From NCBI GenBank assembly GCA_965178125.1, contig OZ237753.1, forward strand, positions 434,001 through 498,000: a stretch of 64,000 nucleotides of DNA, written 5' to 3'. Positions within the stretch are counted from its first letter, which is position 1. Every line of letters starts with the position of its first letter. Made by a program: the position numbers and the translations under genes. Source of the stretch: Bilabrum cf. latius (Eukaryota). This document shows positions 1-64,000 of the stretch, piece after piece. Under the pieces are notes generated by a model. That model made no database searches. It worked only from the letters and a program-made list of their open reading frames with translations, and was not told where the DNA came from.

Positions 1-2781
1 AGACCCAAGAGCAGCGATGATGGCGGTACGAGCTACGACATTGATACCAGGCTACTCAAGCAACACACGCAGATGCCTCAATCCGACACCTAGCGAGTGC
101 ATGCATCCTTTGAGCAGTCGCCGACATGCTGCCGGATTTGCAATCATTTCAGCTTCAGACGAACCAACCTCACCTAGAGCAGCCTTGATCGTTTTCTCGC
201 CTACTAGCCTCACGCAATCGTACAGCTTCTCAATACAACGCCTGGCGCTCTCCCATTCTACATGGCGATCACGTCGTTGCTGCATGACAAGGTCAGGGCT
301 CAGGCCTGCCCACTCCGACCCTTCGAGCTTGCTGATGCATGCAGCTGCCTCTGGTGGTAGCAAACAAGTTAATGCTGAGTTCCCGCAGTAGTACCACTGG
401 GGACATGATACGATGGCCGATAGTCCGCGTGTACCATCGGCTTTCGTCCCAATTACAGCAACACAACCGCGGTTCGCGTATACACGCATCATCTTGACCT
501 GGAACGACAGCGGACAAGTGTGACAGAGGCGCGCCCAGTCCTCTAGTAATTTGCCCAACTTGCGCAAGTCGGGCTTTCCGTCTGCCTCATGTGCAAATTC
601 AGACAAGGTGATCTGATGGACAGACGAGGAGGCGCCTGTACCAGCGCCTTCATGCAACCAAAGACGCGGTCTAGCGCCATCGGAGCCCATCCACTCCATC
701 CAGACTACATCCGGGATCAGAAGTCGGTGTGTGTCTAGAACCACCCTCGAGCCGTTGGTCAGTTGGTGCACCTCCACGTCAAATGGCAGGCGTAGCAAGG
801 TCTTTTGTGTCCCAGCAGGGTGATCTATTCGGTGACGTACCGAAATTTGTGGCCTGCGGTAGTCCAAGTTTACTCCTGATGACTTGATGGCGGACAACAC
901 TGTCACGGCCAGCTCCACTTCTTCTTCGGGCAATCGTTCCTTCGCCAGTTCAGTCAGATTGATTGAATCTGGATCGCATACCCTTACAATCTTCTCAAGC
1001 TCATCTGCTGCCAAGCTCGTGCCTTTCAGAATCTCGAAGATGGTCTTGGGTCTGGAGGTGCTATCACTTTCAGGTTCATCATCAGCGACATACTAGTGCC
1101 TAATGACAGATCTAACGTGCCTTTCGTATGCATGCATGCCAAACCATCCAGCTATTGGATCCACAACATCATGAAGCTGCTCATCATCAACATGCATAGT
1201 CTTGCAGCCATCCGAAGACCCTACCCGAAGGGTTGCAGACTCCACGTCAACACAGGCGAATGCCTAGGCACGAATAAAGCAAATCCCACGGCTTTTTGTC
1301 TTCACTGGAATATCTACGCACTCCAATAGCGGGGTCGAGACGTGGACGCTGTCCATCGCGTGCACCCACCGACTCGCCGCTGCCTCCCGCTTGGCCGCTT
1401 TGGCCGCCATACGCGTACTTTTGTAATAGCCATTTTGATCGAATGCGAACTTTATGAAGAGTCCCACGCCTTCGTGCTTAAACTTGATACCACCTGCTCG
1501 GCCACCCACCGCAGCGGGCTGCAGTCCGGTACTGCGTTGGATGCCTGCAAGGTCCATGGAGGTGAACCCAACTGGATCGTCCCCTCTCCACACCATCTCT
1601 ACTACAGGGAAGTCATTGAAAACCTTGCTGACGTCAGCATGAAAGTGCTGCCCAACCTAGTCCAGCTTTGCACGACGCTCCATCTGCTCATGCGGGTTCA
1701 GCGCGACGGTGCGCTTGGCATCTTCAAACGCTGGCTAACGACCCTTCGGGGTTTGGGCTGCCTCGTCAGCCTCTTCTGTACCACTGCAGATACCACGTCG
1801 CTCCTATGAGCGGTGGTCGCTTATACTGCTGTCATCTACACCCACTGCAGTTGCCTAACTCATAGAAAGGTCCGCACCAGCACCTGAAGCGGCCGATGAC
1901 TACGGTACATCTGACCGTTCGTCAACCTGAACGGGCGAGTAATCGATGGCAGGGCAACCTGTGCTGCCAGCACCTAAATCTGCGCCTGTATTGATTAGAG
2001 ATGTGTAGGGAGAAGAGACCGTCGTGTCTTTTGCCTCCGAATCTGCGACGAGCTCGTCAGAGCACCCAACGGGCTGGGCTGCAGAACCTGTCCCGGTAGT
2101 TGTCACCGTTGCCGAATGATTTCCCACACAGCTATCAGAATTGCTGCTCGATGCGACAGATACGCTGGGATCAGCACCGGTTGAAAGGATCGGCCCTTGC
2201 GGCGTGCCGACATACGCGTGGGAGCCTGCGACCAGCTCTGCCTATGGCGAGCCAGAGGTCTCGGCTACCAAATCTGCTGGTTGTAGGCCTGGACGACCTA
2301 ATTTACTCAGTCCATCGATTTGCGTGTCTGGCCGCGCAGTGCAACAACCTGTCGAGCCAGTTCTAGACTCTGACTGCGCTTCACGGCTGCTAGTATCATG
2401 AAGTCTGCGATGATTACCAACATCCATGGCAGCAGATATTATCCCACTTGTCAGGGAAAGTTCTTCGACTAACCTGCGGGGACAATCAAAGGCGTTCAGC
2501 ATTGAGACAGCTCGATGTATACTGAATGGAACCGTGGACATCTTTCGTACGTATCGGTGATTTCTATCTCGCCGGGTTGATATCGTTGACGGGTTGATAT
2601 CGTTGACACGGATACCTACAATACCACCACTAAGTAAGACGTCTCTGCAGTCATTTTTACGCCGGAGTAGCAGTGCGTCGAACACCAAATGAGGTTGAAT
2701 GAAGTCAAACATCAACTTGCGCCTGCATTTAAATAGGGAACCAACGCGCAGCGACACTATCTAAAACGCAAGCTATGGCAT
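1..2781 (-). CDS. Clu-domain (clustered-mitochondria-like) protein, 3' end runs off the window
   Basis: ORFs 2242-2757, 1900-2127, 1264-1596 and 52-1014 share one frame and are separated only by TAG. Motifs GGRAGGIKF..IKFAFDQNGYY..AAKAAKRE, PFDVEVH..VVLDTHRLLIP and MHSLGVGLRHL resemble the Clu domain. The first ATG after an in-frame TGA is at 2781, but the true 5' end is uncertain. Confidence 0.65.
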
Positions 2782-3537
2782 ACTTACTCAAAAGCTTTGG
2801 ACCTAGATTCTCGCCAGAGCTGTGAATATGGCCTGAATACTACTACTACTACTTTGCAAGTCTGGCAAGATCGAGCAAATGCGATAAACGCACGTTATCA
2901 AATACACAATGTCGAAAGTTTTGTCTTGAGCAGAGGCAAGCACTGTTTCGCACATCAAGGAGCATTGACCAGGGCGGAGTAGTTTGGCCAGCTTGACTGG
3001 AGGCAATACGAATGGCGACGACACAGCAACCACCCTGAGCTTGCCAATACTAGTAGTAGTTGAAAAAACCTACAGGCAGGAGGCTCTTCAGACTGGCCGA
3101 ATAATCGTCACGCGCACAGACGACGCGATAACCAGCGAAGTGGCTCGCCAGATCCCGGCAGCCGCAGCAAGGGCCTCAAGCTGAGCTCGGGCCAGCTGCT
3201 GGCACCAGGGGACGGGGCCTACCTACGGGTCGCTGATGGGGCCAAGGGCGAGGATGCGAGTCTGGGATTCACCGCCGTGGGGGGCGCGACGGAGTTCCTG
3301 CTCTTTGACATGACCCAGTCGTGAGAGACGGAGTGGTACCTCTATCGCTACTGTGACCGCGACTGCAACTGCGACTGTTGGTGGGCGTAGGTGCCGTGGC
3401 CTGGAGGTGTATCGGCCAGCACGGTGCCAGTCAGCCATGGGTTGCCGCTGCTGGCCAGAAACGTTGCCATTGTGTGTTGATTTTAGTCTGATCTGAGATT
3501 CTGAATAGAACGTTGCTCAAACAACAGAATCAGATGA

Positions 3538-6500
3538 TCACGATTCAGCAGGTGCAATTCCTGAGGGTCCATCCGACGAAGCTGTGCCACGGCCTCTGCC
3601 GCTGCCAGGCTTTCGTAAGGCAGCGTCGCGCAAATACTGCGAAGAAGCTGCACCGGTGGCCTCCACGAGTCGTCCAAATGCACTGTCCTCGCAGGACAGC
3701 AGCTCCGATGGAGAGCCTTGCTCCAGCACTCTGCCGTCGCCCATCACAACCACCACATCATAGTCGATGATCGTTGCCAGTCTGTGCGCGATGGTGAGGA
3801 CAGTCCTGCCCTTGCAGTGCTCCCGCAGCGCTTTCTGCACGGCCTAATCTGCCTCCACTGACACCGAGGCCGTGGCTTCGTCCAGTGCCAGTATGGGCGA
3901 GTCCCGCAGGAGTGCTCTGGCCAGGCACAGCAGCTGCCTCTCGCCCTGGCTCAGCCCGCTGCCACCCTCCCCCACCCGGGCATCCAGTCCGCCGTCCATG
4001 GCACGGACGCGAGCAGCCATGCCTGCTCGCTCCAGAGCCGCCCATACCTGCTAGTCGCTGGGGCACTCGGCGCACGGCCTGCCAAGGTCAGGGTCCCAGT
4101 CGAGGCCCTGCTCCAGCCTCTTCGCACCTGGACCCGCCACAGCATCCATGATTCTCCCGCCGCTGTGGCCGGCTGCTGCAAGCCCGGTGCTGCGAGAGTG
4201 CGGGGACAGCACGCTCCGAGGACCCAGCAGTGGATCCGGACCCTGGGGCGATACCACCGATCGGATGGTGCCGGAGATGACAGCCCCGTCCTGCGGCACG
4301 ATGGCGAGGTTCTCCCGCAGGTCTCGGAGGCCCATGGTTGCTGTATCGATACCATCGATGGTAACGCTTCCCCTGGTGATGATTGCCGATCTGTACAGTG
4401 CTGCCAGAGTGCTGCTCTTGCCGCTCCCGGTGCGACCAACCAGCGCAACCTTGCAACCGGCGGGGACAGAAAACGACACTCCTTGCAGCACTTCGGGTAG
4501 TCCTTCCCTGTACCTGAGCCAGACGTCCTTGAACTCGATATGTCCGCAGGCAGGCTAAAGCGGAGGCGGAGGTCGTTGCTGTCTTGCCAGTGGCTTTCCC
4601 CCAGATGTGGGCACCATCATGGAGCCGCTTGTATCATAATCCGCAGCGGCTCGCAGCTAACCCTCAGGCTTGATTGCTGCGTAGTGCTTCAGTCTTTCCA
4701 CGCGTGACATATCAGCCTCCACCATGCAAATGCACTGCACCAGCCAAGCAACACCTTCTAGCAGGCTGGAAGCCTCTGACACGCTGAGCGCCAACATAGA
4801 GGCCTCGCCTGCCATGTACCGGTCGGGGCCCGGAGTGACGGCCAACGTGGCCAGTACGCATGCCACTGCCATGATCACGGCGCCAAGCAGGTCCACCCGA
4901 ATGGACATCCAGTCGTCTGCGAAACTCTTTGCGAACTCGACCGTGTTGGCTCTGTCGATGGCAAGCCACAGCTGGTCTCGCTCATGCTCCTGGAGGCCAA
5001 AGGCACGGATGCTGACCAGCCCCTCCGCTGTCTCTACCATGCGCTGGTGCACCGGACTTTCTGAGATGGCGCCTAACCTCTTGAGCTCTCGGGCAGATGC
5101 TCTGAAGAAAGACATCACCCAGTAATACAGGATGCCTACGATAGGAAAGACGCAGAGAAACCATGGCGACGCGACAGCCACGGCGATCAGGCTGAAGACA
5201 GTGCTGAGGATGATCAGCATGGCCTCATTCAGCTCGTCTGGTAATGCTTGGTCCACCTCCGTGACATCACCCGAGAACCGATTCAGGATGCGTCCCTGCG
5301 GCGTGGTCTAGAAGAAACTCAGTGGTGCCCGCAGCACTGAGCCGAGCAAACGGTCGTGCATCTGCCGGCCAGCCTCCACAGCTGCGGTAAACCAAGCAAA
5401 GTTGCGAGCAAGTGACAGGAAAGCCGTCATAATCCCAAGCGTCAAGTATACCAGCAGGCAGGTATCGGGCGACAGCCCTATCCTAAGGAGCGGAGAGCGG
5501 TCAGGCGATAGGTCGTCTTGGTGCCCGCTTCCCGTCCACAGCGCGATCCATACACTGCTGCTCTCTTGCACCCCTTGCAAGGCAACGGATAGCAGCCCGA
5601 AGGACACAAGGAAGCAGCAGCCTCCTAGGGAACTAAAATACTCCCAATACACCTCAGCACCCACAATGCCCTCGTATCTCTCCTCGTCATCGAAGAGCTT
5701 GCCAGAGCTGGGCGCTAGCTCTTGATGGTCTGCTTCGGCACCGGCCTCCCTTGCCGCTTGCGTGTCAGCAAGTGCACTGCCCTATTCTTGGTCTGTGCTG
5801 GCAGCGCCATGAGCGTATTTCTGGCCACAATGCTCTGGTCGAGTCGCATCTGAAGCGCCTACTTCTGCAGCATCTGACGCACCAGCTGCGCCAGTGCCGT
5901 TCGAGCTGGAAACAACGATGCCGAGGGCAGCTGAGGAGCGCGGGCATGTTGCGCAGCTATCAGTAGAATCAGACCTGCTTGAGATGCTGGCAGATGATGC
6001 AAGCGAAGCAAACGACACGCCTTGCGATTCCAAGTTGTCGTAGGTGTCGAAATGTCGGATCCTGCCACCGCGCATGACCAGCACCTTATCGCACCTCGGT
6101 AGGAACTGCACTTGATGAGTCACCAGCAGTACCGCACCTGGCTACGCTCCAGACCGGCTGTCGTCACCAGAGGCGAATGCATCGGTTCTGCGCAGCATGA
6201 ATCCGCTAATGGCCCTGGTGAATAGCCTTTCCGCCGTGTGCGCGTCCACGGCGCTCAGAGGGTCATCGAGAAGGTACACGTCTGGATCTGCGTACATGGC
6301 TCGTGCCAGGCAGATTCTGGCCTTCTGTCCGCCCGACACGGTCACACCGCGCTCGCCAAGCTCAGCCATATCGCCGCCATCCAGCTGCTGCAGATCAGTA
6401 GCAAGGCAGGCAGAATCGACAACTTCGTTGTAGAGCGGCTAGTTGCATTTCATGTCAGTGGTGGCCCGGTCAGGTTGCCTTCCTCGACTGTGGCCACGAG

Positions 6501-8676
6501 CACCGCATGCGCCAACTAGGATGTTGTCTCGCAGAGGTCCGGATTGGATCCAAGCGGTCTGTGGAACGTATGCTACCCGAGTACCCTACTGTACCCGGGC
6601 GCCTCGATGGTCAGCCGATGCGACGGGGGAGGACGAACGCTCGTTCCCTGCCGCGCCTTCCTCGCGTGGTTCTGCAGCCTCTAGTTCCCCCAATAGCCCG
6701 AGCAGTAGTGACGATTTCCCGCTGCCAACGGGACCTACCACGGCAATGAGTTCTCCTGCCTGGATGGAAAGGGTGAGATCGCGAAGCACCGGTCGAGCCG
6801 ATTGGGCAGTGGCACTGCTTGCTGTTGCTGCATTGCTGGCACTTTTGTCCCCAGAGCAAGCATCCCCACGGTTTTCTTCATCGCTGCATAAAGACGCAGG
6901 GTCCTAAGTTGATCGGTCATCGGACAGGAGTGGCTTACTCAGGTCATGCATGCTGTCGTACTACCGTCCTGGCACAGACTTCTAAGTGGGTTGCTGCGCC
7001 TGATCGCTATCTCCGTCAGCCGACTCGCACGCGTACATGCACCCGCAGAATAGCTCGAGAAACATGTCTCTTTCTTCCTTCTCCTCTCCCCTTAGATCAT
7101 GCCTGGTCAAATGAGAGCTTCCGCATGCACGATTTTCACTATCCTCATCGTCACTATCGCCCTCATCGCTGTCCTCATCTGCTATCCAGTCCGGAACACG
7201 GTGATACCTCCGGGTCATTGCGCCAGCAGTTTCCAGCACGGGCACCTGGGCCACACTGACCTACTTGTTATCGCACTCAGAAATAGTGTGAAATTCCCCG
7301 GCCTGATTATCTGCATCGGTGCTAGACTGCCCATGCGTGTCTCTGGTGGGGTACAAGCCGGCCACTTCGGGCAACACTAGGAATCGAGAAATCCTGCGCA
7401 CCGACTCCAACCCCGAAATCACATTGGCGATGCTCTCTGGGATACTAAGCAGCTCCCAAACTGTCATTTCAAAGCAGAACAGACTGGGAAACACGATCTC
7501 TGGCGTCAGCACGCCCCCCATAAAATGGAAGGTCGCGAACGCAGCGCATGCCTGCAGAGTACCGGAGCACCACACGAGACTCATCAAAGTTGCCATGGTG
7601 AAGTTGTAGGCCTTCACCGCATTCAGCTCGGAGGCTCTATGCCGCTATATTCGGCGGCCGATGATGCCCTCTATGGAGAAATACTTGATGTACTGGATGC
7701 TCTGCAGTGCCTCGCCCAGCACCTTCATCCTAGACTGCTCTGATGCCATCAGCTTCTCCTGCGTCGCTTCAAAGCCCCTAGCGATGCAAATGTTCACGGG
7801 AAGCATGATAAGTGCCATGGCAACCGCCCCGAGGACGGCAAGTCCCAGCAATCTGCCTGCAATCACGAACGATGCCACCAGCACGAAGGGACCACCAAGC
7901 CCGGCAGGTGCCCAAAGCAGCACCGATTCCACCTTTTCCGTGTCAGAGCCCGTCAGCGTACTAAGCACGCCTTTGCTCACGGATGATGCGGGTAGCTTGA
8001 GCAGTTTGGCGTGCAGCATTGCCATGAGGCCCGTCCTGCAGTCCATTCCGATGATCGTGCTCCAAGCGGACCTGTGGTGCTCGGTGACTATTACTGCTGC
8101 GGATGCACCAGCGAGCACGGCAGACCACATGCCTGCCCAGCGGTAGTTTTTTGCAGACAGGGCGGAAATCAGCTCTTTCAGGATGAGGGCGATGCCGACC
8201 TGCATGCCCCTCGCCAGGAACATCATTGCCATCGAGGCGTAAACTCGGCCGTACTCTACGCTCACCAGCGCGGACCAGACAGTCGGAGACGGTGATGGCT
8301 GCGGCCGACATATACACGGGCAGAATGATGATATGACGCAGCAAGGTGTTGGTTCCCGATGTGAAGGCTCTGTTGCCGCACACGCGTGCTCCGGCGACTG
8401 CGGAATCGGCTGTTCCTGCATGCCGCGAAAACGAGCAGGAGCATCTGGTGAGTACACCGACTCCCAAGCAGCCAAGTATCTCGGTGCAACTTGTGAGCAC
8501 GACTGATTTGCTTGCAGTGGAGGGATGTCCTTGGGCTGGATCGGCTTTGATGCACCCGTTCGGAGCATCTAGTCGAGAAAGCTGAATGTTAGGTAGCCAA
8601 GCCACGTCCTAGCATCTTCACGCGGTGCAGGCAAGCTAGTAAAGCTAACCGTACTAGGTCCCTTGGAAGGTGTCAT
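3538..8676 (-). CDS. ABCC/MRP-type ABC transporter (TMD-NBD-TMD-NBD), intronless, ~1712 aa with UAG read as sense
   Basis: Ten track ORFs lie in one frame, joined only by TAG. It has N-terminal [13 protein letters not shown]1 GPVGSGKSS / VSGGQKAR / [15 protein letters not shown]2 [13 protein letters not shown], and NBD2 GRTGSGKSS / LSQGERQ / LDEATA / IAHRL. ATG at 8676 is directly preceded by TGA; the gene ends in TGA at 3538. Confidence 0.92.
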
Positions 8677-9651
8677 TCAAAGCTTTACTTTGTTCTCAGA
8701 AGGCTTGTGAGCATCTGCGTAGACCAAGATCAAGTGTTTGCGACTGAACCAGCTCTAAGCAGATAACGATGATTGCTTCGAGTGAACCATTCCCATTATA
8801 GACTTTTAAAATGCTACAATACGCATCACTATTGTCTATCGCGCTAGTACATGAGGAAGACAAAGCGTTTCGACGAACGACACAAACTAACATACAGGCA
8901 TGACTGTCGACCTGTACTCACCATCGGACTTAAGTGAGCTCTTCTTACGTCGAATTCAGTTGTAATGAATAGAGATAGTCACTTGCGTCTTCAACTATAG
9001 CTGATTTCTGTGAAGTAAGGAATTCAAGAAACGGAGCACGGCTCCGAGTTGCTGTTTCCGGATTGCTGATGAGCGGCAGCAATGGAGCGCGAAATTGGTC
9101 GACATGCTATTGTAATTGTCTGCCGCATCACTGCTGTGATGGCACTTCTCTAAAGTCTGCATCCACCACGCGCTCAGCATCCACACCCGCAGACCCCGTG
9201 GCCTGATGCGATGCACCCCCCGCGCACCAACACCGCGCCCAGCCCCCCGCCACGAATGCCACGAATAGATTGAATCGGGTGCGTCAGATCCTCTGTATTG
9301 ACGCATACGGGAAGCACCCTCAGCGCACTAACTCCGTGCATGCTACCACGACGGACCTCGGCCGGACCAGGGGAAGCTAGCTGTACGGCACCCCCCGGGC
9401 CGCAGTTGTGGGTCATGCCTGGTGCGCTCGAGAATGCATGCAATGACGCTCGCGGGCTTGCCTGAGGCAGCCTGTGTGCACTCGTGAAGTTGGTTTGGGA
9501 GTACCCAGAGGCCTGATGTCTACGTTACGCTCGAGGTGGCTTGGTGCGATCGCGGCCGCGTTCGGCTGCCGCTGCTGGGATGGTCGCAACTTGAAGCCCC
9601 AGAATCCGTTCGCCCCGATTCGAGCCGCGCTCAAGATCCCCTCTAGCTATC

Positions 9652-12600
9652 ATGTCGTACTACCAGCAGGCATTCGACAAGATTTTGCAAGAATGCTGTA
9701 TACGTCCCAGGCCAACGCCTCCGTCTGAGGCTTTTCCTGGACAGTGGTAGCTCATTCCGACTGGCCTTGTTGAGCAGCTCGCAGCCTTGAAATCAAGCAC
9801 GAGGGAGAGATCAGTATCAATAGGGAGGTTGTCGTCTGCTGAAATACGAGAGTTCATGTCTGTAGAAAAGCAGCTCAGCAAACAATCTTCGTATCGCTCT
9901 AGCCCACGCCGAAGGAGGATGCACGGCCCAGCGGCGGGATCGGCAGCCTCTAGCGCTGGCACGCCCCGCCCCCCAAGACAGCAATCTAGCAATCGTGGTA
10001 TATCATTCTTGGAAACGGCGTCGGACGACGTTGCCACTTCAGACTTGGTAGACGTGGACTTGGCCGAAATAGTCGCTGCGCTGCGGGTGCACCTGCGAGA
10101 GCTGAGCTTCCAGGAACGCATGCGCCTAGTTGTCACTGATCGGGTCCTGGAAGACCCGTCGTCGTTTTCAGTTGTCATTCGTGGGCGGCTTGGTCCTGTC
10201 GAAATCGGCGGAAAAGTCTCCAGCCTCGGCGGGCAGACAGGGCGCTCATTCGGTCGCGGCACGACGATGCAGCTACCAGATGCGCCGCGGTACGCATCTA
10301 TGGCCGCGACAAAAAGCCTATTGATTGGATCGGCCAGCATTGAGGGCCTGTCTGCCCTGCAGTGGAGCATATAGCGCGCACAGAACAGCACGAAAGACAC
10401 GTTCCGCTCCATCGACGGCGGCTCGTATCCACGTACTGCAGAGGCGCTGCGTCGAAAGAGGGAGCAAAGACTGCACGGGATTCAAGGATCAACCGCTTCA
10501 GCGGGCGGTCTGGCGTCTCTTGGAGACAGCAATGGGTCTCAAGGCGTTTTGAGCGAGCAGAAGCAGCTGCCCGGAAACGAAGCCCTGCTCCGGTTCGCAT
10601 TCAAGGACAAGCTGGTCGCAAGATCCGGCCCCGGTGGGGCAACCGTGTCGTCGGCTCAGGAGGTGCGCGATGCGCTCGTCACACGGGGAGCAGAGGCGCT
10701 TCAGCGGCTAAACACTGACGTGTTCGGTCGACTCGCGGCGGCGCTCGGCGACGACGTTGGTTCCGCAGCTGGCGGCGCCGCATCGGCTCTGGCCGTTTCG
10801 CAGGGCTTGTCGGCTGCCGAGATTCGCAAGCGACTGAGAGAGGGAAACACCGCCGCCGCCGTGCGCAGGAGCAGGCTCATGGGCAGGACCACTACATCGT
10901 CGGCGCGAGGCAGCCTGCCAGGAGGCAGCCTGCTAGGGGGAAGTGCGCCGGGTACCAGGCTGATGGGGAGGCCAGATCGTGGAAGGATGGTGCCGGGGGC
11001 GGTGGCGGGGGTGGCCGAGCTCCGAGGCATGGCGTTTCAGGACGTGATGGGGGGACCCGAGGACGACTTGGCCTTGCGCGCGGCCGAGCAGCATGCCATC
11101 GACGGTGCCATCGAGAGCATGCAGGAATTGGACACCGAGATCATAGCACGGCTGGTGCCGCCCGACGAAGACTCGGATCTTGCGCGATTTGCGGCGGGTA
11201 CTGCGCAAGGAGTGGCAGGATTGGTGAGTGCCGGGTTCACTATGGGCAGCCTCCACGGCGATGGCAGGATGAGCCGTGACCGTGCCGCTGACGGTGGGAG
11301 GGGGAGCGGGGCCAGCGATGGCGCTGCTCACGGTCTGCACCTTCTTTCACCTGCTTCCGGTAGGAAGCGGAGGAGGTCAAGCCTGAGCAAAGAACGGATT
11401 GCCATGAACGCCGATTCGCTGGCCGATGCGGACCACGTGCGTGGCTCGGGCGCGATGACCGCTGGCAGCAGCAGCAGCGGCAACAGCAGCAGTATCAGCA
11501 ATGCGGGTCTGGCCATGCCAGTGGCATAGAGGGCGCGGGCACACAGGGCTTCCTGGTCCAAGATCCGGCAGATCGTGGGGCGTGTGGCCGTCGGTGTCCG
11601 GGAGGCAATGGCTTTTCGCGAGGAGGCGCAGCAACGCAGCTACCACATCCGGGCAGAGTACCTCAGGTATGAGTATGCAAGGGACCTCAGATCTCTGAGG
11701 CAGAGATTGCAAGCGGCGGTGGATGACCTCAGGTTAAAGCTGGAGCGCGCGAGGCGTAGGGAGGCGGAGATGCAGAGGATTCACGAGGGCATGTACGACG
11801 AGCTGGCCAGGGCGAGGCGAGCGAGGCAGGCCATCCGTGATTTGCTCAGGGCGAGGGACCCATCGACGTACAAGCTGAACGCAAAGCTGCCTGAGAGCAA
11901 AGGGGAGGAAAGTCAGGAGGACGTGTCTGCCCATCGTTGGATCTGGGACAGCGACTCTGACGACGAGGGGGATGAAGGCGACCCCAGCAAGGGATTCTGG
12001 TCCGTGCGTGACGTGGTGGGTCCCGATGGCGACATCACAAAGGTGCGAAAATGGGTCGGGTTCTCCAAGATCTTGGGCGAGGACAAGAAGAGCAAAGGGG
12101 TTGGTGCCGAGCAAGGTGAGGGTGGGGAGGAGCAGGGCATCGCGAGCCGCAGGAACAACGTGCAGGTCGCGCACAAAGGCACGCAAACGAACTCTTTGCG
12201 CGTTGAAGACCTCAAAGACGGTGAGGTGCTCCGGTACATCGCTCAGAAAGTACAGAGCGGCGAAGGATCGATCGCAGGTTACGTCAGGATGATTGCTCGC
12301 AGGTGGGCCGACCAGGGCATTGAGGCTCAAAAGTACCAGGACTCGGCCGACCTGATCGATGCCCTGATCGACGACCCGGACGGCACGGTCAAGAACATGC
12401 TCAAAACAGTAAAGCGCAAGCTTGTGGGCAGCCGCTGGCGCACCGTAGTCACATTTGCGGAGCAGACGGCCAAGCGCTACAAATCCGGGGACGCCCTCCG
12501 TGACGTGGCATAGAAAGCCTACAACAAGACCATCTCGGAGCTCGCAGCCGAGCTCAAGCAGGCCAAGACCGTCATTCGCACAAAAGAGAGGGAGCAGCAG

Positions 12601-15600
12601 AGGGAGCGGTCCGCCCGTTTGGCCACCGGCACCAGGTCCTCCTTCTACAAGGCTAATGCCGACATCACCAAGCTGGCCCGTGCGGCCTCCAAGCACGTGT
12701 CCTCCAAGCCGACCAGAGCATCAGCAGCTCGAGCGGCGGCGTTGATGCGTGAGAAGCAGCAGCAAACTGGGGCTCGGGACGAGTCCAAAGCCGCGGCTAT
12801 CATGGCAGCTGCAGCAGCATCAGCAGCCGGCGGATTCTCTGATGCTGAGGTTGACAAACCGAGGCCGCCACCGCCATCGAGAGAGGGCCAGCTGCCAGCC
12901 GGGACACAGCACCAAGGCAGAGGTGGCACTCCGGGCAGGTCACAACCCAGGGCGCCGCCTAGCAGGGAGGCTGGGTCAGGTGGACGAGACGGCTCATGGG
13001 ATGAGGCTAGCCCGGCAAGGGGTCGCAAGCGCGGTGGGGAGCAGCACGCGAGCCATCCGTCTGCGGTTGGTGGAAGCAGCCGCTCTTTCCGACGCATTGC
13101 ATCTGGTGTGAGCGTTGGATACCTGGGTAATCTGATCGACGAGCAAGTTGCGGATGAGGCTGACCTGGACGGGGAATGGGAAGGGGGGCGAAGCGGACAT
13201 GACGAGACGGGCAGGAGTGCAACAGGGCTCACCCAGGGTGCGGCCGGATCCAGGGAGCACGAGATGCCCGGCGGAGGTCCCAGGGAGCAAATGTTTACAG
13301 GAAACGGCACAGGGGGCCGGAACAGGGGCGGGCCCAACCGGGTATCGTCCTTTGGTGCGGTGAGCCTGGGTTCAAGCCACAGCGAGAGCTCTTAGCAACT
13401 CGTGGAGGGCCAGTCAGGGTCGGGGCACGACCTCAGGAGAGAGTTGCTCGACTCGTAGAGCGCACGTCGTCACCAACACGACGAATAGATGCACGTGACG
13501 AGTGCGACTGGCACCAGCCCTTAGCAGCGGAGGCTGTCGCGAAAGCACCCGCACAGTCAGACAATGGCGGGAGGTGCCATGCAGGGTGCGTCTGGGGGCG
13601 CTAAGGGCACGCACGCCGGGCAAAGGCCAATGCGCGCCGCCAGCTCCGCTGCAGATCTCCACAACGTTGCAAATGCTCACACCGTTGCTCGCCGGGCGGC
13701 GAGGGATTTCCGGCAGAAAAAAGAGCAGCTGCGCATGAGTCGCACGGACTTGACCGCTGGGACTGAGTATCAGGACGCAGTGGGCCTCGGTAGCGGGGAG
13801 GGTGGCGATGGTGACCCGTCGGACGGTCATGACAGCAGCGGCCATCCCCAGCAGGCTCACCTGGATGAGGACGAGCGAAGCGTTGTGCTAGCCAGGGTTG
13901 CCTCCCGGGCGCGAGTTGTGCCCATCAAACAGAGGGTACGAACCGACGCGGCAGCGGCGGCAGAGGCCCGAAACTTGCTGGCAGAGGCAAAGGCAGCGGG
14001 GGCCAAGGTTGGTCGGGTTCGGCCGTGGATGTCGGGAGCTCATGCTGGTGGCGCTGCTCGCAGCGTAGACTAGGAACAGCACAGGCCACGACATGGTTCC
14101 GATCATGTGGATGGGCACAGTCAGGCGTCAGTAGGCGGAATGCGCGGGCTTGGGGCCCTGTCATCTTCAGCAAGCCGGAGGCATGAATCCAGCCGGCGCC
14201 TCAGGCTAGCAATGCAGGCTGCATCCACTGGTAGTGGTGCTAGAAGTCGTGTGATGAGTGAAGACGAGGAGCAAGCGGCGGCCCTCCGTGATCGGGGAAT
14301 TGTATTGCTTGCCAAACCCAAGGTATACAGCCCGATCGCCGCGGGATTAGATTCAGCTGGGGCTGGGTTTGGGAGGCCAGTCGAACCGGCAACCACGTCT
14401 GGACAAGGCATGCACCGGGCAGGCACGATGGGACCGGGGACCCAGGGAACACGAGGGCATGTGCCGTCTCGAATGATTAGTCGCCGCCACAGCATGGAGG
14501 ACATCATGCACGGGTCGAGCCTAGCGGTTGGCCAAGCCATGGCGCGCAGGCAGCACGACAGCGATGCTCGCTTCTTGACGGATAGCGTGAGCGGTGGACT
14601 GTTTCACCTTGATGCCAGCATGGCTTCTTCGCCTTCGAGCAGCAAAACGGGCGCTGGTACTGGTGGGCGACCAAGGAAGGTTGGACCAGGACCAGGAGCG
14701 GGAGCGGGAGCGGGAGGTGTAGGCGGAGAAAGGGGCAGTGGATCGATTCGGGCACCGCGCGCACAGCGACGTTCTGGGGGTGCTGGCGATGCACGATATG
14801 GGCGGCGCTCTTCGTTGCCTGACCGTTTGAGCGAGCAAAGTGGTCAAGCAAGTGCTCGTGCTGCTCTGCCGCGCGGATCTCCTAGGAACAGCGACCCACG
14901 GCGGGTGCGGGCTGAGTCCAATTCGTCGTCGCAAGGCGTGAGCTGGGATCCTGAATCACTTTCTGATGCCACTGGAGAGGGCAGGGCGGTCCAATTTGAG
15001 GGTAGAGCGGCGAGCAGGGGAAGAGGCGTGGCTGTCCCCTCGTCTGGCCTGTTGCTGCATCCGCACTCGGGCCGATCGGTTCCGTCCCTAGATTTGCGCG
15101 GCGCCCGTCCCAGCGCGACCGACCTGCAAGGCGACACCTCTGGTATGATTCTATCGGCTCGAACGTTCGCCGATGCCGGTCGTGCGCGCGACCATGCGGT
15201 GCACCCGCGGCGAGGACGAGGCGGCGGCGGCTCACTCAGGGGACCGGGTTCGTCTCATGTTTCCGTTCAGCTGCCGCTGTCCATTCAGTCTGCGCGACTG
15301 GGTGCATCGCATGGCAGTGCATCAAGGCACGGCTACTACCGCGATCACCGGGCAGCCAGGGGAGTACTTTCGGGTAGCCGCGGCACTGCTGGCAGGACCG
15401 TGCCGATGCCGATGGGTGCTTCTGGGCAGGATGGGCACGGGCAGGCGCTGGGCCTTGATCACCTACTGGTGGCGTCTGGCTCGATCGGTGGCCGGAGTGA
15501 TGGTGCATCGGGGGTGCGTGCCTAGTATGCATTGCACGGTGGTGTGCGCAGGACTCGAGCAAGGTCCCACTCTCCAAATTCGATGCGGGTGGGGGCGGGC

Positions 15601-15798
15601 GGGGCAGCGGTTGGCGGTGGCAGACCTGGACCTGGACTCGATCGAGATTCCACCTGGGGTAGTGCAGGCGCAGATAACAGCAGGAACCCTTCGGCATCCA
15701 TGCACAACAGTTCAAGAGGCCAGCTGCCGTCCGGAACCGTTGCAATGCCGATGGATGGCCTGGCCTTGGCGGGCCAGTCGGCGATTGTCCGGCGATAA
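9652..15798 (+). CDS. Hypothetical ~2048-aa protein with a central coiled-coil and Gly/Ser/Ala-rich low-complexity regions
   Basis: Seven track ORFs (9787 to 15798) are in the same frame, joined by about 10 TAGs with no TAA/TGA. ATG 9652 follows an upstream TGA and the gene ends in TAA. No family recognised. Confidence 0.7.
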
Positions 15799-16319
15799 TG
15801 TTGAGCAAAGAGATTTGGTTAATCGTTGTTATATTAACTTGTCACTGCAACGGTCATTCGTGCGACTTGTCCCCATGAAGTTGAAATGCTAGTGCACCAA
15901 TTTAGAGCTGTGTCTACGTCCGTTTTGCTCCTGCCTCCTCCAATGCGCTTCCATTGGCATTGCACGCCCCCTCTTACCGGCAGCATACATTCATCGTTGT
16001 CTCCCGATCGGTAGTACCTTTCGCGATGCCGGTGATTTTTCGGCACCTGTGGGACATCCATCATGCTTCGGTCTCATCGTACTCAAGCCTATACTTGCGA
16101 GCACCCAGCGGCCCTACGACTCCAAATTGGTTTCAAGAAATATTACAACCGCCATTGCTGCTACCTTGAGCACTGCTCTTTTCCTGCATTATTGCGAAGG
16201 TGACAAAGGGCTGACAGACAGTTGACTTTGCTAGCAGCAGCAGTCAATGCACATCGACTGACGAATGAACAACTCCTTCGAGCTTGAACACGGTAGTAAC
16301 ACGACAGTCTCTCGAAGTC

Positions 16320-16472
16320 TCAACTTACAGATGGTTCGACCGGGCATTTTCCAGTTTTCCAGCCAGGACATCGATCAGAAACTGCAATACCCCTCAGCGC
16401 CGCATCTATATGCCTGCCACAGCCGCTCCACGTTGGCTTACCGCAATTTGGGCACGTCACCTTATAGCACAT
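16320..16472 (-). CDS. 50-aa Cys-rich microprotein (MCYKVTCPNCGKPTWSGCGRHIDAALRGIAVSDRCPGW...), probably metal-binding
   Basis: Manual translation, below the track cutoff. It matches the C-x4-C-x2-CGKxTWxGCGxH pattern I recall from small uncharacterised proteins of plants, fungi and actinobacteria. Runs ATG to TGA. Confidence 0.75.
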   Translation of the reverse strand: MCYKVTCPNCGKPTWSGCGRHIDAALRGIAVSDRCPGWKTGKCPVEPSVS

Positions 16473-17379
16473 AGCAGCAGTTCTTTGTTTCAATGCTTGA
16501 AGTGCCGCTGGGTGCCGGTTGCTGAATGTTCAGCTGATCGGCGCGGCTACTAGTAGTTCCGGTGTCCGGCTGCAAAGCAAGCCCAAGGACGAATACTTGC
16601 GGTATCGATCCGCTCGCGTACAAGCGCGGCGTGCATTGTGTAAAGAATCGTGAGAGCATGCTTCTAGTGGGGGGGCTTTTGCCCAGGTAGGAGGCTCAGT
16701 GCTGCACTGCACTCTGGACGTTGAGACGGACGTTGATTGGTCAAGGGTTTCTTCAATGCAATATACAGAATTCATTCGTTGGTAAGGCTTTATTCTTTGT
16801 AAATCAAGCAACTCCGCCGCAAAACTAACTACAAGCAGGCTTCCGGCCTCGCGTGTCGAGTGAACGCCGGCCACCTGCTATGCTCTCAGTGAGGCTATCA
16901 CCACTGGCTGCACCAGACTGATCCATGATCAACTGGATTTGGACCCAGAGGCTGTCTTTGCTTCACCAGCTGATCCTGTCTCTTCCTTTGCCACGGCTGG
17001 CTTTCCTTTTTCTGCAGACTGCGCCGATCGAATTTGGATGAGCCATCAGTGATACACTTGCCCAACTTGACCCGCAGCGTAGAAAATTTCATGAGCGTGT
17101 GAGTATTCGTACGAACAACTCACCAATTTGGTTGGATCGACCGCACAGACACCGGTCCTCCACCCGGAACATCGCTCCCCCATAGGTACTCCTGCAAGGG
17201 CGGCGTCGATGTGCTAGCCGCATCCCGCCCACGTTGCCTTTCCACATTTGGAGCACGGAACCTTTCGACACATTCTAGTTTAGCTAATGTTGTGGATGAT
17301 GCTCAGTCAAGGTTGTCAGCTGAGTTTGGTATACTGTAAAGTGCACCGTACTTTAGATCCCTGCCGGGCAGACCTCTCA

Positions 17380-20352
17380 GAGAACCCCCAGATTTGTCCG
17401 GGGGGTTCCAATCGTAAAATCAACAGGTGCCGTCGATTTTACGACCAAAATCGACAAAGTTGGACAAATCTGGGGATGTTGGCCCACTAAAACCGACATT
17501 ACTCGGAATCAATTGAGGAGACGAGCACGCCTCCACACTCCTTCCGTGTTTCGTCCAGCACGGCTGTTGGATCGCCGGATTTTTCAACCTTCTCACAATA
17601 ACCAATGGCAGGTGCATCTGATGGCTCTGGGTTAGACCCCACTGGTAAAGCCGTGCTATCAGACCAGCTCGGCGAGGAGTCTGCGGCCGCCACTGGTGGC
17701 GTCGGCGCCCCCAGAACCATTAAGTTTAGCTCTTCCTCTCGTAGACATATTATATTCTCTATTCCTCTCGTAGTGACCGATTGAGATATTGAACAGTGCT
17801 GATGAGGGCAACGAATAGTGCCTTCGATGCTTGTGGCTGTTGAGAAGCGGGATTGCTTTCCTCTATACAAACACTATCGCAGAGCCCGCGGTCGACCATG
17901 TTGAGCTTGCTAGCCTTCGCGAAGTGCTGATGGGTCTAAGATACCTGAAGGCACCCCCTCACATCGCTGCTCATGCCTCGGCCACCCCCACTGCCTCTCC
18001 CCTGGCTGCCCCGTCTCCTGGTCCTCCGCCCCCCTGCCCCTGCCCCAGCTGTTACGCCCGCAGTCCCACCGGGTGCCTGCCCCGGCAGCCCACCCGTCGC
18101 ACCACTGCTGGGGCCCCCCAGCATGTCATGCCCCCCCCGCCCCACCCCTGTCCCCTTCCCCCCGGGCCCAGTCCCCTCCAGCCCCATGACCTCCCTGCCC
18201 GACCACGATATCGCCGACGCAGTCGCAGTCGCAGTCGCTTTCGAGCTCACTCGCATCGCTGCTCATGCCTCGGCCACCCCCACTGCCTCTCCCCTGGCTG
18301 CCCCGTCTCCTGGTCCTCCTCGCCTCCCGCCGCCCCCCTGCCCCTGCCCCTGCCCCTGCTGTTACGCCCGCAGTCCCACCGGGTGCCTGCCCCGGCAGCC
18401 CACCCGTCGCACCACTGCTGGGGCCCCCCAGCATGTCATGCCCCCCCCGCCCCACCCCTGTCCCCTTCCCCCCGGGCCCAGTCCCCTCCAGCCCCATGAC
18501 CTCCCTGCCCGACCACGATATCGCCAACGCAGTCGCAGTCGCAGTCGCTTTCGAGCTCACTCGCATCGCTGCTCATGCCTCGGCCACCCCCACTGCCTCT
18601 CCCCTGGCTGCCCCGTCTCCTGGTCCTCCTCGCCTCCCGCCGCCCCCCTGCCCCTGCCCCTGCCCCTGCTGTTACGCCCGCAGTCCCACCGGGTGCCTGC
18701 CCCGGCAGCCCACCCGTCGCACCACTGCTGGGGCCCCCCAGCATGTCATGCCCCCCCCGCCCCACCCCTGTCCCCTTCCCCCCGGGCCCAGTCCCCTCCA
18801 GCCCCATGACCTCCCTGCCCGACCACGATATCGCCGACGCAGTCGCAGTCGCAGTCGCTTTCGAGCTCACTCGCATCGCTGCTCATGCCTCGGCCACCCC
18901 CACTGCCTCTCCCCTGGCTGCCCCGTCTCCTGGTCCTCCTCGCCTCCCGCCGCCCCCCTGCCCCTGCCCCTGCCCCAGCTGTTACGCCCGCAGTCCCACC
19001 GGGTGCCTGCCCCGGCAGCCCACCCGTCGCACCACTGCTGGGGCCCCCCAGCATGTCATGCCCCCCCCGCCCCACCCCTGTCCCCTTCCCCCCGGGCCCA
19101 GTCCCCTCCAGCCCCATGACCTCCCTGCCCGACCACGAAATCGCCGACGCAGTCGCAGTCGCAGTCGCTTTCGAGCTCAGCTCTGTCGCTGGTGTCGCCG
19201 GAAGCCGGCCGGCACTTGCCGCTTTGTCTTGCCGAAATGCCCGGCCGCGTCGGCAGAGTATCCTGCGTGTGCAAACCAAGAGGAGACGGGAACCGCGGGG
19301 CGAGATGCGGAGGCAAACACACTTTGTAGTACAAGCCTATAACCTGAAAGTGATTGCTCACCTCATCTCAGGTACACGAGAACCGAAAGCAGGCGAGCCC
19401 ATCTAGGCAGGATTGCCATGCTGCCTCTACCTTGGTTGTTCGCCAGCTTCCAAGAAGAACGACAAGCCTAGCTAGTCAAATAGTACTCCAGTAGGACGAG
19501 CTAGTATGGGCTCAACCCTACCTTCTTTTCAAAGGCTTTCTCTGCTTGCAGAACTGTGCGTTCACCGCGAACGCGACGGCGGGCGCGCAGGTGCTGCCAC
19601 GTCCTGGGCTTAAGCGCCTGCCTCAAAAGCTAAGTAACTGTCACACAAGAGGTAACGCAAGAGCGTGCCACCTGTCCCGGCCGGACGGAGTATCCTCGTG
19701 GCTAGTTGCAGACGAACTGGAATCGCTCAAAGCATCGTCCCCTACTGCCTGATGCGAGTCGCGCCGGAGCTCGTCTTAAGCCACGCAGCGTAAAAAATCT
19801 TCAATCACCGTTTTTGCGGCTCGATCCCTCTGTCCCTTTGGTAGGGTTCGTGGGACTCGGACAAACATCTGTTCGATCCTACGCTTGAAATGAATCGGCA
19901 GCCTTCGACTCAACGCACGAACTACGGCCGGAACGGATGCCGAAAAGCCACTTCTGCGATGATGTTATGAACATGTAGGCGATAGGAATCGATAAAAAAT
20001 GTGGCATGAAGCAGCCTAGTTGGGAGCAAATTGCGCTGGCCAAAGGTCGCCCCTGTAGTTCACCAAGTAGTTAATTAGACACTCAAGAACCTCTTACTGA
20101 TTCATCTGTAGTATAATATTGCAATGAATGGTCGGAACAGTCTCTCAAAGCTTGTCACCAGGCACGATGTGGACGGCTGTCGGATTCTGGCCGATTCGCT
20201 CATCCAGCCGTTTGTTTTCTGTAAATCCGACCGGGCGGCCTGTCGAATTCGTCGATAAACTTGTGATCGGATCGGATCGGATCACCGAATCCGACAGTCC
20301 GTCGATTTTGGCACGTCGATTTTGGCAACCCCGGACAAATCTGGGGGTTCTC
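17380..20352. mobile_element. Non-autonomous TIR DNA transposon (~3 kb), possibly PIF/Harbinger-like
   Basis: A 24-bp perfect inverted repeat GAGAACCCCCAGATTTGTCCGGGG lies at 17380-17403 and 20329-20352. It is flanked by direct TCA (17377-79, 20353-55; alternatively CTCAG with 1-bp shorter TIRs). GTCGATTTT subterminal motifs occur at both ends. No transposase recognised. Confidence 0.8.
17962..19179. repeat. Tandem array of ~4 near-identical C-rich units (292, 310, 310, ~306 bp)
   Basis: Units start at 17962, 18254, 18564 and 18874 and contain internal (GCAGTC)3 and (CCCCTG)2-4 sub-repeats. Confidence 0.95.
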
Positions 20353-22925
20353 TCAGCGAAAAGGGGGCACAGATGGGGGCACAGAGGGGGCCCAGACCCC
20401 CCAGACCCTACCCATCTGTGCCCCCCCCCTCTATCTCGGCCAATACTTGGAATTAAATCAAACTAAGGGCACCAATGGACTTGTCTCGACGAGTAGAGTC
20501 GTCTAGCATCGTCGGGGTGGGCAGCCCGGCGAATTCCGCGCACCTCTTAAAAACACACACTACCACGCCAATCTGATTATTGGTCCAAAACCAGCATTTT
20601 GATATCTACTACAATGCCGAATGGGCCAAACCAACTCAGACTGAGCAAAATATGTAATGTATTTGTATTCTATTCGTCAAGGCTCACGCATTTTCTTAGA
20701 TAGGTTGTAGTTTCTGAACCACAGCGTCTACAGTTTACAGCGTGAACTTGCCTCGTTCATGCCCATCGACTAATCAGTCAAACCCGATTTCAATCTACTC
20801 CTAGCATGTTTAATCATCAAATTCACTGTCTTTCCCATTCTGCTGGTCCAATATCGAGTCAAATAGAGCAGGATTCCACGCATCCATATCAGCACACTGC
20901 GCGATCTGCCAGCAAGCTTGCATCAACCTGCGGAATGTTGGCATCCTATATGAATTCCTTGAGCATCGTCTTGCTGACGTCGAGGTCCAGCCGCACACGA
21001 GCTTCCAGCAATCGGCCACTGGTAAGGAGGCTACTCCTCCTAGGGTCCGCGCCTGCCTTACCGACTGAGAACTTGCGCTCAGCCTCTGCACTAGACACTG
21101 GTTAGAGTAACACGGTCTTGATTACCCGCACTACAGCTAGTAGCATGCTCTTGCGTGATCGGGCCATCGCCGGGGTAGATTCACTCCGCCTGTGCATGGT
21201 CACAGCACGACCTGCAGCTGCCCTGGCCTGAGAAGAACTGGAGGAGGACGACGAGAAGACGAACCTGGCTGAGCCAATGGAGCCATGCTGCCTGCCTCAC
21301 CGTCGTGCTCATCACTATGCTGTCGGGCTGCCTCGTTGTGCGCTTGTCTGCATTACGCCCCTGATGCCGCCGGCTGTGGCTCAGTCGCGGCCTTCGGTCT
21401 ACCCCTCTTTTCCCCAATCCTTCCGTGGTTCTTCTTATCAACTGGTTAATAACAAGCTTACTTTTCGTGGTTTTTCTCGTAGAAGTTGCCGTGTAGTCGC
21501 CACACCTCGAAAATCGCTTGGTGATTTTGCCGTCGACCGCGCACATTCCGCAAATCGTGCTGCCGTCTGGAGAACGATAGAAGAAGCAGGACGAGCTTGC
21601 GGGGCCTTGAGATCTGCCTTGATCACGCGGTCTTGAGCCTTCCGCAGCAATCGCTGCAGCCTGCAGGAGATGCTCGCCGGAATGCTCCAACCTTTGGCTT
21701 CCTGCGTTCGCCTGCTGCCACATAGTCATAATGTGCCTATTATGAATAAGCTGATGGTACGCGTCGGCCGAAGTATCCACAGAGTCGCTACTGCTGCTGC
21801 TTGCAGCCATTGATGCAGCGTAGGCCTCACCTGGCGGGAAGTAAACGCACTCAGCAGTGACGGCTCCTGTTATAAGAGGAGACAAAAAGCTTCATACGTT
21901 GACTACGCTACCTTTGAATTGCCCGCGGTGAAGAGCACCTTCTGCTTCACAAGCTCCCGGTCGTGCCCAGCTTTCTGCATTCTGTGGCACGTTATATAAA
22001 GCAATTACCATTTCTCCATGAATCAGATTGCTACTATGGTACTAATGAACAACCATGACTCATACCACCGTGTGATATTGTCTGGTAGGTACTTGGCAGA
22101 ACCCTTTGAGAAATCCTGGCCCTCGCCCACTGGATCGGATCAGGGCATCGGAACCCCTGAGGGACGTTGGGGTCGACCAAACTTCTTCTTGCTGCCATTC
22201 TTGGCTCTATCTGCCATTTTTCAAACTTATTTGGTATCTTCGGGACAGTATCACATCATTATTGGCCAGTAATATGCATTTTAGGGGGGGGCACAGGATT
22301 TCGCCTCGAAAAGGTGGTACCTCTGTGCCCCCCCTGTTCCGGTTTAGGGGGCACAGACCCTGTGCCCCCCCCCTGAGGGGTCTGGGCCCGGCGGTGGCCC
22401 CATATTTTCTGTTACTCTGGTATTTTATCCCCCAGGGCCACTATGTGAGCCATGGTGAGTACAGATCCACATTGTCGATACATGGTGCGTGAGAGGCACC
22501 GAAACCCCTCGAGCAGAGCAGCGGCGCACTTCAGGTTGCAGTGCTTGCCATCTCTGCACGCGGTCTGACTCCGGGGCCACGATCGTAGTGCCCAGTGCTA
22601 TAGAACTGGGTGGAACGCCGCATCCACGCGTGTAAGAGAGCCACAGAATCTCAAACGGCGCGCGCAGTGACTGACGCCCTGCATATGGCGCCGTGTTGTA
22701 TGTAGTACCTTGCTGCCGCCGGGCCATCCCGGATTCCGCCAACAACTTTGAAACCGGAACAACTTGTGCTTGCGCGTGGCACCGTTGGGTCCCAAAGCCA
22801 GCATCATCCTTCGAATTTATCACGATAAATTCATGGCCACATGACGCATACTTGCTTGGTGCCGCAAGGTGGAGTTTGAGCTCAACGGTTCAAACTGGTA
22901 CGGTTAGGCGTCGTTGCCCTGGACC

Positions 22926-23978
22926 ATGGTTAGCCGACCAAATCCTGCAGGCAATGGATCACCGAGTGGACTGCTGTCGCATTGTTTGAAGAGAGTAAGT
23001 CCTTCAATATCTAGTGGTACGACGCGGTGCACCCGATGGTGGCTTGCCGCATTGATGATTCAGACCACGTCTCACGACTAGGCCTAGCCTACATCGCAGC
23101 ATGCTGTTTCAGCAGTCTGCCATTCGGCGAGGAAACGGAGCGCAAGATTAGATGCAATCCTAGCTCTGATCGTGTCCATGGCTGCTGCCTTCATGTTCAG
23201 CATAATCGCTGCAGCCGAGTTCCAAGGGTCATGCCCATGCTTCCTGCTGCCTGTCGAATATCAAGACTTTTCTGGACAACAACTTGGCTGCGCAACAAAT
23301 GACACTATCCCAAAGTCGCTTCACCTGCTCGTGCACGAAGACGTTCACGGCTCCGAGCCGAGCACCGAACGCTCGGACGACGGGGTTGAGGACGAGGCCG
23401 ATGAAATGCAGCAGGACGTGAACGACACCGTGTGGATCCTTCAGCTCGAAGATGCGGTGTTTGCGGCTGCAGTTGCCATGATAATCTGCAAGGTATTCGA
23501 TCTGTCACTATGGCTCGCCAGGATGCCTGGGATGCCGTGGGCGGCAGCAGCAGCAACAGCTGCGCACGCTAGCAGCGAAGGATAGGATGATTAGAGATAG
23601 GATTAGATTGATGATCGGCATGTTCCTTTCTGCAGGACCGATGCGGCTGGGCTCATGGTTTCGGTAGTGTTTGCTGTCCTCGCGGCGTGGATGGTCGTGG
23701 ACGGCCTCGCAGTGATTGGGCAGTGCGGCAGGTACGGTGCGTCCCGCGGGTCTTTCGCGCGGGGCTGGTTCAACGCAGTGCTGATGGAGCAGCTCGTCCA
23801 GGAACCGCTGTTGTGCCTAGCGACATACTATGTGTGCCGGGGGTGCCCGCGCCGGCACTGTTGCAGGGGGGTTGCTGGCCACGGGACGGAAGAAGCGAGC
23901 GGGGGTGCCACAAGCGACTTCCAAAACAGGGGCTCACAAACAGGGCGACTACGAGCAGCACGAGCTAGTTGTGCATGA
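22926..23978 (+). CDS. Hypothetical multi-pass membrane protein
   Basis: ORFs 23172-23585 and 23655-23978 are in frame, bridged by four TAGs (23583-23606). It has several hydrophobic segments and ends in TGA. The start is uncertain. Confidence 0.5.
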
Positions 23979-24135
23979 GGTGTGAAAAAGTACAGCTTGG
24001 CGCTGTGGTGAAGCACCGCCGGTGCCCGCGCGCCGAATGGTGGCGCCGCCGGTACTACGGGCCGGTAGAGGATTGTAGCGTGCAGTCGCAGACGGCACCC
24101 CTTCAAGTCCACTCACTGTAGGTGACTTTATCGAT

Positions 24136-24533
24136 ATGGCAGACATCTCAGAGGAGCTTAAGAAGGTAGAAAACATTATCAGGTACCGTTCAAGCTTGGA
24201 GTGAGCAAGCCATTGCCTCTTGCACGCTGATTCAAGCAAGAAGTTGTTTCCAAGCACTCCAGCCTTGTGGCGTTCACCATCTACCCACCACGTAGGATGT
24301 ACAACAATGTCGTTGAAACAGCATTCACTCGATGCGTCTACGGATTTCGGTCGAGCGAGATGGCACCAGAGGAGAAGAAGTGCTTTGCCGAAACTACCAC
24401 AAAGATGCTGCGACATGCAGCACGATGCCGCCAGCGATTCGCTGAGATTTAGCAGATCAAGCAGTCTGAGATCCAGGAGAAGATGAAGAAGGCGGCAAAG
24501 GTTGGTGATGACGTTGCTGGACCCTCGTTCTGA
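24136..24533 (+). CDS. TIM9: Mitochondrial small Tim chaperone, Tim9-like; exons 24136-24182 and 24296-24533
   Basis: The spliced product ENIIRMYNNVVETAFTRCVYGFRSSEMAPEEKKCFAETTTKMLRHAARCRQRFAEI*Q aligns by eye to Tim9. It has a 113-nt GT..TAG intron, one in-frame TAG (24450) and ends in TGA. Confidence 0.8.
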
Positions 24534-24793
24534 CGAGCTAGGTGCACCGCTATTGTTGTCGATACCCATGATTTCTCGCTTGCTCTTGGCGCACATGATG
24601 CTGTACAGCTGAGTTACGGACATATTATTTCTGTGCAGTCGGCAATCTAGTCATTCATGCACGCTCAATGCGGTCTCGTGGGAATCGCAAAGACAGTGCT
24701 TCAGTCGGCCCGAGACGGTAGCGTGGGATAGCGTGGCTGGGAATGACACGAACTGCACGAAGCTCGTCGCAAAAGCATTTGATGCAATCATAA

Positions 24794-26232
24794 TTAGCTT
24801 GTTCCTCCAGCCTTAGCGCCCGTCGCAGCACCGGCTGCCGCCGCCGGCGCCTCGTCCTCCTCGTCCTCGTCCTCGTCGACCTCAACCCAGTTGAAGAAGG
24901 CGAACAGCCACTCGATGAACGTGATCGTTCCGTCGTGGTCAAAGTCCAGCTCAGCAAAGCGCTCCTCGGACAGGAAGTGCATGGCATCGCTGTGCGCCTT
25001 GCCGCCCTTCTGCGGCGTCCTCTTCACGCCGGCGGCAGGCGACAGCATGGCCAGCTGGGACATCTTCTCCTCCAGCTCCTCCCGTCTGATCACGCCCGTG
25101 CACTTGAGGTCGAACTGGATGTACGAGTCCAGGACCAGGTTGAACGCGTAGGCCAGCGCCCGGCCGTCGCCGGCCGTGAGGCTCTCCCGCAGCTAACCAG
25201 TATTGACACGCTACAATGCGCCCGTCCCCTGCAGCACGGGGGGCAGCGGCTCCGCAGCCGCGTCACCGTCCCCGTGCACCCCCCCGTCCGCCCCGCTGCC
25301 GCTGCCGCCAGACACGGCCGCCGGCCCGCCCGCCTCAGACCCGGCTGCAACGGGAACGGCACCTGGGACCTCCAGATCTCCAGCCGATTCATCTGCGGAT
25401 GCCGAGTCCGGCTTGGGACCATCCGCCGGTGCGATGGGGATGTCGCCCAGCAGGTACCCAAGGGCGAGGCAGATGAGGAACGACTTGAAGCTGAGTTTCT
25501 CGCTGTGGTACACGTCCGCCTCATGGAACACTTGCTTGATGTCGTCGTCAGACATCTTGGTGGCTCCTAGGTCTCGCATGGCGTGCACCAATTCACCGTA
25601 CTCGATGGAGCCGCTCCTGTCCGTGTCGTACGTGTGGAATGCCCGGTGGATGCGACGAAACGTTTCACGGATGATGCCGAACTTCAGCAGGATGCGGTTG
25701 AACGGAGTAGGCCTGCGCAAAAATGTTAAATAGAGTACAGTATAAAGCTATAGATTCCTACGCTGAATTGATGAGCAGGATCTAACGCGTTTGCAGAATT
25801 TGTTCGTTGCCTTTCCCGCTCGGAAAGGCAACGAACAAAGACGCAACAGCAGCGCACATCGGTCACGCAATCACGTATAGTAGGACGATAGTTATTGTGG
25901 CAAGCCATAGAAATCTCACTTGGTTGACATGACCTTCTCTTTCAGTTGTATCAATTTCTAGACCCTGCAAGACTTGAGCGGAGAATCGAGGTCCAGCCCA
26001 AGATATCATGTGTGTAGAGCACAGATAGACAAGCGTTAATACATTGTTTCTGCGCCCGTGTCGGCATGAAGATACGGGACATACGACTTGACTAGGCGTT
26101 CGCACACTGCAGGTCTCACCTCTCCGCTATCTTCTCGTGAGCCAGATCTGGGAGGACCACTCTCCTTTTGCTGCTCTCCTTATCATCGCCTCCGCCAGGT
26201 TTCTCAACTGAAAGGCTGCTTACAGCCGCCAT
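24794..26232 (-). CDS. EF-hand calcium-binding protein (plant CML21/22-like); exons ~26232-26120 and 25712-24794
   Basis: EF loops DTDRSGSIEYGE, DVYHSEKLSFKSF, DLKCTGVIRREE and DFDHDGTITFIEW are present. Two in-frame TAGs join ORFs 25211-25720 and 24794-25093. A GTGAGA..GCAG intron restores phase; exon 1 is inferred. Confidence 0.8.
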
Positions 26233-26452
26233 TATTCTAGTGTTGCCACTTGGATTGGACGTTGAGTAAAGGTTCCGCTACAAATTGATCGGAGCGCATG
26301 GAATCGGCGGCGCCGCCGAGGCGGTGCCTCATTTCAGCACGAGGCCGAAAGCTGCTCAAGGCAGCTGCAAACTCGTCTCTCTCGCTAGTTCGGACGACAT
26401 CTGTCCATATTTTTCAGCATTGCAGCAAGATCACACTGCACCCTCTCTTGAA

Positions 26453-28315
26453 ATGAGAAGATTAATGCGGCGGCTTGCCGCTTCGACAACACGCCGTTGC
26501 CGACCCGTATCGATTGCCTGTTGCAGGTGCATTGCATCGTCCGCGGTACCCAGAAAGTTCGGTTCATCAACTTCAGCTTTATCGGAAGATTCCTTCGAGG
26601 CGCTGATGGGCGACAAGAAAGCGCCTGGTATCAGGACAAGTCGCGCATTCATCACTCCGCAGCGAACGAAGCGACGGGGGCTTGGCATCGTGCACGACCC
26701 GATTGTCAACAAAGGTACAGGATTCTCTGTTGCAGAGCGAGACTACTTGCGGATTCGGGGGCTGGTACCGCCTCGATAGCTAGACCTCGAGACGCAGACG
26801 AAGAAGATATACAATGCGGTGCAGGAGCAGGAATCCGACCTCCGCAAGGCCCTGTACATCAACGACTTGCAGGACAGGAACGAGACAGCCTTTTTCAGGC
26901 TGCTCATTGACCACATTGAGGAGCTCGCACCCATCATTTACACCCCCACGGTCGGCAGGCTCTGCCAGCGCTTCGGCACGCAGTTCCGTCGATCTCGAGG
27001 CATGTATTTTTCGGCCGAGGACAAGGGCATGATGGGAACCATGGTGCACAACTGGCCTCATGAGGACGTCGAAGTCATCGTGGTCACGGACGGCTCCCGG
27101 ATCCTGGGCCTGGGCGACTTGGGCACCAATGGGATGGGCATCCCCATCGGCAAGCTCGCGCTCTACTGCGCCGCCGGGGGCTTGCACCCGCGCAAGGTCC
27201 TCCCGGTCATGTTCGACTGCGGGACGGACAACCCGGAGCTGCTGAACGACCCGTTTTACCTTGGCCTGCAGCAGCCCAGGCTCAAGGGTCAGGAGTATTA
27301 CGAGCTGTTCGACGAGTTCATGAACGCCATCCAGTACCGATGGCCCCACGCCCTCGTCCAGTTCGAAGACTTCAAGACGGACCACGCGCAGGCACTCCTG
27401 GACAAGTACCGCCACCGCGCGCTGTGCTTCAACGACGACATCCAGGGAACAGGGGTCACCACCCTGGCCGGTCTCCTGAGCGCGCTGCGGTCCACGAGCA
27501 CCCCCAAGCTGCAGGACCAGAGGATCGTGGTGGTGGGCGCGGGGAGCGCGGGCATCGGCGTGGCGAACCAGATCCTGGACGCGATGAAGAGGGAGGGACT
27601 CAGCGAGCAGGACGCGCTGGAGCGCTTCTGGGTGCTCGACCAGTACGGCCTCATCCATCGCAACAGGGACCCGAGGAGCCTCATGCGGCAGCAGAGGGCA
27701 TACGTGCGGTGGGACGAGGAGGAGTCCATCACGCTCGAGCAGACCGTAGAGAAGGTCAAGCCCACAGTTCTGCTCGGCCTGACGGGACAGGGGGGCATCT
27801 TCACGGAGGAAGCCATCAGGGGCATGGCGAGCCACGTGGACAAGCCCATTGTGTTCCCTCTGTCGAACCCCACGTCGAGCGCCGAATGCACGGCGGAGCA
27901 GGCATACGAGTGGACCGACGGCCGGTGCGTGTTTGCGAGCGGGTCTCCCTTCGAGCCCGTCGAGCACAAGGGCAAGACCTTGCGGCCATCCCAGTGCAAC
28001 AACATGTTCGTGTTCCCCGGAGTCGGACTCGGAGCCAGCTTGGTGCGCGCGCGAGGCGTCACTGACGACATGCTGCATCAGGCGGCGGTGACCCTGGCGC
28101 ACTCCGTCTCGGAGGAAGAGATCTCCAAGGGGATGGTGTTCCCCAGCGTCAGCAACATCCGGGACGTGTCCAGGAAGGTGGGCGCGGCCGTGGCTCGGAC
28201 CGCGCTGGCGGACGGGATTGCGAGGTACACCCCCCCAGCGGGCAAGCTGGAGGACTGGGTGGGCCGCATGATGTACGAGCCGGAGTACGCGCCCGTCATC
28301 AACGACGTGTACTGA
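26453..28315 (+). CDS. NAD(P)-dependent malic enzyme with an Arg-rich presequence (probably mitochondrial)
   Basis: Motifs NKGTGF, RGLVPPR*LDLETQ, PIIYTPTVG, VTDGSRILGLGDLG, QFEDF, FNDDIQGT, GAGSAG and LSNPT are present. There is a single in-frame TAG at 26777 and the gene ends in TGA. Confidence 0.95.
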
Positions 28316-28650
28316 GAGAACTTTATACGACAAAGGCGCGGTCGATGGGGTTGCGCGCAGCTTGACCCGCGCTTATGTGACTCTGCTGCATCGGCTTTGC
28401 ACTTTGTGCGTCGTGGGGGTGGAGCTGCCTGCCATCCCTGCCGGACGGACACTTGAGACGTTCGTTTGCGTGGGGCAACTGGATTAAAACGGTCGTTTGG
28501 TTGCTTGTACAACCATAATTAGATACAGTTCTACAGATCGCACTTCATTTCTGCTTCTGTTTGCCGGGGAGTGGTCCTTGACAACCTCCCGCCGTGCGAT
28601 CCGTGGAATCACCATCAATCAGATGGAGCATTTTCCACTTGATACACTGC

Positions 28651-30355
28651 TCAGATGAAATCGTAGTCCTCCCCCTCCTCCTCCTGCTCGCCGTCCTCAG
28701 CCTCATCCTTCGAGCTACCTCTTTCCGGACCCACGGGGCCTTGTGGCTCGGTGGCCTTGCCGGCACCTGCTGCACCAGCACCAGCGCCAGCACCACCCGA
28801 AGTGTCAAAGAGGTCGCCTTCATCATCATCTTCATCTTCTTCATCGTCCTCGAATGCGAGCGGGTACCGCAGCAGAGCCCCGATCCCGCCGAAGCCCATC
28901 CGGAGCATGCAGGCCTCCTGGGACTCTCCCAATAGATCCGTTGAGTCGCCAGCACCAGGGCCAGGACAGCCGACCCAGACCACCCTTGCGCCCTCCACCG
29001 ACTCAACGGATTTCTTGCCGCTGTCGGTCCCGGGCCCAGCCGCGGCACCAGCGTGCGACGCACCCTGCAGTGCGACGTCCTCAAGAATACGAAGGCACCT
29101 CGATAGCTCCAGGTCTCCAGCGGAACCGTCGCCGCGCGCCAGCCGCCGGGCACGCTCCTCACGGCCTTCGAGCTTCCATCGCATTTCGGCCATGCCGCCG
29201 ATCCCAGGCGGCGAGGTGTGAGACGGCTCCTTGTCCCCTGCGGAACCTCCACCCTTGCCGGAGGCGCCCCGCATTTGGGTCCATCGCGAACCCTCCGACA
29301 CGAGCACGCATTTGACGGCCCCTGCTGCCCACGCCTGCAGCACGTGAGCGGCACCGTAGCACGCACGGACGCCGCCCGCAGCACCGGCACCGGCTGAACC
29401 CACGTCGATCGGCGCCTCGGTCAGCCTGCGGAACATCTCCCGCAGGAGGTCCTCCTCGTCTGCGCGGCGCCGGTTCCGCAGAGCGCCAGCGGCAGCCTCC
29501 ATGGCCACCCGCAGGCCCAGCCGGCCCCCGTACTCGGACGCGACTTGCAGTACGGGGGCACGGTGCTTGCCACCGCTGCCCGCTGGCGAAGAGGAGGACA
29601 AGGGGGACGGCCCGCCGCCGGGCATCCCTGCGACCATCTTCGCAAGCTTGGCAGCCACTTGGTCGCAAACAGACCCACCAGAGGTTCCCGCGACCACTGA
29701 GGCCTCAGTGACGAGCCTCCCCGCCCCGTCGCGGAAGGCGAGCATGGCGGCGTCGCAGACCCGAGCACTTGCTTCATCGACCTGGCCCTCTCTCAGCCTC
29801 TGGAACCGAGGAGCGCTCTGGCCTCCCTTTCTGTGCTTTGGGGCGATGGAAAAGGACACGGTGCGGTGGGACCATGCCCGCTCTCCGTCGGTCAAGCAGA
29901 TGCTCGCTTCACCAGGACCGAGCACGATCACGCCGGCTGTTCTTGCGCCGGCTCCGCTCGCCGCTTCGACGGACTGTCGCAGCTAATCCAGGTCAAAGAC
30001 ACGGCATGCACCTGTAAGTGTGGTGTTGTACCGGAATTGGGGGAGCGAGCAGGCATACGTCAGACGAGGACGCGAACACAGCTAGCCCAGACTTTGGAAC
30101 CGAGTTCTTCAGGGAAGCTTGGACCATCCCAAGCTGCGACCGCACTTTACCGATGCAGGCTATCACACTACTACGGTTACTCTTGCTTCGAATCTTGCTG
30201 GCGGACGCCGCCTGCTCTCCAAGCGCAGACATCGCCGCGGCAATCGTCGAGTTTGGTTTCAGGTACAGCGACACCATAGATTCGTCGGCCTCCTTCGGGC
30301 ATCTCCATTCGGACAGTACATCGACATCAAGTCGACTTGCTACTCGCACCTGCAT
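28651..30355 (-). CDS. Divergent eRF1/aRF1-like class I release factor, split by a +1 frameshift at CTT-TGA-C (29998-29992)
   Basis: The N domain (SMVSLYL, SASKIRSKSNRSSV, VPKSGLAVF, PPIPV..YRC) is in one frame. The M domain (APKHRKGGQSAPRFQRLR) and C domain (CYGAAHV..GAVKCVLV, GFGGIGALLRY, acidic tail) are in the +1 frame. About 567 aa if joined. Confidence 0.85.
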
Positions 30356-31126
30356 ATCTCTATCCTATGTGGTGGCTGTTAGAAGTGATTCTATCGCTGC
30401 GTTCTGGGTCTACAAAAAAAAACCGGAACCGTCCTCGGCAGACTCCTCTCGGCAGGAACAGACCTTTCCGCGCTTTGGGGCGATGGAAACGGACACCGAA
30501 TTGCGGTTTCTGGTCCGACGCCCGGTGAAATGTTCGCTTTGACGCGCCAAAATAGTTTGCACGGGATTCGTGTGTGTGCTGGGCATACTCTTTCTTGCCG
30601 TTCGTCATCTACCAGCAAAGTCGCGTGCCACGGACATGCTGCTGGCCCAGCAACCAAGTGTAATAGTTTGCTGGGAGATCACTGCTCTAGCCATTTCATA
30701 CTCTGAGTTGAATTGATCAACTTGCTCGCCCCACCTGGAGTTCATCTCTCATTTCAGCATCGCCAGTTTGCGACTGTTTGTGTGCTCGCAATGGCGTGCG
30801 ACCACAGGTGTACCGGCCAACTTGAACACCCAAAACGGTGCATATTTGCTGCTGGCCAGCGGACCAAAAAACTAACAATGAGTAATTTAGTGACGCGGGA
30901 GACGCCCCAACAGCGATGATGTCGTAGCCAGTCCTTGATTTGTTCCCTGCCTCGCATGCACGAGATGACGAGCGAGGCAGGGCACTGGACACCAGCGCCA
31001 ATCAACTGCAAGTCACAAAAAGCCCACGTCACACCTGGCTGCCCAGCAGGCACACATTGCAGCATCAAGCACGCTGGGTTCGAATAAGTTCAATTAGATT
31101 TCCTTGCTGTTATTTGCTTCGATCAG

Positions 31127-33968
31127 ATGGGCTGCGGAACCTCTACTTTGGCAGCAGTGCACGTAAGATGCGATACACGCGCGAGCTACCGCTTGCAAAT
31201 TAGCCGTCTGGAGAGACAATGATTTTGCGTTTTTAGCAGCACCAATGGGACCACTGCCGGTCGTATTCCCCACGTGATGTGCCTTGATCGATGATTTGCT
31301 GGACACGCACCTCGATTCTGTTAGATTTGGTGTGTCGCTCGCAACAAACGCGCACCTCTGCCAGTCAAGCTTGCTGCCAGTGACCAACGATGGGTGGATC
31401 TCGCAGGCCAACCAGCAAGACTCTTTTGAGGTGACGCGCAGCAGCCACGAGGAACTTTAGAGCGATCGGCCACATGCGATTGAACATGGCACTGGAACCA
31501 ATAGAACCCCGATGGTAGCGCCTATGCGGAAAGATCTGAGGGGCGCTGCCGCAGCTGGAAAAAAGCTGCTGCTCCCTGTCGGGCAGATAATCAAATCTGG
31601 TCGTCCGCGGCACCGGCACGTGCAATTATGGGTTCTTTCGGCGCATCGTAACAAGCACGCCAGGATATACTTCGCCTCAGGCCCGCTCGAGGCCATCGCG
31701 GTCCAGCGGTGGTTCACTAAGCTGCACGCAGAGATGATCTCGGCATGCAAGGGCAGCCATCAATATCATAAATGTCACTCGCAGTGCTATCGGGAATTGC
31801 AGCGAGGAGCTCCCATGGTGCAGCCTTTTACCATGGGCTCCACGGTACTGGCGTCGCCAAGGTATCTTGGGGTGAGGACCAGGCGAGTTCTCGCGCAAGA
31901 TGCCTGCGATTCTGAAGTATTGCCATGCGTGCTCGAAGCTACGGCAACATTCGATATAGATGTCGGAGAAACCGAAATTAGGTACGAAGTCTTCGGGCAG
32001 CTGCCGATCGAGGATATGGCGGTAATGATGCCTGACCCGCTCGGGGACTAGCTCTGTAGCTAGCCATCTGCGACTTTCATCTCGTCAGAGTCTTCACCGA
32101 AGTAGCTTCCGCGCCACAAAGAGCTGCCAAAGTCGCGCCTGAGGCCGAATATGCCGTCCGGCGTTTTGCGGAGTACAAGCGCTCCAGCTTCCATGCGGCG
32201 TCGTAGCCCCGCTGGCGCTGCTACCAAATCACAAGAAAGTAGGCAGGGCTGTTGTCATAGGGCGCAATTGAACTTAAGCGTAGACTAGTACACACGACGA
32301 TGTGACAGTCACCTGTCCGTAGTTCGCGAGGTCACCGTCGAGGATGCCAGCCTTCCATCGATGGATTCGGACAGTAATTCTACGAAGAGCTCTTCGAGAA
32401 CATGCAAATGCAGCCAGAAACTTATAGCAGGAATCGCTGATGCGCACGTGCAATCGCCGGCCTGCCAGAGCGAAAAGGATGTGGATCAACCACTGTCAGC
32501 GCCGGCGGTTGCAACCTGTTTCCAACAGGATGGTGTCGACAGCGTTGCACTGGAGTCTCCTCCTGTGCAACTGCACGCCCAGGCATCTCTTGGGGCTATT
32601 GGCGGCTGTGCTGTTGGAAGGGGGCAGCATTTCACGGAAGCGAGCACGCCGACCGAGCAGCCCCGTGCTTGTATTGCCACCAATGCGGGCTCCAACGCCC
32701 ACCGGCAGGAGGAAATGCTCGGAATATATGTGGCCAGAAGCTTTACGTGCACGAGTACTCGTAGAGGCAGCCGGGGAAAAGCCGGTGAGCACTTGCGCGA
32801 CTCGAACAGAACATCGCCGAGCTGTGCAGGGGGCAGCTCCCAATCTGGTCGCACCGAGTCTGGGAGCGTATCGTTTCCGGGAAAAAGCTCGTTGGTCGAG
32901 TCCTACTTGCCTGGCGTTGGGAGGGGAGACCGAATACACGATCTTTCCACTGGTACGCCTGGCACCTTGGAGCTCCCGCCGAGCATATTTTACAGCACAC
33001 ACGCCGGCAACAGCTTCCGGCCGGGTGGTGATCCGAAGCGGGGAAACCACAAGCTGCCACGAGAGCGCATCCCGTACGGTGACAATGCGCGACGATCGCA
33101 CATGAATGCTGCGACAACTGGCACTGCGCTGCCGAGGCATAGAGGCCGGGAGGCTTCAGCTGCTCGACGGCTCTCCCGCGGCGCCAAGCCCTCAAACGAG
33201 CAACGTTTCAAGCTTGGGGGCGAGAAGGCGCGCGGATCTCATCGAATCTATGGAAGTCCAACCCGTGGTACCGCGGGTAGACGTAGGGGCAGATCAAGAA
33301 GCTTGGGCACCGGCGCTCCACAAGCTGCTCGCTCGCTCCTGCCAGCGTCGACCTCTTCCATCAGTGGCACCATTGGCACCAGTGGCAGTGGAGTGCAATC
33401 AGATCTCGGGTTTCAAGACCGGCAGTTGCCCAGTTAGCCCCGGGGAGGCCATGAGGCAGACACCAGCAGCACCTCAAATTCGAGCAGCATCTATTTCGGC
33501 GCGACGAGCTTGCTGGCATCTGCCTCAAGTTGGTCAGTCTCCGGTGGTGGTGGCCAGTTCGACCGCTTCGTCCCCGTGGAGCTGATTTTGCCTCCAGGTG
33601 GAATGGAGAAGAAGCAGGCCAAGAGAAATGGCGAGCACGACGCGGCCTGGGGCGAAACCGATTCAGATGACGACTCGGAGGAAGAGTATGAAGAAGGGGG
33701 TCCTGCCCACCGAGTCGATCAGTCGCGGTACGCAGCGGCGCACGAGCGACCATCGCGTTCGTCCGGGGATATCGGTTCAGGGAGTGACGAGAGAGAGGGC
33801 GAAGATTCTACAGACGAATTCAGTGCGGTGCTGAACCCGCTGTTCCTGATTAGGACGGAGGGTCCCGTGTGGGGGGCTCTCATGAGGCGAGCAGGATTCG
33901 TGCACGGGCTGAGGAAGCTGCTCGGGCTGCGGCAGCTGGCTGTTGTAAGGCTAGGGGTTGTCCAATGA
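31127..33968 (+). CDS. Unrecognised family paralogue 1 (MGCGTS start; intron 31163-31364)
   Basis: A phase-0 GT-AG intron joins the MGC exon to a TAG-containing frame. Shared motifs are QLWVLSAHR..FASGPLEA, FVPVELILP and LNPLFLIRTEG..LRKLLGLRQLAVVRL. Ends in TGA. Confidence 0.7.
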
Positions 33969-34551
33969 GGTTTTGCTTGATTAGCTTATGGCGTGCGTGC
34001 ACAATTTTCGGTCGGTCGTCTGAGGCTTCGGCACTAACCAATGTAGATTCCTGTGGCCTCTTGTCACAACACGTGGCATGCCAGACTTCTGACCTCGCTC
34101 ACTTGTAGTGGAACGTTAATAACTAGAGGCACGACGATTTTTTGTGTCTTTTGTAAGCGCTGAATTGATTTTGGGTCTGCCGATGACGGCGATGCGGCTA
34201 GATCTACTACTAGTATCCCCGAGCTGCCACCACTCGAAGTGCGAGGCGTGGGCTGGCGCCCTGACCCTGCTGCAGCTACAGCAAAGATCACGACCGTTAG
34301 TACCGCCCAGTTGTAATCCATTATTGCCATGTCCTGGGCCAAAGCCAATAGATGTGCGTAGGTGTGACGATGCATGCCACAAAGTGGCGCCAATCACGGC
34401 CCAGTCACCACGTGCACGGCCTACGCAGGGTCACACCGAATCGACCCTACATCTATCGCTTCTTTCGCTTGATTGCAGAATCGGCCAAACACACAGAACA
34501 GCCCCACTACTTGTGACAAATACCCGTAGACTGGGCAGTGTGCCAGGAGTC

Positions 34552-37424
34552 ATGGGCTGCGGGGCATCAACCCTGCCCCAGCACGGCGTGAGAGCCGTGA
34601 CATTCCGCGGGTGCTACACACTCGCTAGATATCCCTTTGACATTTGAATAATGTGGTTGTCTACCATAATGCCCATTCTTTTGCACGCGCGAGAGGACTG
34701 CGCGTGCATTCGCAAACCACGGGCTGCGCGTGCCACAGCTCAAGCGGGGTCCATTACACTGCTCAGTTCCACCCATCGCAGGGAGATACCACGGGACCCT
34801 CATTCAGTGACATCGATGAAGATGGGATGAGCAGATCGTTTGAGGAGTACGTTGCCGAAATCAACAGAAAGAACCCAGGACCTCAGGCTGCAGGCCGCGA
34901 GATCGAAGCAGGCCAGATCCAAACGGACTAGCTGGCCAACCTGATGGGCCGGCCAATTCGAGCTCTGCGACAAAAGCACGTGCAGCTCTGGATAGTGTGC
35001 GCACGTAGAAGTCGGAATGCCAGGATTTTCTTTGCTAGCGGTCCTATGGAGGCCGTGGCAATCGAGCAGTGGCTGAGCAAGCTAAACGAGGACATGCTAT
35101 CTGCAAACGCAAACGACAAGCTTTGCCGGGAGCGCGCCGATTCGGAAGACGCACTTGGGAGTATTAGGGTGGAACCTTTCTTATCGGGATCCACATTCCT
35201 GTCGTCGCCACGATTCCTGCAAGTTTGTGTCGGAGCTAGGCCGCTGCAGCCACCGACGCCTCAGTAGCCCGATCAAATTCCTGCCAGTGTGGTCAAATGC
35301 TTAACAAAGCACAAGATCTGTGTCGGGTAGGATGAGCATAGATTCGCTGTAGCGCCGGTGGTGCCAGCGAAGTACGCGGCTGCTGCCATGGTGGAATGCA
35401 CCGGCAACAACGCAGTCGATCAGCCCTCGGTAACGATAGCATCAGAGCTACCATCAGCAAAATGCGAGCCGAGACACAGGGAGCTACCTGAATCTCCATT
35501 AAGATCGAACTTGAGACGGCAAGAGGACGACATACGCCGCACAACGAGCGCGCCCCCGCAGCTCGCGACAAAGCCCCGCAGCATTCAAGAAACCGATGCC
35601 AACGGGGTCGGTCCCGGTGAAGCATTCCTGCCAAATAACACTACACCGTCACCCAGCGGAAACCCAGGATCAGATGCACGATCGCACGATGGTATCGCAC
35701 AGCCAATCCGCAGCAAGCGCCTGGGCACGGAAGGCTCCAAGCTGTCGGTGGTCCAAGAAGCTACCATGGAAGACGGAAGCTTGATATCCACTGACAATGA
35801 CAACTGTTCTGAGGATGATTCAAGAGGCGCTCAACTTGGCAATACGGATGAGGCTTGGTCGAACAACAATTTTAAGGATCGACGAGGTCGCAACCCGGAG
35901 CCACACTGTCAGCGCATCGATGGTCGCATCGTCGACTCGGCTGCCAGCAGCTTGGCCCCAACGATCGGTACAATCGGCCGAGACGGCAAATTTGTGGTCG
36001 CATCGGGACCCCCGTTGATAAAACCTGCTCCCAGTCGCTGTGATCGTGGCAATGCAGCGCGATCGTCCGGCCAACGAGTGTCGGAGTGGATGCCAGAGCA
36101 CCTGTCTGCTCAAGAGTTTGACCCAAGCAGACAGGATGGGCTCCCTGTTGTGGCCATCGCAAGGCGCTTCACGTGTGCGAGCAACATATTGAGCCCTATT
36201 GGTCAGGGCTTCCAGCAGGAAGGCACAAGCAGCGGCGTGCCCGCTGGTCACACCAGCGCGGTGTTCAGATCCGAGACATAGACTGAGTTCGGGAGTTCAG
36301 CAAACGCCTATGGAAGCAGTCTGACCAGTTGCAAGGCCTTTGAGCATGTGAAAAGCCAGACTACTACCAGGAGGTTCTTCGAGACCGCATCTCAATCAGC
36401 GGGCGCCGTCAGGGCTCGCTCCCGAGCAACTGCTCGCCGAGCACGATCAGCGAGCCTCGATTTTTCGCCCAGTTCCCTGGCGCACCGAAGGCCGGGCAAG
36501 TCCAGGAGCGCAACGAGGAAAGTGCGGGTCGGAAGGCACCTCGAACGTAGACATGATTTTGCGACCAGGGAAGCAGCGGCGGCACTCGAACGAGATTCTA
36601 GGAGTGGTGCTGGTGGCGCATCTGCCTTGGCCGAGCACACAGGAGGCAGCAGGACAACCAGCCACAGCCGGCATGGAGAAGGCACATCCGGTGCATCTCA
36701 CTACCGACAGGACCACTCGGTATCGGCACCGCGTGCCTTTGGAACCGAAGGGACCGAAACCGAAAGGACGTCGTCGGGCGCGGCGAGCAGTGCGGGACAG
36801 CTTCAAATCGAGTTGTCTGGCAGGCGGAGGATGCACAGGCCAGTACGATTGAAACCACACCGGCACCGGCACCGGCACCGGCACCACAGTCCGCCCCGCC
36901 GAAGGGAACGTTCGGTGCACGAAGTTGGGTTCGCCAGTCCCAAGCATGGAAGCAGCTCCTCCGATGCAGGCAGCACCGCGACTTCCTCCTCGTCCACAAC
37001 GAGCGGGTTCCATTTCGGTGCGACCAATTTTGAGGCATCTGCCATGTCTGGCAGGGGAGAGCAGTTCGACCGATTTGTCCCAGTGGAGCTGATCTTGCCC
37101 GCGGATGGATTGGAGCAACACAAGGGTGCCGAGCAGGCGAGCGACCGAGCAAGTTCTTCTTCAGCTGGGACGCCAAGCAGGAGCGGTGGTTCATCGCCCA
37201 GCAGGAGAGCCGCCTGGCCCGAAGATGGGCACCAGGAATAGGAGGTGGAGGCGGAGAGTCCTCAAGATGATGGGTTTGATTTGTTGCTGAACCCGCTGTT
37301 CCTGATTAGGACGGAGGGCCCCGTGTGGGGGGCTCTCATGAGGCGAGCAGGATTCGTGCACGGGCTGAGGAAGCTGCTCGGGCTGCGGCAGCTGGCTGTT
37401 GTGAGGCTGGGTATGGTTAACTGA
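34552..37424 (+). CDS. Unrecognised family paralogue 2 (MGCGAS start; intron ~34588-34781)
   Basis: Same architecture and motifs as paralogue 1. The frame is continuous through TAGs and ends in TGA at 37422-24. Confidence 0.7.
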
Positions 37425-37738
37425 GGGAATTACAAGCGCTATGTGCATAACCTCATCAAATTTGTGTTACGTGGTGAGGATTTGGAGAGTCTAAGTCAAG
37501 ACCTAGACCAGGTCCTTCTTTGCGGAGCCAAGCGACCGCGCATGCGGTCGCAAAGAGCGCGGCGCCAAGGAAAGTGGTGCTGGCGTACTTCCTTAGCCGA
37601 AATCCTCCGCCAACTGACGGAAAATCCACGGCCAACTACAAAAGAAGGGCTAGTATACATGTACAGTTAGGCAGAAGTATGGTAATTCTTCATTGAAGCA
37701 TCCAGAGTACCTGCTGAGCTACCGGACCAGCAGCTAAG

Positions 37739-40700
37739 ATGGGCTGCTGTCATTCCGCTGCCGTCCATGCTGTCCTCGTGAGCTCATCGGTTTTATGTTC
37801 CTGTCATATACCCTCTTCATGCTATTGTATTCTCCGTCGAGCGAGCGTCCCGTTGCTATCGCTCCAGTGTTGCATTTCTAAGTTGCTCCATCACACTCGC
37901 GTTGTCGTTTTCGCTGGTCGCAGCCGCGACACATGCTAGAGCAAAGGCGGTAGCAGCACTTGCCTTCATCAGATACATATGCATCTGGCTTTGCTAGGGG
38001 GAAAGCAACCGACCATGGCCAGCAGGCACTGCAAACCAGGCGGGTATCTGCGCAGGACAGGCAAGGCCAGCGTCGCTCTAATTCAAGCCAACTTTGGGTG
38101 TTGGCGGCTCACAGAACGAAGGGAGCCGGTATATTCTTTGCTTGTGGGGCTCTGGAAGCGCTGGCGGCGCAGCATTGGTTCCGGGGACTGCACGAGCGAC
38201 TAGCCGGCCAGTCGATGGCAGGCATTCACGCCACGCCAAGGGTCATTTCGTTCCAGCACTCGGCTGTTCAAGGCGCGTTTTAGCAGCACGTATGTGTGTC
38301 TACGTAGCAAGTTCCATTGATTGATGAGAGTGCCGCGGATAGCTCTTTCGCGCACGGTCGCACCGTGACGCTTGCTCGGTTACCGCCGAGCATAGTCGAC
38401 ATCCTCCGAGACAGGGGCATCAGCAGCAAGAGATCACGCACCGTGCTGCAGGTCACCGCTGGCGCAGCCGGACAGAACGCGTCGCAATCGCACGCTGATT
38501 CCGTGCAGGGCCTCGCCAACCGCGCCTTCCCCCGCCGCCTCCCCCGCACTCACAGCGAGACGCTACCAGGCGGCGGACTCGCCCGCACAATGGGGCTCCT
38601 CCTCCCGCACAACTTGGTCCGGGAGAATTCCGGCTCCGAATCTGTGTCGTCGGCGGGCAGCGTCGGCAGCGCTCGGAGCCTGCCCAGGCATCGGCAGGTG
38701 GACAACTACCAGCTCAAGTCGAGCTTCAGGGGGGCAGGCAGGGGGCCCCAGGGAACAACGAGGCAGAGGAGCGCGAGCGTCCCCTCGCGACGTGCCATGG
38801 GCATGCAGCCAGTAGGACAGGCCCCTGCTCACGGAAGCAGAGGGGAGCACGGGGCGGGCACGGGCGCCGGCATCCTCTTGCCTGCTGCTGCTGCGGACCA
38901 CGGGGCGGGCACGGAGGGTGCATCGCACGGCAGCGTGCCGGCCCCCCGGGTCTTCGGCAATCTGCATGGCCACGCCATCCGCAGCTACCGCCTGAAGGGC
39001 CGTCGGCTGAAGCAGGGCATCCCCAGGGGTATCCCCTAGCTGTCCATGGTACGGGAGGCCACGGTGGAGGACGCGAGTGCCAGGTCATCCGAGATGTCCT
39101 CCTCCAGGAGTTCCAGGAGACACGCGCTGATGGGGAGCGTGCTGGCTGGAGACAGGCGCAGCCACAGCGGTGGCATGGCTCCCATGCAGCTGGCAGGAGG
39201 AGGGGGGACTGCAGCTGCAGTTGCTAGCACCAGCCCCATCGTTGGTGGCGTTGGTAAGCAAGCCGGCATGTTGCCCGGGCGGCCGTCCAATGGCGAAGGG
39301 GCTAGTGGGAGCGCGGGCGGCAGCAACGATGACATCATGTTTAACACGCTGGCGACGCACGCTGCCAACCTGGCTGCCAATGAGGTGGCTGAGTCACCAG
39401 CCAGTGATGGGACCGAACTGCCACAGGACCAGAAGCACGGGTCGACCACGATCGCAGCAGGAGACACAGCATCAGAAATCGTGCCGTCGGGCGTGCCTTT
39501 AGCCCCTGCTCCAGGCATTCGATCCGCGCTGCCTCCGTTGCAGCCTGGCGGTACACGAGGCAGCTCTGGAAGGAGCCGCCTGCTGCAGGCACTTGCTGAC
39601 GGAGATCGGGGCGGTGGTGCGCCTGCGCATGGAATGGGGAAATACCATGCGACAGATCAGCCAGCAGCGGGTGAATTGCACGGTGGCAGGGGAACGTCTC
39701 GTCTGCAGCTTGGGCCAGGCGCATCGACCGGTCAGCTATACGGCGCTGGTGCTGCTGCGGGAGGGGGCGCCAGCGCCGGTGGTGACAGTGCTGCGAGCAG
39801 CACAGGGAAGGAGAGAGAGGGGGCGGGTCGCGCGCCTAGCGGCAGCAATCCCGCGACTAGGAGCCAAGGCAGCAAGGGGACCGTGTCCACCGGTGGATCC
39901 AAGGGAACTGGATCGTTTAGTAGGACCAGTGACTAGATCTAGTCCACTGACGGCGGCGTGCTGCCACACGGAAGAAGGAACGGCAATAAGGCCTAGGGCC
40001 CGAGTCGGGATACGGGCCAGCTCAGCAGGCAGCAGTTGTACTCTCTACCGGTGATTAGCGTGGGCAAAGACGTGGTGGAAGGAACTGCGTCGCAGCTCGG
40101 AGCGGCGAGGATTGCCCTGCACGCCGCCTCTTCTCATCTGACGCAGTCGCTGTCTGCGGGCAAGATCGGCGGCTCGGGTGAGTCTCCCGTGACCCGTAGC
40201 GCGGGCAGTAGCAAGGGTGCTCCTGGTTCTGGACCCCTCCGGTCTGTCGAAAGCTCCAACAGAGTTACGTCGATCAGCCGGTCCGAGGGTCCGTCGGCGC
40301 TGCAATCCATCGGTGGACTCGGCGACGACCGCTCAGGCGTGGCGATCACCGGCTAGGGCACCCATGGCCTGACCTCGTTCAGCACAACTGCCACTGGGAT
40401 TATGCTTCGCGCGCACGCTCCCACAATGCCCGCCCCGCGTGCTCATGGCCCGGACCCCGGCACATCCTAGACACAAGCGCAGGTTCCATCATCCAGGGCA
40501 CAAGTGGCTGGTGCAGCGGACACACCACCGGTCGGCATGCCGCAGGCTGCCAGTGGTGATGAGAGGGTCCAGCATGCTCGGTAGAAGGACAAGTCCGGCT
40601 GGAAACAGGCTCGCGAAGGTAGCGGCGGCAGCGATAGCAAGGCGAATCGACTCAGCAGCAATTCCATTCGAGACCGAAGTGGTAGTTGGAGCGGCAATGC

Positions 40701-41343
40701 TCGGCTGTCCGCGAGGGTCACGCTGCGGGAGCACGCGAGCAACCGGGGAGGAAAGAAACAAGGGCGCGAGAACTTGCTGTCCAGCGGGTCCTCTGCAACA
40801 AAGCAAACTTTAAGGATACAGGGATCATCGCTGTCCAAGTTCGGAGGCGAAGGGGAGGAGCATGAGCGCATCGGCGCAACAGGTCTTCCCGGTGGCCTGC
40901 AAGCTGGACGGGGACTTGATCGCGTAAATGCCGGGCAGCTGGCAGCGCTGGGAGGGCCCAATGTAGAGGTGGCTGGCTCGAACCGGATGCCAGGTATTGC
41001 TACCGCGGAATTGCTTCGGGGAATGGCGCATTTCGTGCCGACCGAGCTTTGCTTGCCGCCTGGCGGCGCACGGCGGGTGATGGCTGAGCGGGGTGCTTCC
41101 CAGCAACCCGGTGGTAGAAAAGCATCGCAATCCAATCAATCCAACAGAGGTTCTGATGAAGAGGCAACACTGGATATGATGCTAAATCCCTTGTTTCTCG
41201 TGAGAACGGAGGGCCGGATTTGGGCTGGTCTGCTCCGCCGCTCTGGGTTCACAGAGACGCTAAGCAAGGTACTCGGGCTAAAGCAGCTGGTTGTGGTAAG
41301 GCTGGAGCCGAGAAGTATGTTGGAACACGACTTGATTGACTGA
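37739..41343 (+). CDS. Unrecognised family paralogue 3 (MGCCHS start; intron 37778-37923)
   Basis: Motifs QLWVLAAHR..FFACGALEA, FVPTELCLP and LNPLFLVRTEG..LSKVLGLKQLVVVRL are present. The frame is continuous through TAGs and ends in TGA. Confidence 0.7.
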
Positions 41344-41630
41344 AATTGTCGTCATTGGCATTTATCATTTTGGTTGCTAAGCTACGGCGAAGGGTCGGCA
41401 ATGACAGGATTTGCTCGGCTTTGCGGGCAACCACTTGCAGCCGACACGGCCTCAAGTTGGTGTGACACGCACGTTGGCACACTTCGCGAATAAAGTTATC
41501 GTGAATCTAGCTGCTTCACTCTGCATTTTCGGGTTCAGGTCATTGTGCGACCGGCAAGGTGGCGGACAGGTCGCGAGTAGCAGGCAACAAAAATCGGCCC
41601 TGGGAACTTATAATTGGGTGCGCTGGTGCT

Positions 41631-43536
41631 ATGGGCTGCGGAAGCTCCTCTCGCGTCCATTCAGCGAACTCAGGGGGGATTCTTTCGTCAAATTAGCTTA
41701 GAGTGAGTCAAAACTACATCTAGGGAGCGCGTCGGCCTCTGCTGCTGCGCTCCTAGAGGAGTCCCTTGGGAAAAGAGGCAGCGTCAGCGGTCGCACCACA
41801 TGACCACGTACTCACTATCGTGGACCAATTCGCCAAGCTGTCCGCAGGGTTGTATCACTTAGCACTTACAAAGGTTCGGTGCAGCACAAAAACCCATTGC
41901 CGACCTGAAGCGCGCCAGGGAAGCAGCCGGTTGCCAAGATCGGGTGGGCCGGGTGCTTTGCGAAGCTGCGCTCGGCCTAACATCACAGGCAAGACATCAG
42001 GAGACGAACTGGCTCATTGTATCCCATCGGTGTGCTCAATAGCGCCCATTTTTTGCGCCTAGTCGAGAAGAGGCTAAGCTGGTCGAGTCGTGGGCTGTCG
42101 ACGAGCACAGCAACATTTCATCATATAAGGCTGACGCAGGAGCACCGTCAGGGAGGAGTGCGGCCCAAAGTGGTGACCATCTTGGCCCTGCACAGAAGTA
42201 GAAGCAGCCTTCAGTCATGTTGGTCGTGCGCGGGAACGGGAACGGGATATAGTCAAAAGGCCAGAAGCCAGCCAAGGGCTCCTGCGATCGGACCAAATAC
42301 GACAACCTTCACCGAGCAGCTATGGCTCCGCATCAAGTTGGCTGTACTGCTAGTAGTGCCCGGTCTATACAAGGCCTTGGCACAGTCTCGTCTGCCGGTG
42401 ATCAGCGAGATCGAGACTATGCAAATACCGGGCCAGATCCTCGCAGCACTCGTTCATCCACTTCGAAGAGGTAGAAGGCTAAAGCAGCCGAATCGATTCA
42501 TGTCAAGGCATGCTCGAGAAAATAGGGTCCTGCATTATCAGCTTGGGTACGAACCCCAAGCAAACCAGCAGGTCCGACGAGTCAATTGTAGGGGTTTTCT
42601 AGTGAAAAATGCGTCTAGTCTGCAACTGCGCAGGAACGAAGTGATACTACACTTTGCAGCATGACTGGGGGCTCGGCAATCTTTAACAGATCAGCGGCCA
42701 GTGCTAATGGGCGAAGTTCCGTCAGCAGCTCCAGCAGACCGGAAGAACCGCCGGCAGCGGGTCCCGCCGGTATGGACGAAGACGTTGATTACGGCCAGGC
42801 AATTGCAAGTTCTAGTCCCGGAAACTGCGCATGCTCAGCCTACTGCTTCTCAATAGTCGATATGGGGCGCAGATGCGTCGTGTTGAGGCCGTGCTCTGCA
42901 TCTTCTGGGTGTCGCGCGGGCTCAACTGAAGGCTATGATTCCGGTTAGGATCTTAACTAGAACCAGCCGTGTTAGGTCCCACGAGTGTGTTCACCGTGCG
43001 GCGGCATCATATCGATGGGAAGCTCGGGTTGCAAGGAAGCAGCAGATGCTCCAGCTGGCGACCCAGATCAAACCACCGAAGTGAAGGTCTCGGCAGCCGA
43101 GACGAGCGAAGATCCGGATACACCGGTGCCGGTGCCGGGAAAAGGCATCGGAGGCATCCACAAGCACATTCGCGCGTCATGCGGCGGCTAGCGTGGGTCT
43201 ACACCGAAAGGCAGCACGGACCGCGCATGTCGCCAACGCGAAGGCAGTCAGCCTGAGGACCGAGCTTCGGCCGAGCACTTGCTCGCAGAAGTGCTCGTTC
43301 CGACCAGCGAACATTTGCCAAGCGCCAGCAGCGACAACGATCATTCCACCTTTATCATGACCCCATTGTTCCTTCTGAGGACGCACGGGCCTGAGTGGCT
43401 TGCTCACGTTAGGAGCGACAGCTTCTTGCAGGACCTGAGGAAGTTGCTCGGCCTTCGGCAGCTGGCCGTAGTGCGACTGGAGCCAAAGCAGTCGGAGCCC
43501 GGTAGTGTGCAGCGCCCATCTAGCGTCGCAATGTGA
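41631..43536 (+). CDS. Unrecognised family paralogue 4 (MGCGSS start; intron 41703-41847)
   Basis: Motifs NWLIVSHR..FFAPSREEA, LVPTSEHLP and MTPLFLLRTHG..LRKLLGLRQLAVVRL are present, with many in-frame TAGs. Ends in TGA. Confidence 0.65.
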
Positions 43537-43810
43537 GTGCAATGAACGCTGGGCCCTGGCAGACGCGAGATGGGCTGTGGTTGGCTGTTGTGTCCCTGCG
43601 TCCCATTGCGCGTTAGTCCCCACGCTCTGCTTTGATAATCCCATGGTATCACTAGCAATGCATCTTTCCCGTCCACTTGCGTGTACCTTGCGACCCCCTT
43701 GCGAACTCCTTTGTATCATCATCTTTCATATTTCGTTCACACTGATCACACTCTGCCAACTGGCAGAATTCCAGCACCTCAGACGAATAGGGCTGCAGCT
43801 AGAACCGTAC

Positions 43811-45262
43811 ATGTCTGCAGCATTGCATGATCTACCCGACGGTCGACTGCGTCGCTAGCGCGCGGACGGGGCGATACGATTCAGGACCAGCTTTCATAAC
43901 ACCGTTTTCGATGTTATGAAGTCACGGGGCTGGAAGGAAACGGACAGCGATACTGAGTTTGACCTGCATTGGGCAGACAGAGATTGGACCTATGGAGTAA
44001 TGGATTCGATGCACCTTGACTCCTGGCAGCGCTTGAATCACTTTCGCAATGGAAGGGAGCTTTGCCGGAAGGATTTGCTGATCAAGAACGTCAAGAGGAA
44101 GAGGAGACAGCTTGACAAGGAAGGCAAGTGAGTACTTATGCCGCATTTTTCGCGTGTATCCTGCCCTTGCGCAGTGGAATTGCGACAGTTGTACCCATGC
44201 CGTGTGGTGCACCGCAGGTCTACCGACGCCGGAAAGTTTGATTTTTGTCCCGTCACGTACGTCCTTCCGGGCGACTACGCCCTGTTTGTGGAAGAATTTA
44301 AGAGATAGAGCGGCAGCGGTGCCGTGTGGATCATGAAACCGATCGGAAAGGCGCAGGGCAAGGGCATTTTCCTATTCCACAAGCTGTCCCAGATCAGCCA
44401 ATGGAAGAGCGAGCACAGGTGGAAGCCAGACAACCCGTCCGTGGAGTCATATGTGGTGCAGCGATACGTGAACAACCCGTACGTGGTCGGGAGCAAGAAA
44501 TTCGACCTTCGGCTGTACGTGCTCGTGACCTCCTTCTCGCCCTTGCAAGCGTGGATGTACAGGAGTGGGTTCGCGAGGTTCTCTGCGTCCAGATATTCGA
44601 ATGCGCCGTCCGATATCATGAATACTTTCGTGCATCTCACGAACGTCGCGGTGCAGAAATCGAACAGCCAGTACAACGCGGAGACAGGCGGCAAGTGGGA
44701 TCTGAGAAAGCTGAAACTGCACCTTATCGCCAAGCACGGCAAGGCAGCCACCGACAAGCTCTTCCTGGAGATGCAGGACATCTGCATCCGCTCCCTGCAG
44801 TCCGTGCAGAAGATCATGATCAACGACAAGCACTGCTTCGAGCTCTACGGCTACGACTTGCTCTTCGACGATGACCTCAGGCCCTGGCTGATAGAGGTGA
44901 ACGCGAGTCCTTCGCTGACCGCAAACACAAGGGACGACTACGACCTGAAGTTCAAGATGCTCTCCGACGTGCTGGACGTCACTGACGTGGAGGGGCGGAG
45001 GCGGGGCGATGAGACGACCGTGGGTGGCTTCGACCTGATCTGGGACGAGGACGGGCCGGTGCTGCCCAAACAGGACACGGAATACGCGTCGCTTCTGGGG
45101 GCAGACTTTGATAGGAGGTTGAACACATTCAAGCCTGGGGCGGGCAGGGGTGACAAGGGGGCTGCGACTGGCGGTGCGGCCTCTGCGGGGGGTAGCGGGG
45201 CAGGGGCGGCGTCCGGCGCTGGGGCCGGAAAGAAGAAAGGAAAAGCCAAGCCATTCCGCTGA
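43811..45262 (+). CDS. TTLL9: Tubulin polyglutamylase TTLL9-like; intron 44128-44217
   Basis: Motifs IRFRTSFHNTVFDVM, HFRNGRELCRKD, FVEEFKR*..WIMKP, KFDLRLYVLV, HLTNVAVQK, FELYGYD and EVNASPS are present. It has a 90-nt GTGAGT..CAG intron, two in-frame TAGs and ends in TGA. Confidence 0.88.
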
Positions 45263-45459
45263 GCTGGCTCTTGCGTCCTGTGTTTGCATGTTTTGCGTTT
45301 AACTATGGGAGTTGGTCGGCAACAGGGAGCCCCGCAGCACGTTGCACCTGGAGCTATTCTGGACGGCTTCATCCTATTCGGAGCCACAACCAAAATGACG
45401 GTTGAACAAGCATTTCGAGCGAAAGCTCGGCTTTCCCTTCAGGTTTGTGACACACCAGC

Positions 45460-48400
45460 ATGGAATCCTTGATTTTAAACAATTCAGTTGCATGGGAGGA
45501 CAAGAATGAGCAACTGAGAGCCATGTTTCGGGCTCGATAGCGCGATGTTACACAGATGCTGTCCCCGAAAACTCTGACGCGCATCAAGGCCCTCTTTGAT
45601 GAGTACGAGGAATAGGGTGGCATTAGACTACCTGCATTTTGCGAGCTGATGGAGCGTGTGCTCGGTGCTTTCGTGGCCAGCCGAGTCGATTTCTTCTGCT
45701 AGCTAGTCCAAGTGTTTCGCGAAATTGATGCAAACGATGATCTAACCCTGGAATGGAACGAGCTGACGACGCATGTGCTAGAGTTGGGGCGCTCTCTCAG
45801 TGTTGACGCGGCTCAGTACTTCGCGACTGCTTATCGATACAGCTTAGCCAGCGATGCCGATCGCAACGCGCACTCCAGCATCACAGAGGGCACTTTCTTG
45901 TGCGCCCCTGCCCGAGGACTCCTCCGAGATGTCCCGAGGGAGCTGCCTAGCGAGAGTGGCAATGCTGCGAGCGCTCTTTTTGGGCCGCAGTAGACGATCG
46001 CCGCCGGCGACGACACGGATCGCGGCTACCCGATGTCGAATCTCCTCCTGTGCTCATGGGAGGGCGGGAGCCCTAGGCTAAGGGTGTACCGGCCGACCTA
46101 CCGGCAGCAAATGGCGGGCCTTCAGGGCGCAGGTGCCATGATGCATGACACTGCATTTAAGCCTCATGAGGTGCTCGCGGCGTGCCACGCGCAGCTGGCG
46201 CACTGCTTCGTGACCTCGTCGCAGGAGGGCGCGGCCGGGCCTTTCTTCCTCTCGTTCTACGACGACCAGACACATGCACTGCTGAAGAGGGTCGAGACCA
46301 GGACGGCGGTTGTGTGCCTCACGTATGCGGAGAGCATGGGCCTAGTGTACGCTTGCGGCAAGGAGCCTAGGGCGATCCGGGGCTGGGACCCAGGGTCCTG
46401 CACCGTGAAGCAGAGGGTTCCGCAGGTCGGCGGCGCCGCCACATGCATGGCCGTGCTTCCCGGTCACGTGGACAAGACCCTGCTGACTGGCGGTACGGAC
46501 GGCTGCATTCACGTGTACGACCTTCGCACAGCCAAGGGGAGGGAGGGGCTGTCCTTGGCAGCCCACGAGATGGGGGTACTGCAGGTGAGGATCGCGAGGA
46601 GGCTGCGAGTGGCCGTGTCCATCGGCATGCCGGTGACCACGGAGCGAGCCTGTCCAAAGCAGTACAACACTGCGCTGGTGTGGGACCTGGACCAGTGGCT
46701 GGGGGCTGGGGAGCAGTTCGGGCTGAGCGACCTGGGTGGGGGGTCTGGATTCTCGCCAGGACCCGGCGCTGTGGAGGTGCCGGGCAGGGACGAGGACGAG
46801 GACAGCTTGTTCGTGCGGTCTGGCGGCAGGGATGACGACGAGGCAGTGGGTGGGCAGGGTGATAGAGGGGGTGCAGAAGAGGAGCACAGGCGCGAGCACG
46901 AGGGGCTAGAGATCGGGCGCACAGCCTCGGGTAGGCGGATCCGGCCTGGCGTGCTGCACGGACACGAATACGGTCTCGTCGCGGTCGCGATCCAGGACGA
47001 CGAGGGGGTCTTGCCCCACGTAGTGACTGCTGACTGCGGCGGGTTCGTTAGGGTCTGGCACCCCCGTCTGTGCAACTGCCTGCAGGTTTTCTCACCCGTG
47101 CTGCCTTCGAAGCGGCTGCCGCCTCCCGCCGCGTTGGGCGGTGTGCCTGCGGGGCCGGGTGGCGTCCCGCGGGCGATCTTCCTGCAGAAGCAAAGGATGG
47201 CCCGCAAGGCCGCCGAGAAGAAGAGGAGGAAGCAGATCGAGGACGTCGAGAATCCAGAGGCAGTCAAAGCGGCCACCTCGCAGGCTTATGGGAGTGCCAT
47301 GGCTCAGAGGCGGGCATGGCTCGAGGAACAAGAGGAGGACCAGCAGGCAGCAGGGGGTGCCAATGGAGGGTAGAGGCTAGCCAAGGTGCCGGTTCCCCGT
47401 GGGGGAGGAGCTTACCTTGCAGAGGGCGTGCTGGCGAGCAGCAGCATTGATGCACTGGATCCTGGCTCCAGCGCCACAGCGCTACAGCAGCTTGAGGCCG
47501 TGTCCAGAGGGTCCAATGGCAGGGCGGTCACACCTGGTACCTTTCGGAAGGGCGGCAGGCGATTTCAGCTGATCAAGCAGACGGGAGACCTCAAGGAGGA
47601 CAGCATCGACAGGTTTGCCCACTCCCAGGCCGTGACCATCGGTGCCATGGTGGCTGCTGGGATCCAGGTGGGTGGGGGTGATGAGGACGAGAGCGGCGAC
47701 ACAGAGAAAGGCGCCCGCACGGAAGTGGGTAACACTGAGATATCGCTGCGCATCCAGTCCCAAGCGGAGGCAGTCGGCCGAAGGATGAGCGTGTCCTAGT
47801 ATGCCTAGGCCATTGGGGCACTCAAGCAATCCGCTCAGAAAGACGAAGACGAGGCCAAGGGTATCAGCAGAGGCTCTGTGGATGAGGACGACCTGGACGG
47901 AGGCGACGAGGATTGGTGGGCGGATCCAACGCAGCTGGAGGACGACGAGATCGGGGGCGGCGCTGCTTAGATGGTGACGGCCTCGAGGGTAGGGGTGGGC
48001 GGACGCAGCAGCAGCAGCAGCAGCAGCAGTCGACGGCACGGCTCCACCGTGCAGCCAATGCAACGCAGAAGAAAGAATCCGCTCAGCAACGCGGGCATTT
48101 CGCACCGCAACCGGCAGCGCATGCTGAAGGCACTTCGGTGCCTCGAGTGCCTTCCGTGTGAGGTGGGCGGGCCGGAGCGCAGACCCACGCTGGCCCTGAT
48201 CGGTGATAGGGTTGCTGTGATGTCATTCCAGCAGGTCGTGCCTGAACTGGAGCCGGTGGTGGCATGCGTCTGGCTGTATCCCACCCTTTGCATTGCAACT
48301 GCGTGTCCATCCGCCGTCGTGGTGTGGGACGCTTTGGTTGGCCGTCCACTTCGAGTGGTGTCTGCAAGAAACCTGTGCTATCGTGGGGCGGACATCACGT

Positions 48401-51400
48401 GCATGAAGCGCGACCGGCGCGGCAGGAAGCTCCTCGTGGGCGACTCTTCTGGGGGCGTGCATGCGATCAACCTAGCCACAGCTGCAGCGGCCAAGAGCAT
48501 GGACCCGGTTTGGGCCAACCTGAGGGTGGACGAGTAGGAGCAATCCATGCTCGGGAGGGGCAGGCAGTCGATGGACAGGCCTGCGTCCTCTACCAGCGGG
48601 CGGCGAACTCCCAGAGGACAGGATCAGCTTAGAGCTGCAGTCGTGGACATGCACTACCTGGCTAGCAGGCAAGAGGTCGTGTATTCCGGCGCGAATGGGC
48701 GGGTCATCGCAGCGGACGACTTGCCCCTCGAGGGCTGGCAGGAGGGCCAGCCCAACAGCCTGGTGCTCCGCAGGTTTGCCCCGCCAGACGTCCGTGGCAT
48801 CGACCGCGGGTCCACCTCTTCGTCGTCGCCGCAAGCATCTTCAAGGACAGGCGCGGGTCCCGGCAGCGAGGCAGCCGCGGCGGTTACCATGTCTGTCTCG
48901 GCCTCGACAAAAGCGCTGGGTCACTCTCTTAGGAGGCTGCCCATCGGCACATCGTCAGGATCTGCCGTCTCTCTGCCCAGGCTTCCGATGAGTCAGGCAA
49001 GCCAGAAGCTACAGTCCATGGTGGCATACCCATCGGACACTCCCGTATGCCTCTCCGAGACGGGACTCAGCTGCACCGCGGCCAGCGACAGACTTAACCT
49101 GCTCGCGACAGCGTCGCCTGGAGTCCTGGGTGAGCAAGGGGCGCCGCTGGTTCTGCTCTGGCAGCTGGACAAGCCGGTACTCGCAGGTGCCATCGATTTG
49201 TCCCTGCTGTCCCACTACGATGCAGCGTCCAGTCTCAGCAACACGGTGGCACCTGGCGGAGGTTCTGGTGCCGATTCCACACGCGCCGGGTCATCGTCGC
49301 AGTCTGGCCCCTTGTCGGACCCGGAGCAGAAAATAAACAGGCTCGAGGTGGTCGCCATGCGATTCTTGGAGCCCTTTGCAGCTCTGCTGATAATGACCGC
49401 TGCCGGCCACCACAGCGTGTGGGCAGTGGGCCCTTGTGGCGGCCCCGAGACCTTGCGAGCATTCTGGCAGCACCCCACCAGGGACGAAGGGGCCGCCGTG
49501 TCGGCCGTGGAGATCGTCAGGACGTCACTGGCCCCTAGCATGCTCCATGGGACCATGGGTCCGCACAACCCCATGGCTGCGGCAATGCTTGACGGCGCAT
49601 CGCAAGCAGGACCTGCTCGCTCGTCCCAAGGGCAAGGTCAGGCGGCGCCAGAGACTGCATCGCTGGAAATGGGCACCTCTGACGAGGTTCCGCTCAAGAG
49701 AGTCCCATCGCGCGGCGCCCTGGAGGCATCGCATGGACTCACGCTGTGGACCGGTGACTCAACTGGCGCGATCCACAGGTGGATGCTCCCCGCCGCCTTT
49801 TTCGAGAGGGCCGGGCTGCCGAGGATCAGGGGCCGGGTCAAGGGCAGGCCATCTGGTTTTGATGCCAGACGGCGGGCCGTTGGGGCACAGCTGCCTGAAG
49901 GTGTGACGAGGCGGCCCGGAGTGTCGTCCAGCGAGCCGGGTGCGACGGACGGCGAAGGCATGCTTGCAGCCATCGACGAGGGCAGGCCCAGCAGCTCGGG
50001 AGAAGTGGGCAGCAGCAACAGTGGCGGCGGAATCCCTGGTTTGATTGAAGAGGAAGACGAGGACTGGGAGTAGGCGTACCTACGGTCGGCTTTATCCACC
50101 GCTGGATCGCAGGATGCCAGCGCCGCTGGCCGCGGCAGGCGATCCAAAGAGGTGCCTGGGAAACGAGCAAGCTTGAGGGATGTGGCAGAGCTTCTCAAGA
50201 TGGCCGAGTCGAGCCAGCAAAGCCTGCACACGCAGGGATTTCGACCGCTTCGCGAGGCTATGCCCTGCAGCACTGAGGCCCTGTGTTCCCCGGTGTGGGA
50301 GGGCGCGTGGATGGGGCACACCGCAAGCATCCGCGACATGGAGTATTCTACTGAGGGTAAGGCGTTGGCCACGGCATCGCTTGACGGCCTGACGAGGATA
50401 TGGGACGGGGATGGTCGCCTGCTGGGCACTCTGGACACAACTCCTCGCTTCATGGCACCGGCACCGCACTGGTCGGGCGTGGTGGACCAGGCCCGCGTGT
50501 TGGCGGAAACGGAGAAGGAAGCGGCAGAGGCGAGAAGGACAGCGAAACTCGCCGTAGAAAAGGAAGCGGCCGATGGTTCCGCCTCGGAGGGCGAAGAAGA
50601 ACAGGAGGAGGCGGCGGGCCCCAAGCGGAGGCACCGAGGCGGGAAAAAGGCTGTGTATCGCAGCGGCGGCGTGGGGGTCGGCAGCTCCTCTTCTGACGAC
50701 AAGGAGTCAATGCGGCACGTCGCCGTTCTCAGAAGATACAAGCGCTCATAGGCTAGAGTTCGCACCGCTGCGGGGGCCCTGTCGCCGATGGGTACTTCCA
50801 GCAGGTCGATTCTGTCGAGGCTCGGGACATCGAGCAGAGCTCTAGGCAAGGAGGCCGAGGAGGACGGGCAAGACGCGGATGCTCTTGCCGCGCAGTCAGA
50901 GCTGGAGCGAAATGCGACCAAGGCGCTTGCGCCGCATGAATCGCGGAAGGGACTGGCCAGCAGCCACGTGTTCGATGGAACAGAGCCATCCCCCCTCGGT
51001 AAGGGGCGGTGCGTTGTGGCAGTAGAGCGCGTCAGCGGGGGCGATCGGCCTGGTACTGTGTTCGCTGGCCCAGCACCGAGGCACGGGCCGGTGACGTGGC
51101 ATTTCCGGATGGATCTGGTGACTCGCACAAAGAAAGAGCTGGACGACGCCCGTGACGTCATGCGGATGGTATCGATGATTCGGATGCGTAAGAAGGGGAA
51201 AGGTTTCCAAGCCAAGGCATGGCTGCAGCAGAGGCGAGCCAGCAAGGTGCAAGGCGACTTGGAGGGAGACGACGGCTTTGAGGAGGATCGCAAAGCGATG
51301 CGCTCCGGCAGGAAGCCGGGACCCATGTCTGAGCAAGAGCAGGAGACAGAGAGAAGACGGCGGGATGACGATGCCGCGCGCGCTGCCATGAATGGACCAG

Positions 51401-52704
51401 ACGTGATGGGGGACGAGTTCAGGCAAGAAGACAAGCTAGAGTTGCTTGTGGGAACCCTGGTGTCGAGGAAACAGGGCGGTCTGGTCGGAGACCAGGCCGT
51501 GGATGCAGCAGTGCTACAAAGGCAGCAGGAGGACAGGATCGAGGAGGAGGAGAAAAAGGCCGAGCAGGAGCGCGAGAAGCTCCGGCTTGCAAAGAGCATC
51601 GGAGACAGCGAGGTACACGGCGATCCTAGTAGCAGTAGCGATCAAGGAGGCACTGCTCAAGGAAAGAAAGGCGCTTCACGCCTTGGCGCACTGCTGAGAA
51701 GTAGTGCACGAGGCAGCACCACGCCGCAATCCAAACCTGCAAAGATTGACCGCTTGCACATTGTGGCACCCATTGGCCCAGGCAAGGGCGGCAGGCTGGC
51801 AGCCTAGGTGCTCGGCGAGTTCTCGCCCGAGAGGGTTCGTTCTCGCAGCCAGTCTGCCACACCGAACCGCTCGCCCAGTGGGCCGGGGTCTGTAGATGCG
51901 GCTGGTGGGATTCCCGTTCTTGGACGGCTCGAGGACGAGGGCAAAGAGACTGAAAGAGCTGCTTAGCTGGCGGGGTAGTTTGAAAGTAAAGCAAATGAAG
52001 CAGATGGGGCTGGCTCTGGGCAGCACGTCACTTTCTTGACTGCAGGTATGGAGCTGCAAGGACGGGAAACCCAACTCGAAGGCGCTGGGCCAGGCGGTAG
52101 CCCCGGTCTAGAGCCAGCCAGTGTAGTGGCACCGCATGCAGCCGACAAGCCTGAGGCCAAGGCAGGATCGAGCTTGAAAACAAGCAAGCCAACACGGAAG
52201 AAGATGTTCCGTTCTGAAGAGAACAGACTGGCGCACGCCGGCACGGCCGAGCTGAAGCGCCTGCTGGGGCAGGTCAACGCCAAGATGAAAGCAGCTGCCT
52301 CCAAGGTGAAGGACCTCGACGAGGCCGCCTCAAAGAGAATCGAGAGCATTCTGGAGACGGCTGGGGGCCTCGGAAACCAGCCCAGGCTGGGGCAGGCCAC
52401 GCGCGGGAGGGAATACATCAAGATGCACAAGAACCTGGGCCAGTGCCGCTCGTCCATGGGCCTCAGCGCACTCCCTGTCTCCAAGCTCAGCACGGTGGAG
52501 CAGAACATGCTGGAGACGTCCAAGCCGGGGACTGTGTGCGCCGCAGTGCGGCACATTCGCAAGGCGAGGGAGAGGGCGGGCAGCATCGGTGGCACGATGA
52601 TCAGTCCCTTGCGGCAGGCTGCCAAAGAGGCCCTCAGTGCCGGACGTGGTGCAGCCAGGGGATCGTTGGATCCATCCGCGGCACTGGAGGGTGGGGCGCT
52701 TTGA
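45460..52704 (+). CDS. ~2414-aa EF-hand + WD40 repeat protein (EFCAB8/WDR49-like architecture) with long low-complexity insertions
   Basis: Eight track ORFs are in one frame, joined only by TAG. It has an N-terminal FREIDANDDLTLEWNEL EF-hand and WD motifs (LLTGGTDGCIHVYD, GHEYG..VRVW, GHTASIRDM..ASLDGLTRIWD). Ends in TGA. Confidence 0.8.
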
Positions 52705-52852
52705 TGCGGGTCGGATCGCAGCTTCTATTTGATAGAGTGTTGCGCGTTGTAGGGGCGGCGTTTGCCTGAAATGTTGAGATCAGCTCAAATAAGGAGATTC
52801 CTTGCTGTCACATGTGTCTACCAGCACATTGGAGCCCCCCCTTTCCACATGA

Positions 52853-55091
52853 TCATGTTGCTGGGGCGCTCGCACTGCTGCTACTGCTGCTGGTTGCAGA
52901 ACTACTCTGGGCGGACCCCGCACCGCTGGACGCTGCTGGAACGGTAGCCTATTCAGCAGGAAGCTTGCCCAGCCCTGCAACCGCCTGCTTACTCTGAGCC
53001 TGGGCGGCAGTAACAGCATGCCCGCGATGCTAGAGCTGCTTTTGCATCGCCGCGGTCCTACGTCGAGCCTCCAGCTCTGCCTTCCGCGCAGCCTGTACAG
53101 TGCGAGTCACCTCCGTCTCCGTCAGGTTCTCGGCGATGCACTGCTGCGTGTGGTGGGCGATGCGCACGAAGTTGGGGCGAGTCTTGGCGGGACGAAGCCG
53201 GATGGGTTTCCACATGCGCCAAAAGGTGCCTGCTTTGACGCACTGCGCAGCAACACGTGCGGCTACGCCTGCTTCGAAAGCGGAGGAAACGGCCGGCCCC
53301 CGCCCGGCGGCGGTGCCCGCGCCTGCAGCTGGGCTGGCCAGTGCTTTCTCGGTCTCGTCCGCTACATCAATCGCGCACTCAATGATCACGCAATCGGCGT
53401 CCAAGTGACGGCTGACGCTTTCAAGGGCCAAAGCTAGCTCGCTGGTGACTGTACACGCCGCGACTGCGCTCATCCCCCCGCCTTGCACGGTGACCGACAG
53501 GGGGATCATGTGGGCCTTGGGCCCACCGCCGCGCCTTGCTGCTGTTGCTGCGGCTGCGATGTCTCCTGTCTGCGCCGCGAAATCGATCGTGTTGTCCAGC
53601 AGCGGCTTCCACTTGAGAATGGGCGGAGTCTTCTTCGCCTGCCAGAGCAAGAGGTCCAGGTAAGAAAAGCTCTCGGGGGTGAACACTAGGCCGTCGTTGA
53701 CGTTGTGCCTGGAACCTTCCTTGTACACACGGACGTGGGCGCCTGCAGACATCAGGGCCTCTGCTTGCGCCACTGCCTCTTTGAGCGGGTCCGATGCGCC
53801 AGAGCTGGAACTGACGGTGCTGCCAGACTGCGCCGCTGCTTGCACTGAAGGCTTGCTTGCGGAAGAGGAGGGTCCCTCTGTGCGGGGCCGCTTGGGGTCC
53901 TTTTCGTGGCCTGTGGCTCCGTTCTTGGCAGCTTTCGCCCCGCCCACCGCGGATGGCCCGGTCAGGCCAGCGCTGGGCACCTCCCTGACGCACCTGGACA
54001 CTTCAGCGGTGTCGTACGCTCGCCTGAAGCACTTGCCAATCAACTCTAGCTGCGCACAGCATGAATATGTAGGATAAATTTGGAAATGGTGCAGGGGTGT
54101 GAAAACCGATGCACACTGGCAGCAAGTGCAGCCTTGGCATACCGAAATTGGGGCGACATGCAGAGATCCAGCGTGGTAGTCGTCACACCAGTGGCCCCCC
54201 AGCGGGTCTGAACGTGCATTCATTGCAACAAGACACTATGCAGACAAGTATGGTTCTCTCACCGGCAGCTGCGACCTCTTGCTCGCCTTCCTGGCGTCGT
54301 CTGCCATCTTGCAGGGCACGCGCACCTTGCGCCCGATGCAGTCCAGTCGCCTGGAAAGCGGCATGTCACCCACCCTCGTGTCGCAGTAGGTGATCACATC
54401 AAACACAAGGAAGACTCGCCTGCCCGACCCAGGGGGCGACTCGACGAGTTCCCCGTCGAGCAGGGAACAAGTGCCCTTGCTCGGAGCGAGCATTGTCGAG
54501 TACTCTGCTTGGATCTCAGCGTCTTTTGTCGCGTCGGCGGCGCAAATTCGCTCGGCGGAAAAAGCCCGGTCGAACAGAACCGCAATGTTTCTGCAAAAGT
54601 AGTCTTGTTGGAGCGGGTGCAATTAGAATCGACTGCCACTGGCAGCATGTAGTTGCAGCGTGGTGCAGCCTGCAGATGCCTTCCTCACAACCCGTCTTTG
54701 TCGTTCACTGCTAGGAGCATCCTGCGCTCCCCATCGCTCTTTTCGCAAACCCAATAGACATGCTTGCAAACGTAAGAAGCAAGCGATTCTCTCTCCAGCG
54801 ACGTTGCCAGCGGGCCAGGAAGCTACCGCCTGCCAGACAAATCTGCGCATCAGCCTCCAGTGAGCAAGCGTACGAAGTTAATTTTTCATGCATATCTTAT
54901 CAAGTAAATTAATAGCGCCCTGATCGCTCACATCTGCTCGGATCGTACGGACTACTACCAAATATGCATCCAAGTAGAGCTCGCTGCAAGGGCGGCTCCT
55001 CAGACACTTTCACAGGGACCAATCGAAGATGCAGCCGATCGGAAGAGGCTGTATGCTTAATTTCGCTTCTTGGTCGTTTCAAGGCTGCCAT
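52853..55091 (-). CDS. mRNA capping guanylyltransferase (stand-alone, multi-exon)
   Basis: Nucleotidyltransferase motifs: I YWVCEKSDGER (~54730-54756), III LLDGELV, IIIa FLVFDVI, IV NDGLVF, V ILKWKP and VI RPAKTRPN. Frame changes imply several introns that I did not map exactly. Reading through TAG at 53030 gives a TGA stop at 52853. Confidence 0.85.
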
Positions 55092-55302
55092 TTCAGCACA
55101 GGAAAGTACGTGAACTGCGTGCCAATAAAGTTGCAACTTTTTTGCTACGCAGCGAAGGTTCGTTGGTTTGATTCGCTGGATTGCTTCGGGCAAGGCCATG
55201 CGTGAGCTGATTGGTGGAAGAAGGAAACCTTGATACACAGTGTGGACATTACATGGTGGCGATACCCACGCCAACTTAACGTCAAGTCGTCCGGCAGTCT
55301 TG

Positions 55303-55650
55303 TCACGTACCAGCGCCACCTCCGGCAGCCTCTGCAACGACCACACTGCCCTCTTTCTTATCCAGCGCCCCAACCTCACCTTCCTCTGGCACAGACCTTG
55401 CATACAGCTTGATCTCAACGCTGTCATGCGCTCCCTTCAGCAGCATTTTTCCCTTGAAGAAAACGATCTTGCGCTTCTTGGCTGCTAGCAGCGTGCCCAC
55501 AAGTGCCTCAAACACCTGCTAACACCTATCATCGTCGAACAAATCACCAAAGGTAACGATGTACTTCCCGTCATCCTGCTTCTTCCCCAATCGAACTATC
55601 TCGAATCTCAGCTGGTCAACCTCCTCCTCAATCTGGGAAGCATCAGCCAT
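55303..55650 (-). CDS. Costars-family protein (ABRACL-like)
   Basis: Translates as IEEEVDQLRFEIVRLG..VTFGDLFDDDRC*QVFEALVGTLLAAKKRKIV..MLLKGAHDSV, with one in-frame TAG (55519-21). Ends in TGA. Confidence 0.9.
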
Positions 55651-55847
55651 TATCCACTCAGATTAAACGCAGAAACGCCGTGTGTAATCCTTGCCAACCA
55701 ATAGAAGGTGTTGGTAATGCTGCCAAGCCGGTTCCAGCTCTGCCTTTACTAAACACACTGTGGCACAGCAAAGTTTCTGTTCCGTTCAGCTCAACTCGGA
55801 GCGGATCTTCGAGTTGCGATTGACAAGCTAGACCTACAAGAGGACCC

Positions 55848-57122
55848 ATGTTGCTCCGTATTACAGCCTTGATACCATTTTTACTCGCTTGTGACGGAAT
55901 TCTTGTCTTAGAAGCAGATGGGAACTTTGTGATAAGCCAAATTACTGACTTGCACTACGGCGAGGCCGAGAGCCTAGACTGGGGCCCAGCTTAGGACCAT
56001 AATTCGACCAGAGTCATGAGGCTAGTCCTTCCGAGAGTTAAACCAGGTCTGGCTATGTTTACTGGAGATGCGATCACCGGAAATAACGTTCATGCAAACG
56101 CCACGTCGTACCTATTTGAGCTGACCGAGGTCGCCAGGCAGATTGGCATTCCTCATGCGTACTTGCTTGGGAATCACGATTGCATGCCGTTTCAGTCGAT
56201 TGCGTATCACTCTCACACAAAGGAAACGGGGCATCGCTCGACGGCAAGCGAACATGACAGCATTCCCGTCTCGATGGATGGGAAACGACAGCACCTGGCC
56301 GCCAGCATGCCCACTGGGTCAGTAGGTGGCTCATCTCACCAACAATCATTACAATTGGCTGCCCCGGCGACCAAAATAGGTCGCCGCGAGCTTCTCTAGT
56401 ACGACACCACGCTCCCTGGCAGCCAGTCCAAGATGGGCCCAGCGAACGTCACGGGGGCTTCCAACTACGTGATCGAGGTGCAGTTCGACGATTCGCGGTC
56501 GGTGTGGGCAGGCAGCACAGGCAGGCCCGCCCTGCTCATCGCGGTGCTTGACACGGGCGGCGGGGACGCGCCCGAGACGATCACGCAGTCGCAGGTGGAC
56601 TGGATGGAGCAAGAGCTCAGCCGGATCGGGAGGGTGCACCGCACTGATGTAAACGGCCCCATACCGATGCTGGTGTACTTCCATATCCCGACGTAGGAGT
56701 TTCAGCGCAGCCGCAATGCGAGCAGCAGAGAGGGTGCTCCGAGCAAGTGCTTCGGGTTCGTCGATGACGGCATTTCGCCCGTTGAGCCAGGCTCTGCCGA
56801 CCTTGTTGGGCTGCTCGCGCAGAGCAAGGTCCGATTTGGCATCGTGCCAGTGGCTGCGTCTGTGGGTCACGATCACGGGAGAGACGATTGCTGCCGGTGG
56901 GAGGGGGTCTGGCTATGTTTTGGGCGACACTCAGGCTACGGGGGATACGGGAGCTGGGCGCGGGGGCTGCGGAACATCCGGGTGCGGTATCCGAGCGTTG
57001 GTGCTGGTGTTAGGCAGGGTGGTAGTATGGTGCCGTTTCCTCGCGTGGATACTTGGGTGAGTATGGAGGACGGGACGGATCGAGACGATGGTTTGCTGGC
57101 GGCTGGTTCCTCCTCCAACTGA
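55848..57122 (+). CDS. Calcineurin-like metallophosphoesterase (PAP16/DCR2-like) with a signal peptide
   Basis: Motifs TDLHYGE..DWGPA*D, FTGDAI, GNHD, FHIPT*EF, GHDH and GRHSGYGGYGSWARG are present, with three in-frame TAGs. Ends in TGA. Confidence 0.9.
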
Positions 57123-57383
57123 AGTCAGGGGAAGTGCCACTGGCAGTGCTGATTTATCCTTCGTCATCGCACAGACTCTTCTCATCTCATTCGACGCCAA
57201 CAACGAATAAGGCTCTGGCTCCTTACCATCGGCACACCGCGCAACAGAATGTTGCCCACTGTGCTCGGCCAATGCAATCTAACTCGTCACCTCCAGCAAG
57301 CGCGGCGGCAGACCCGACTGTGAGGCATCTATAAATTCGAACGGAGCAGAGCCGAACCAGCAGATCGCAGAAAAAGTGCAGCC

Positions 57384-58841
57384 ATGGCAGGTAACGAGTC
57401 TGCGATCGACTCACCATTGCTTGCAGATGGACTTGATGGTGTATCATTAGAGGCTCACACTCCATCTCCTCGGACTGGTAGTTTCCAGGTTCGTAGGCGA
57501 CCGCCGTCGGGAGCAGGGTCGAGTATCATGCCGCAAGGAACCATCAATTCCGGCGATATTGAAAATTAGAGTCTCATGGGATCGCTTGAAAAGCCTAATG
57601 GCGGCAGTGATGACGCAAAAGATGGCGTGACAATGGTAGCGTTCGCTGGAGCCGTGTCCAACCTTGCCAATGCGGCGGTTGGTGCAGGAGTGCTCGCGTT
57701 TCCCGTCGCATTCATGTACTGCGGCTTGGTTCTAGGGATCATAGTCAGCCTCTTCTTTGCACTTTTGATGGGGTTTACCCTGCACATTCTCGCGGTTGCT
57801 GCGGATGCATCAAAAGCCGATTCCTACTAGGGTGTAATCGAGCACGCGCTGGGACCCCTTGCCGGCCTTGTGGTCAAGTGCTCCATGACGCTGTACCTGT
57901 TTGGCGCGTTGGTGGCCTACCTGAACCTGATCAAGGACCAGGTGCAGAGCATCGCCGGTCACGACCCGTCGCTGCGCCACACGGCGCTCAACAACCCATG
58001 GCTCATCGTGCCGGTCGTGGCGGTTGGAATCGTGGGCCCCCTGTGCCTCCTGAAGAACCTCGATTCGCTGCAATTCACGTCGTTCCTGGCCGTCCTCTCC
58101 GTCGTGTTCCTCGAAGGCGACGTGCTGTACCGGTCGGCGGAATTCCTGCACTCCAACGGGGGGGCTGCCGACGGGGTGGTGAACTTCCGGTGGAGCATGA
58201 AGCTGTTCGCCTCCGTGCCTCTCATCGCCTTCGCGCTGCAGTGCCATCTGGTCTTTGTTCCGGTTTACCACTCCCTCGCCAAGCACGGGGGCACGCCCGG
58301 CCTGATGGACTGGGTCTCTGCGGCCACATTCCTCGTGTGCCTCGGGCTGTACCTCCCGACGGGGGCGCTGGGATACATGCGCTTTGGGAACGCGACGAAC
58401 GGTGACGTCCTCACCAACATGGGCTTTGCCATCGACACCAATATCGCCAGGGTGTGCATCGCACTGACGGGGCTCTTCTCCTACCCCCTGCTCATGTACG
58501 TCGCGAGGACCTCCTTATCCGACCTGATCAATGTGCTCGTCACACCGGACAACAAAACCAAGCTGGTGGACGACAACTGGCGGTTCTACGGGCTGACTGC
58601 GGGCTTCCTTCTGACTTCTGCCGTGGTGAGTTCTGCGGTGGACGATCTCTCCACCGTGCTGGGGGTGACGGGCAGCACGGCCGCGGTGGTGCAGGTGTTC
58701 ATCATGCCAGGGCTGGCTTGGAATCAGATCCACAAGGAAAGCAAGAACTGGGTGTGGCACTATGTCGTCGGGTGGGGGCTCGTTGTGTTTGGGGTAGTGA
58801 TCGGAGCGGTGGCGCTGTGGCAGACGCTCGAGCCTGCGTGA
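57384..58841 (+). CDS. Amino acid/auxin permease (AAAP, SLC38-like) transporter
   Basis: Motifs NLANAAVGAGVLAFPVAF, SY*GVI, FALQCH, GYMRFG and SYPL are present, with many hydrophobic segments and two in-frame TAGs. Ends in TGA. Confidence 0.9.
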
Positions 58842-58963
58842 AAACAATAAAATGCTATCATGATTGCCTGAAAGATGATATTGTTCGGAGATCGGATTCG
58901 GTGCGCCCTGCCTCGTTCACTTAATCAACTTGAACCACTGCCAGAAGTAATGTCCATGCTCGC

Positions 58964-61405
58964 TCAGTCTCCGGCCGACATGCCTTGCAGCGATCCAGCT
59001 CGCTTCAGCAGCGGCTCCAGCATGTCTCGCCTGCCCATTGCGAGGTCCCGCGACTTGCCCCAATCCGGAGACTTTTTCGCCGCGAATCCCTGCGGCAGGA
59101 ACGACTTTTCGCCGGGCGCCGGAGCAGCCGGAGCAGGTGCTCCGTGCTCGCCCTGCACCAGCTTGGTCGCGAGCTGCTCGCTCGAAGGAAGCCACTGCGT
59201 CCCAGACGCTCCCCCTTTCCTGCTCGTGCTCGTGCCACCGCCCTTCCCTGCTGCGTCATGCTCCCTGCTTCCGCTTCCACTCCCACTTCTGTCGTGAGTT
59301 CCCAACGCCACCGGCACTGGGCTGTGGGAGCGGAGTTTCCCTCCTTGGCCGGGCGACGAGGAACGAGAGGGGGACCGCCTGTCCTGCTCCTGTTGGCCAC
59401 GGCCAGTGCCACCCGCAGACAGCGGCGACCCGGCCATGCTCGCATGCCCCGAGGCAAGTGCTCGGAGCTGCTTAGCGAGGGGGCTGGACTGCCCCCCCAG
59501 CGCTCGAGACAGGGTCCCCTCCTGCTGCTTGGGACTCTGTGATGGAGCGGAACCACCGGCGCCGCGCATTTCCTCCTCCTCGACCCCGGCTTCCCTCAGC
59601 TGCTCTTCGGCCCGCTGTATCCACCCCGCCCCCGTGCGGTGCACAGGGCGCATCGCTTGCTCCCCGTCAGCCACTGGCACCGCGTCGCTGTACCCATCCC
59701 CTTGCCCTCCTTGGTATAAGCCAGCCTGCACCGCCCCGACGGTTAGCCCGTCCTCATCGTACTGCCCTCCCACAGTGGGCCCGTCCACCAGCCCCTCCTG
59801 CTCCTCGTCCGAATCGTCTGACATGACGATACCGCTGCCGTAGATCGGGACGTCTGCGGGCTCCTGCTCCTTGTTCCCTGACCCATGCTCGACCTTTTCT
59901 TCGTCCTCGTCCTCGTCTTCTTCCGGCCCTTCATCTTCGGTTTTGGTGGCATCCACGCCCACCAGCTGACCAGCGAACTTGCCCAGCGCCAGCCCATCCG
60001 CGAGATCGTCGACCTCGGCATCAGCAGCAGTGCTTGCAGACAGCTCAGTGGCCTCTTCTTGCTGCGTTCGCTTCTTGCTCTTTCCAGAGCTCTGAGCGGC
60101 ATCGATCGCTACGAGCTTCGAGGACGGCGAGGACGAAGACGCCGATGGTGACCCGGCCACGGCCGCCCGCACGTCCCTCCGCAGCTGCTCGAAGCGCAGC
60201 TCGTGCATCCGCCTGGCCTCTGCGGGATCCAGGGCCCGTCGGGCGCGGCTCTGCATGAAGCGGGGCTTCGCAGACGGTGACGAGTAGGTTCCGCCGGAAT
60301 GCGCGGCGCCGTTTCCACCGTGCAGCCGTGACCTGGACGGTGACGAGTGTGCCAGCGAAGTAGTGCCCCCCGGGTGATTGATCTCGGGGGACATGAAGCG
60401 GTCGATCGCCACCATCGAGTCGCCATCCACCGTGTGGCGGGGGAGGCGCTTGTCGGGCACGTGTGGGTCAAAGTTCCACGGTGGGGGGAGGAGCTGATGG
60501 GCCGATGTGTCACTGCCAGGGCCGGCGCCGCGTTGGCCGGGGGACCCAGGGCCGACCCCCGGTCCACCGGTGGAGTGGGAGTGCGGGTGCGTGTCGACCG
60601 AGCTGAGCAGCTCGGCGGGGTGCAGCGGGCCCACCTGCCTGCCCCCCCAGTGCCCCGCCCTTGGCTGAGCCAGGGTGGCCTTGCGCTCTGCTTTGGCGCG
60701 GGCGGCTGCCTTGCGCATCAGGTGACCCTCCCAACCGCTGGGCTGGCCCTCCGGGCCCCACCGCCTGCGAAACGCGGCGCCGCGCGCGACGCGGCCGGTT
60801 CCGGCGAGGGCCGCCGGAGCGGAGGAGCCGAGGGCTGCGGAACCGGTCGTGGCGGCGAGCTGGGATGCGCGGCGCCGGTGCCTGCGCTCCTTTCGCGCCT
60901 CTTCGGCCGCAGCCGCCTCCGCGGCCTCGGCTTCTTCTTTTGCTTTCCTCTCTGATTCCTCCTTTTGTTTCTGCAGGGCCACGACGGCAACACGTGGAGG
61001 GCCAGGGGCAGATCCACGGCGCCCCTCGCGGCCCGGCTTTGACGGAGCTGCGCGACCTTGTTTCGGCGGGGACTTACCGCTACCGCTACCGCTTGCGCCC
61101 GTCTCGCTAGGAAACGATGCAGTTTTGACGTTTCGCGCATCAACATGGGCTTCATGCTTAGCCCGGGCCGCGCTGCTTGCCGCTGGCTGCCTGGATGCTC
61201 GGACTTTCGACTTTCGTGGCACGACTGAGCTTACCAGCACCTAAGGGCGGCGATGGGGGTCTTCATGCGCATCTGCATTGCTAGAGACTTGCTCAGGATC
61301 CCTCAGCCGAGCCTCCTTTCGTGTTGGGCCTGGCTCAGCCTGGCTACCATCGGATTCCACCGGCAGCTCCATCGGTGCGCTCTCCCCTTCGAAATCGTGC
61401 TCCAT
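58964..61405 (-). CDS. Hypothetical low-complexity protein (~810 aa)
   Basis: A 758-aa ORF extends upstream through the TAG at 61241 to an ATG at 61405 (alternatively 61582). Ends in TGA. No family recognised. Confidence 0.6.
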
Positions 61406-62223
61406 TTCTAGCAGGTTGCTGGGTGTGCGATAATTGAAAACGTACGTGTATGAGTTCTGCGATGCTAACTTGGGCTTACGCTGGCAAATGCGAAAGATCC
61501 GGGCTTGGTACACGAGCACAAATTGCACCCTCTGCTGTGCTGGTGTCATCAGCAGATTCAAAACCAGCCTTTTGCGCGCCATTTAGTTACAAAGCAACAT
61601 TTCGTTTTATGTTGGCGGGTGACAAACAATCATGATGCTAGAACCGACCGTTTACCGGTGCGCTGCTAGTCGGGTCAATGCCAAAGCACCATGTTCACGT
61701 GAGCGCTTGAATTAACCATCAAGGTCGCAGTATGAGAACGAATAATCGAACTTACATCTTCCGCTCACTGCAGTCGTAGGGTCGTTCAATGTTCAGCGCA
61801 GTGCTTGCATCGGTCTCGCCGCCCTGCCTGGTCGCATGCCTGTGACGATCGAACCGTGGCGACCGGATTTACCGTGTGCGATACCATCAGAGGCTTCGCT
61901 AATTTATAAATGGGTTTCTGGACCACGTCTATCAAGGGTGAGAGTGCCCCCGACGCACTCTTGCACGAATCATCGGTACAGTTGCCGAGCACTTGCAGTG
62001 CCAGTGGCTCCCACCCAAACACCCCGACCCCCAGCCCAACCCTATGCCAGAGCCCAGAGCCGCCCCCCCGTCTCGTGATTTTCCCTTCCTTGCCTACTCT
62101 CGAGCACGCAGACAATAATGCCCAGTACTTGGAAACACCATTGAAATATGTACACGGCTTCACCCTCTGGTACCTGATACCACGCTAGCTCCAATCACTG
62201 GTCTTGGATCCAACCGGACAGGC

Positions 62224-62811
62224 TCACCCGAGCTTCTCGATGTCCGCCATGATCGTCTCGGGCGTATCCCGCGCGCCATATGCCTTCACGAACTTGCCAT
62301 CCTTGGTGTACAGGTACTTGCAAAAGTTCCAGGATGGCTCCACCCCGCTGTCCTTAACGAGAGTTGCGAACAACGACGACTGCGCGCTTCCCTTCACGTC
62401 GGCTTTGGCAAGCAGAGGGAACACTTCCTCGGGCTTCTTTCCTACGTATTTGCTCGCGAATGCGAGGATCTCCTCGTTGCTACCGGGCTCCTGTTTTCCA
62501 AACTGGTTGCAAGGCTGACCGATCACCGTGGCCTTGCCGCCGTCCTGGATAGTTTGCAGGCCGACGTAGTGGGGCGTGAATCCGCACCTGCAAGTGCATA
62601 ATTTAGTCAATGACTCCCATGATTCACATCTGCTTACATGCAGCCCAGGTGTTCTTACAAAAGGCACCGGCGGACACGGCACATGTCAATCTCACTTGCT
62701 TGCCACATTTGTCACCAAGACTGGTTTGTCACCGGCCAGCTCGCCAATCGTAGCCTCTGAGCCGTCAATTTTCGCTACCTTAATGTCCCTAACAGTTCCA
62801 GCTCCTGCCAT
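62224..62811 (-). CDS. Glutathione peroxidase family protein, Cys-type; intron 62695-62588
   Basis: The spliced product contains NVASKCGFT, PCNQFGKQEPG and WNFCKYL. The intron is 108 nt, GTGAGA..GCAG. Confidence 0.9.
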
Positions 62812-63125
62812 TATCGGTTCGAAAATGAGATGTGACGTGGCAGTTGCACATGCAAGCTGTGAGGCATTGGATGCCGATCGGAGCGAATACTTCCGGAAAG
62901 TCGGCGTGCGTGGTGAGAGAGCATGATCAATGAATGTTGCTTGGCTCATACATGATCGTAGTGCGTCACCATGGCGACTATGGCAGGCGCAATCCAAGCT
63001 GACGGCACCACCAACCCTCGCAGGCAACCACTTGGTGGCCTAGAGAGCTGGGAATTGCAAGCGTTGTTAGTCTACCCCATCTTAGTTCGTTCAGCCGCAG
63101 TGATTTCAGCCCGAGCCAATGCTGC

Positions 63126-64000
63126 TCAGAAATCCAGGCAGTTACCCAGGCTCCTGCCCTGCTTCTCGAGCGTCAGGCAGTACCACCCCAGTGCCCCCTT
63201 GGAGAAATTGTTCGGGGGCCGACCGCACTCGACCGTGTCTCTGGCGAACGCCCCAGACACGTTGTATCCATGGTACTGCATGTAGTAGCTCCCAGAGAAC
63301 TCCCCCGTCCGGTCGCAACCAGCCTCACAGTGCATGTCCATGACAAGGGGCAGTCCGGACGGGTGCGGCGTGGTCAGCATGCGACGCACGTTGCTCAGGC
63401 GCTCCGGGAGCTGGTCAATGGCCCACAGCACGTCCGTGTTGTTGACGAGATAGTCCCGGATGTCGGCTGGGGTGTCCTGCGAGCAAGAATCCGAGCATGT
63501 GCGGCTGAAGATGCACGGCGCTGTGAAGGGAGAACTGGTGATTCGCAACCCAGAACAACGCCAAAACGTCAGTGATATCACAATACATCGGTAGAGGGAG
63601 GCCGTGTTAACTCCTAAAACTCACTTCAGGTGGCAGCAGGGCTCCGACAAGGAGGTACTCCGTGAGGTTAGCGTTCGGGGGGTTCTTCGCAAAGTAGTCG
63701 AGCTCAAGGTAGTAGTCAGCCTCAAACGGATTGTCGAAAGAGATATCTAGGAAGAAAAATTCTGATGGCAGCGAAAGTCCAGCTTCTTGGGCCCTTTTCG
63801 CCATGAACTAGTCCAGCTCCTGTCGTGCAAACGTGTCATTCACCCTCGGGAAGTTGCTCCTGAACAGAAAATTGGTAATGCCAGCGCTAACGTTGTAGTG
63901 ATCAACTAGGTGCGTCCGGCTGTACTCTAGATTCTCGGCCGATGCCTACTTTGTTGCGGTAGCAAGCACCAAACCTGCTGCAACTATTCCTGGCAAATTT
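63126..64000 (-). CDS. PTP/dual-specificity phosphatase-like protein, probably secreted; 5' end outside the window; intron ~63624-63477
   Basis: It has the catalytic loop HCEAGCDRTG, an upstream exon HLVDHY..NFLFRSNFP and a hydrophobic N-terminal stretch. Contains in-frame TAGs and ends in TGA. Confidence 0.75.

Follow-up and report, generated by a model that had tools for sequence, protein, structure and literature searches.

The genes of the 64-kb window analysed here (the whole stretch of DNA, positions 1–64000) carry in-frame TAG triplets throughout, raising the question of what UAG means in these nuclear genes and whether UAA has changed its meaning with it. The first-pass annotation had read UAG as a sense codon, most likely for Gln, uncoupled from UAA, and all three parts of that reading held. 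With the standard stops, ORFs of at least 300 amino acids summed to 9,118 amino acids and the longest had 758 amino acids. When TAG was opened, the sum rose to 21,420 amino acids and the longest ORFs reached 2417, 2067, 1712, and 1153 amino acids, whereas opening TAA instead caused almost no change (total 10,624 amino acids, longest 758). The first three of these long frames exist only when TAG is read through. Across 17 gene frames (15,003 codons), we counted 98 TAG, no TAA, and no TGA codons in frame, with at least one TAG in every frame; the two off-frames of the same genes together contained 233 TAG, 94 TAA, and 561 TGA. TAG therefore occurs at a similar frequency in frame (6.5 per 1000) and off-frame (7.8 per 1000), and TAA and TGA are excluded from the frames. 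In the ABCC transporter, the PAP16-like phosphoesterase, the CLU-like gene, the malic enzyme, and the tubulin-tyrosine-ligase-like (TTL) gene, homology continued across the TAGs in the same frame. The earlier count of 10 TAGs in positions 9652–15798 was exact, and that of about 16 in the ABCC gene was slightly too high (Table 1).

Table 1. Coordinates and codon features of the genes in the window
Feature	Position	Strand	Remarks
Nuclear DNA with TAG as a sense codon	1..64000	.	GC 0.54–0.63 in 4-kb steps; both strands carry genes; introns short, GT-AG
CLU-domain gene	1..2787	-	3' end beyond window; 9 TAG downstream of intron
ABCC-type ABC transporter	3541..8676	-	1712 codons; 15 in-frame TAG; TGA end
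Low-complexity ORF	9595..15804	+	2067 codons; 10 TAG
Two small Cys-rich paralogous genes	16100..17273	-	One GT-AG intron each
EF-hand protein gene	24788..25870	-	3 TAG
Malic enzyme	26270..28315	+	1 TAG (26774–26776); TGA end
eRF1 homologue, very divergent	28654..30604	-	GGQ kept; own in-frame TAG
Four tandem paralogues	31278..43536	+	896, 927, 1153, and 609 codons; 6, 5, 10, and 12 TAG; all TGA-ended
Tubulin-tyrosine-ligase-like gene	44132..45262	+	1 TAG; TGA end
WD40 protein ORF	45451..52704	+	2417 codons; 14 TAG; TGA on either side
Costars-family gene	55306..55662	-	1 TAG (55519–55521); TGA end
PAP16-like metallophosphoesterase	55824..57122	+	3 TAG
Amino-acid transporter (Aa_trans)	57324..58841	+	2 TAG

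The stretch is GC-rich and intron-poor. A homologue search with the WD40 protein returned no relative of similar length and one spurious WD40 match; no Pfam family was matched by any of the four tandem paralogues, and no family match was obtained for the small Cys-rich exon. A small-Tim gene also lies within the window.

The TAGs are real rather than an assembly artefact. Sequencing artefacts, which the first-pass annotation had named as a possible refutation of its own reading, were checked against runs from three other studies (X5, X6, and X7), in whose contigs the TAGs were identical: all 15 ABCC TAGs were found on pieces of X6 contigs, and 26 of the 34 TAGs from genes in positions 1–20000 on pieces of X5 contigs, with 0 differences in both cases. 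Contigs that skip segments of 99–145 nt, bounded by GT..AG when read along the coding strand, occurred in X5 and X7, not in X1 or X6. The type of these two runs is unrecorded, and the automatic guess for X5 is 'RNA? (probably DNA)'; because of the intron joints, we read their contigs as spliced cDNA. Seven TAGs, six in the CLU gene and that at 17214–17216 in a Cys-rich gene (depth 247; the paralogue has Arg there), were retained on intron-skipping X5 contigs, again with 0 differences, so that, on this reading of the joints, the TAGs are present in mRNA. The introns of the Cys-rich genes lie at 16183–16327 and 17019–17123 (±1), and that of the CLU gene at approximately 2473–2571, with GC..AG ends once the cut is shifted by 1.

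The amino acid was assessed at 19 TAG columns, each covered by at least five homologues, from the profiles of three families. The summed log-odds were 9.06 for Gln, 4.25 for Lys, 2.01 for Asn, 1.24 for Glu, −13.0 for Trp, and −14.3 for Leu, giving Gln a flat-prior posterior of 0.990. When CLU was limited to strong matches, the values were 9.14 for Gln and 4.72 for Lys (posterior 0.986), and Gln ranked first whichever single family was dropped. In the calibration, samples of 19 columns of real codons gave the correct residue in 97–100% of 500 draws, a rate that is somewhat optimistic because the homologues had been recruited with the query's real residues. The mean self log-odds at the TAG columns gave z = −1.3 against true Gln codons, whereas every other residue tested gave z of −3.2 or lower. 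Columns dominated by Gln made up 3 of the 19 TAG columns, 6 of the 78 CAA/CAG columns, and 0 of the 2307 columns of all other codons. The Gln call leans mainly on these three TAG columns; when all three were removed, Lys (4.5) and Gln (3.4) were indistinguishable. At individual sites, Gln was present in 24 of 32 strong relatives at the CLU TAG 1264–1266 and in 6 of 10 relatives at 1735–1737. The five codons that the annotation had put forward as Gln-like, at 55992, 55519, 56694, 57828, and 24450, are all TAGs in the contexts described for them, and only DWGPA*D (55992–55994 in the PAP16-like gene) marks a strongly conserved Gln, present in 101 of 120 homologues. At DDRC*Q, Gln scored highest by a mere 0.1 bit; HIPT*EF was variable (Pro 15, Gln 15, Asn 13, and Arg 12 of 120); and SY*GV was uninformative, with Gln, Glu, and Lys within 0.2 bit.

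A separate line of evidence comes from 19 fragmentary CLU-like relatives, which had been recruited with TAG translated as Gln and were aligned locally with X at TAG. Their ORF ends mapped to a Gln (six) or a TAG (three) of the query in 9 of 19 cases against a background of 3.6% (P = 7e-9), or in 6 of 16 when unique sites were counted (P = 1e-5). Some sites depart from Gln. The TAG at 4555–4557 lies at a column where all 92 aligned ABCC homologues have Trp, the malic enzyme TAG lies at a column that is Phe or Val in the five solved malic enzymes among the alignments listed, and no Gln occurred at any of the eight TAG columns covered by the two closest ABCC relatives. Taken over the aligned columns, Gln is most likely the meaning of UAG.

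Other tests of the residue were tried and set aside. An ABCC profile without background correction ranked the residues as Glu = Ala > Lys > Ser > Asp > Thr > Gln, an order that mirrors residue frequency, and log-odds were used instead for this reason. Pfam bit scores with TAG translated as different residues differed by at most 0.5 bit for TTL and Aa_trans, and Gln was better by approximately 2 bits for Metallophos and best by 0.1 bit for Costars; these differences were too small to be of use. A naive Bayes classifier of neighbour context recovered 16 of 55 real codons and was dropped, and its pairwise versions, which weakly disfavoured residues such as Ser, Asp, and Ala and slightly preferred Gln to Glu, were not used. 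The four tandem paralogues were too diverged for an alignment-based test; TAG faced Gln once and elsewhere Cys/Ser or His/Lys.

Three explanations deny UAG its meaning as Gln or as a plain sense codon. A different residue, whether Lys, Asn, Glu, or, as in the rhizarian exLh, Leu, is improbable. Lys is second in the summed log-odds and becomes first without the three Gln-dominated columns, several ABCC TAG columns are rich in Asp and Glu, and two columns are hydrophobic; however, not one of the 19 TAG columns has Lys, Glu, Asn, or Leu as its dominant residue, whereas the codons of the query for these residues fall in such columns in 25%, 15%, 19%, and 41% of cases, and the self log-odds gave z of −4.0, −4.0, −4.2, and −9.5, respectively. 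The ORF ends of the CLU-like relatives likewise fell on Lys once, Glu twice, Asn once, and Leu twice (n = 19) against nine on Gln or TAG. Glu, which the annotation had considered impossible to exclude fully by eye, is now disfavoured by 7.8 nats over the 19 columns. There is little chance that UAG is ambiguous, being sense within genes and a context-dependent terminator near some 3' ends. The sample comprises only 20 gene ends, and some genes, such as the capping-enzyme gene, have a TAG 33–66 codons ahead of the TGA, but in the genes whose C-terminal end is fixed by a profile or by a homologue of solved structure (ABCC, Aa_trans, Costars, and GSHPx), the frame passes every TAG and runs to a TGA; the Aa_trans profile is followed to position 409 of 410, reached three residues ahead of the TGA. 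Untranslated TAGs, arising from sequencing errors, pseudogene lesions, missed introns, or RNA editing, have next to no probability, and the contigs, within the limits of what they reveal, refute this explanation. The eRF1 homologue does have a homopolymer frame break, and some gene frames do hold in-frame introns, but lesions would have to be of one type only, TAG and never TAA or TGA, to be identical across the runs of other studies, to persist on intron-skipping contigs, and to fall within conserved blocks.

The remaining explanations concern UAA. Reassignment of both UAA and UAG to Gln (table 6), with UAA rare through GC richness, is very improbable and close to refuted for this window. It is the commonest variant nuclear code (PMC5304391), and the GC3 of the long ORFs is 0.53–0.81, but A-ending partner codons are common here (CAA/CAG 183/400, GAA/GAG 243/559, and AAA/AAG 139/344). 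The CAA/CAG ratio predicts approximately 45 TAA codons in a total of 98 TAR codons, and 0 were seen (P = 9e-17), even in frames bounded by TGA alone. TAA is confined to sequence upstream of starts and to the ends of two genes, in each of which a TGA lies within three codons of it. UAA does not serve as a sense codon here, and its uncoupling from UAG stands. Whether it is an efficient stop is less plain. TGA ends 18 of the 20 genes and TAA ends two: the low-complexity ORF (TAA at 15796–15798, TGT, and TGA at 15802–15804) and the EF-hand gene (TAA at 24794–24796, TTA, and TGA at 24788–24790). Both TAA ends thus have a TGA two codons later, whereas a further stop in the next two codons is absent from all 18 TGA ends (Fisher P = 0.005, with two TAA cases), and because there are only two such genes, both with this TGA, TAA as a functioning stop is weakly supported. 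UAA might accordingly be neither sense nor an efficient stop but effectively unassigned, with a release factor biased to UGA and old UAA ends rescued by a UGA directly after them, UAG still being Gln. The share of TGA ends and the altered GTS loop, E55, and NIKS positions of the eRF1 homologue also point this way, but the TAA share of stops agrees with that of TAA among off-frame TAA and TGA (14%, or 2.9 expected), and the homologue may be a paralogue. Furthermore, the human eRF1 substitution E55Q reduces the response to UAG (35%) much more strongly than that to UAA (75%), as listed in Table 1 of PMC4698671. We regard an unassigned UAA as unlikely, while giving it real weight.

In the numbering of human eRF1, the homologue in the window has DES for GTS, Gln for E55, and KIRS for NIKS, changes that fall at residues involved in stop recognition. 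It may be a paralogue because it is very divergent (N-domain match, E = 1.7e-5) and has a frame break: it is split over two overlapping frames (29996–30108), probably through a single-base shift within a stretch of CCCCC. An intron joining the two frames was also considered; none of the candidates carried the CAG-type acceptor of the four confirmed introns, and the single-base shift fits better. A broader reading, which we consider rather unlikely, would join these observations: the code would be heading towards a single stop, with UAG captured by Gln, UAA poorly read because the release factor has drifted to UGA, and the diverged eRF1 of the window as the working factor. Uncultured relatives would then form a clade with the same change; their CLU-like genes, too, are cut at Gln positions. 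If so, UAA would be an unassigned codon, surviving only with UGA directly after it.

The preferred reading is that UAG has been reassigned to Gln throughout the nuclear genes, with UGA as the working terminator and UAA kept outside coding sequence as a rare terminator, approximating NCBI table 15; we hold this to be very probable. Mechanistically, a tRNA-Gln with the anticodon CUA would decode UAG yet not pair with UAA, and eRF1 would have lost or weakened its recognition of UAG; the divergent homologue, with Gln at the E55 position and an altered GTS loop, may be that factor or its paralogue. The tRNA gene search found none in the 64-kb window, and Rfam gave no match there.

In terms of known codes, the closest counterpart is Iotanema spirale (Fornicata; UAG = Gln, stops UAA and UGA), in which UAG alone likewise became Gln and no UAA or UGA occurs in frame (PMC5304391). 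Its eRF1 GTS loop is altered (T32G; PMC5304391), and the homologue here has Glu at the T32 position. The same source gives 104 UAA and 15 UGA stops for I. spirale, whereas there are 18 TGA and 2 TAA here. The present data also differ in being genomic DNA, with a GC content of 0.54–0.63 and with small-Tim and malic enzyme genes in the window. The annotation was right that UAG-only changes are confined to few lineages, and its list of cases was incomplete: the phyllopharyngean ciliates Hartmannula sinica and Trochilia petrani also have UAG alone as Gln, with UAA not sense (PMC11687900). UAA is the main stop in Iotanema and these two ciliates, whereas it is UGA here. As a further difference, ciliate genomes are typically AT-rich. 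UAG is Leu, likewise uncoupled from UAA, in the rhizarian exLh and an uncultivated phyllopharyngean lineage (PMC5304391 and PMC11687900); the log-odds (−14.3 against +9.1 for Gln) and the 0 of 19 TAG columns dominated by Leu reject this type here. Table 6 codes, such as that of the hexamitin diplomonads (PMC5304391), have UAG = Gln in common with the window, in which in-frame TAA is absent. An oligohymenophorean ciliate with UAA and UAG uncoupled and assigned to two different amino acids, as described in PMC10553269, has both as sense codons, whereas UAA is not sense here. The Condylostoma and Blastocrithidia type, with three stops reassigned or ambiguous, is not matched, TGA and TAA both being absent from the frames. 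A literature search, supplements excluded and mainly in non-subscription journals, found no report of UAG = Gln combined with predominant UGA stops in a GC-rich organism outside the ciliates. The apparently undescribed lineage joins the few with a UAG-only change.

As to its relatives, a search with the P0260 protein returned eight metagenome loci with a GC content of 0.66–0.74 and long ORFs (up to 2524 amino acids), which are intact under the standard code, so that these more distant relatives do not share the change. The best named relatives conflict among genes: for the CLU-like gene only Cafeteria was named (2 of the 20 clusters looked up had names); for the phosphoesterase, Capsaspora, choanoflagellates, amoebozoans, Plasmodiophora, and diatoms; and for ABCC, an amoebozoan transcriptome and metagenome proteins. 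These names agree on no single placement, and the independent origin suggested by the annotation is accordingly a conjecture.

Annotation of this genome with the standard code would fragment nearly every gene, and the cutting is already visible in a protein library, in which the CLU-like gene appears as fragments of 110, 156, and 320 residues. UAG-only changes are rare and are a natural test of whether UAA and UAG are mechanistically separable. Most published cases are known through transcriptomes or fragmentary assemblies, and all of them use UAA as the main stop, whereas in the present case UAG is reassigned in a GC-rich genome that has long contigs, ends its genes mainly at UGA, and is represented by transcript data in public runs. 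Such a genome could therefore reveal directly the suppressor tRNA and the release factor as well as what has become of UAA.

The window is eukaryotic nuclear DNA with a GC content of 0.54–0.63 per 4 kb, and Pfam matches identified the products listed in the table; large low-complexity ORFs were also present, and neither tRNA genes nor Rfam matches were found in it. With the standard stops, ORFs of at least 300 aa totaled 9,118 aa and the longest was 758 aa; with TAG open, they totaled 21,420 aa and included frames of 2417, 2067, 1712, and 1153 aa. Opening TAA in place of TAG gave almost no ORF gain, and opening TGA produced only many mid-sized frames, as expected because TGA is the stop triplet that occurs most often in GC-rich DNA. 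Across 17 gene frames, which comprise 15,003 codons, we counted 98 in-frame TAGs, no TAA, and no TGA; the two off-frames of the same genes contained 233 TAGs, 94 TAAs, and 561 TGAs. Therefore, TAG is about equally frequent in and out of frame, and TAA and TGA are excluded in frame. All 17 frames contained at least one TAG (1.1–19.7 per 1000 codons), and no frame shift occurred across the TAGs in alignments to solved structures and database homologues. The base 3' of the in-frame TAGs was mixed (G 30, C 36, A 20, and T 12), indicating no single readthrough context. The in-frame occurrence of TAG is confirmed, and the first-pass annotation, which had described UAG as a sense codon in varied contexts, is supported.

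The highest TAG density (19.7 per 1000 codons) occurred in the fourth of four head-to-tail paralogues, which have a conserved N-terminal block in common, a nearly identical C-terminal block of ~40 residues, and long, disordered middles; these four matched no Pfam family. The 2417-aa WD40 protein had no relative of similar length in a library of 5.8 billion proteins, its single match being a WD40 repeat covering 2% of the query. A tandem repeat (unit, 310 bp; 3.7 copies, 99% alike) carries an identical Gly/Ala-rich ORF repeated on its minus strand.

Positions of the features in the window (strand in parentheses)
Feature	Position	Basis
CLU-domain protein (CLU-like gene)	1–2787 (−)	Pfam match
Intron of the CLU-like gene	2473–2571 (−)	skipped in X5 contig
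ABCC transporter	3541–8676 (−)	Pfam match
PAP16-like metallophosphoesterase	55824–57122 (+)	Pfam match
eRF1-like protein	28654–30604 (−)	Pfam match
Malic enzyme		Pfam match
Tubulin-tyrosine-ligase-like protein		Pfam match
mRNA capping enzyme		Pfam match
Aa_trans transporter		Pfam match
Costars protein		Pfam match
EF-hand protein		Pfam match
Small Tim		Pfam match
Glutathione peroxidase exon		Pfam match
Four tandem paralogues	31278–43536 (+)	
WD40 protein ORF	45451–52704 (+)	
Small Cys-rich proteins (two genes)	16100–17273 (−)	
Tandem repeat	18031–19179	
TAA-NNN-TGA gene ends	15796–15804 (+); 24788–24796 (−)	
Frame break in the eRF1 homologue	29996–30108	
CAG-rich low-complexity sequence	11340–12006; 12800–12830	
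Second contig version in X1	3157–4396; 19405–19923	

Codons ending in A were not rare in these genes (CAA/CAG, 183/400; GAA/GAG, 243/559; AAA/AAG, 139/344). If TAA had the same meaning as TAG, ~45 in-frame TAAs would be expected, but none was seen (P = 9e-17), which supports the uncoupling of UAG from UAA proposed in the first-pass annotation. The genes ended with TGA in 18 of 20 cases and with TAA in two, and the share of TAA matched the off-frame composition (2.9 expected, 2 seen). In both TAA cases, the sequence was TAA-NNN-TGA, whereas a second stop within two codons was absent from every one of the 18 ends with TGA (Fisher P = 0.005), only a hint, from two cases, that termination at UAA may be weak.

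Regarding the amino acid inserted at UAG, one ABCC TAG was opposite a Trp that is invariant in 92 of 92 aligned homologues, other ABCC TAGs were opposite D/E-rich columns, and the malic-enzyme TAG was opposite F or V. Because such single columns are misleading, we built query-anchored profiles over three homologue sets (ABCC, phosphoesterase, and CLU-like, the window's own fragments being left out of the last) and scored log(emission/background) for each TAG column with at least five homologues. Over the resulting 19 columns, the summed log-odds were highest for Q (9.06), followed by K (4.25), N (2.01), and E (1.24), with lower values for D (−1.9), A (−3.0), Y (−8.0), W (−13.0), and L (−14.3); the flat-prior posterior for Q was 0.990. 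Q still ranked top when each family was left out in turn, and also when only strong CLU hits were used (Q 9.14 vs K 4.72). In calibration with 19-column samples of the query's real codons, the true residue was recovered in 97–100% of 500 draws, and the mean self-score of the TAG columns fitted true Gln codons (z = −1.3; z ≤ −3.2 for the other residues tested). Three columns contributed most of the Q signal: phosphoesterase residue 57 (Q in 101/120) and CLU residues 403 (24/32) and 246 (6/10). When these Gln-dominated columns were removed, K and Q were indistinguishable. Columns of this type accounted for 3 of the 19 at TAG vs 6 of 2385 at non-TAG codons, and all six of the latter were at the query's CAA/CAG (0/2307 at other codons).

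An independent second line of evidence for Gln came from the CLU-like relatives, many of which appear in the protein library as short ORFs (54–444 aa); ten of these were looked up and lie on 3–19 kb contigs. When we mapped the ORF ends of the 19 relatives that end inside the query, again without the window's own fragments, six fell on a query Gln and three on a query TAG (3.6% expected, P = 7e-9); by unique sites, 6 of 16 were on Gln or TAG (P = 1e-5). This distribution places in-frame stops of relatives or paralogues exactly at Gln positions of the query, which supports Gln as the meaning of the stop and suggests that the code is common to more than the CLU-like gene alone. Together with the profile scores, it supports Gln, the residue favored in the first-pass annotation. 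The distant metagenome relatives (eight loci, GC 0.66–0.74) have ORFs of up to 2524 aa that are intact with the standard code. The CLU-like family is small, with only 116 library matches, and among the 20 clusters looked up, its named members were from Cafeteria only; one metagenome sample contained six copies that have diverged from one another, on contigs of very high GC (0.66–0.73).

Sequencing errors, pseudogene lesions, retained introns, or editing could also place TAGs within frames. Positions 22001–32000 were also present in runs of other studies, which carry four other organism labels, and contigs of four public runs (X1, X5, X6, and X7) were compared over 1–20000. The X6 pieces showed no differences over 3038–8980, including 15 of 15 ABCC TAGs, and 26 of the 34 gene TAGs within 1–20000 were on the listed X5 pieces, also with no differences. 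Segments of 145, 105, and 99 nt, which read GTAAGT..CAG, GTGAGT..CAG, and GTGAGC..CAG on the minus strand, were skipped by contigs of X5 and X7 and by none of X1 or X6; in X5, an in-frame 99-nt intron of the CLU-like gene with a GC donor (GCGAGA..CAG) was also skipped. From these joints, we read the segment-skipping contigs as spliced cDNA, although the kinds of run are off record and a software guess for X5 was 'probably DNA'. On such contigs, six CLU-like TAGs and the TAG at 17214–17216 were unaltered. Since the TAGs are unchanged both in other runs and on these contigs, all four of these sources are very unlikely.

Apparent joints from 11485–11493 to 12803–12806 were rejected as splicing; they are a repeat artefact of CAG-rich low-complexity sequence, over which X5 and X7 have very deep unrelated contigs (depth 1619 and 2916). 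The X5 contigs were deepest by far (~250) over two adjoining paralogues that encode Cys-rich proteins of only 80 and 65 aa; these genes have one intron each near the 3' end and matched no Pfam family. The second contig version in X1, which differs over 3157–4291 by 12 substitutions and 14 gap letters, looks like another haplotype or strain; none of its listed differences was in a TAG codon.

Since UAA does not act as a sense codon, a tRNA that reads UAG as Gln would be expected to have the anticodon CUA; the same argument was made for earlier cases in PMC5304391. A candidate for the termination side is the eRF1 homologue, for which the best solved matches of all three domains were eRF1 chains; 43 of the 44 matches listed in two structure searches were eRF1 or aRF1, and one was Dom34. 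It retains GGQ, and relative to the human N domain (human numbering), GTS is replaced by DES, E55 by Q, NIKS by KIRS, and L69 by S, positions that PMC5304391 includes among the stop-codon-reading elements. According to Table 1 of PMC4698671, human eRF1 E55Q retains 75% activity on UAA, 35% on UAG, and 80% on UGA. The divergence of the homologue is far above that of any ordinary eRF1 (N domain E = 1.7e-5), and its halves are in different frames, best joined if the frame moves by one base at the CCCCC run beside the break; given both features, it may be a paralogue or contain an assembly error. The homologue is regarded here as a lead. Its C-terminal half is long, acidic, and of low complexity, and the gene contains an in-frame TAG of its own.

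A code in which UAG specifies Gln while UAA and UGA terminate corresponds to NCBI table 15. Section 7 of PMC5304391 gives 204 in-frame UAGs in 126 genes of Iotanema spirale, with 104 UAA and 15 UGA stops, and PMC11687900 describes the same pattern in the ciliates Hartmannula sinica and Trochilia petrani, with UAA as the preferred stop. UAG has the same meaning in all of these, but by these accounts their genes end mostly or preferentially with UAA, whereas TGA predominates here, and high GC further distinguishes the present genome from these cases. A literature search for an organism with UAG as Gln, UGA as the main stop, and high GC found no description, and the named relatives of the window genes showed conflicting affinities, giving no single phylogenetic placement. 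The evidence supports a UAG-only change to Gln, a known kind of code change, and this lineage as an addition to the known cases.

What the first reader, a model, noticed from the sequence alone, without database searches (positions are those of the whole stretch)
28651..30355. eRF1-like gene with an RF2-type CUU-UGA-C +1 frameshift: candidate autoregulated eukaryotic release factor
Seen: the N domain reads TAC AGG TGC ATG CCG TGT CTT TGA C (YRCMPCL*). The M and C domains with an intact GGQ continue in the +1 frame (TTT GAC CTG GAT TAG CTG). The junction at 29998-29992 is CTT TGA C, and the slippery CUU/UUU falls on the F position of the YxCxxxF motif. I found no GT-YAG intron near the junction that restores the frame, and both halves are otherwise open. 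Established: CUU UGA C is the bacterial prfB (RF2) frameshift site, which makes full-length RF2 when UGA termination is inefficient. Similar recoding is reported for Mimivirus/Megavirus eRF1, and I know of no such case for a cellular eukaryotic eRF1. Inference: this is a feedback sensor of UGA termination in a genome where UGA is the main stop.
Basis: partly seen in the sequence, partly recalled or inferred. Interest (0 to 1): 0.95.

Follow-up and report, generated by a model that had tools for sequence, protein, structure and literature searches.

The report
Release-factor gene needing a +1 frameshift
A divergent release-factor (eRF1-family) gene in a protist-like genome is split exactly at CTT TGA C, the frameshift signal bacteria use to self-regulate release factor RF2, so it is probably made by a programmed ribosome slip, though a freshly broken gene copy is not excluded.

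Summary
On the minus strand a 120-codon ORF (ATG 30355) resembling the eRF1 N domain ends at CTT TGA C (29998-29992). The +1 frame carries the rest of the protein, with GGQ and a GILRY-like motif, to TGA 28653-28651. An alignment to solved eRF1 structures crosses the junction without a gap, and the slip codon sits on the F of YxCxxxF. The TAG four codons downstream is a sense codon in this genome. The extra base is present in contigs of four runs from four studies, so it is not a one-off assembly error. Only 0.3-0.6% of simulated random insertions produce a stop at the junction behind a slip-prone codon. None of 14 likely genes ends with stop+C. No ATG could start a separate GGQ-bearing product. 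Giant-virus eRF1 genes carry CTT/ATT TAG C at other N-domain positions.

Weak points: the protein is very divergent (NIKS is KIRS, GTS is DES) and may be a paralogue. No orthologue DNA, RNA or protein evidence could be obtained. No stimulatory RNA structure was found.

Verdict: programmed +1 frameshift about 0.55, recent pseudogene about 0.3. Autoregulation is inferred, not shown.

The parts
29996..30355 (-). ORF1 in frame 0: 120 codons from ATG 30355, resembling the eRF1 N domain (DES in place of GTS, SASKIRS in place of TASNIKS, YRCMPC-L in place of YxCxxxF)
   Evidence: phmmer alignment to PDB eRF1 covers residues 25-120. Atlas feature search gives eRF1_1 clusters as best hits. GC by codon position is 0.57/0.49/0.62, like other genes here.
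29992..29998 (-). Proposed shift site CTT TGA C: P-site CUU re-pairs to UUU, the frame-0 UGA (29995-29993) sits in the A site, and C is at +4
   Evidence: sequence; 0 differences and 0 gaps in contigs of 4 runs. (simulation). (same cassette in RF2 and, with UAG/UAA, in Mimiviridae eRF1).
28654..29994 (-). ORF2 in the +1 frame: GAC 29994-29992 onward, 447 codons holding the M and C domains and an acidic tail
   Evidence: Pfam eRF1_2 40.4 bits (cut-off 27.1) and eRF1_3 32.5 bits (cut-off 25.8). PDB alignments. No ATG in this frame between its opening at 30108 and GGQ.
29983..29985 (-). In-frame TAG, fourth codon after the shift, read as a sense codon in this genome
   Evidence: 39 in-frame TAG against 1 TAA (the TAA is terminal) in 5 coding regions of 7,122 codons. 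ORFs of 1,712-2,417 codons are open only if TAG is sense.
29818..29826 (-). GGQ catalytic motif (GGA GGC CAG)
   Evidence: G177, G178, Q179 are invariant columns.
28861..28896 (-). GFGGIGALLRY, counterpart of the eRF1 GILRY motif
28651..28653 (-). Final stop, TGA followed by G
30463..30507 (-). 45-nt near-copy, in the 5' leader, of the coding stretch 29867-29826 (the ...VSFSIAPKHRKG segment just before GGQ). Role unknown.
   Evidence: exact 18-mer found twice; expected 0.1. (local alignment score 55 against a shuffle maximum of 30). (both copies lie in the open frame of their region).

Best explanation
The locus encodes one eRF1-family class-I release-factor protein of about 567 residues whose synthesis needs a programmed +1 ribosomal frameshift.

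Proposed mechanism: ribosomes start at ATG 30355 and translate 120 codons of the N domain, placing CUU in the P site and UGA-C in the A site. UGA followed by C is a poor terminator. While the A site waits for a release factor, peptidyl-tRNA-Leu re-pairs from CUU to UUU. GAC is then read in the +1 frame and translation continues through the M domain (GGQ) and the C domain. Ribosomes that terminate instead release only the N-domain fragment.

Because the shift competes with UGA termination, the yield of full-length protein should rise when UGA termination capacity is low. If the product itself reads UGA, this is a negative feedback loop of the bacterial RF2 type.

Shown here: the sequence, the exact junction, that the base is real, that TAG is a sense codon, and that no alternative start exists. 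Inferred: the shift itself, the Leu at the junction, and the feedback.
For: 1. Contigs of 4 runs from 4 studies carry 29992-29998 with 0 other letters and 0 gaps (runs found).
2. One gap-free alignment to PDB eRF1 crosses the junction. Residue 120 falls on the near-invariant F of YxCxxxF.
3. The heptamer equals the RF2 site. Mimivirus and Megavirus eRF1 use CUU UAG C and CUU UAA C with an experimentally shown +1 shift (PMC3521657, passages read). The Mimiviridae consensus is CUUUAG (PMC6582330, passages read). Among 15 giant-virus loci I found two interrupted RF genes, with CTT TAG C (L006) and ATT TAG C (L012).
4. Random-insertion model: 0.6% of 6,792 insertions give a stop within one codon behind a slip-prone codon, 0.3% give NTT-T(stop), and 0.03-0.06% give the exact heptamer.
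5. 0 of 14 likely genes in the window has C after its stop (G 7, T 4, A 3). By my own arithmetic this has p of about 0.008 at a C frequency of 0.29. UGA-C is the leakiest eukaryotic stop context according to PMC6582330.
6. Frame 0 past the TGA has no homology and stops after 31 codons. The +1 frame has no ATG before GGQ.
7. Both ORFs are otherwise intact, with GGQ and the GILRY-like motif.
8. A relative 88% identical over 226 residues keeps the frame open across in-frame indels.
Against: 1. The protein is very divergent for an eRF1: best PDB E-value 4.8e-17, no eRF1_1 Pfam match even at E<=1, NIKS is KIRS, GTS is DES, E55 is Q, and its end branch in the tree is 3.88. This pattern is also what a decaying or neofunctionalised paralogue would show.
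2. Conservation of the site could not be tested.
3. No listed run is on record as RNA, and there is no evidence of translation.
4. There is no stimulatory RNA structure: z-score -0.31 downstream and -1.54 around the site.
5. A single inserted base in an ancestral TGT TTT GAC or TGT CTT GAC is enough to create the site.
6. A slip would put Leu where eRF1 has a near-invariant Phe.
7. More distant relatives read through this position in one frame, for example P0043 with ...CGRHFDTD....
Confidence: 0.55

Rival explanations
1. Recent pseudogene or strain-specific lesion. A redundant, fast-evolving eRF1 paralogue acquired a one-base insertion that happens to create CTT TGA C. Only a useless N-domain fragment is made.
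For: Extreme divergence and loss of the NIKS and GTS motifs. A one-base insertion suffices to create the site. There is no evidence of expression or of conservation of the site. All four runs are identical, so they may be one strain. Distant relatives such as P0043 are in frame at this position.
Against: Only 0.3-0.6% of random insertions give this configuration, and the median outcome is 23 garbled codons. It happened in a release-factor gene, the one gene class where this exact cassette has a known function. There is no second lesion in 567 codons. GGQ and the GILRY-like motif are intact. A relative keeps 226 codons open with in-frame indels.
Confidence: 0.3
2. Repair at the RNA level. A small intron, or RNA editing, removes 3n+1 bases so that the mRNA is in frame and no frameshift is needed.
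For: 405 GT/GC...AG pairs formally restore an open frame, for example 49 nt at 30031-29983 (GT...TAG) and 37 nt at 30000-29964. No confirmed RNA data were available.
Against: Every candidate that spans the junction deletes residues that align gap-free to eRF1, including YxCxxxF or the helix after it. No contig in 4 runs, two of them guessed to be RNA, shows a joint at the junction (table 5). Neighbouring genes are read as uninterrupted ORFs of 1,712-2,417 codons, so the genome looks intron-poor.
Confidence: 0.05
3. Split gene. The N domain and the M+C part are made as two polypeptides, the second by termination-reinitiation at a non-AUG codon (CTG 29991-29989) just after the UGA.
For: A CTG lies two codons into the +1 frame. 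Stand-alone eRF1 domain-1 proteins of about 101-115 aa form database clusters, although those are probably first ORFs of interrupted viral genes.
Against: There is no ATG in the +1 frame before GGQ. No precedent for a split eRF1 turned up in the papers found. The slip-prone CUU and the +4 C would be unexplained coincidences.
Confidence: 0.03
4. Assembly or sequencing error: the extra base does not exist in the organism.
For: Single-base indels are a common assembly artefact.
Against: Contigs assembled independently from 4 runs of 4 studies (depths 20.1, 3.46, 12.1 and 6) all carry it with 0 gaps. The run is only TTT, not a long homopolymer.
Confidence: 0.02

Closest known systems
Bacterial prfB (RF2) programmed +1 frameshift autoregulation
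   Same: Identical heptamer CUU UGA C. A short first ORF ends at an in-frame UGA. The catalytic GGQ part is encoded in the overlapping +1 frame. The gene product is a class-I release factor. UGA and UAA, but not UAG, act as stops in this genome, which is RF2's codon set.
   Different: There is no sequence homology to RF2; the protein belongs to the eRF1/aRF1 family. A Shine-Dalgarno stimulator is not expected in a eukaryote. The first ORF is 120 codons (a whole domain), not about 25. The shift and the feedback are not shown here.
Mimiviridae eRF1 (Mimivirus R726, Megavirus mg280 and relatives): readthrough plus +1 frameshift
   Same: An eRF1-family gene interrupted in the N domain at (C/A)UU-stop-C (PMC3521657 and PMC6582330; my loci L006 CTT TAG C and L012 ATT TAG C). 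The proteins are divergent, with GTS and NIKS substitutions. The N-ORF's nearest Atlas cluster is a 115-aa eRF1_1 cluster, commonest in Nucleocytoviricota.
   Different: The stop here is UGA, not UAG or UAA. There is no upstream UGA-C readthrough site. The shift position differs: here on the F of YxCxxxF, in L006 and L012 about 20-45 codons earlier. The gene lies among cellular genes and uses the host's TAG sense codon. It does not group with L006 or L012 in the tree, with a long-branch caveat.
Eukaryotic shifty-stop +1 frameshifting (antizyme UCC UGA U; Euplotes AAA UAA/UAG)
   Same: A +1 shift at an in-frame stop where slow termination allows P-site re-pairing. It is linked to organisms with reassigned stop codons (titles and abstracts of PMC1874602, PMC4759687 and PMC10235951, listings).
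   Different: The slip codon differs. No antizyme-like 3' pseudoknot was found. I saw no evidence that frameshifting is widespread in this genome; the ORF-pair scan was uninformative.
Plant eRF1 autoregulation by readthrough plus NMD
   Same: A eukaryotic eRF1 whose expression senses termination efficiency at its own stop codon (PMC5397192, abstract only).
   Different: The plant circuit acts at the normal stop through readthrough and mRNA decay, not through an internal frameshift.

Membership tests
eRF1/aRF1 class-I release factor family | M domain (Pfam eRF1_2) with the GGQ motif | tested here: met
   PF03464 scores 40.4 bits against a cut-off of 27.1. KHRKGGQSAPRFQRLRE aligns to KHGRGGQSALRFARLRE. 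G177, G178 and Q179 are invariant columns.
eRF1/aRF1 class-I release factor family | C domain (Pfam eRF1_3) with a GILRY-type motif and an acidic tail | tested here: met
   PF03465 scores 32.5 bits against a cut-off of 25.8. GFGGIGALLRY followed by an EDDEEDEDDDE tail aligns to the yeast eRF1 C end.
eRF1/aRF1 class-I release factor family | N domain (Pfam eRF1_1) | tested here: inconclusive
   No PF03463 match for the N-ORF at E<=0.01 or for the joined protein at E<=1. However, phmmer aligns residues 25-120 to eRF1 29-126, and the Atlas feature search puts eRF1_1 clusters first with score 0.96.
eRF1/aRF1 class-I release factor family | Stop-codon recognition motifs GTS, TASNIKS and YxCxxxF | tested here: not met
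   GTS is DES. TASNIKS is SASKIRS. The E55 position is Q. Y and C of YxCxxxF are kept, but the F codon exists only in the +1 frame, so a slip would give Leu. Motif names and residue numbers are partly recalled; NIKS, YxCxxxF, GGQ and GILRY are also named in PMC3521657.
eRF1/aRF1 class-I release factor family | Peptide-release activity at stop codons and eRF3 binding | not testable with these tools
   Needs biochemistry.
RF2-type programmed +1 frameshift (works-like test, not homology) | First ORF ends at CUU UGA C and the rest of the factor is in the +1 frame | tested here: met
RF2-type programmed +1 frameshift (works-like test, not homology) | Site conserved among orthologues | not testable with these tools
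   The only close relative, P0003 (88% identity), covers C-ORF residues 80-305 and only its protein sequence is held. Scans of three contig collections found no relative.
RF2-type programmed +1 frameshift (works-like test, not homology) | Measured frameshifting that responds to release-factor level, with a product that reads UGA | not testable with these tools
   Needs reporters, ribosome profiling or mass spectrometry.
RF2-type programmed +1 frameshift (works-like test, not homology) | Homology to bacterial RF1/RF2 | tested here: not met
   Pfam and PDB hits are to eRF1, aRF1 and Dom34 only. It is not a prfB family member.
Mimiviridae recoded eRF1 | Upstream UGA-C readthrough site plus a CUU UAG/UAA C frameshift | tested here: not met
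   There is no in-frame TGA inside ORF1. The frameshift stop is UGA. The position differs from L006 and L012.
Mimiviridae recoded eRF1 | Phylogenetic grouping with the viral interrupted RFs | tested here: not met
   Quick maximum-likelihood tree of 83 rows. The query lies on the eukaryote-type side (SH-aLRT 98) with divergent GC-rich sequences (P0022 and others, SH-aLRT 91). L012 and L006 lie elsewhere. All three have long branches, so placement is unsure. Rows left out: P0003 and other hits under 230 aa, P0017, P0040, and the near-duplicate loci L009, L010, L014 and L016.

The most novel reading that the evidence does not exclude
A cellular eukaryote that has reassigned UAG has independently arrived at the bacterial RF2 solution. 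It would have a release factor restricted to UAA/UGA whose own mRNA carries RF2's CUU UGA C shifty stop as a termination-capacity sensor. This factor may be a second, specialised class-I factor alongside a canonical eRF1, which would be a two-factor termination system in a eukaryote.
Probability: 0.15. Interest if true: 0.9.

Novelty: new variant of a known kind. Interest (0 to 1): 0.7.

Why it matters
Release-factor autoregulation by a shifty stop is a textbook bacterial circuit. It is otherwise reported only for giant-virus eRF1 genes: my three full-text searches turned up no cellular eukaryotic case. PMC3521657 states that such mechanisms are absent from eukaryotic and archaeal homologues.

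A cellular eukaryotic example, with the exact RF2 heptamer and in a genome where UAG is a sense codon and UGA/UAA are stops, would have three consequences. It would show a third independent origin of the same solution. It would tie stop-codon reassignment to shifty-stop recoding. It would also give a natural reporter of UGA termination efficiency in a eukaryote.

If it is instead a pseudogene, it is an instructive coincidence and a warning for motif-based calls.

Tried and rejected
- Whole genome: none is held for this window, so I could not look for a second, canonical eRF1, for eRF3, or for a tRNA reading UAG.
- RNA evidence: no RNA holder is listed. Two runs are only guessed to be RNA and are kept as contigs, so expression, transcript ends and splicing cannot be judged.
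- Orthologue hunt:
  - The search for homologous proteins with the joined protein was swamped by low-complexity words and gave 1 distant hit.
  - The N-ORF gave nothing at 66-210 aa or at 30-65 aa.
  - The exhaustive representative search with the C-ORF gave 72 hits, of which only P0003 is close. P0003's cluster has 1 member, from a 1,645-nt contig whose DNA I could not fetch.
  - The search for related loci in viral, metagenome and prokaryote-genome contigs found nothing.
  - P0005 and P0038 used as viral queries found nothing.
  - The alignment query gave one uninterrupted viral aRF1-like gene, L001.
- RNA structure: no signal at or after the site.
- Rfam: only two sub-threshold snoRNA-like chance hits.
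- tRNA genes in the window: 0.
- A scan for other +1/+2 ORF pairs in the window was uninformative, because overlapping open frames abound in GC-rich DNA.
- Identity of the TAG amino acid: 7 alignable TAG positions in the ABCC transporter face Q, K, E, D, W, A/E and A/D. This fits a polar residue such as Gln or Glu but is not decided.
- Supplementary files of PMC3521657 and PMC6582330 (figures showing the exact viral shift positions) were not seen. I placed the viral sites from two IMG/VR loci instead.
I did not fold it or send it out again.

Full report
**What is there.** Read on the minus strand, the window has an ATG at 30355 followed by 120 codons that end ...TAC AGG TGC ATG CCG TGT CTT TGA C. 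The heptamer CTTTGAC lies at 29998-29992. The +1 frame reads TTT GAC CTG GAT TAG CTG and runs on to TGA 28653-28651. It contains KHRKGGQSAPRFQRLRE (GGQ at 29826-29818), GFGGIGALLRY and an acidic tail. Pfam finds eRF1_2 (40.4 bits, cut-off 27.1) and eRF1_3 (32.5 bits, cut-off 25.8) in the second ORF, and nothing in the first. When the two frames are read as one product (P0001), phmmer against all PDB chains returns 26 sequences. All are eRF1 or aRF1 apart from one weak Dom34 hit. The best alignment (query 25-208 against eRF1 29-211) crosses the junction with no gap. In a 13-sequence alignment the junction residue falls on the near-invariant F of YxCxxxF.

**The genetic code of the surroundings.** If TGA is taken as the only stop, ORFs of 2,069, 2,417 and 1,712 codons appear, holding 10-15 in-frame TAG and 0-1 TAA. 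In five coding regions (7,122 codons) there are 39 TAG and 1 TAA, while CAG:CAA is 207:77. The single TAA sits two codons before a TGA at the end of its gene. So TAG is a sense codon, and TAA and TGA are stops. Of 14 ORFs I took as genes, 13 end in TGA and 1 in TAA. The TAG four codons after the junction is therefore not a second defect. I could not settle which residue TAG encodes: seven alignable positions in an ABCC transporter face Q, K, E, D, W, A/E and A/D. The neighbours are cellular genes: ABCC transporter, malic enzyme, tubulin-tyrosine-ligase family, a WD40 giant protein, an amino-acid transporter and a CLU protein. All are read without interruption, so this is an intron-poor nuclear genome of a eukaryote, not a virus.

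**Is the extra base real?** A search of public runs found nine holders in five studies. I laid four runs from four studies. Each has a contig covering 29992-29998 with 0 other letters and 0 gaps, at depths 20.1, 3.46, 12.1 and 6, and no contig joins across the junction. One of these may be the window's own source, and identical sequence may mean one strain. A one-off assembly error is nevertheless excluded. None of the runs is on record as RNA, so nothing can be said about expression.

**Is it more than chance?** I made the gene in-frame inside a script and tried all 6,792 single-base insertions.
- 5.3% put a stop within one codon of the insertion.
- 0.6% also leave a codon that can re-pair at two of three positions in the +1 frame.
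- 0.3% give NTT-T(stop).
- 0.03-0.06% give the exact heptamer.
- The median insertion leaves 23 garbled codons before the first stop.

Here there are no garbled codons: homology changes frame exactly at the stop. The bare heptamer is not enriched in the window (10 found against 7 expected), so the argument rests on its position, not its frequency. None of the 14 likely genes has C after its stop (G 7, T 4, A 3). At a C frequency of about 0.29 I calculate that 0 of 14 has p of about 0.008. The gene set is small and partly chosen by length alone (3 of 14).

**Other ways to get a product.**
- Frame 0 beyond the TGA has no homology and stops after 31 codons.
- The +1 frame, open from 30108 when TAG is sense, has no ATG before GGQ. 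A GGQ-bearing protein cannot be started separately from an AUG.
- Formally, 405 GT/GC...AG pairs restore an open frame, including a 49-nt GT...TAG. Each pair that spans the junction removes residues that align to eRF1.
- No RNA structure stands out: z-score -0.31 downstream and -1.54 around the site.
- Rfam and tRNA scans found nothing relevant.

**Relatives.**
- The exhaustive search of 1.84 billion representatives with the second ORF gave 72 hits at E<=0.001. Only one is close: P0003, 88% identical over 226 residues with in-frame indels. It begins after GGQ and comes from a 1,645-nt contig that I could not fetch.
- Searches with the N-ORF found nothing.
- Scans of three contig collections found no relative. 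Conservation of the site, which is the decisive test, remains open.
- More distant relatives such as P0043 read ...CGRHFDTD... in one frame at this position.
- In a quick tree of 83 rows the protein sits on a very long branch (3.88) on the eukaryote-type side, weakly joined to other divergent GC-rich eRF1-like sequences. Its highest identity is 31%, to P0022.
- Stop-recognition motifs are altered: GTS is DES, TASNIKS is SASKIRS, E55 is Q. It is therefore likely to be a paralogue or a strongly derived factor, and its stop-codon specificity is unknown.

**Comparison with known systems.** The heptamer is that of bacterial prfB. Jeudy et al. (PMC3521657; abstract, section 6 and passages read) showed that Mimivirus R726 needs a UGA readthrough and a +1 shift at CUU UAG C (CUU UAA C in Megavirus). 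They stated that such mechanisms were absent from eukaryotic and archaeal homologues. Zinoviev et al. (PMC6582330, passages read) extended this to many Mimiviridae, with consensus CUUUAG and readthrough at UGAC. They also noted that UGA-C is the context giving the highest readthrough in eukaryotes.

The Atlas feature search put a 115-aa eRF1_1 cluster, commonest in Nucleocytoviricota, nearest to the N-ORF. I then scanned IMG/VR with a GGQ-region pattern. Of the 15 loci found, 11 hold an RF reading frame that runs uninterrupted through the N domain, 2 are cut off by the end of the locus within the N domain, and two are interrupted: L006 at CAG TAT CTT TAG C and L012 at GCA TGT ATT TAG C. Both sites lie in the N domain but upstream of YxCxxxF, at two different positions. 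Neither gene groups with ours in the tree. The same kind of site has therefore arisen at several places in eRF1-family genes. This makes a functional site here more plausible and argues for independent origin rather than a viral gene transfer.

**Weighing.** I put a programmed +1 shift at about 0.55. The feedback loop is an inference that further requires the product to read UGA. A recent inactivating insertion in a redundant paralogue is about 0.30. RNA-level repair is about 0.05, split expression with reinitiation about 0.03, and assembly error about 0.02. Three full-text searches found no cellular eukaryotic release-factor gene with such a site. Subscription-only papers and the supplementary files of the two giant-virus papers were not seen.

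**In passing.** A 45-nt stretch in the 5' leader (30507-30463) nearly repeats the coding stretch just before GGQ (29867-29826). The alignment score is 55 against a shuffle maximum of 30. With TAG read as sense, the leader copy lies in the same open frame as ORF1, but that upstream stretch lacks coding-like composition. I have no explanation for it.

Noticed in passing
whole window, e.g. 3538-8676 (-), 9595-15798 (+), 45451-52704 (+): The nuclear genetic code is variant. TAG is a frequent sense codon (39 in 7,122 codons), while TAA (1, terminal) and TGA are stops. The amino acid for TAG is undecided: aligned positions face Q, K, E, D, W, A/E and A/D. A UAG-only reassignment is a rare kind of eukaryotic code.
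   Followed up: partly
30463-30507 and 29826-29867 (-): A 45-nt near-duplicate of the coding segment just upstream of GGQ sits in the 5' leader of the same gene. It is in the open frame that continues into ORF1 when TAG is read as sense. Its function is unknown.
   Followed up: partly
31278-33968, 34641-37424, 37882-41343 (+): Three tandem paralogous genes for large low-complexity proteins share a conserved C-terminal block (LNPLFL.RTEG..W..L.RR.GF...L.K.LGL.QL.VVRL). The one scanned against Pfam has no match.
   Followed up: partly
18031-19179: A tandem repeat of period 310 nt, 3.7 copies, 99% matches, very GC-rich, gives three same-ended ORFs.
   Followed up: partly
L006 about 2500-2560; L012 about 11090-11125: Two giant-virus contigs from IMG/VR carry eRF1-family genes interrupted at CTT TAG C and ATT TAG C, at two different N-domain positions. 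Like the window gene, L012 has TGT just before the slip codon.
   Followed up: partly
52696-52705 (+): The 2,417-codon WD40 gene ends with CTT TGA T, the same slip codon plus stop but with T at +4. I did not examine whether anything follows in the +1 frame.
   Followed up: no
52856-54622 (-): The ORF has weak, below-cut-off matches to both domains of the mRNA capping enzyme (26.0 and 21.2 bits) and large inserts.
   Followed up: no

Follow-up and report, generated by a model that had tools for sequence, protein, structure and literature searches.

The window, by which we mean the whole 64,000-nucleotide stretch of Bilabrum cf. latius contig OZ237753.1 that was analysed, carries on its minus strand a divergent gene of the eRF1 family. 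Its codon-reading motifs are altered and its coding sequence lies in two reading frames that meet at a CTT TGA C heptamer, in a genome region where TAG is a sense codon. On balance, we favour a functional release factor produced by programmed +1 frameshifting as the explanation of this locus. We infer that frameshifting occurs and that it is regulatory, and likewise which stop codons the protein would read, and we lean, rather mildly, towards a paralogue rather than the main eRF1 of the organism. The layout of the gene is given in Table 1.

Table 1. Features of the eRF1-type gene and its surroundings (positions are those of the window)
Feature	Position	Strand	Evidence or remark
Probable 5′ leader, 175 nt, no ATG	30356..30530	-	end of an X6 contig (record 17) at 30530
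34-nt direct repeat, leader copy	30463-30496		31/34 identical to coding copy
N domain of eRF1, frame 0, codons 1-120	29996..30355	-	ORF, phmmer, alignment, model, codon usage
GTS site, reading DES	30286..30278	-	within EADESMVS(L)
TASNIKS site, reading SASKIRS	30205..30185	-	
YxCxxxF site, reading YRCMPCL	30016..29996	-	Tyr and Cys kept
Heptamer CTT TGA C: frame-0 stop and proposed +1 slip site	29992..29998	-	
In-frame TGA directly after YRCMPCL	29995..29993	-	
+1 frame, 447 codons: M and C domains, acidic tail, three low-confidence inserts	28654..29994	-	
TAG in frame at codon 124 of the conceptual protein, three codons past the shift	29983..29985	-	
34-nt direct repeat, coding copy	29826..29859		encodes residues just before and into GGQ
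GGQ	29826-29818	-	inside KHRKGGQSAPRF
GFGGIGALLRY	28896-28864		followed by an Asp/Glu run
Final stop TGA, next base G	28651..28653	-	
Probable 3′ untranslated end	28577..28650	-	contig starts; weak hint

The 8 long ORFs of the window contain 58 TAG among 10,160 codons, identifying TAG as a sense codon, and TGA ends 14 of the 15 long ORFs. The host reads UAG as sense, with UAA and UGA apparently still serving as stops, which is a rare type of code. The consulted literature on UAG reassignment contains no matching GC-rich lineage. Since the window uses TAG as sense, any working eRF1 encoded here must ignore UAG. Residues found opposite TAG in PDB alignments are Q, K, E, D, A/E, A/D and V, and the inserted amino acid is perhaps Gln or Glu. 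A tRNA scan and an Rfam scan of the window each gave 0 matches, so that no suppressor tRNA was seen there. The neighbours of the eRF1-type gene are cellular genes. The adjoining one encodes a malic enzyme of ordinary conservation (56–62% identity to stramenopile homologues); a protein-atlas query with this enzyme returned generic bacterial clusters only. The capping-enzyme gene holds a putative 98-nt intron (GTGAGG..CAG), the sole putative intron found in the window.

Frame 0 of the eRF1-type gene is open for codons 1–120 and is afterwards interrupted by 15 TGA/TAA codons. In the +1 frame the last of three TGA/TAA codons (32, 64 and 82) is followed by an open stretch to codon 567; of 5000 shuffles, 4 left the downstream frame equally open. 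Codon usage, scored with a model trained on the 8 long window ORFs, follows frame 0 as far as about position 30085, and from about 29995 onwards it follows the +1 frame. As in prfB, an in-frame stop interrupts the gene and the protein continues in the +1 frame beyond it, and CTT TGA C matches the CUU-stop-C form of the heptamer. The break is at most four codons away from the old frame's first stop, and lies precisely on Leu-CUU, stop and C. With the shift placed at CTT_T, phmmer aligns the protein with yeast and wheat eRF1 gaplessly across the junction. Absent from the first-pass annotation are the heptamer, the change of frame and the two in-frame codons TGA and TAG, features that change what the finding concerns.

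Contigs of four runs from four studies cover positions 29992–29998 with no other letters and no gaps; these runs may represent one strain, the best-covering one may be the source of the window itself, and in that case a frameshift mutation acquired recently by the strain would give the same picture. The internal stop stands in a context, TGA C, that we regard as weak. A stop followed by C ends 0 of the 14 window ORFs of at least 350 codons, and TGA C ends 4 of the 28 scored ORFs, all four of them predicted only and at most 149 codons long. The string CTTTGAC is not rare in itself, with 10 occurrences in the window vs 7 expected. No clear stimulatory fold was found in the 123 nt downstream (z −1.5), and a metagenome locus scan with the post-shift part produced 599 pattern matches, 0 of them confirmed.

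The claim of the first-pass annotation that all stop-recognition motifs of the eRF1-like protein are altered holds, since DES, SASKIRS and YRCMPCL are indeed read on the minus-strand ORF 30355..29996, and phmmer places these stretches on the GTS, TASNIKS and YxCxxxF motifs of yeast and wheat eRF1. Neither the GTS loop nor NIKS is retained. Within the latter, which reads KIRS, Ile is kept, Asn is changed to Lys and Lys to Arg. The last position of YxCxxxF is Leu with the slip at CTT_T, or Phe if the slip occurs one or two codons earlier. In alignment A1 (26 rows, N domain), I55, C116 and Y114 are kept at invariant or nearly invariant columns, residue 48 is Q where at least 90% of the rows carry E, and residue 56 is R where at least 90% carry K. 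The near-invariant Glu column is that of human E55 (numbering partly after PMC5304391).

A phmmer search against PDB chains gave 4crn_X as the best match (E 2.7e-17) and also recovered N-domain-only chains, for example 2mq9_A (E 1e-4), values that indicate homology far beyond chance. Pfam searching gave no match to eRF1_1; phmmer nonetheless aligns residues 24–223 to eRF1. The AlphaFold2 model of the 120 residues of the N part, built with A1, reaches a pLDDT of 86.8, and N domains of eRF1 or aRF1 account for all 24 of its Foldseek PDB matches at E ≤ 1e-3; as both this model and that of the C part rest on alignments of eRF1 homologues, they are biased towards the eRF1 fold. According to PMC5304391, the Thr of GTS touches the G of UAG, and this Thr is replaced here by Glu. 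Taken together, the motif changes (DES for GTS, Q for the near-invariant E, KIRS for NIKS and, with the slip at CTT_T, L for the F of YxCxxxF) would suit a factor blind to UAG. Stop reading by such an N domain may be either restricted or relaxed.

Downstream of the junction, Pfam detects eRF1_2 (40 bits vs a cutoff of 27.1, E 6e-10) and eRF1_3 (31.6 bits vs a cutoff of 25.8, E 2.4e-7). The catalytic loop is present, with G, G, Q and S at nearly invariant columns of alignment A2. The earlier statement that GGQ is kept is correct in this respect, but the motif lies in the +1 frame and outside the range to which it had been assigned. GFGGIGALLRY and the acidic run behind it resemble an eRF3-binding-type C-terminal motif. 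The C-part AlphaFold2 model has eRF1 as its top PDB matches, and Pelota ranks below eRF1 chains in both fold searches. Judging by motifs and models, the protein possesses the three-domain build (N, M, C) of class-I release factors. Pelota-type rescue factors are not known to carry GGQ. A Pelota/Dom34 rescue factor was rejected as an identity of the protein, given the presence of GGQ and the precedence of eRF1 chains over Pelota in the fold searches.

This is the most divergent eRF1 of the compared set, sharing only about 23–34% identity with other eRF1s. Its branch length of 3.24 is the longest in the tree, vs about 0.08–0.1 for canonical eRF1; the tree is a quick one, in which the placement of so long a branch is unsure. 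Only one close relative was found among 1.84 billion representative proteins. This protein, P0005, is a 226-residue fragment from a 1645-nt contig, identical to the post-shift part at 200 of 226 residues (88%). Its differences cluster in low-complexity inserts and avoid the folded core, residues 143–236 being nearly unchanged. A malic-enzyme fragment, possibly from the same relative as P0005, is 98% identical to its counterpart in the window.

A word-index search gave 1 weak match with the conceptual protein and 0 with the N part, two window ORFs were absent from the protein collection on exact look-up, and a viral scan with P0007 found no match. The IMG/VR scan with alignment A3 retrieved 19 giant-virus eRF1 loci, each with canonical motifs and with no change of reading frame between the N and M domains; a frameshifted relative is therefore not among them. 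P0006 (KAH3764669.1), named by its source as a release factor of Pelomyxa schiedti, is without NIKS in the alignment.

In the mechanism that we propose, a fast-evolving member of the eRF1 family would be at work in a nuclear code with UAG as an amino acid and UGA as the main stop. Translation would start at ATG 30355 and produce the N domain in frame 0, until at codons 120–121 peptidyl-tRNA-Leu would be positioned on CUU with UGA-C in the A site. A release factor acting at UGA would free a 120-residue N-domain fragment. When release is slow, the tRNA could re-pair one base on (CUU to UUU), with GAC being read next; the UAG three codons downstream would then be decoded as sense, and the M domain (with GGQ) and the C domain would follow. 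As the slip would compete with release at UGA, the yield of full-length protein should rise as UGA termination capacity falls, on the same principle as in bacterial RF2 (prfB) and in the eRF1-like genes of Mimivirus and Megavirus.

A narrower version of this proposal, which we put forward tentatively and regard as somewhat improbable as a whole, is a UGA-reading, UAG-blind eRF1-family factor of a cellular eukaryote, whose mRNA carries two adjoining sensors in a solution resembling that of RF2. The CUU UGA C shifty stop would be the first sensor, raising synthesis of the factor at low UGA termination capacity. The UAG three codons on would be the second, aborting synthesis if some factor still recognised UAG.

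The locus could instead be a recent pseudogene or a decaying paralogue, in which a one-base indel has broken the frame, a canonical eRF1 works elsewhere and CTT TGA C is coincidental. We consider this unlikely. Extreme divergence (the branch of 3.24), the loss of near-invariant N-domain residues (E to Q, K to R and N to K, suiting decay or relaxed constraint), the 88% identity to P0005 vs 98% for the malic-enzyme fragment and the chance frequency of CTTTGAC in the window all fit decay. However, the 447 codons past the break are open to a degree seen in only 4 of 5000 shuffles and have host-like codon usage, while the break itself sits exactly at CUU, stop and C, a form known in two other release-factor gene families. 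The sparing of the folded core among the P0005 differences also speaks against decay, as does a leader without upstream ATG, the first ATG (30355) being the one that opens the N domain. Far less probable still are a shared assembly error and a correction of the frame ahead of translation, through splicing, editing or transcriptional slippage. The genome does have introns, as exemplified by the putative 98-nt intron of the capping-enzyme gene, but across the site the contigs of four runs show neither a gap nor a joint nor a differing letter, a reading of the letters by eye found no GT..AG pair of length 3n+1 around the junction, and homology on both sides leaves no space for a longer intron. 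The T run, moreover, is three bases long only. An intron solution at the junction was ruled out by the contigs, the missing 3n+1 GT..AG pair and the gapless homology.

If a working factor is made by frameshifting, as we favour, its place in the cell can be pictured in two ways, which correspond closely to the pair of readings offered by the first-pass annotation: a factor that has lost UAG recognition, or a specialised paralogue. Both survive with partial support. Loss of UAG recognition is in line with TAG as a sense codon in the window and with Glu in place of the Thr of GTS, a contact of UAG according to PMC5304391. The gene might then be the only or main eRF1 of the organism, reshaped along with UAG reassignment, reading UGA (perhaps also UAA) and sensing itself in the manner of RF2. 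The genome requires a UAG-blind eRF1, the residue replaced in GTS is the one contacting the G of UAG (PMC5304391), and GGQ, the putative eRF3-binding-type motif and the acidic tail are kept. In addition, TGA ends 14/15 long ORFs, so that sensing UGA would amount to sensing the main termination load. We nevertheless doubt that this is the main eRF1, because passages on variant-code eRF1s in PMC5304391 and PMC12005148 tell of point changes and not of wholesale divergence, and other conserved proteins of the window are not hyper-divergent (malic enzyme, 56–62% vs stramenopiles). A specialised paralogue beside a canonical eRF1, for example a release or rescue factor with relaxed codon reading or a restriction to UGA that is switched on when UGA termination is slow, is a possibility to which we give more credit, while stopping short of calling it probable. 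It would account for three degenerate codon-reading motifs next to a preserved catalytic GGQ and for fast evolution, the branch of 3.24 contrasting with the ordinary malic enzyme. Retention of GGQ counts against this reading, as Pelota-type rescue factors are not known to keep it. Precedents are found in P0006 from Pelomyxa schiedti, which is without NIKS, and in the divergent Acanthamoeba paralogue of PMC3521657.

With canonical eRF1 (Sup45/ETF1) the protein shares the three-domain build, the GGQ loop, GFGGIG.LRY, the acidic tail and the N-domain fold. It differs in the changed GTS, near-invariant Glu, NIKS and, with the slip at CTT_T, Phe of YxCxxxF, in its large low-confidence inserts and in a coding sequence spread over two frames. 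Self-sensing release-factor genes with a shifty stop are textbook knowledge for bacteria. In prfB the shift site lies near codon 26 and is aided by a Shine-Dalgarno-like element, whereas here the site is at codon 121, on the N/M domain border, in a eukaryote, and no stimulator was found. RF2 itself belongs to an unrelated protein family. What the two genes have in common is an in-frame UGA, the identical heptamer CUU UGA C and a remainder in the +1 frame (motif as given in PMC3521657).

PMC3521657 reports eRF1-type genes with a shifty stop only for Mimivirus and Megavirus and describes such recoding as absent from eukaryotic and archaeal homologues. The viral genes, Mimivirus R726 and Megavirus mg280, encode divergent eRF1/aRF1-type proteins expressed via a +1 shift at CUU-stop-C, and +1 frameshifting at the Mimivirus site was shown in E. 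coli (PMC3521657). They resemble the present gene in having a second internal standard stop codon and a shift in the 5′ part. In contrast, by this source's description they keep NIKS and YxCxxxF, and their shifty stop is UAG or UAA, with readthrough of UGA-C before the shift; here the gene is host-like, its proposed shift lies at a UGA, and the UAG close by is simply one of the genome's sense codons.

Among the reassigned-stop eRF1s covered by PMC5304391 and PMC12005148 are those of Iotanema (T32G), the rhizarian exLh (Ala at position 69) and Amoebophrya (RIKS). The same N-domain motifs are changed in these UAG-as-sense organisms, but by single substitutions in otherwise conserved proteins, whereas here all motifs and the whole protein have diverged. 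Plant eRF1-1, autoregulated by readthrough and nonsense-mediated decay according to PMC5397192, likewise couples eukaryotic eRF1 expression to termination efficiency; it does so through its own final stop and mRNA decay, and not through an internal shifty stop. The amoebozoan paralogues, P0006 and that of Acanthamoeba (PMC3521657), combine GGQ with a degenerate NIKS region as our protein does. P0006 differs in being encoded by a single ORF, matches our protein weakly (E 3.3e-10) and stands apart from it in the quick tree.

If the narrower, two-sensor reading is true, autoregulatory frameshifting of the prfB type would be seen here for the first time in a nuclear eRF1 gene. Its origin would lie in convergence with bacteria and Mimiviridae or else in an ancient exchange of genes with giant viruses, and release-factor regulation would be tied directly to UAG-only codon reassignment. 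A nuclear example would show the CUU-stop-C device working on eukaryotic ribosomes in nature and would supply a natural reporter of termination efficiency. As the host reads UAG as sense and every codon-reading motif is altered, the gene offers a handle on how stop specificity gets rebuilt. Even a decaying copy would mark a variant-code lineage with a second eRF1 gene worth finding.

Contigs of runs X6 and X7 start at 28577 and 28565, while those of X1 and X5 extend beyond; such transcript-like contig ends are a weak hint to the extent of the mRNA, contigs giving neither starts, levels nor strands. The 34-nt direct repeat shared by the leader and the coding sequence has 2 matches in the window vs 0 in 100 shuffles.

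The eRF1-like gene on the minus strand is divided between two reading frames. Frame 0 encodes the N domain and closes with the residues YRCMPCL, followed by TGA at 29995–29993; the M and C domains are read in the +1 frame. Beyond codon 120, frame 0 contains 15 TGA/TAA codons. In the +1 frame, codons 32, 64 and 82 are TGA/TAA and no other follows up to codon 567; the downstream +1 frame was open in only 4 of 5000 shuffles. Trained on eight other window ORFs, codon usage agrees with frame 0 over the N part and, from about 29995 onward, with the +1 frame. With a slip set at CTT_T, the eRF1 alignment (phmmer, PDB chains) crosses the junction free of gaps.

Features of the eRF1-like gene and of other genes in the window
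Feature	Position	Strand	Basis or remark
N-domain ORF, 120 codons	29996-30355	-	frame 0
DES (GTS position), within EADESMVS(L)	30286-30278	-	translation of ORF
SASKIRS (TASNIKS position)	30205-30185	-	translation of ORF
YRCMPCL (YxCxxxF position)	30016-29996	-	translation of ORF
M and C domains	29994 to TGA 28653-28651	-	+1 reading frame
GGQ	29826-29818	-	+1 frame
GFGGIGALLRY, then acidic tail	28896-28864	-	+1 frame
Malic enzyme with presequence-like N terminus	26453-28315	+	homology
Putative 98-nt intron GTGAGG...TTTTGCAG (ends CAG)	54591-54688	-	joins capping-enzyme exons

The first-pass annotation had described altered stop-codon recognition motifs alongside a retained catalytic GGQ. All three motif readings hold letter for letter in the N-domain ORF, and GGQ is indeed kept, in the +1 frame downstream of the TGA. 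The three stretches match GTS, TASNIKS and YxCxxxF of yeast and wheat eRF1 (phmmer against PDB chains; top chain 4crn_X, E 2.7e-17). In a 26-row alignment, the query N domain retains the Ile of NIKS as well as Cys and Tyr, while Gln replaces a nearly invariant Glu and Arg replaces the NIKS Lys. An AlphaFold2 model of the 120-codon ORF has a pLDDT of 86.8, and every one of its 24 Foldseek PDB matches at E ≤ 1e-3 is the N domain of an eRF1 or aRF1; the model is biased towards this fold, as its input alignment consists of eRF1 homologues. PMC5304391 gives the Thr of GTS as the residue in contact with the G of UAG. The changes in the query are compatible with a loss of UAG reading, which is as far as their meaning can be deduced from sequence.

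The window itself looks like one in which UAG is a sense codon. Every in-frame stop splitting its long reading frames is TAG, and the total length of ORFs of at least 300 codons grows from 9,140 to 21,452 residues once TAG is counted as sense. Such ORFs of 1712, 2048 and 2414 residues contain 15, 10 and 14 TAG, respectively; eight long ORFs hold 58 TAG in 10,160 codons, and sense TAG is spread over the whole window, for example at 3538–8676 (−), 9652–15798 (+) and 45460–52704 (+). Alignment of an ABCC-type transporter to solved structures crosses TAG positions with homology on either side. The 15 complete long ORFs end in TGA (14) or TAA (one). Because GAA and CAA each reach about 0.4 times the frequency of GAG and CAG, a sense TAA should be frequent; none occurs in frame in the homology-supported long ORFs, which suggests that UAG is a sense codon and that UAA and UGA both terminate. 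This would be a UAG-only reassignment in a nuclear genome whose G+C content in the window is 59%. The residues aligned opposite TAG (Q, K, E, D, A/E, A/D, V) indicate no single amino acid. The end of P0005, a relative's fragment matching the post-shift part, coincides with a CAG (Gln) codon of the window at 29068–29070 (−); a TAG at the counterpart position in that relative would be a hint at Gln as the meaning of TAG.

The junction reads CTT TGA C, and the +1 frame continues GAC CTG GAT TAG CTG, placing an in-frame TAG three codons past the shift. The heptamer is identical to the CUU UGA C frameshift site of bacterial prfB given in PMC3521657. For Mimivirus and Megavirus, the same paper shows CUU UAG C and CUU UAA C, each with a second internal stop, in eRF1/aRF1-type genes, and it shows +1 frameshifting in E. 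coli at the Mimivirus site; eukaryotic and archaeal homologues are said there to be without such recoding. All 19 giant-virus eRF1 loci that we retrieved are single-frame. Our literature search turned up no description of a shifty stop in a nuclear eRF1 gene, and the available portion of the review PMC5009743 has no passage on eRF1. As a plain word, CTTTGAC is not rare in the window (10 observed, 7 expected). A stop followed by C ends none of the 14 window ORFs of at least 350 codons and four short, unconfirmed ones. A search for a stimulatory RNA structure downstream of the site gave nothing convincing (z −1.5). At the end of the WD40 gene (2414 residues) stands CTT TGA T (52699–52705, +), which has the Leu codon and stop of the shift site but T instead of C.

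The simplest explanation, which we find somewhat more probable than its alternatives together, is that the locus encodes a functional, fast-evolving eRF1-family factor synthesized at full length when the ribosome slips +1 at CUU UGA C. Such slippage would be required for the complete factor, whose output would vary inversely with UGA termination through the frameshift; the nearby UAG would be decoded as sense and would also penalize any leftover UAG recognition. That the locus is instead a recently broken pseudogene is unlikely, and removal of the frame change before translation seems very improbable. At least one intron seems to occur in this otherwise intron-poor window: the KxDG and LLDGELV exons of an mRNA capping-enzyme gene lie in different frames bridged by a putative 98-nt intron. 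Around the junction, inspection of the letters by eye revealed no GT..AG pair of length 3n+1, and with homology flanking both sides an intron of the size found elsewhere would have no room. The site is spanned by contigs of four runs, each from a different study, which show no variant letters, gaps or joints there; the four possibly all represent one strain, and the window itself may derive from one or more of them. Contigs of X6 and X7 have their starts at 28577 and 28565 and their ends at 30530 and 30412, respectively; those of X1 and X5 extend beyond. These ends weakly hint at a transcript with a 175-nt leader, and this candidate leader contains no ATG.

Divergence of the protein is extreme: a quick tree (52 rows) places the query on the eukaryotic side, separated from the aRF1-like group (SH-aLRT 94 for the split), and gives it the longest branch (3.24; median 1.03; canonical eRF1 about 0.08–0.1). 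Among 1.84 billion representative proteins, the post-shift part has 72 matches at E ≤ 1e-3 and a single one below 1e-10, P0005, a 226-residue fragment whose sole source is one 1645-nt contig. P0005 is identical to the query protein at 200 of 226 residues, as against 98% identity for a malic-enzyme fragment possibly from the same organism, so the release factor evolves faster. Since the differences are concentrated in low-complexity inserts and residues 143–236 are nearly the same, purifying selection on the post-shift reading frame is suggested. The post-shift model has confident M- and C-domain cores and three long low-confidence stretches; its top PDB matches are ribosome-bound eRF1. If the factor is functional, we lean modestly towards a paralogue over a sole eRF1, given the extreme divergence, the ordinarily conserved neighboring proteins and the divergent paralogues known in Pelomyxa (P0006, from P. 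schiedti) and Acanthamoeba (PMC3521657).

The adjoining malic enzyme shows ordinary conservation (E 4e-156 against a PDB malic enzyme). Its closest named relatives belong to oomycetes, diatoms and Triparma (56–59% identity), and the host may therefore be a stramenopile, a lead rather than a placement. The 98% identical fragment, P0078 (323 residues), suggests that a close relative is present among public reads.

A 34-nt direct repeat (31/34 identical) lies within the eRF1-like gene; one copy (29826–29859) encodes the residues immediately before GGQ and the other (30463–30496) lies in the probable 5′ leader. The window holds no further copies, and none arose in 100 shuffles. Four tandem plus-strand genes (31512–33968, 34827–37424, 37933–41343 and 41800–43536), with no Pfam matches, have in common a conserved N-terminal module and C-terminal ends that are nearly identical, on either side of long low-complexity middles. 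Upstream of the capping-enzyme gene, a 120-codon ORF (55303–55662, −) ending in TGA C has, per codon, a higher codon-usage score than any other ORF of the window and may be either a small gene of its own or an exon. A tandem repeat at 18031–19179 (310-bp unit, 3.7 copies, 99% identity) lies where G+C content and skew are highest in the window, and the ORFs overlapping there are probably spurious.
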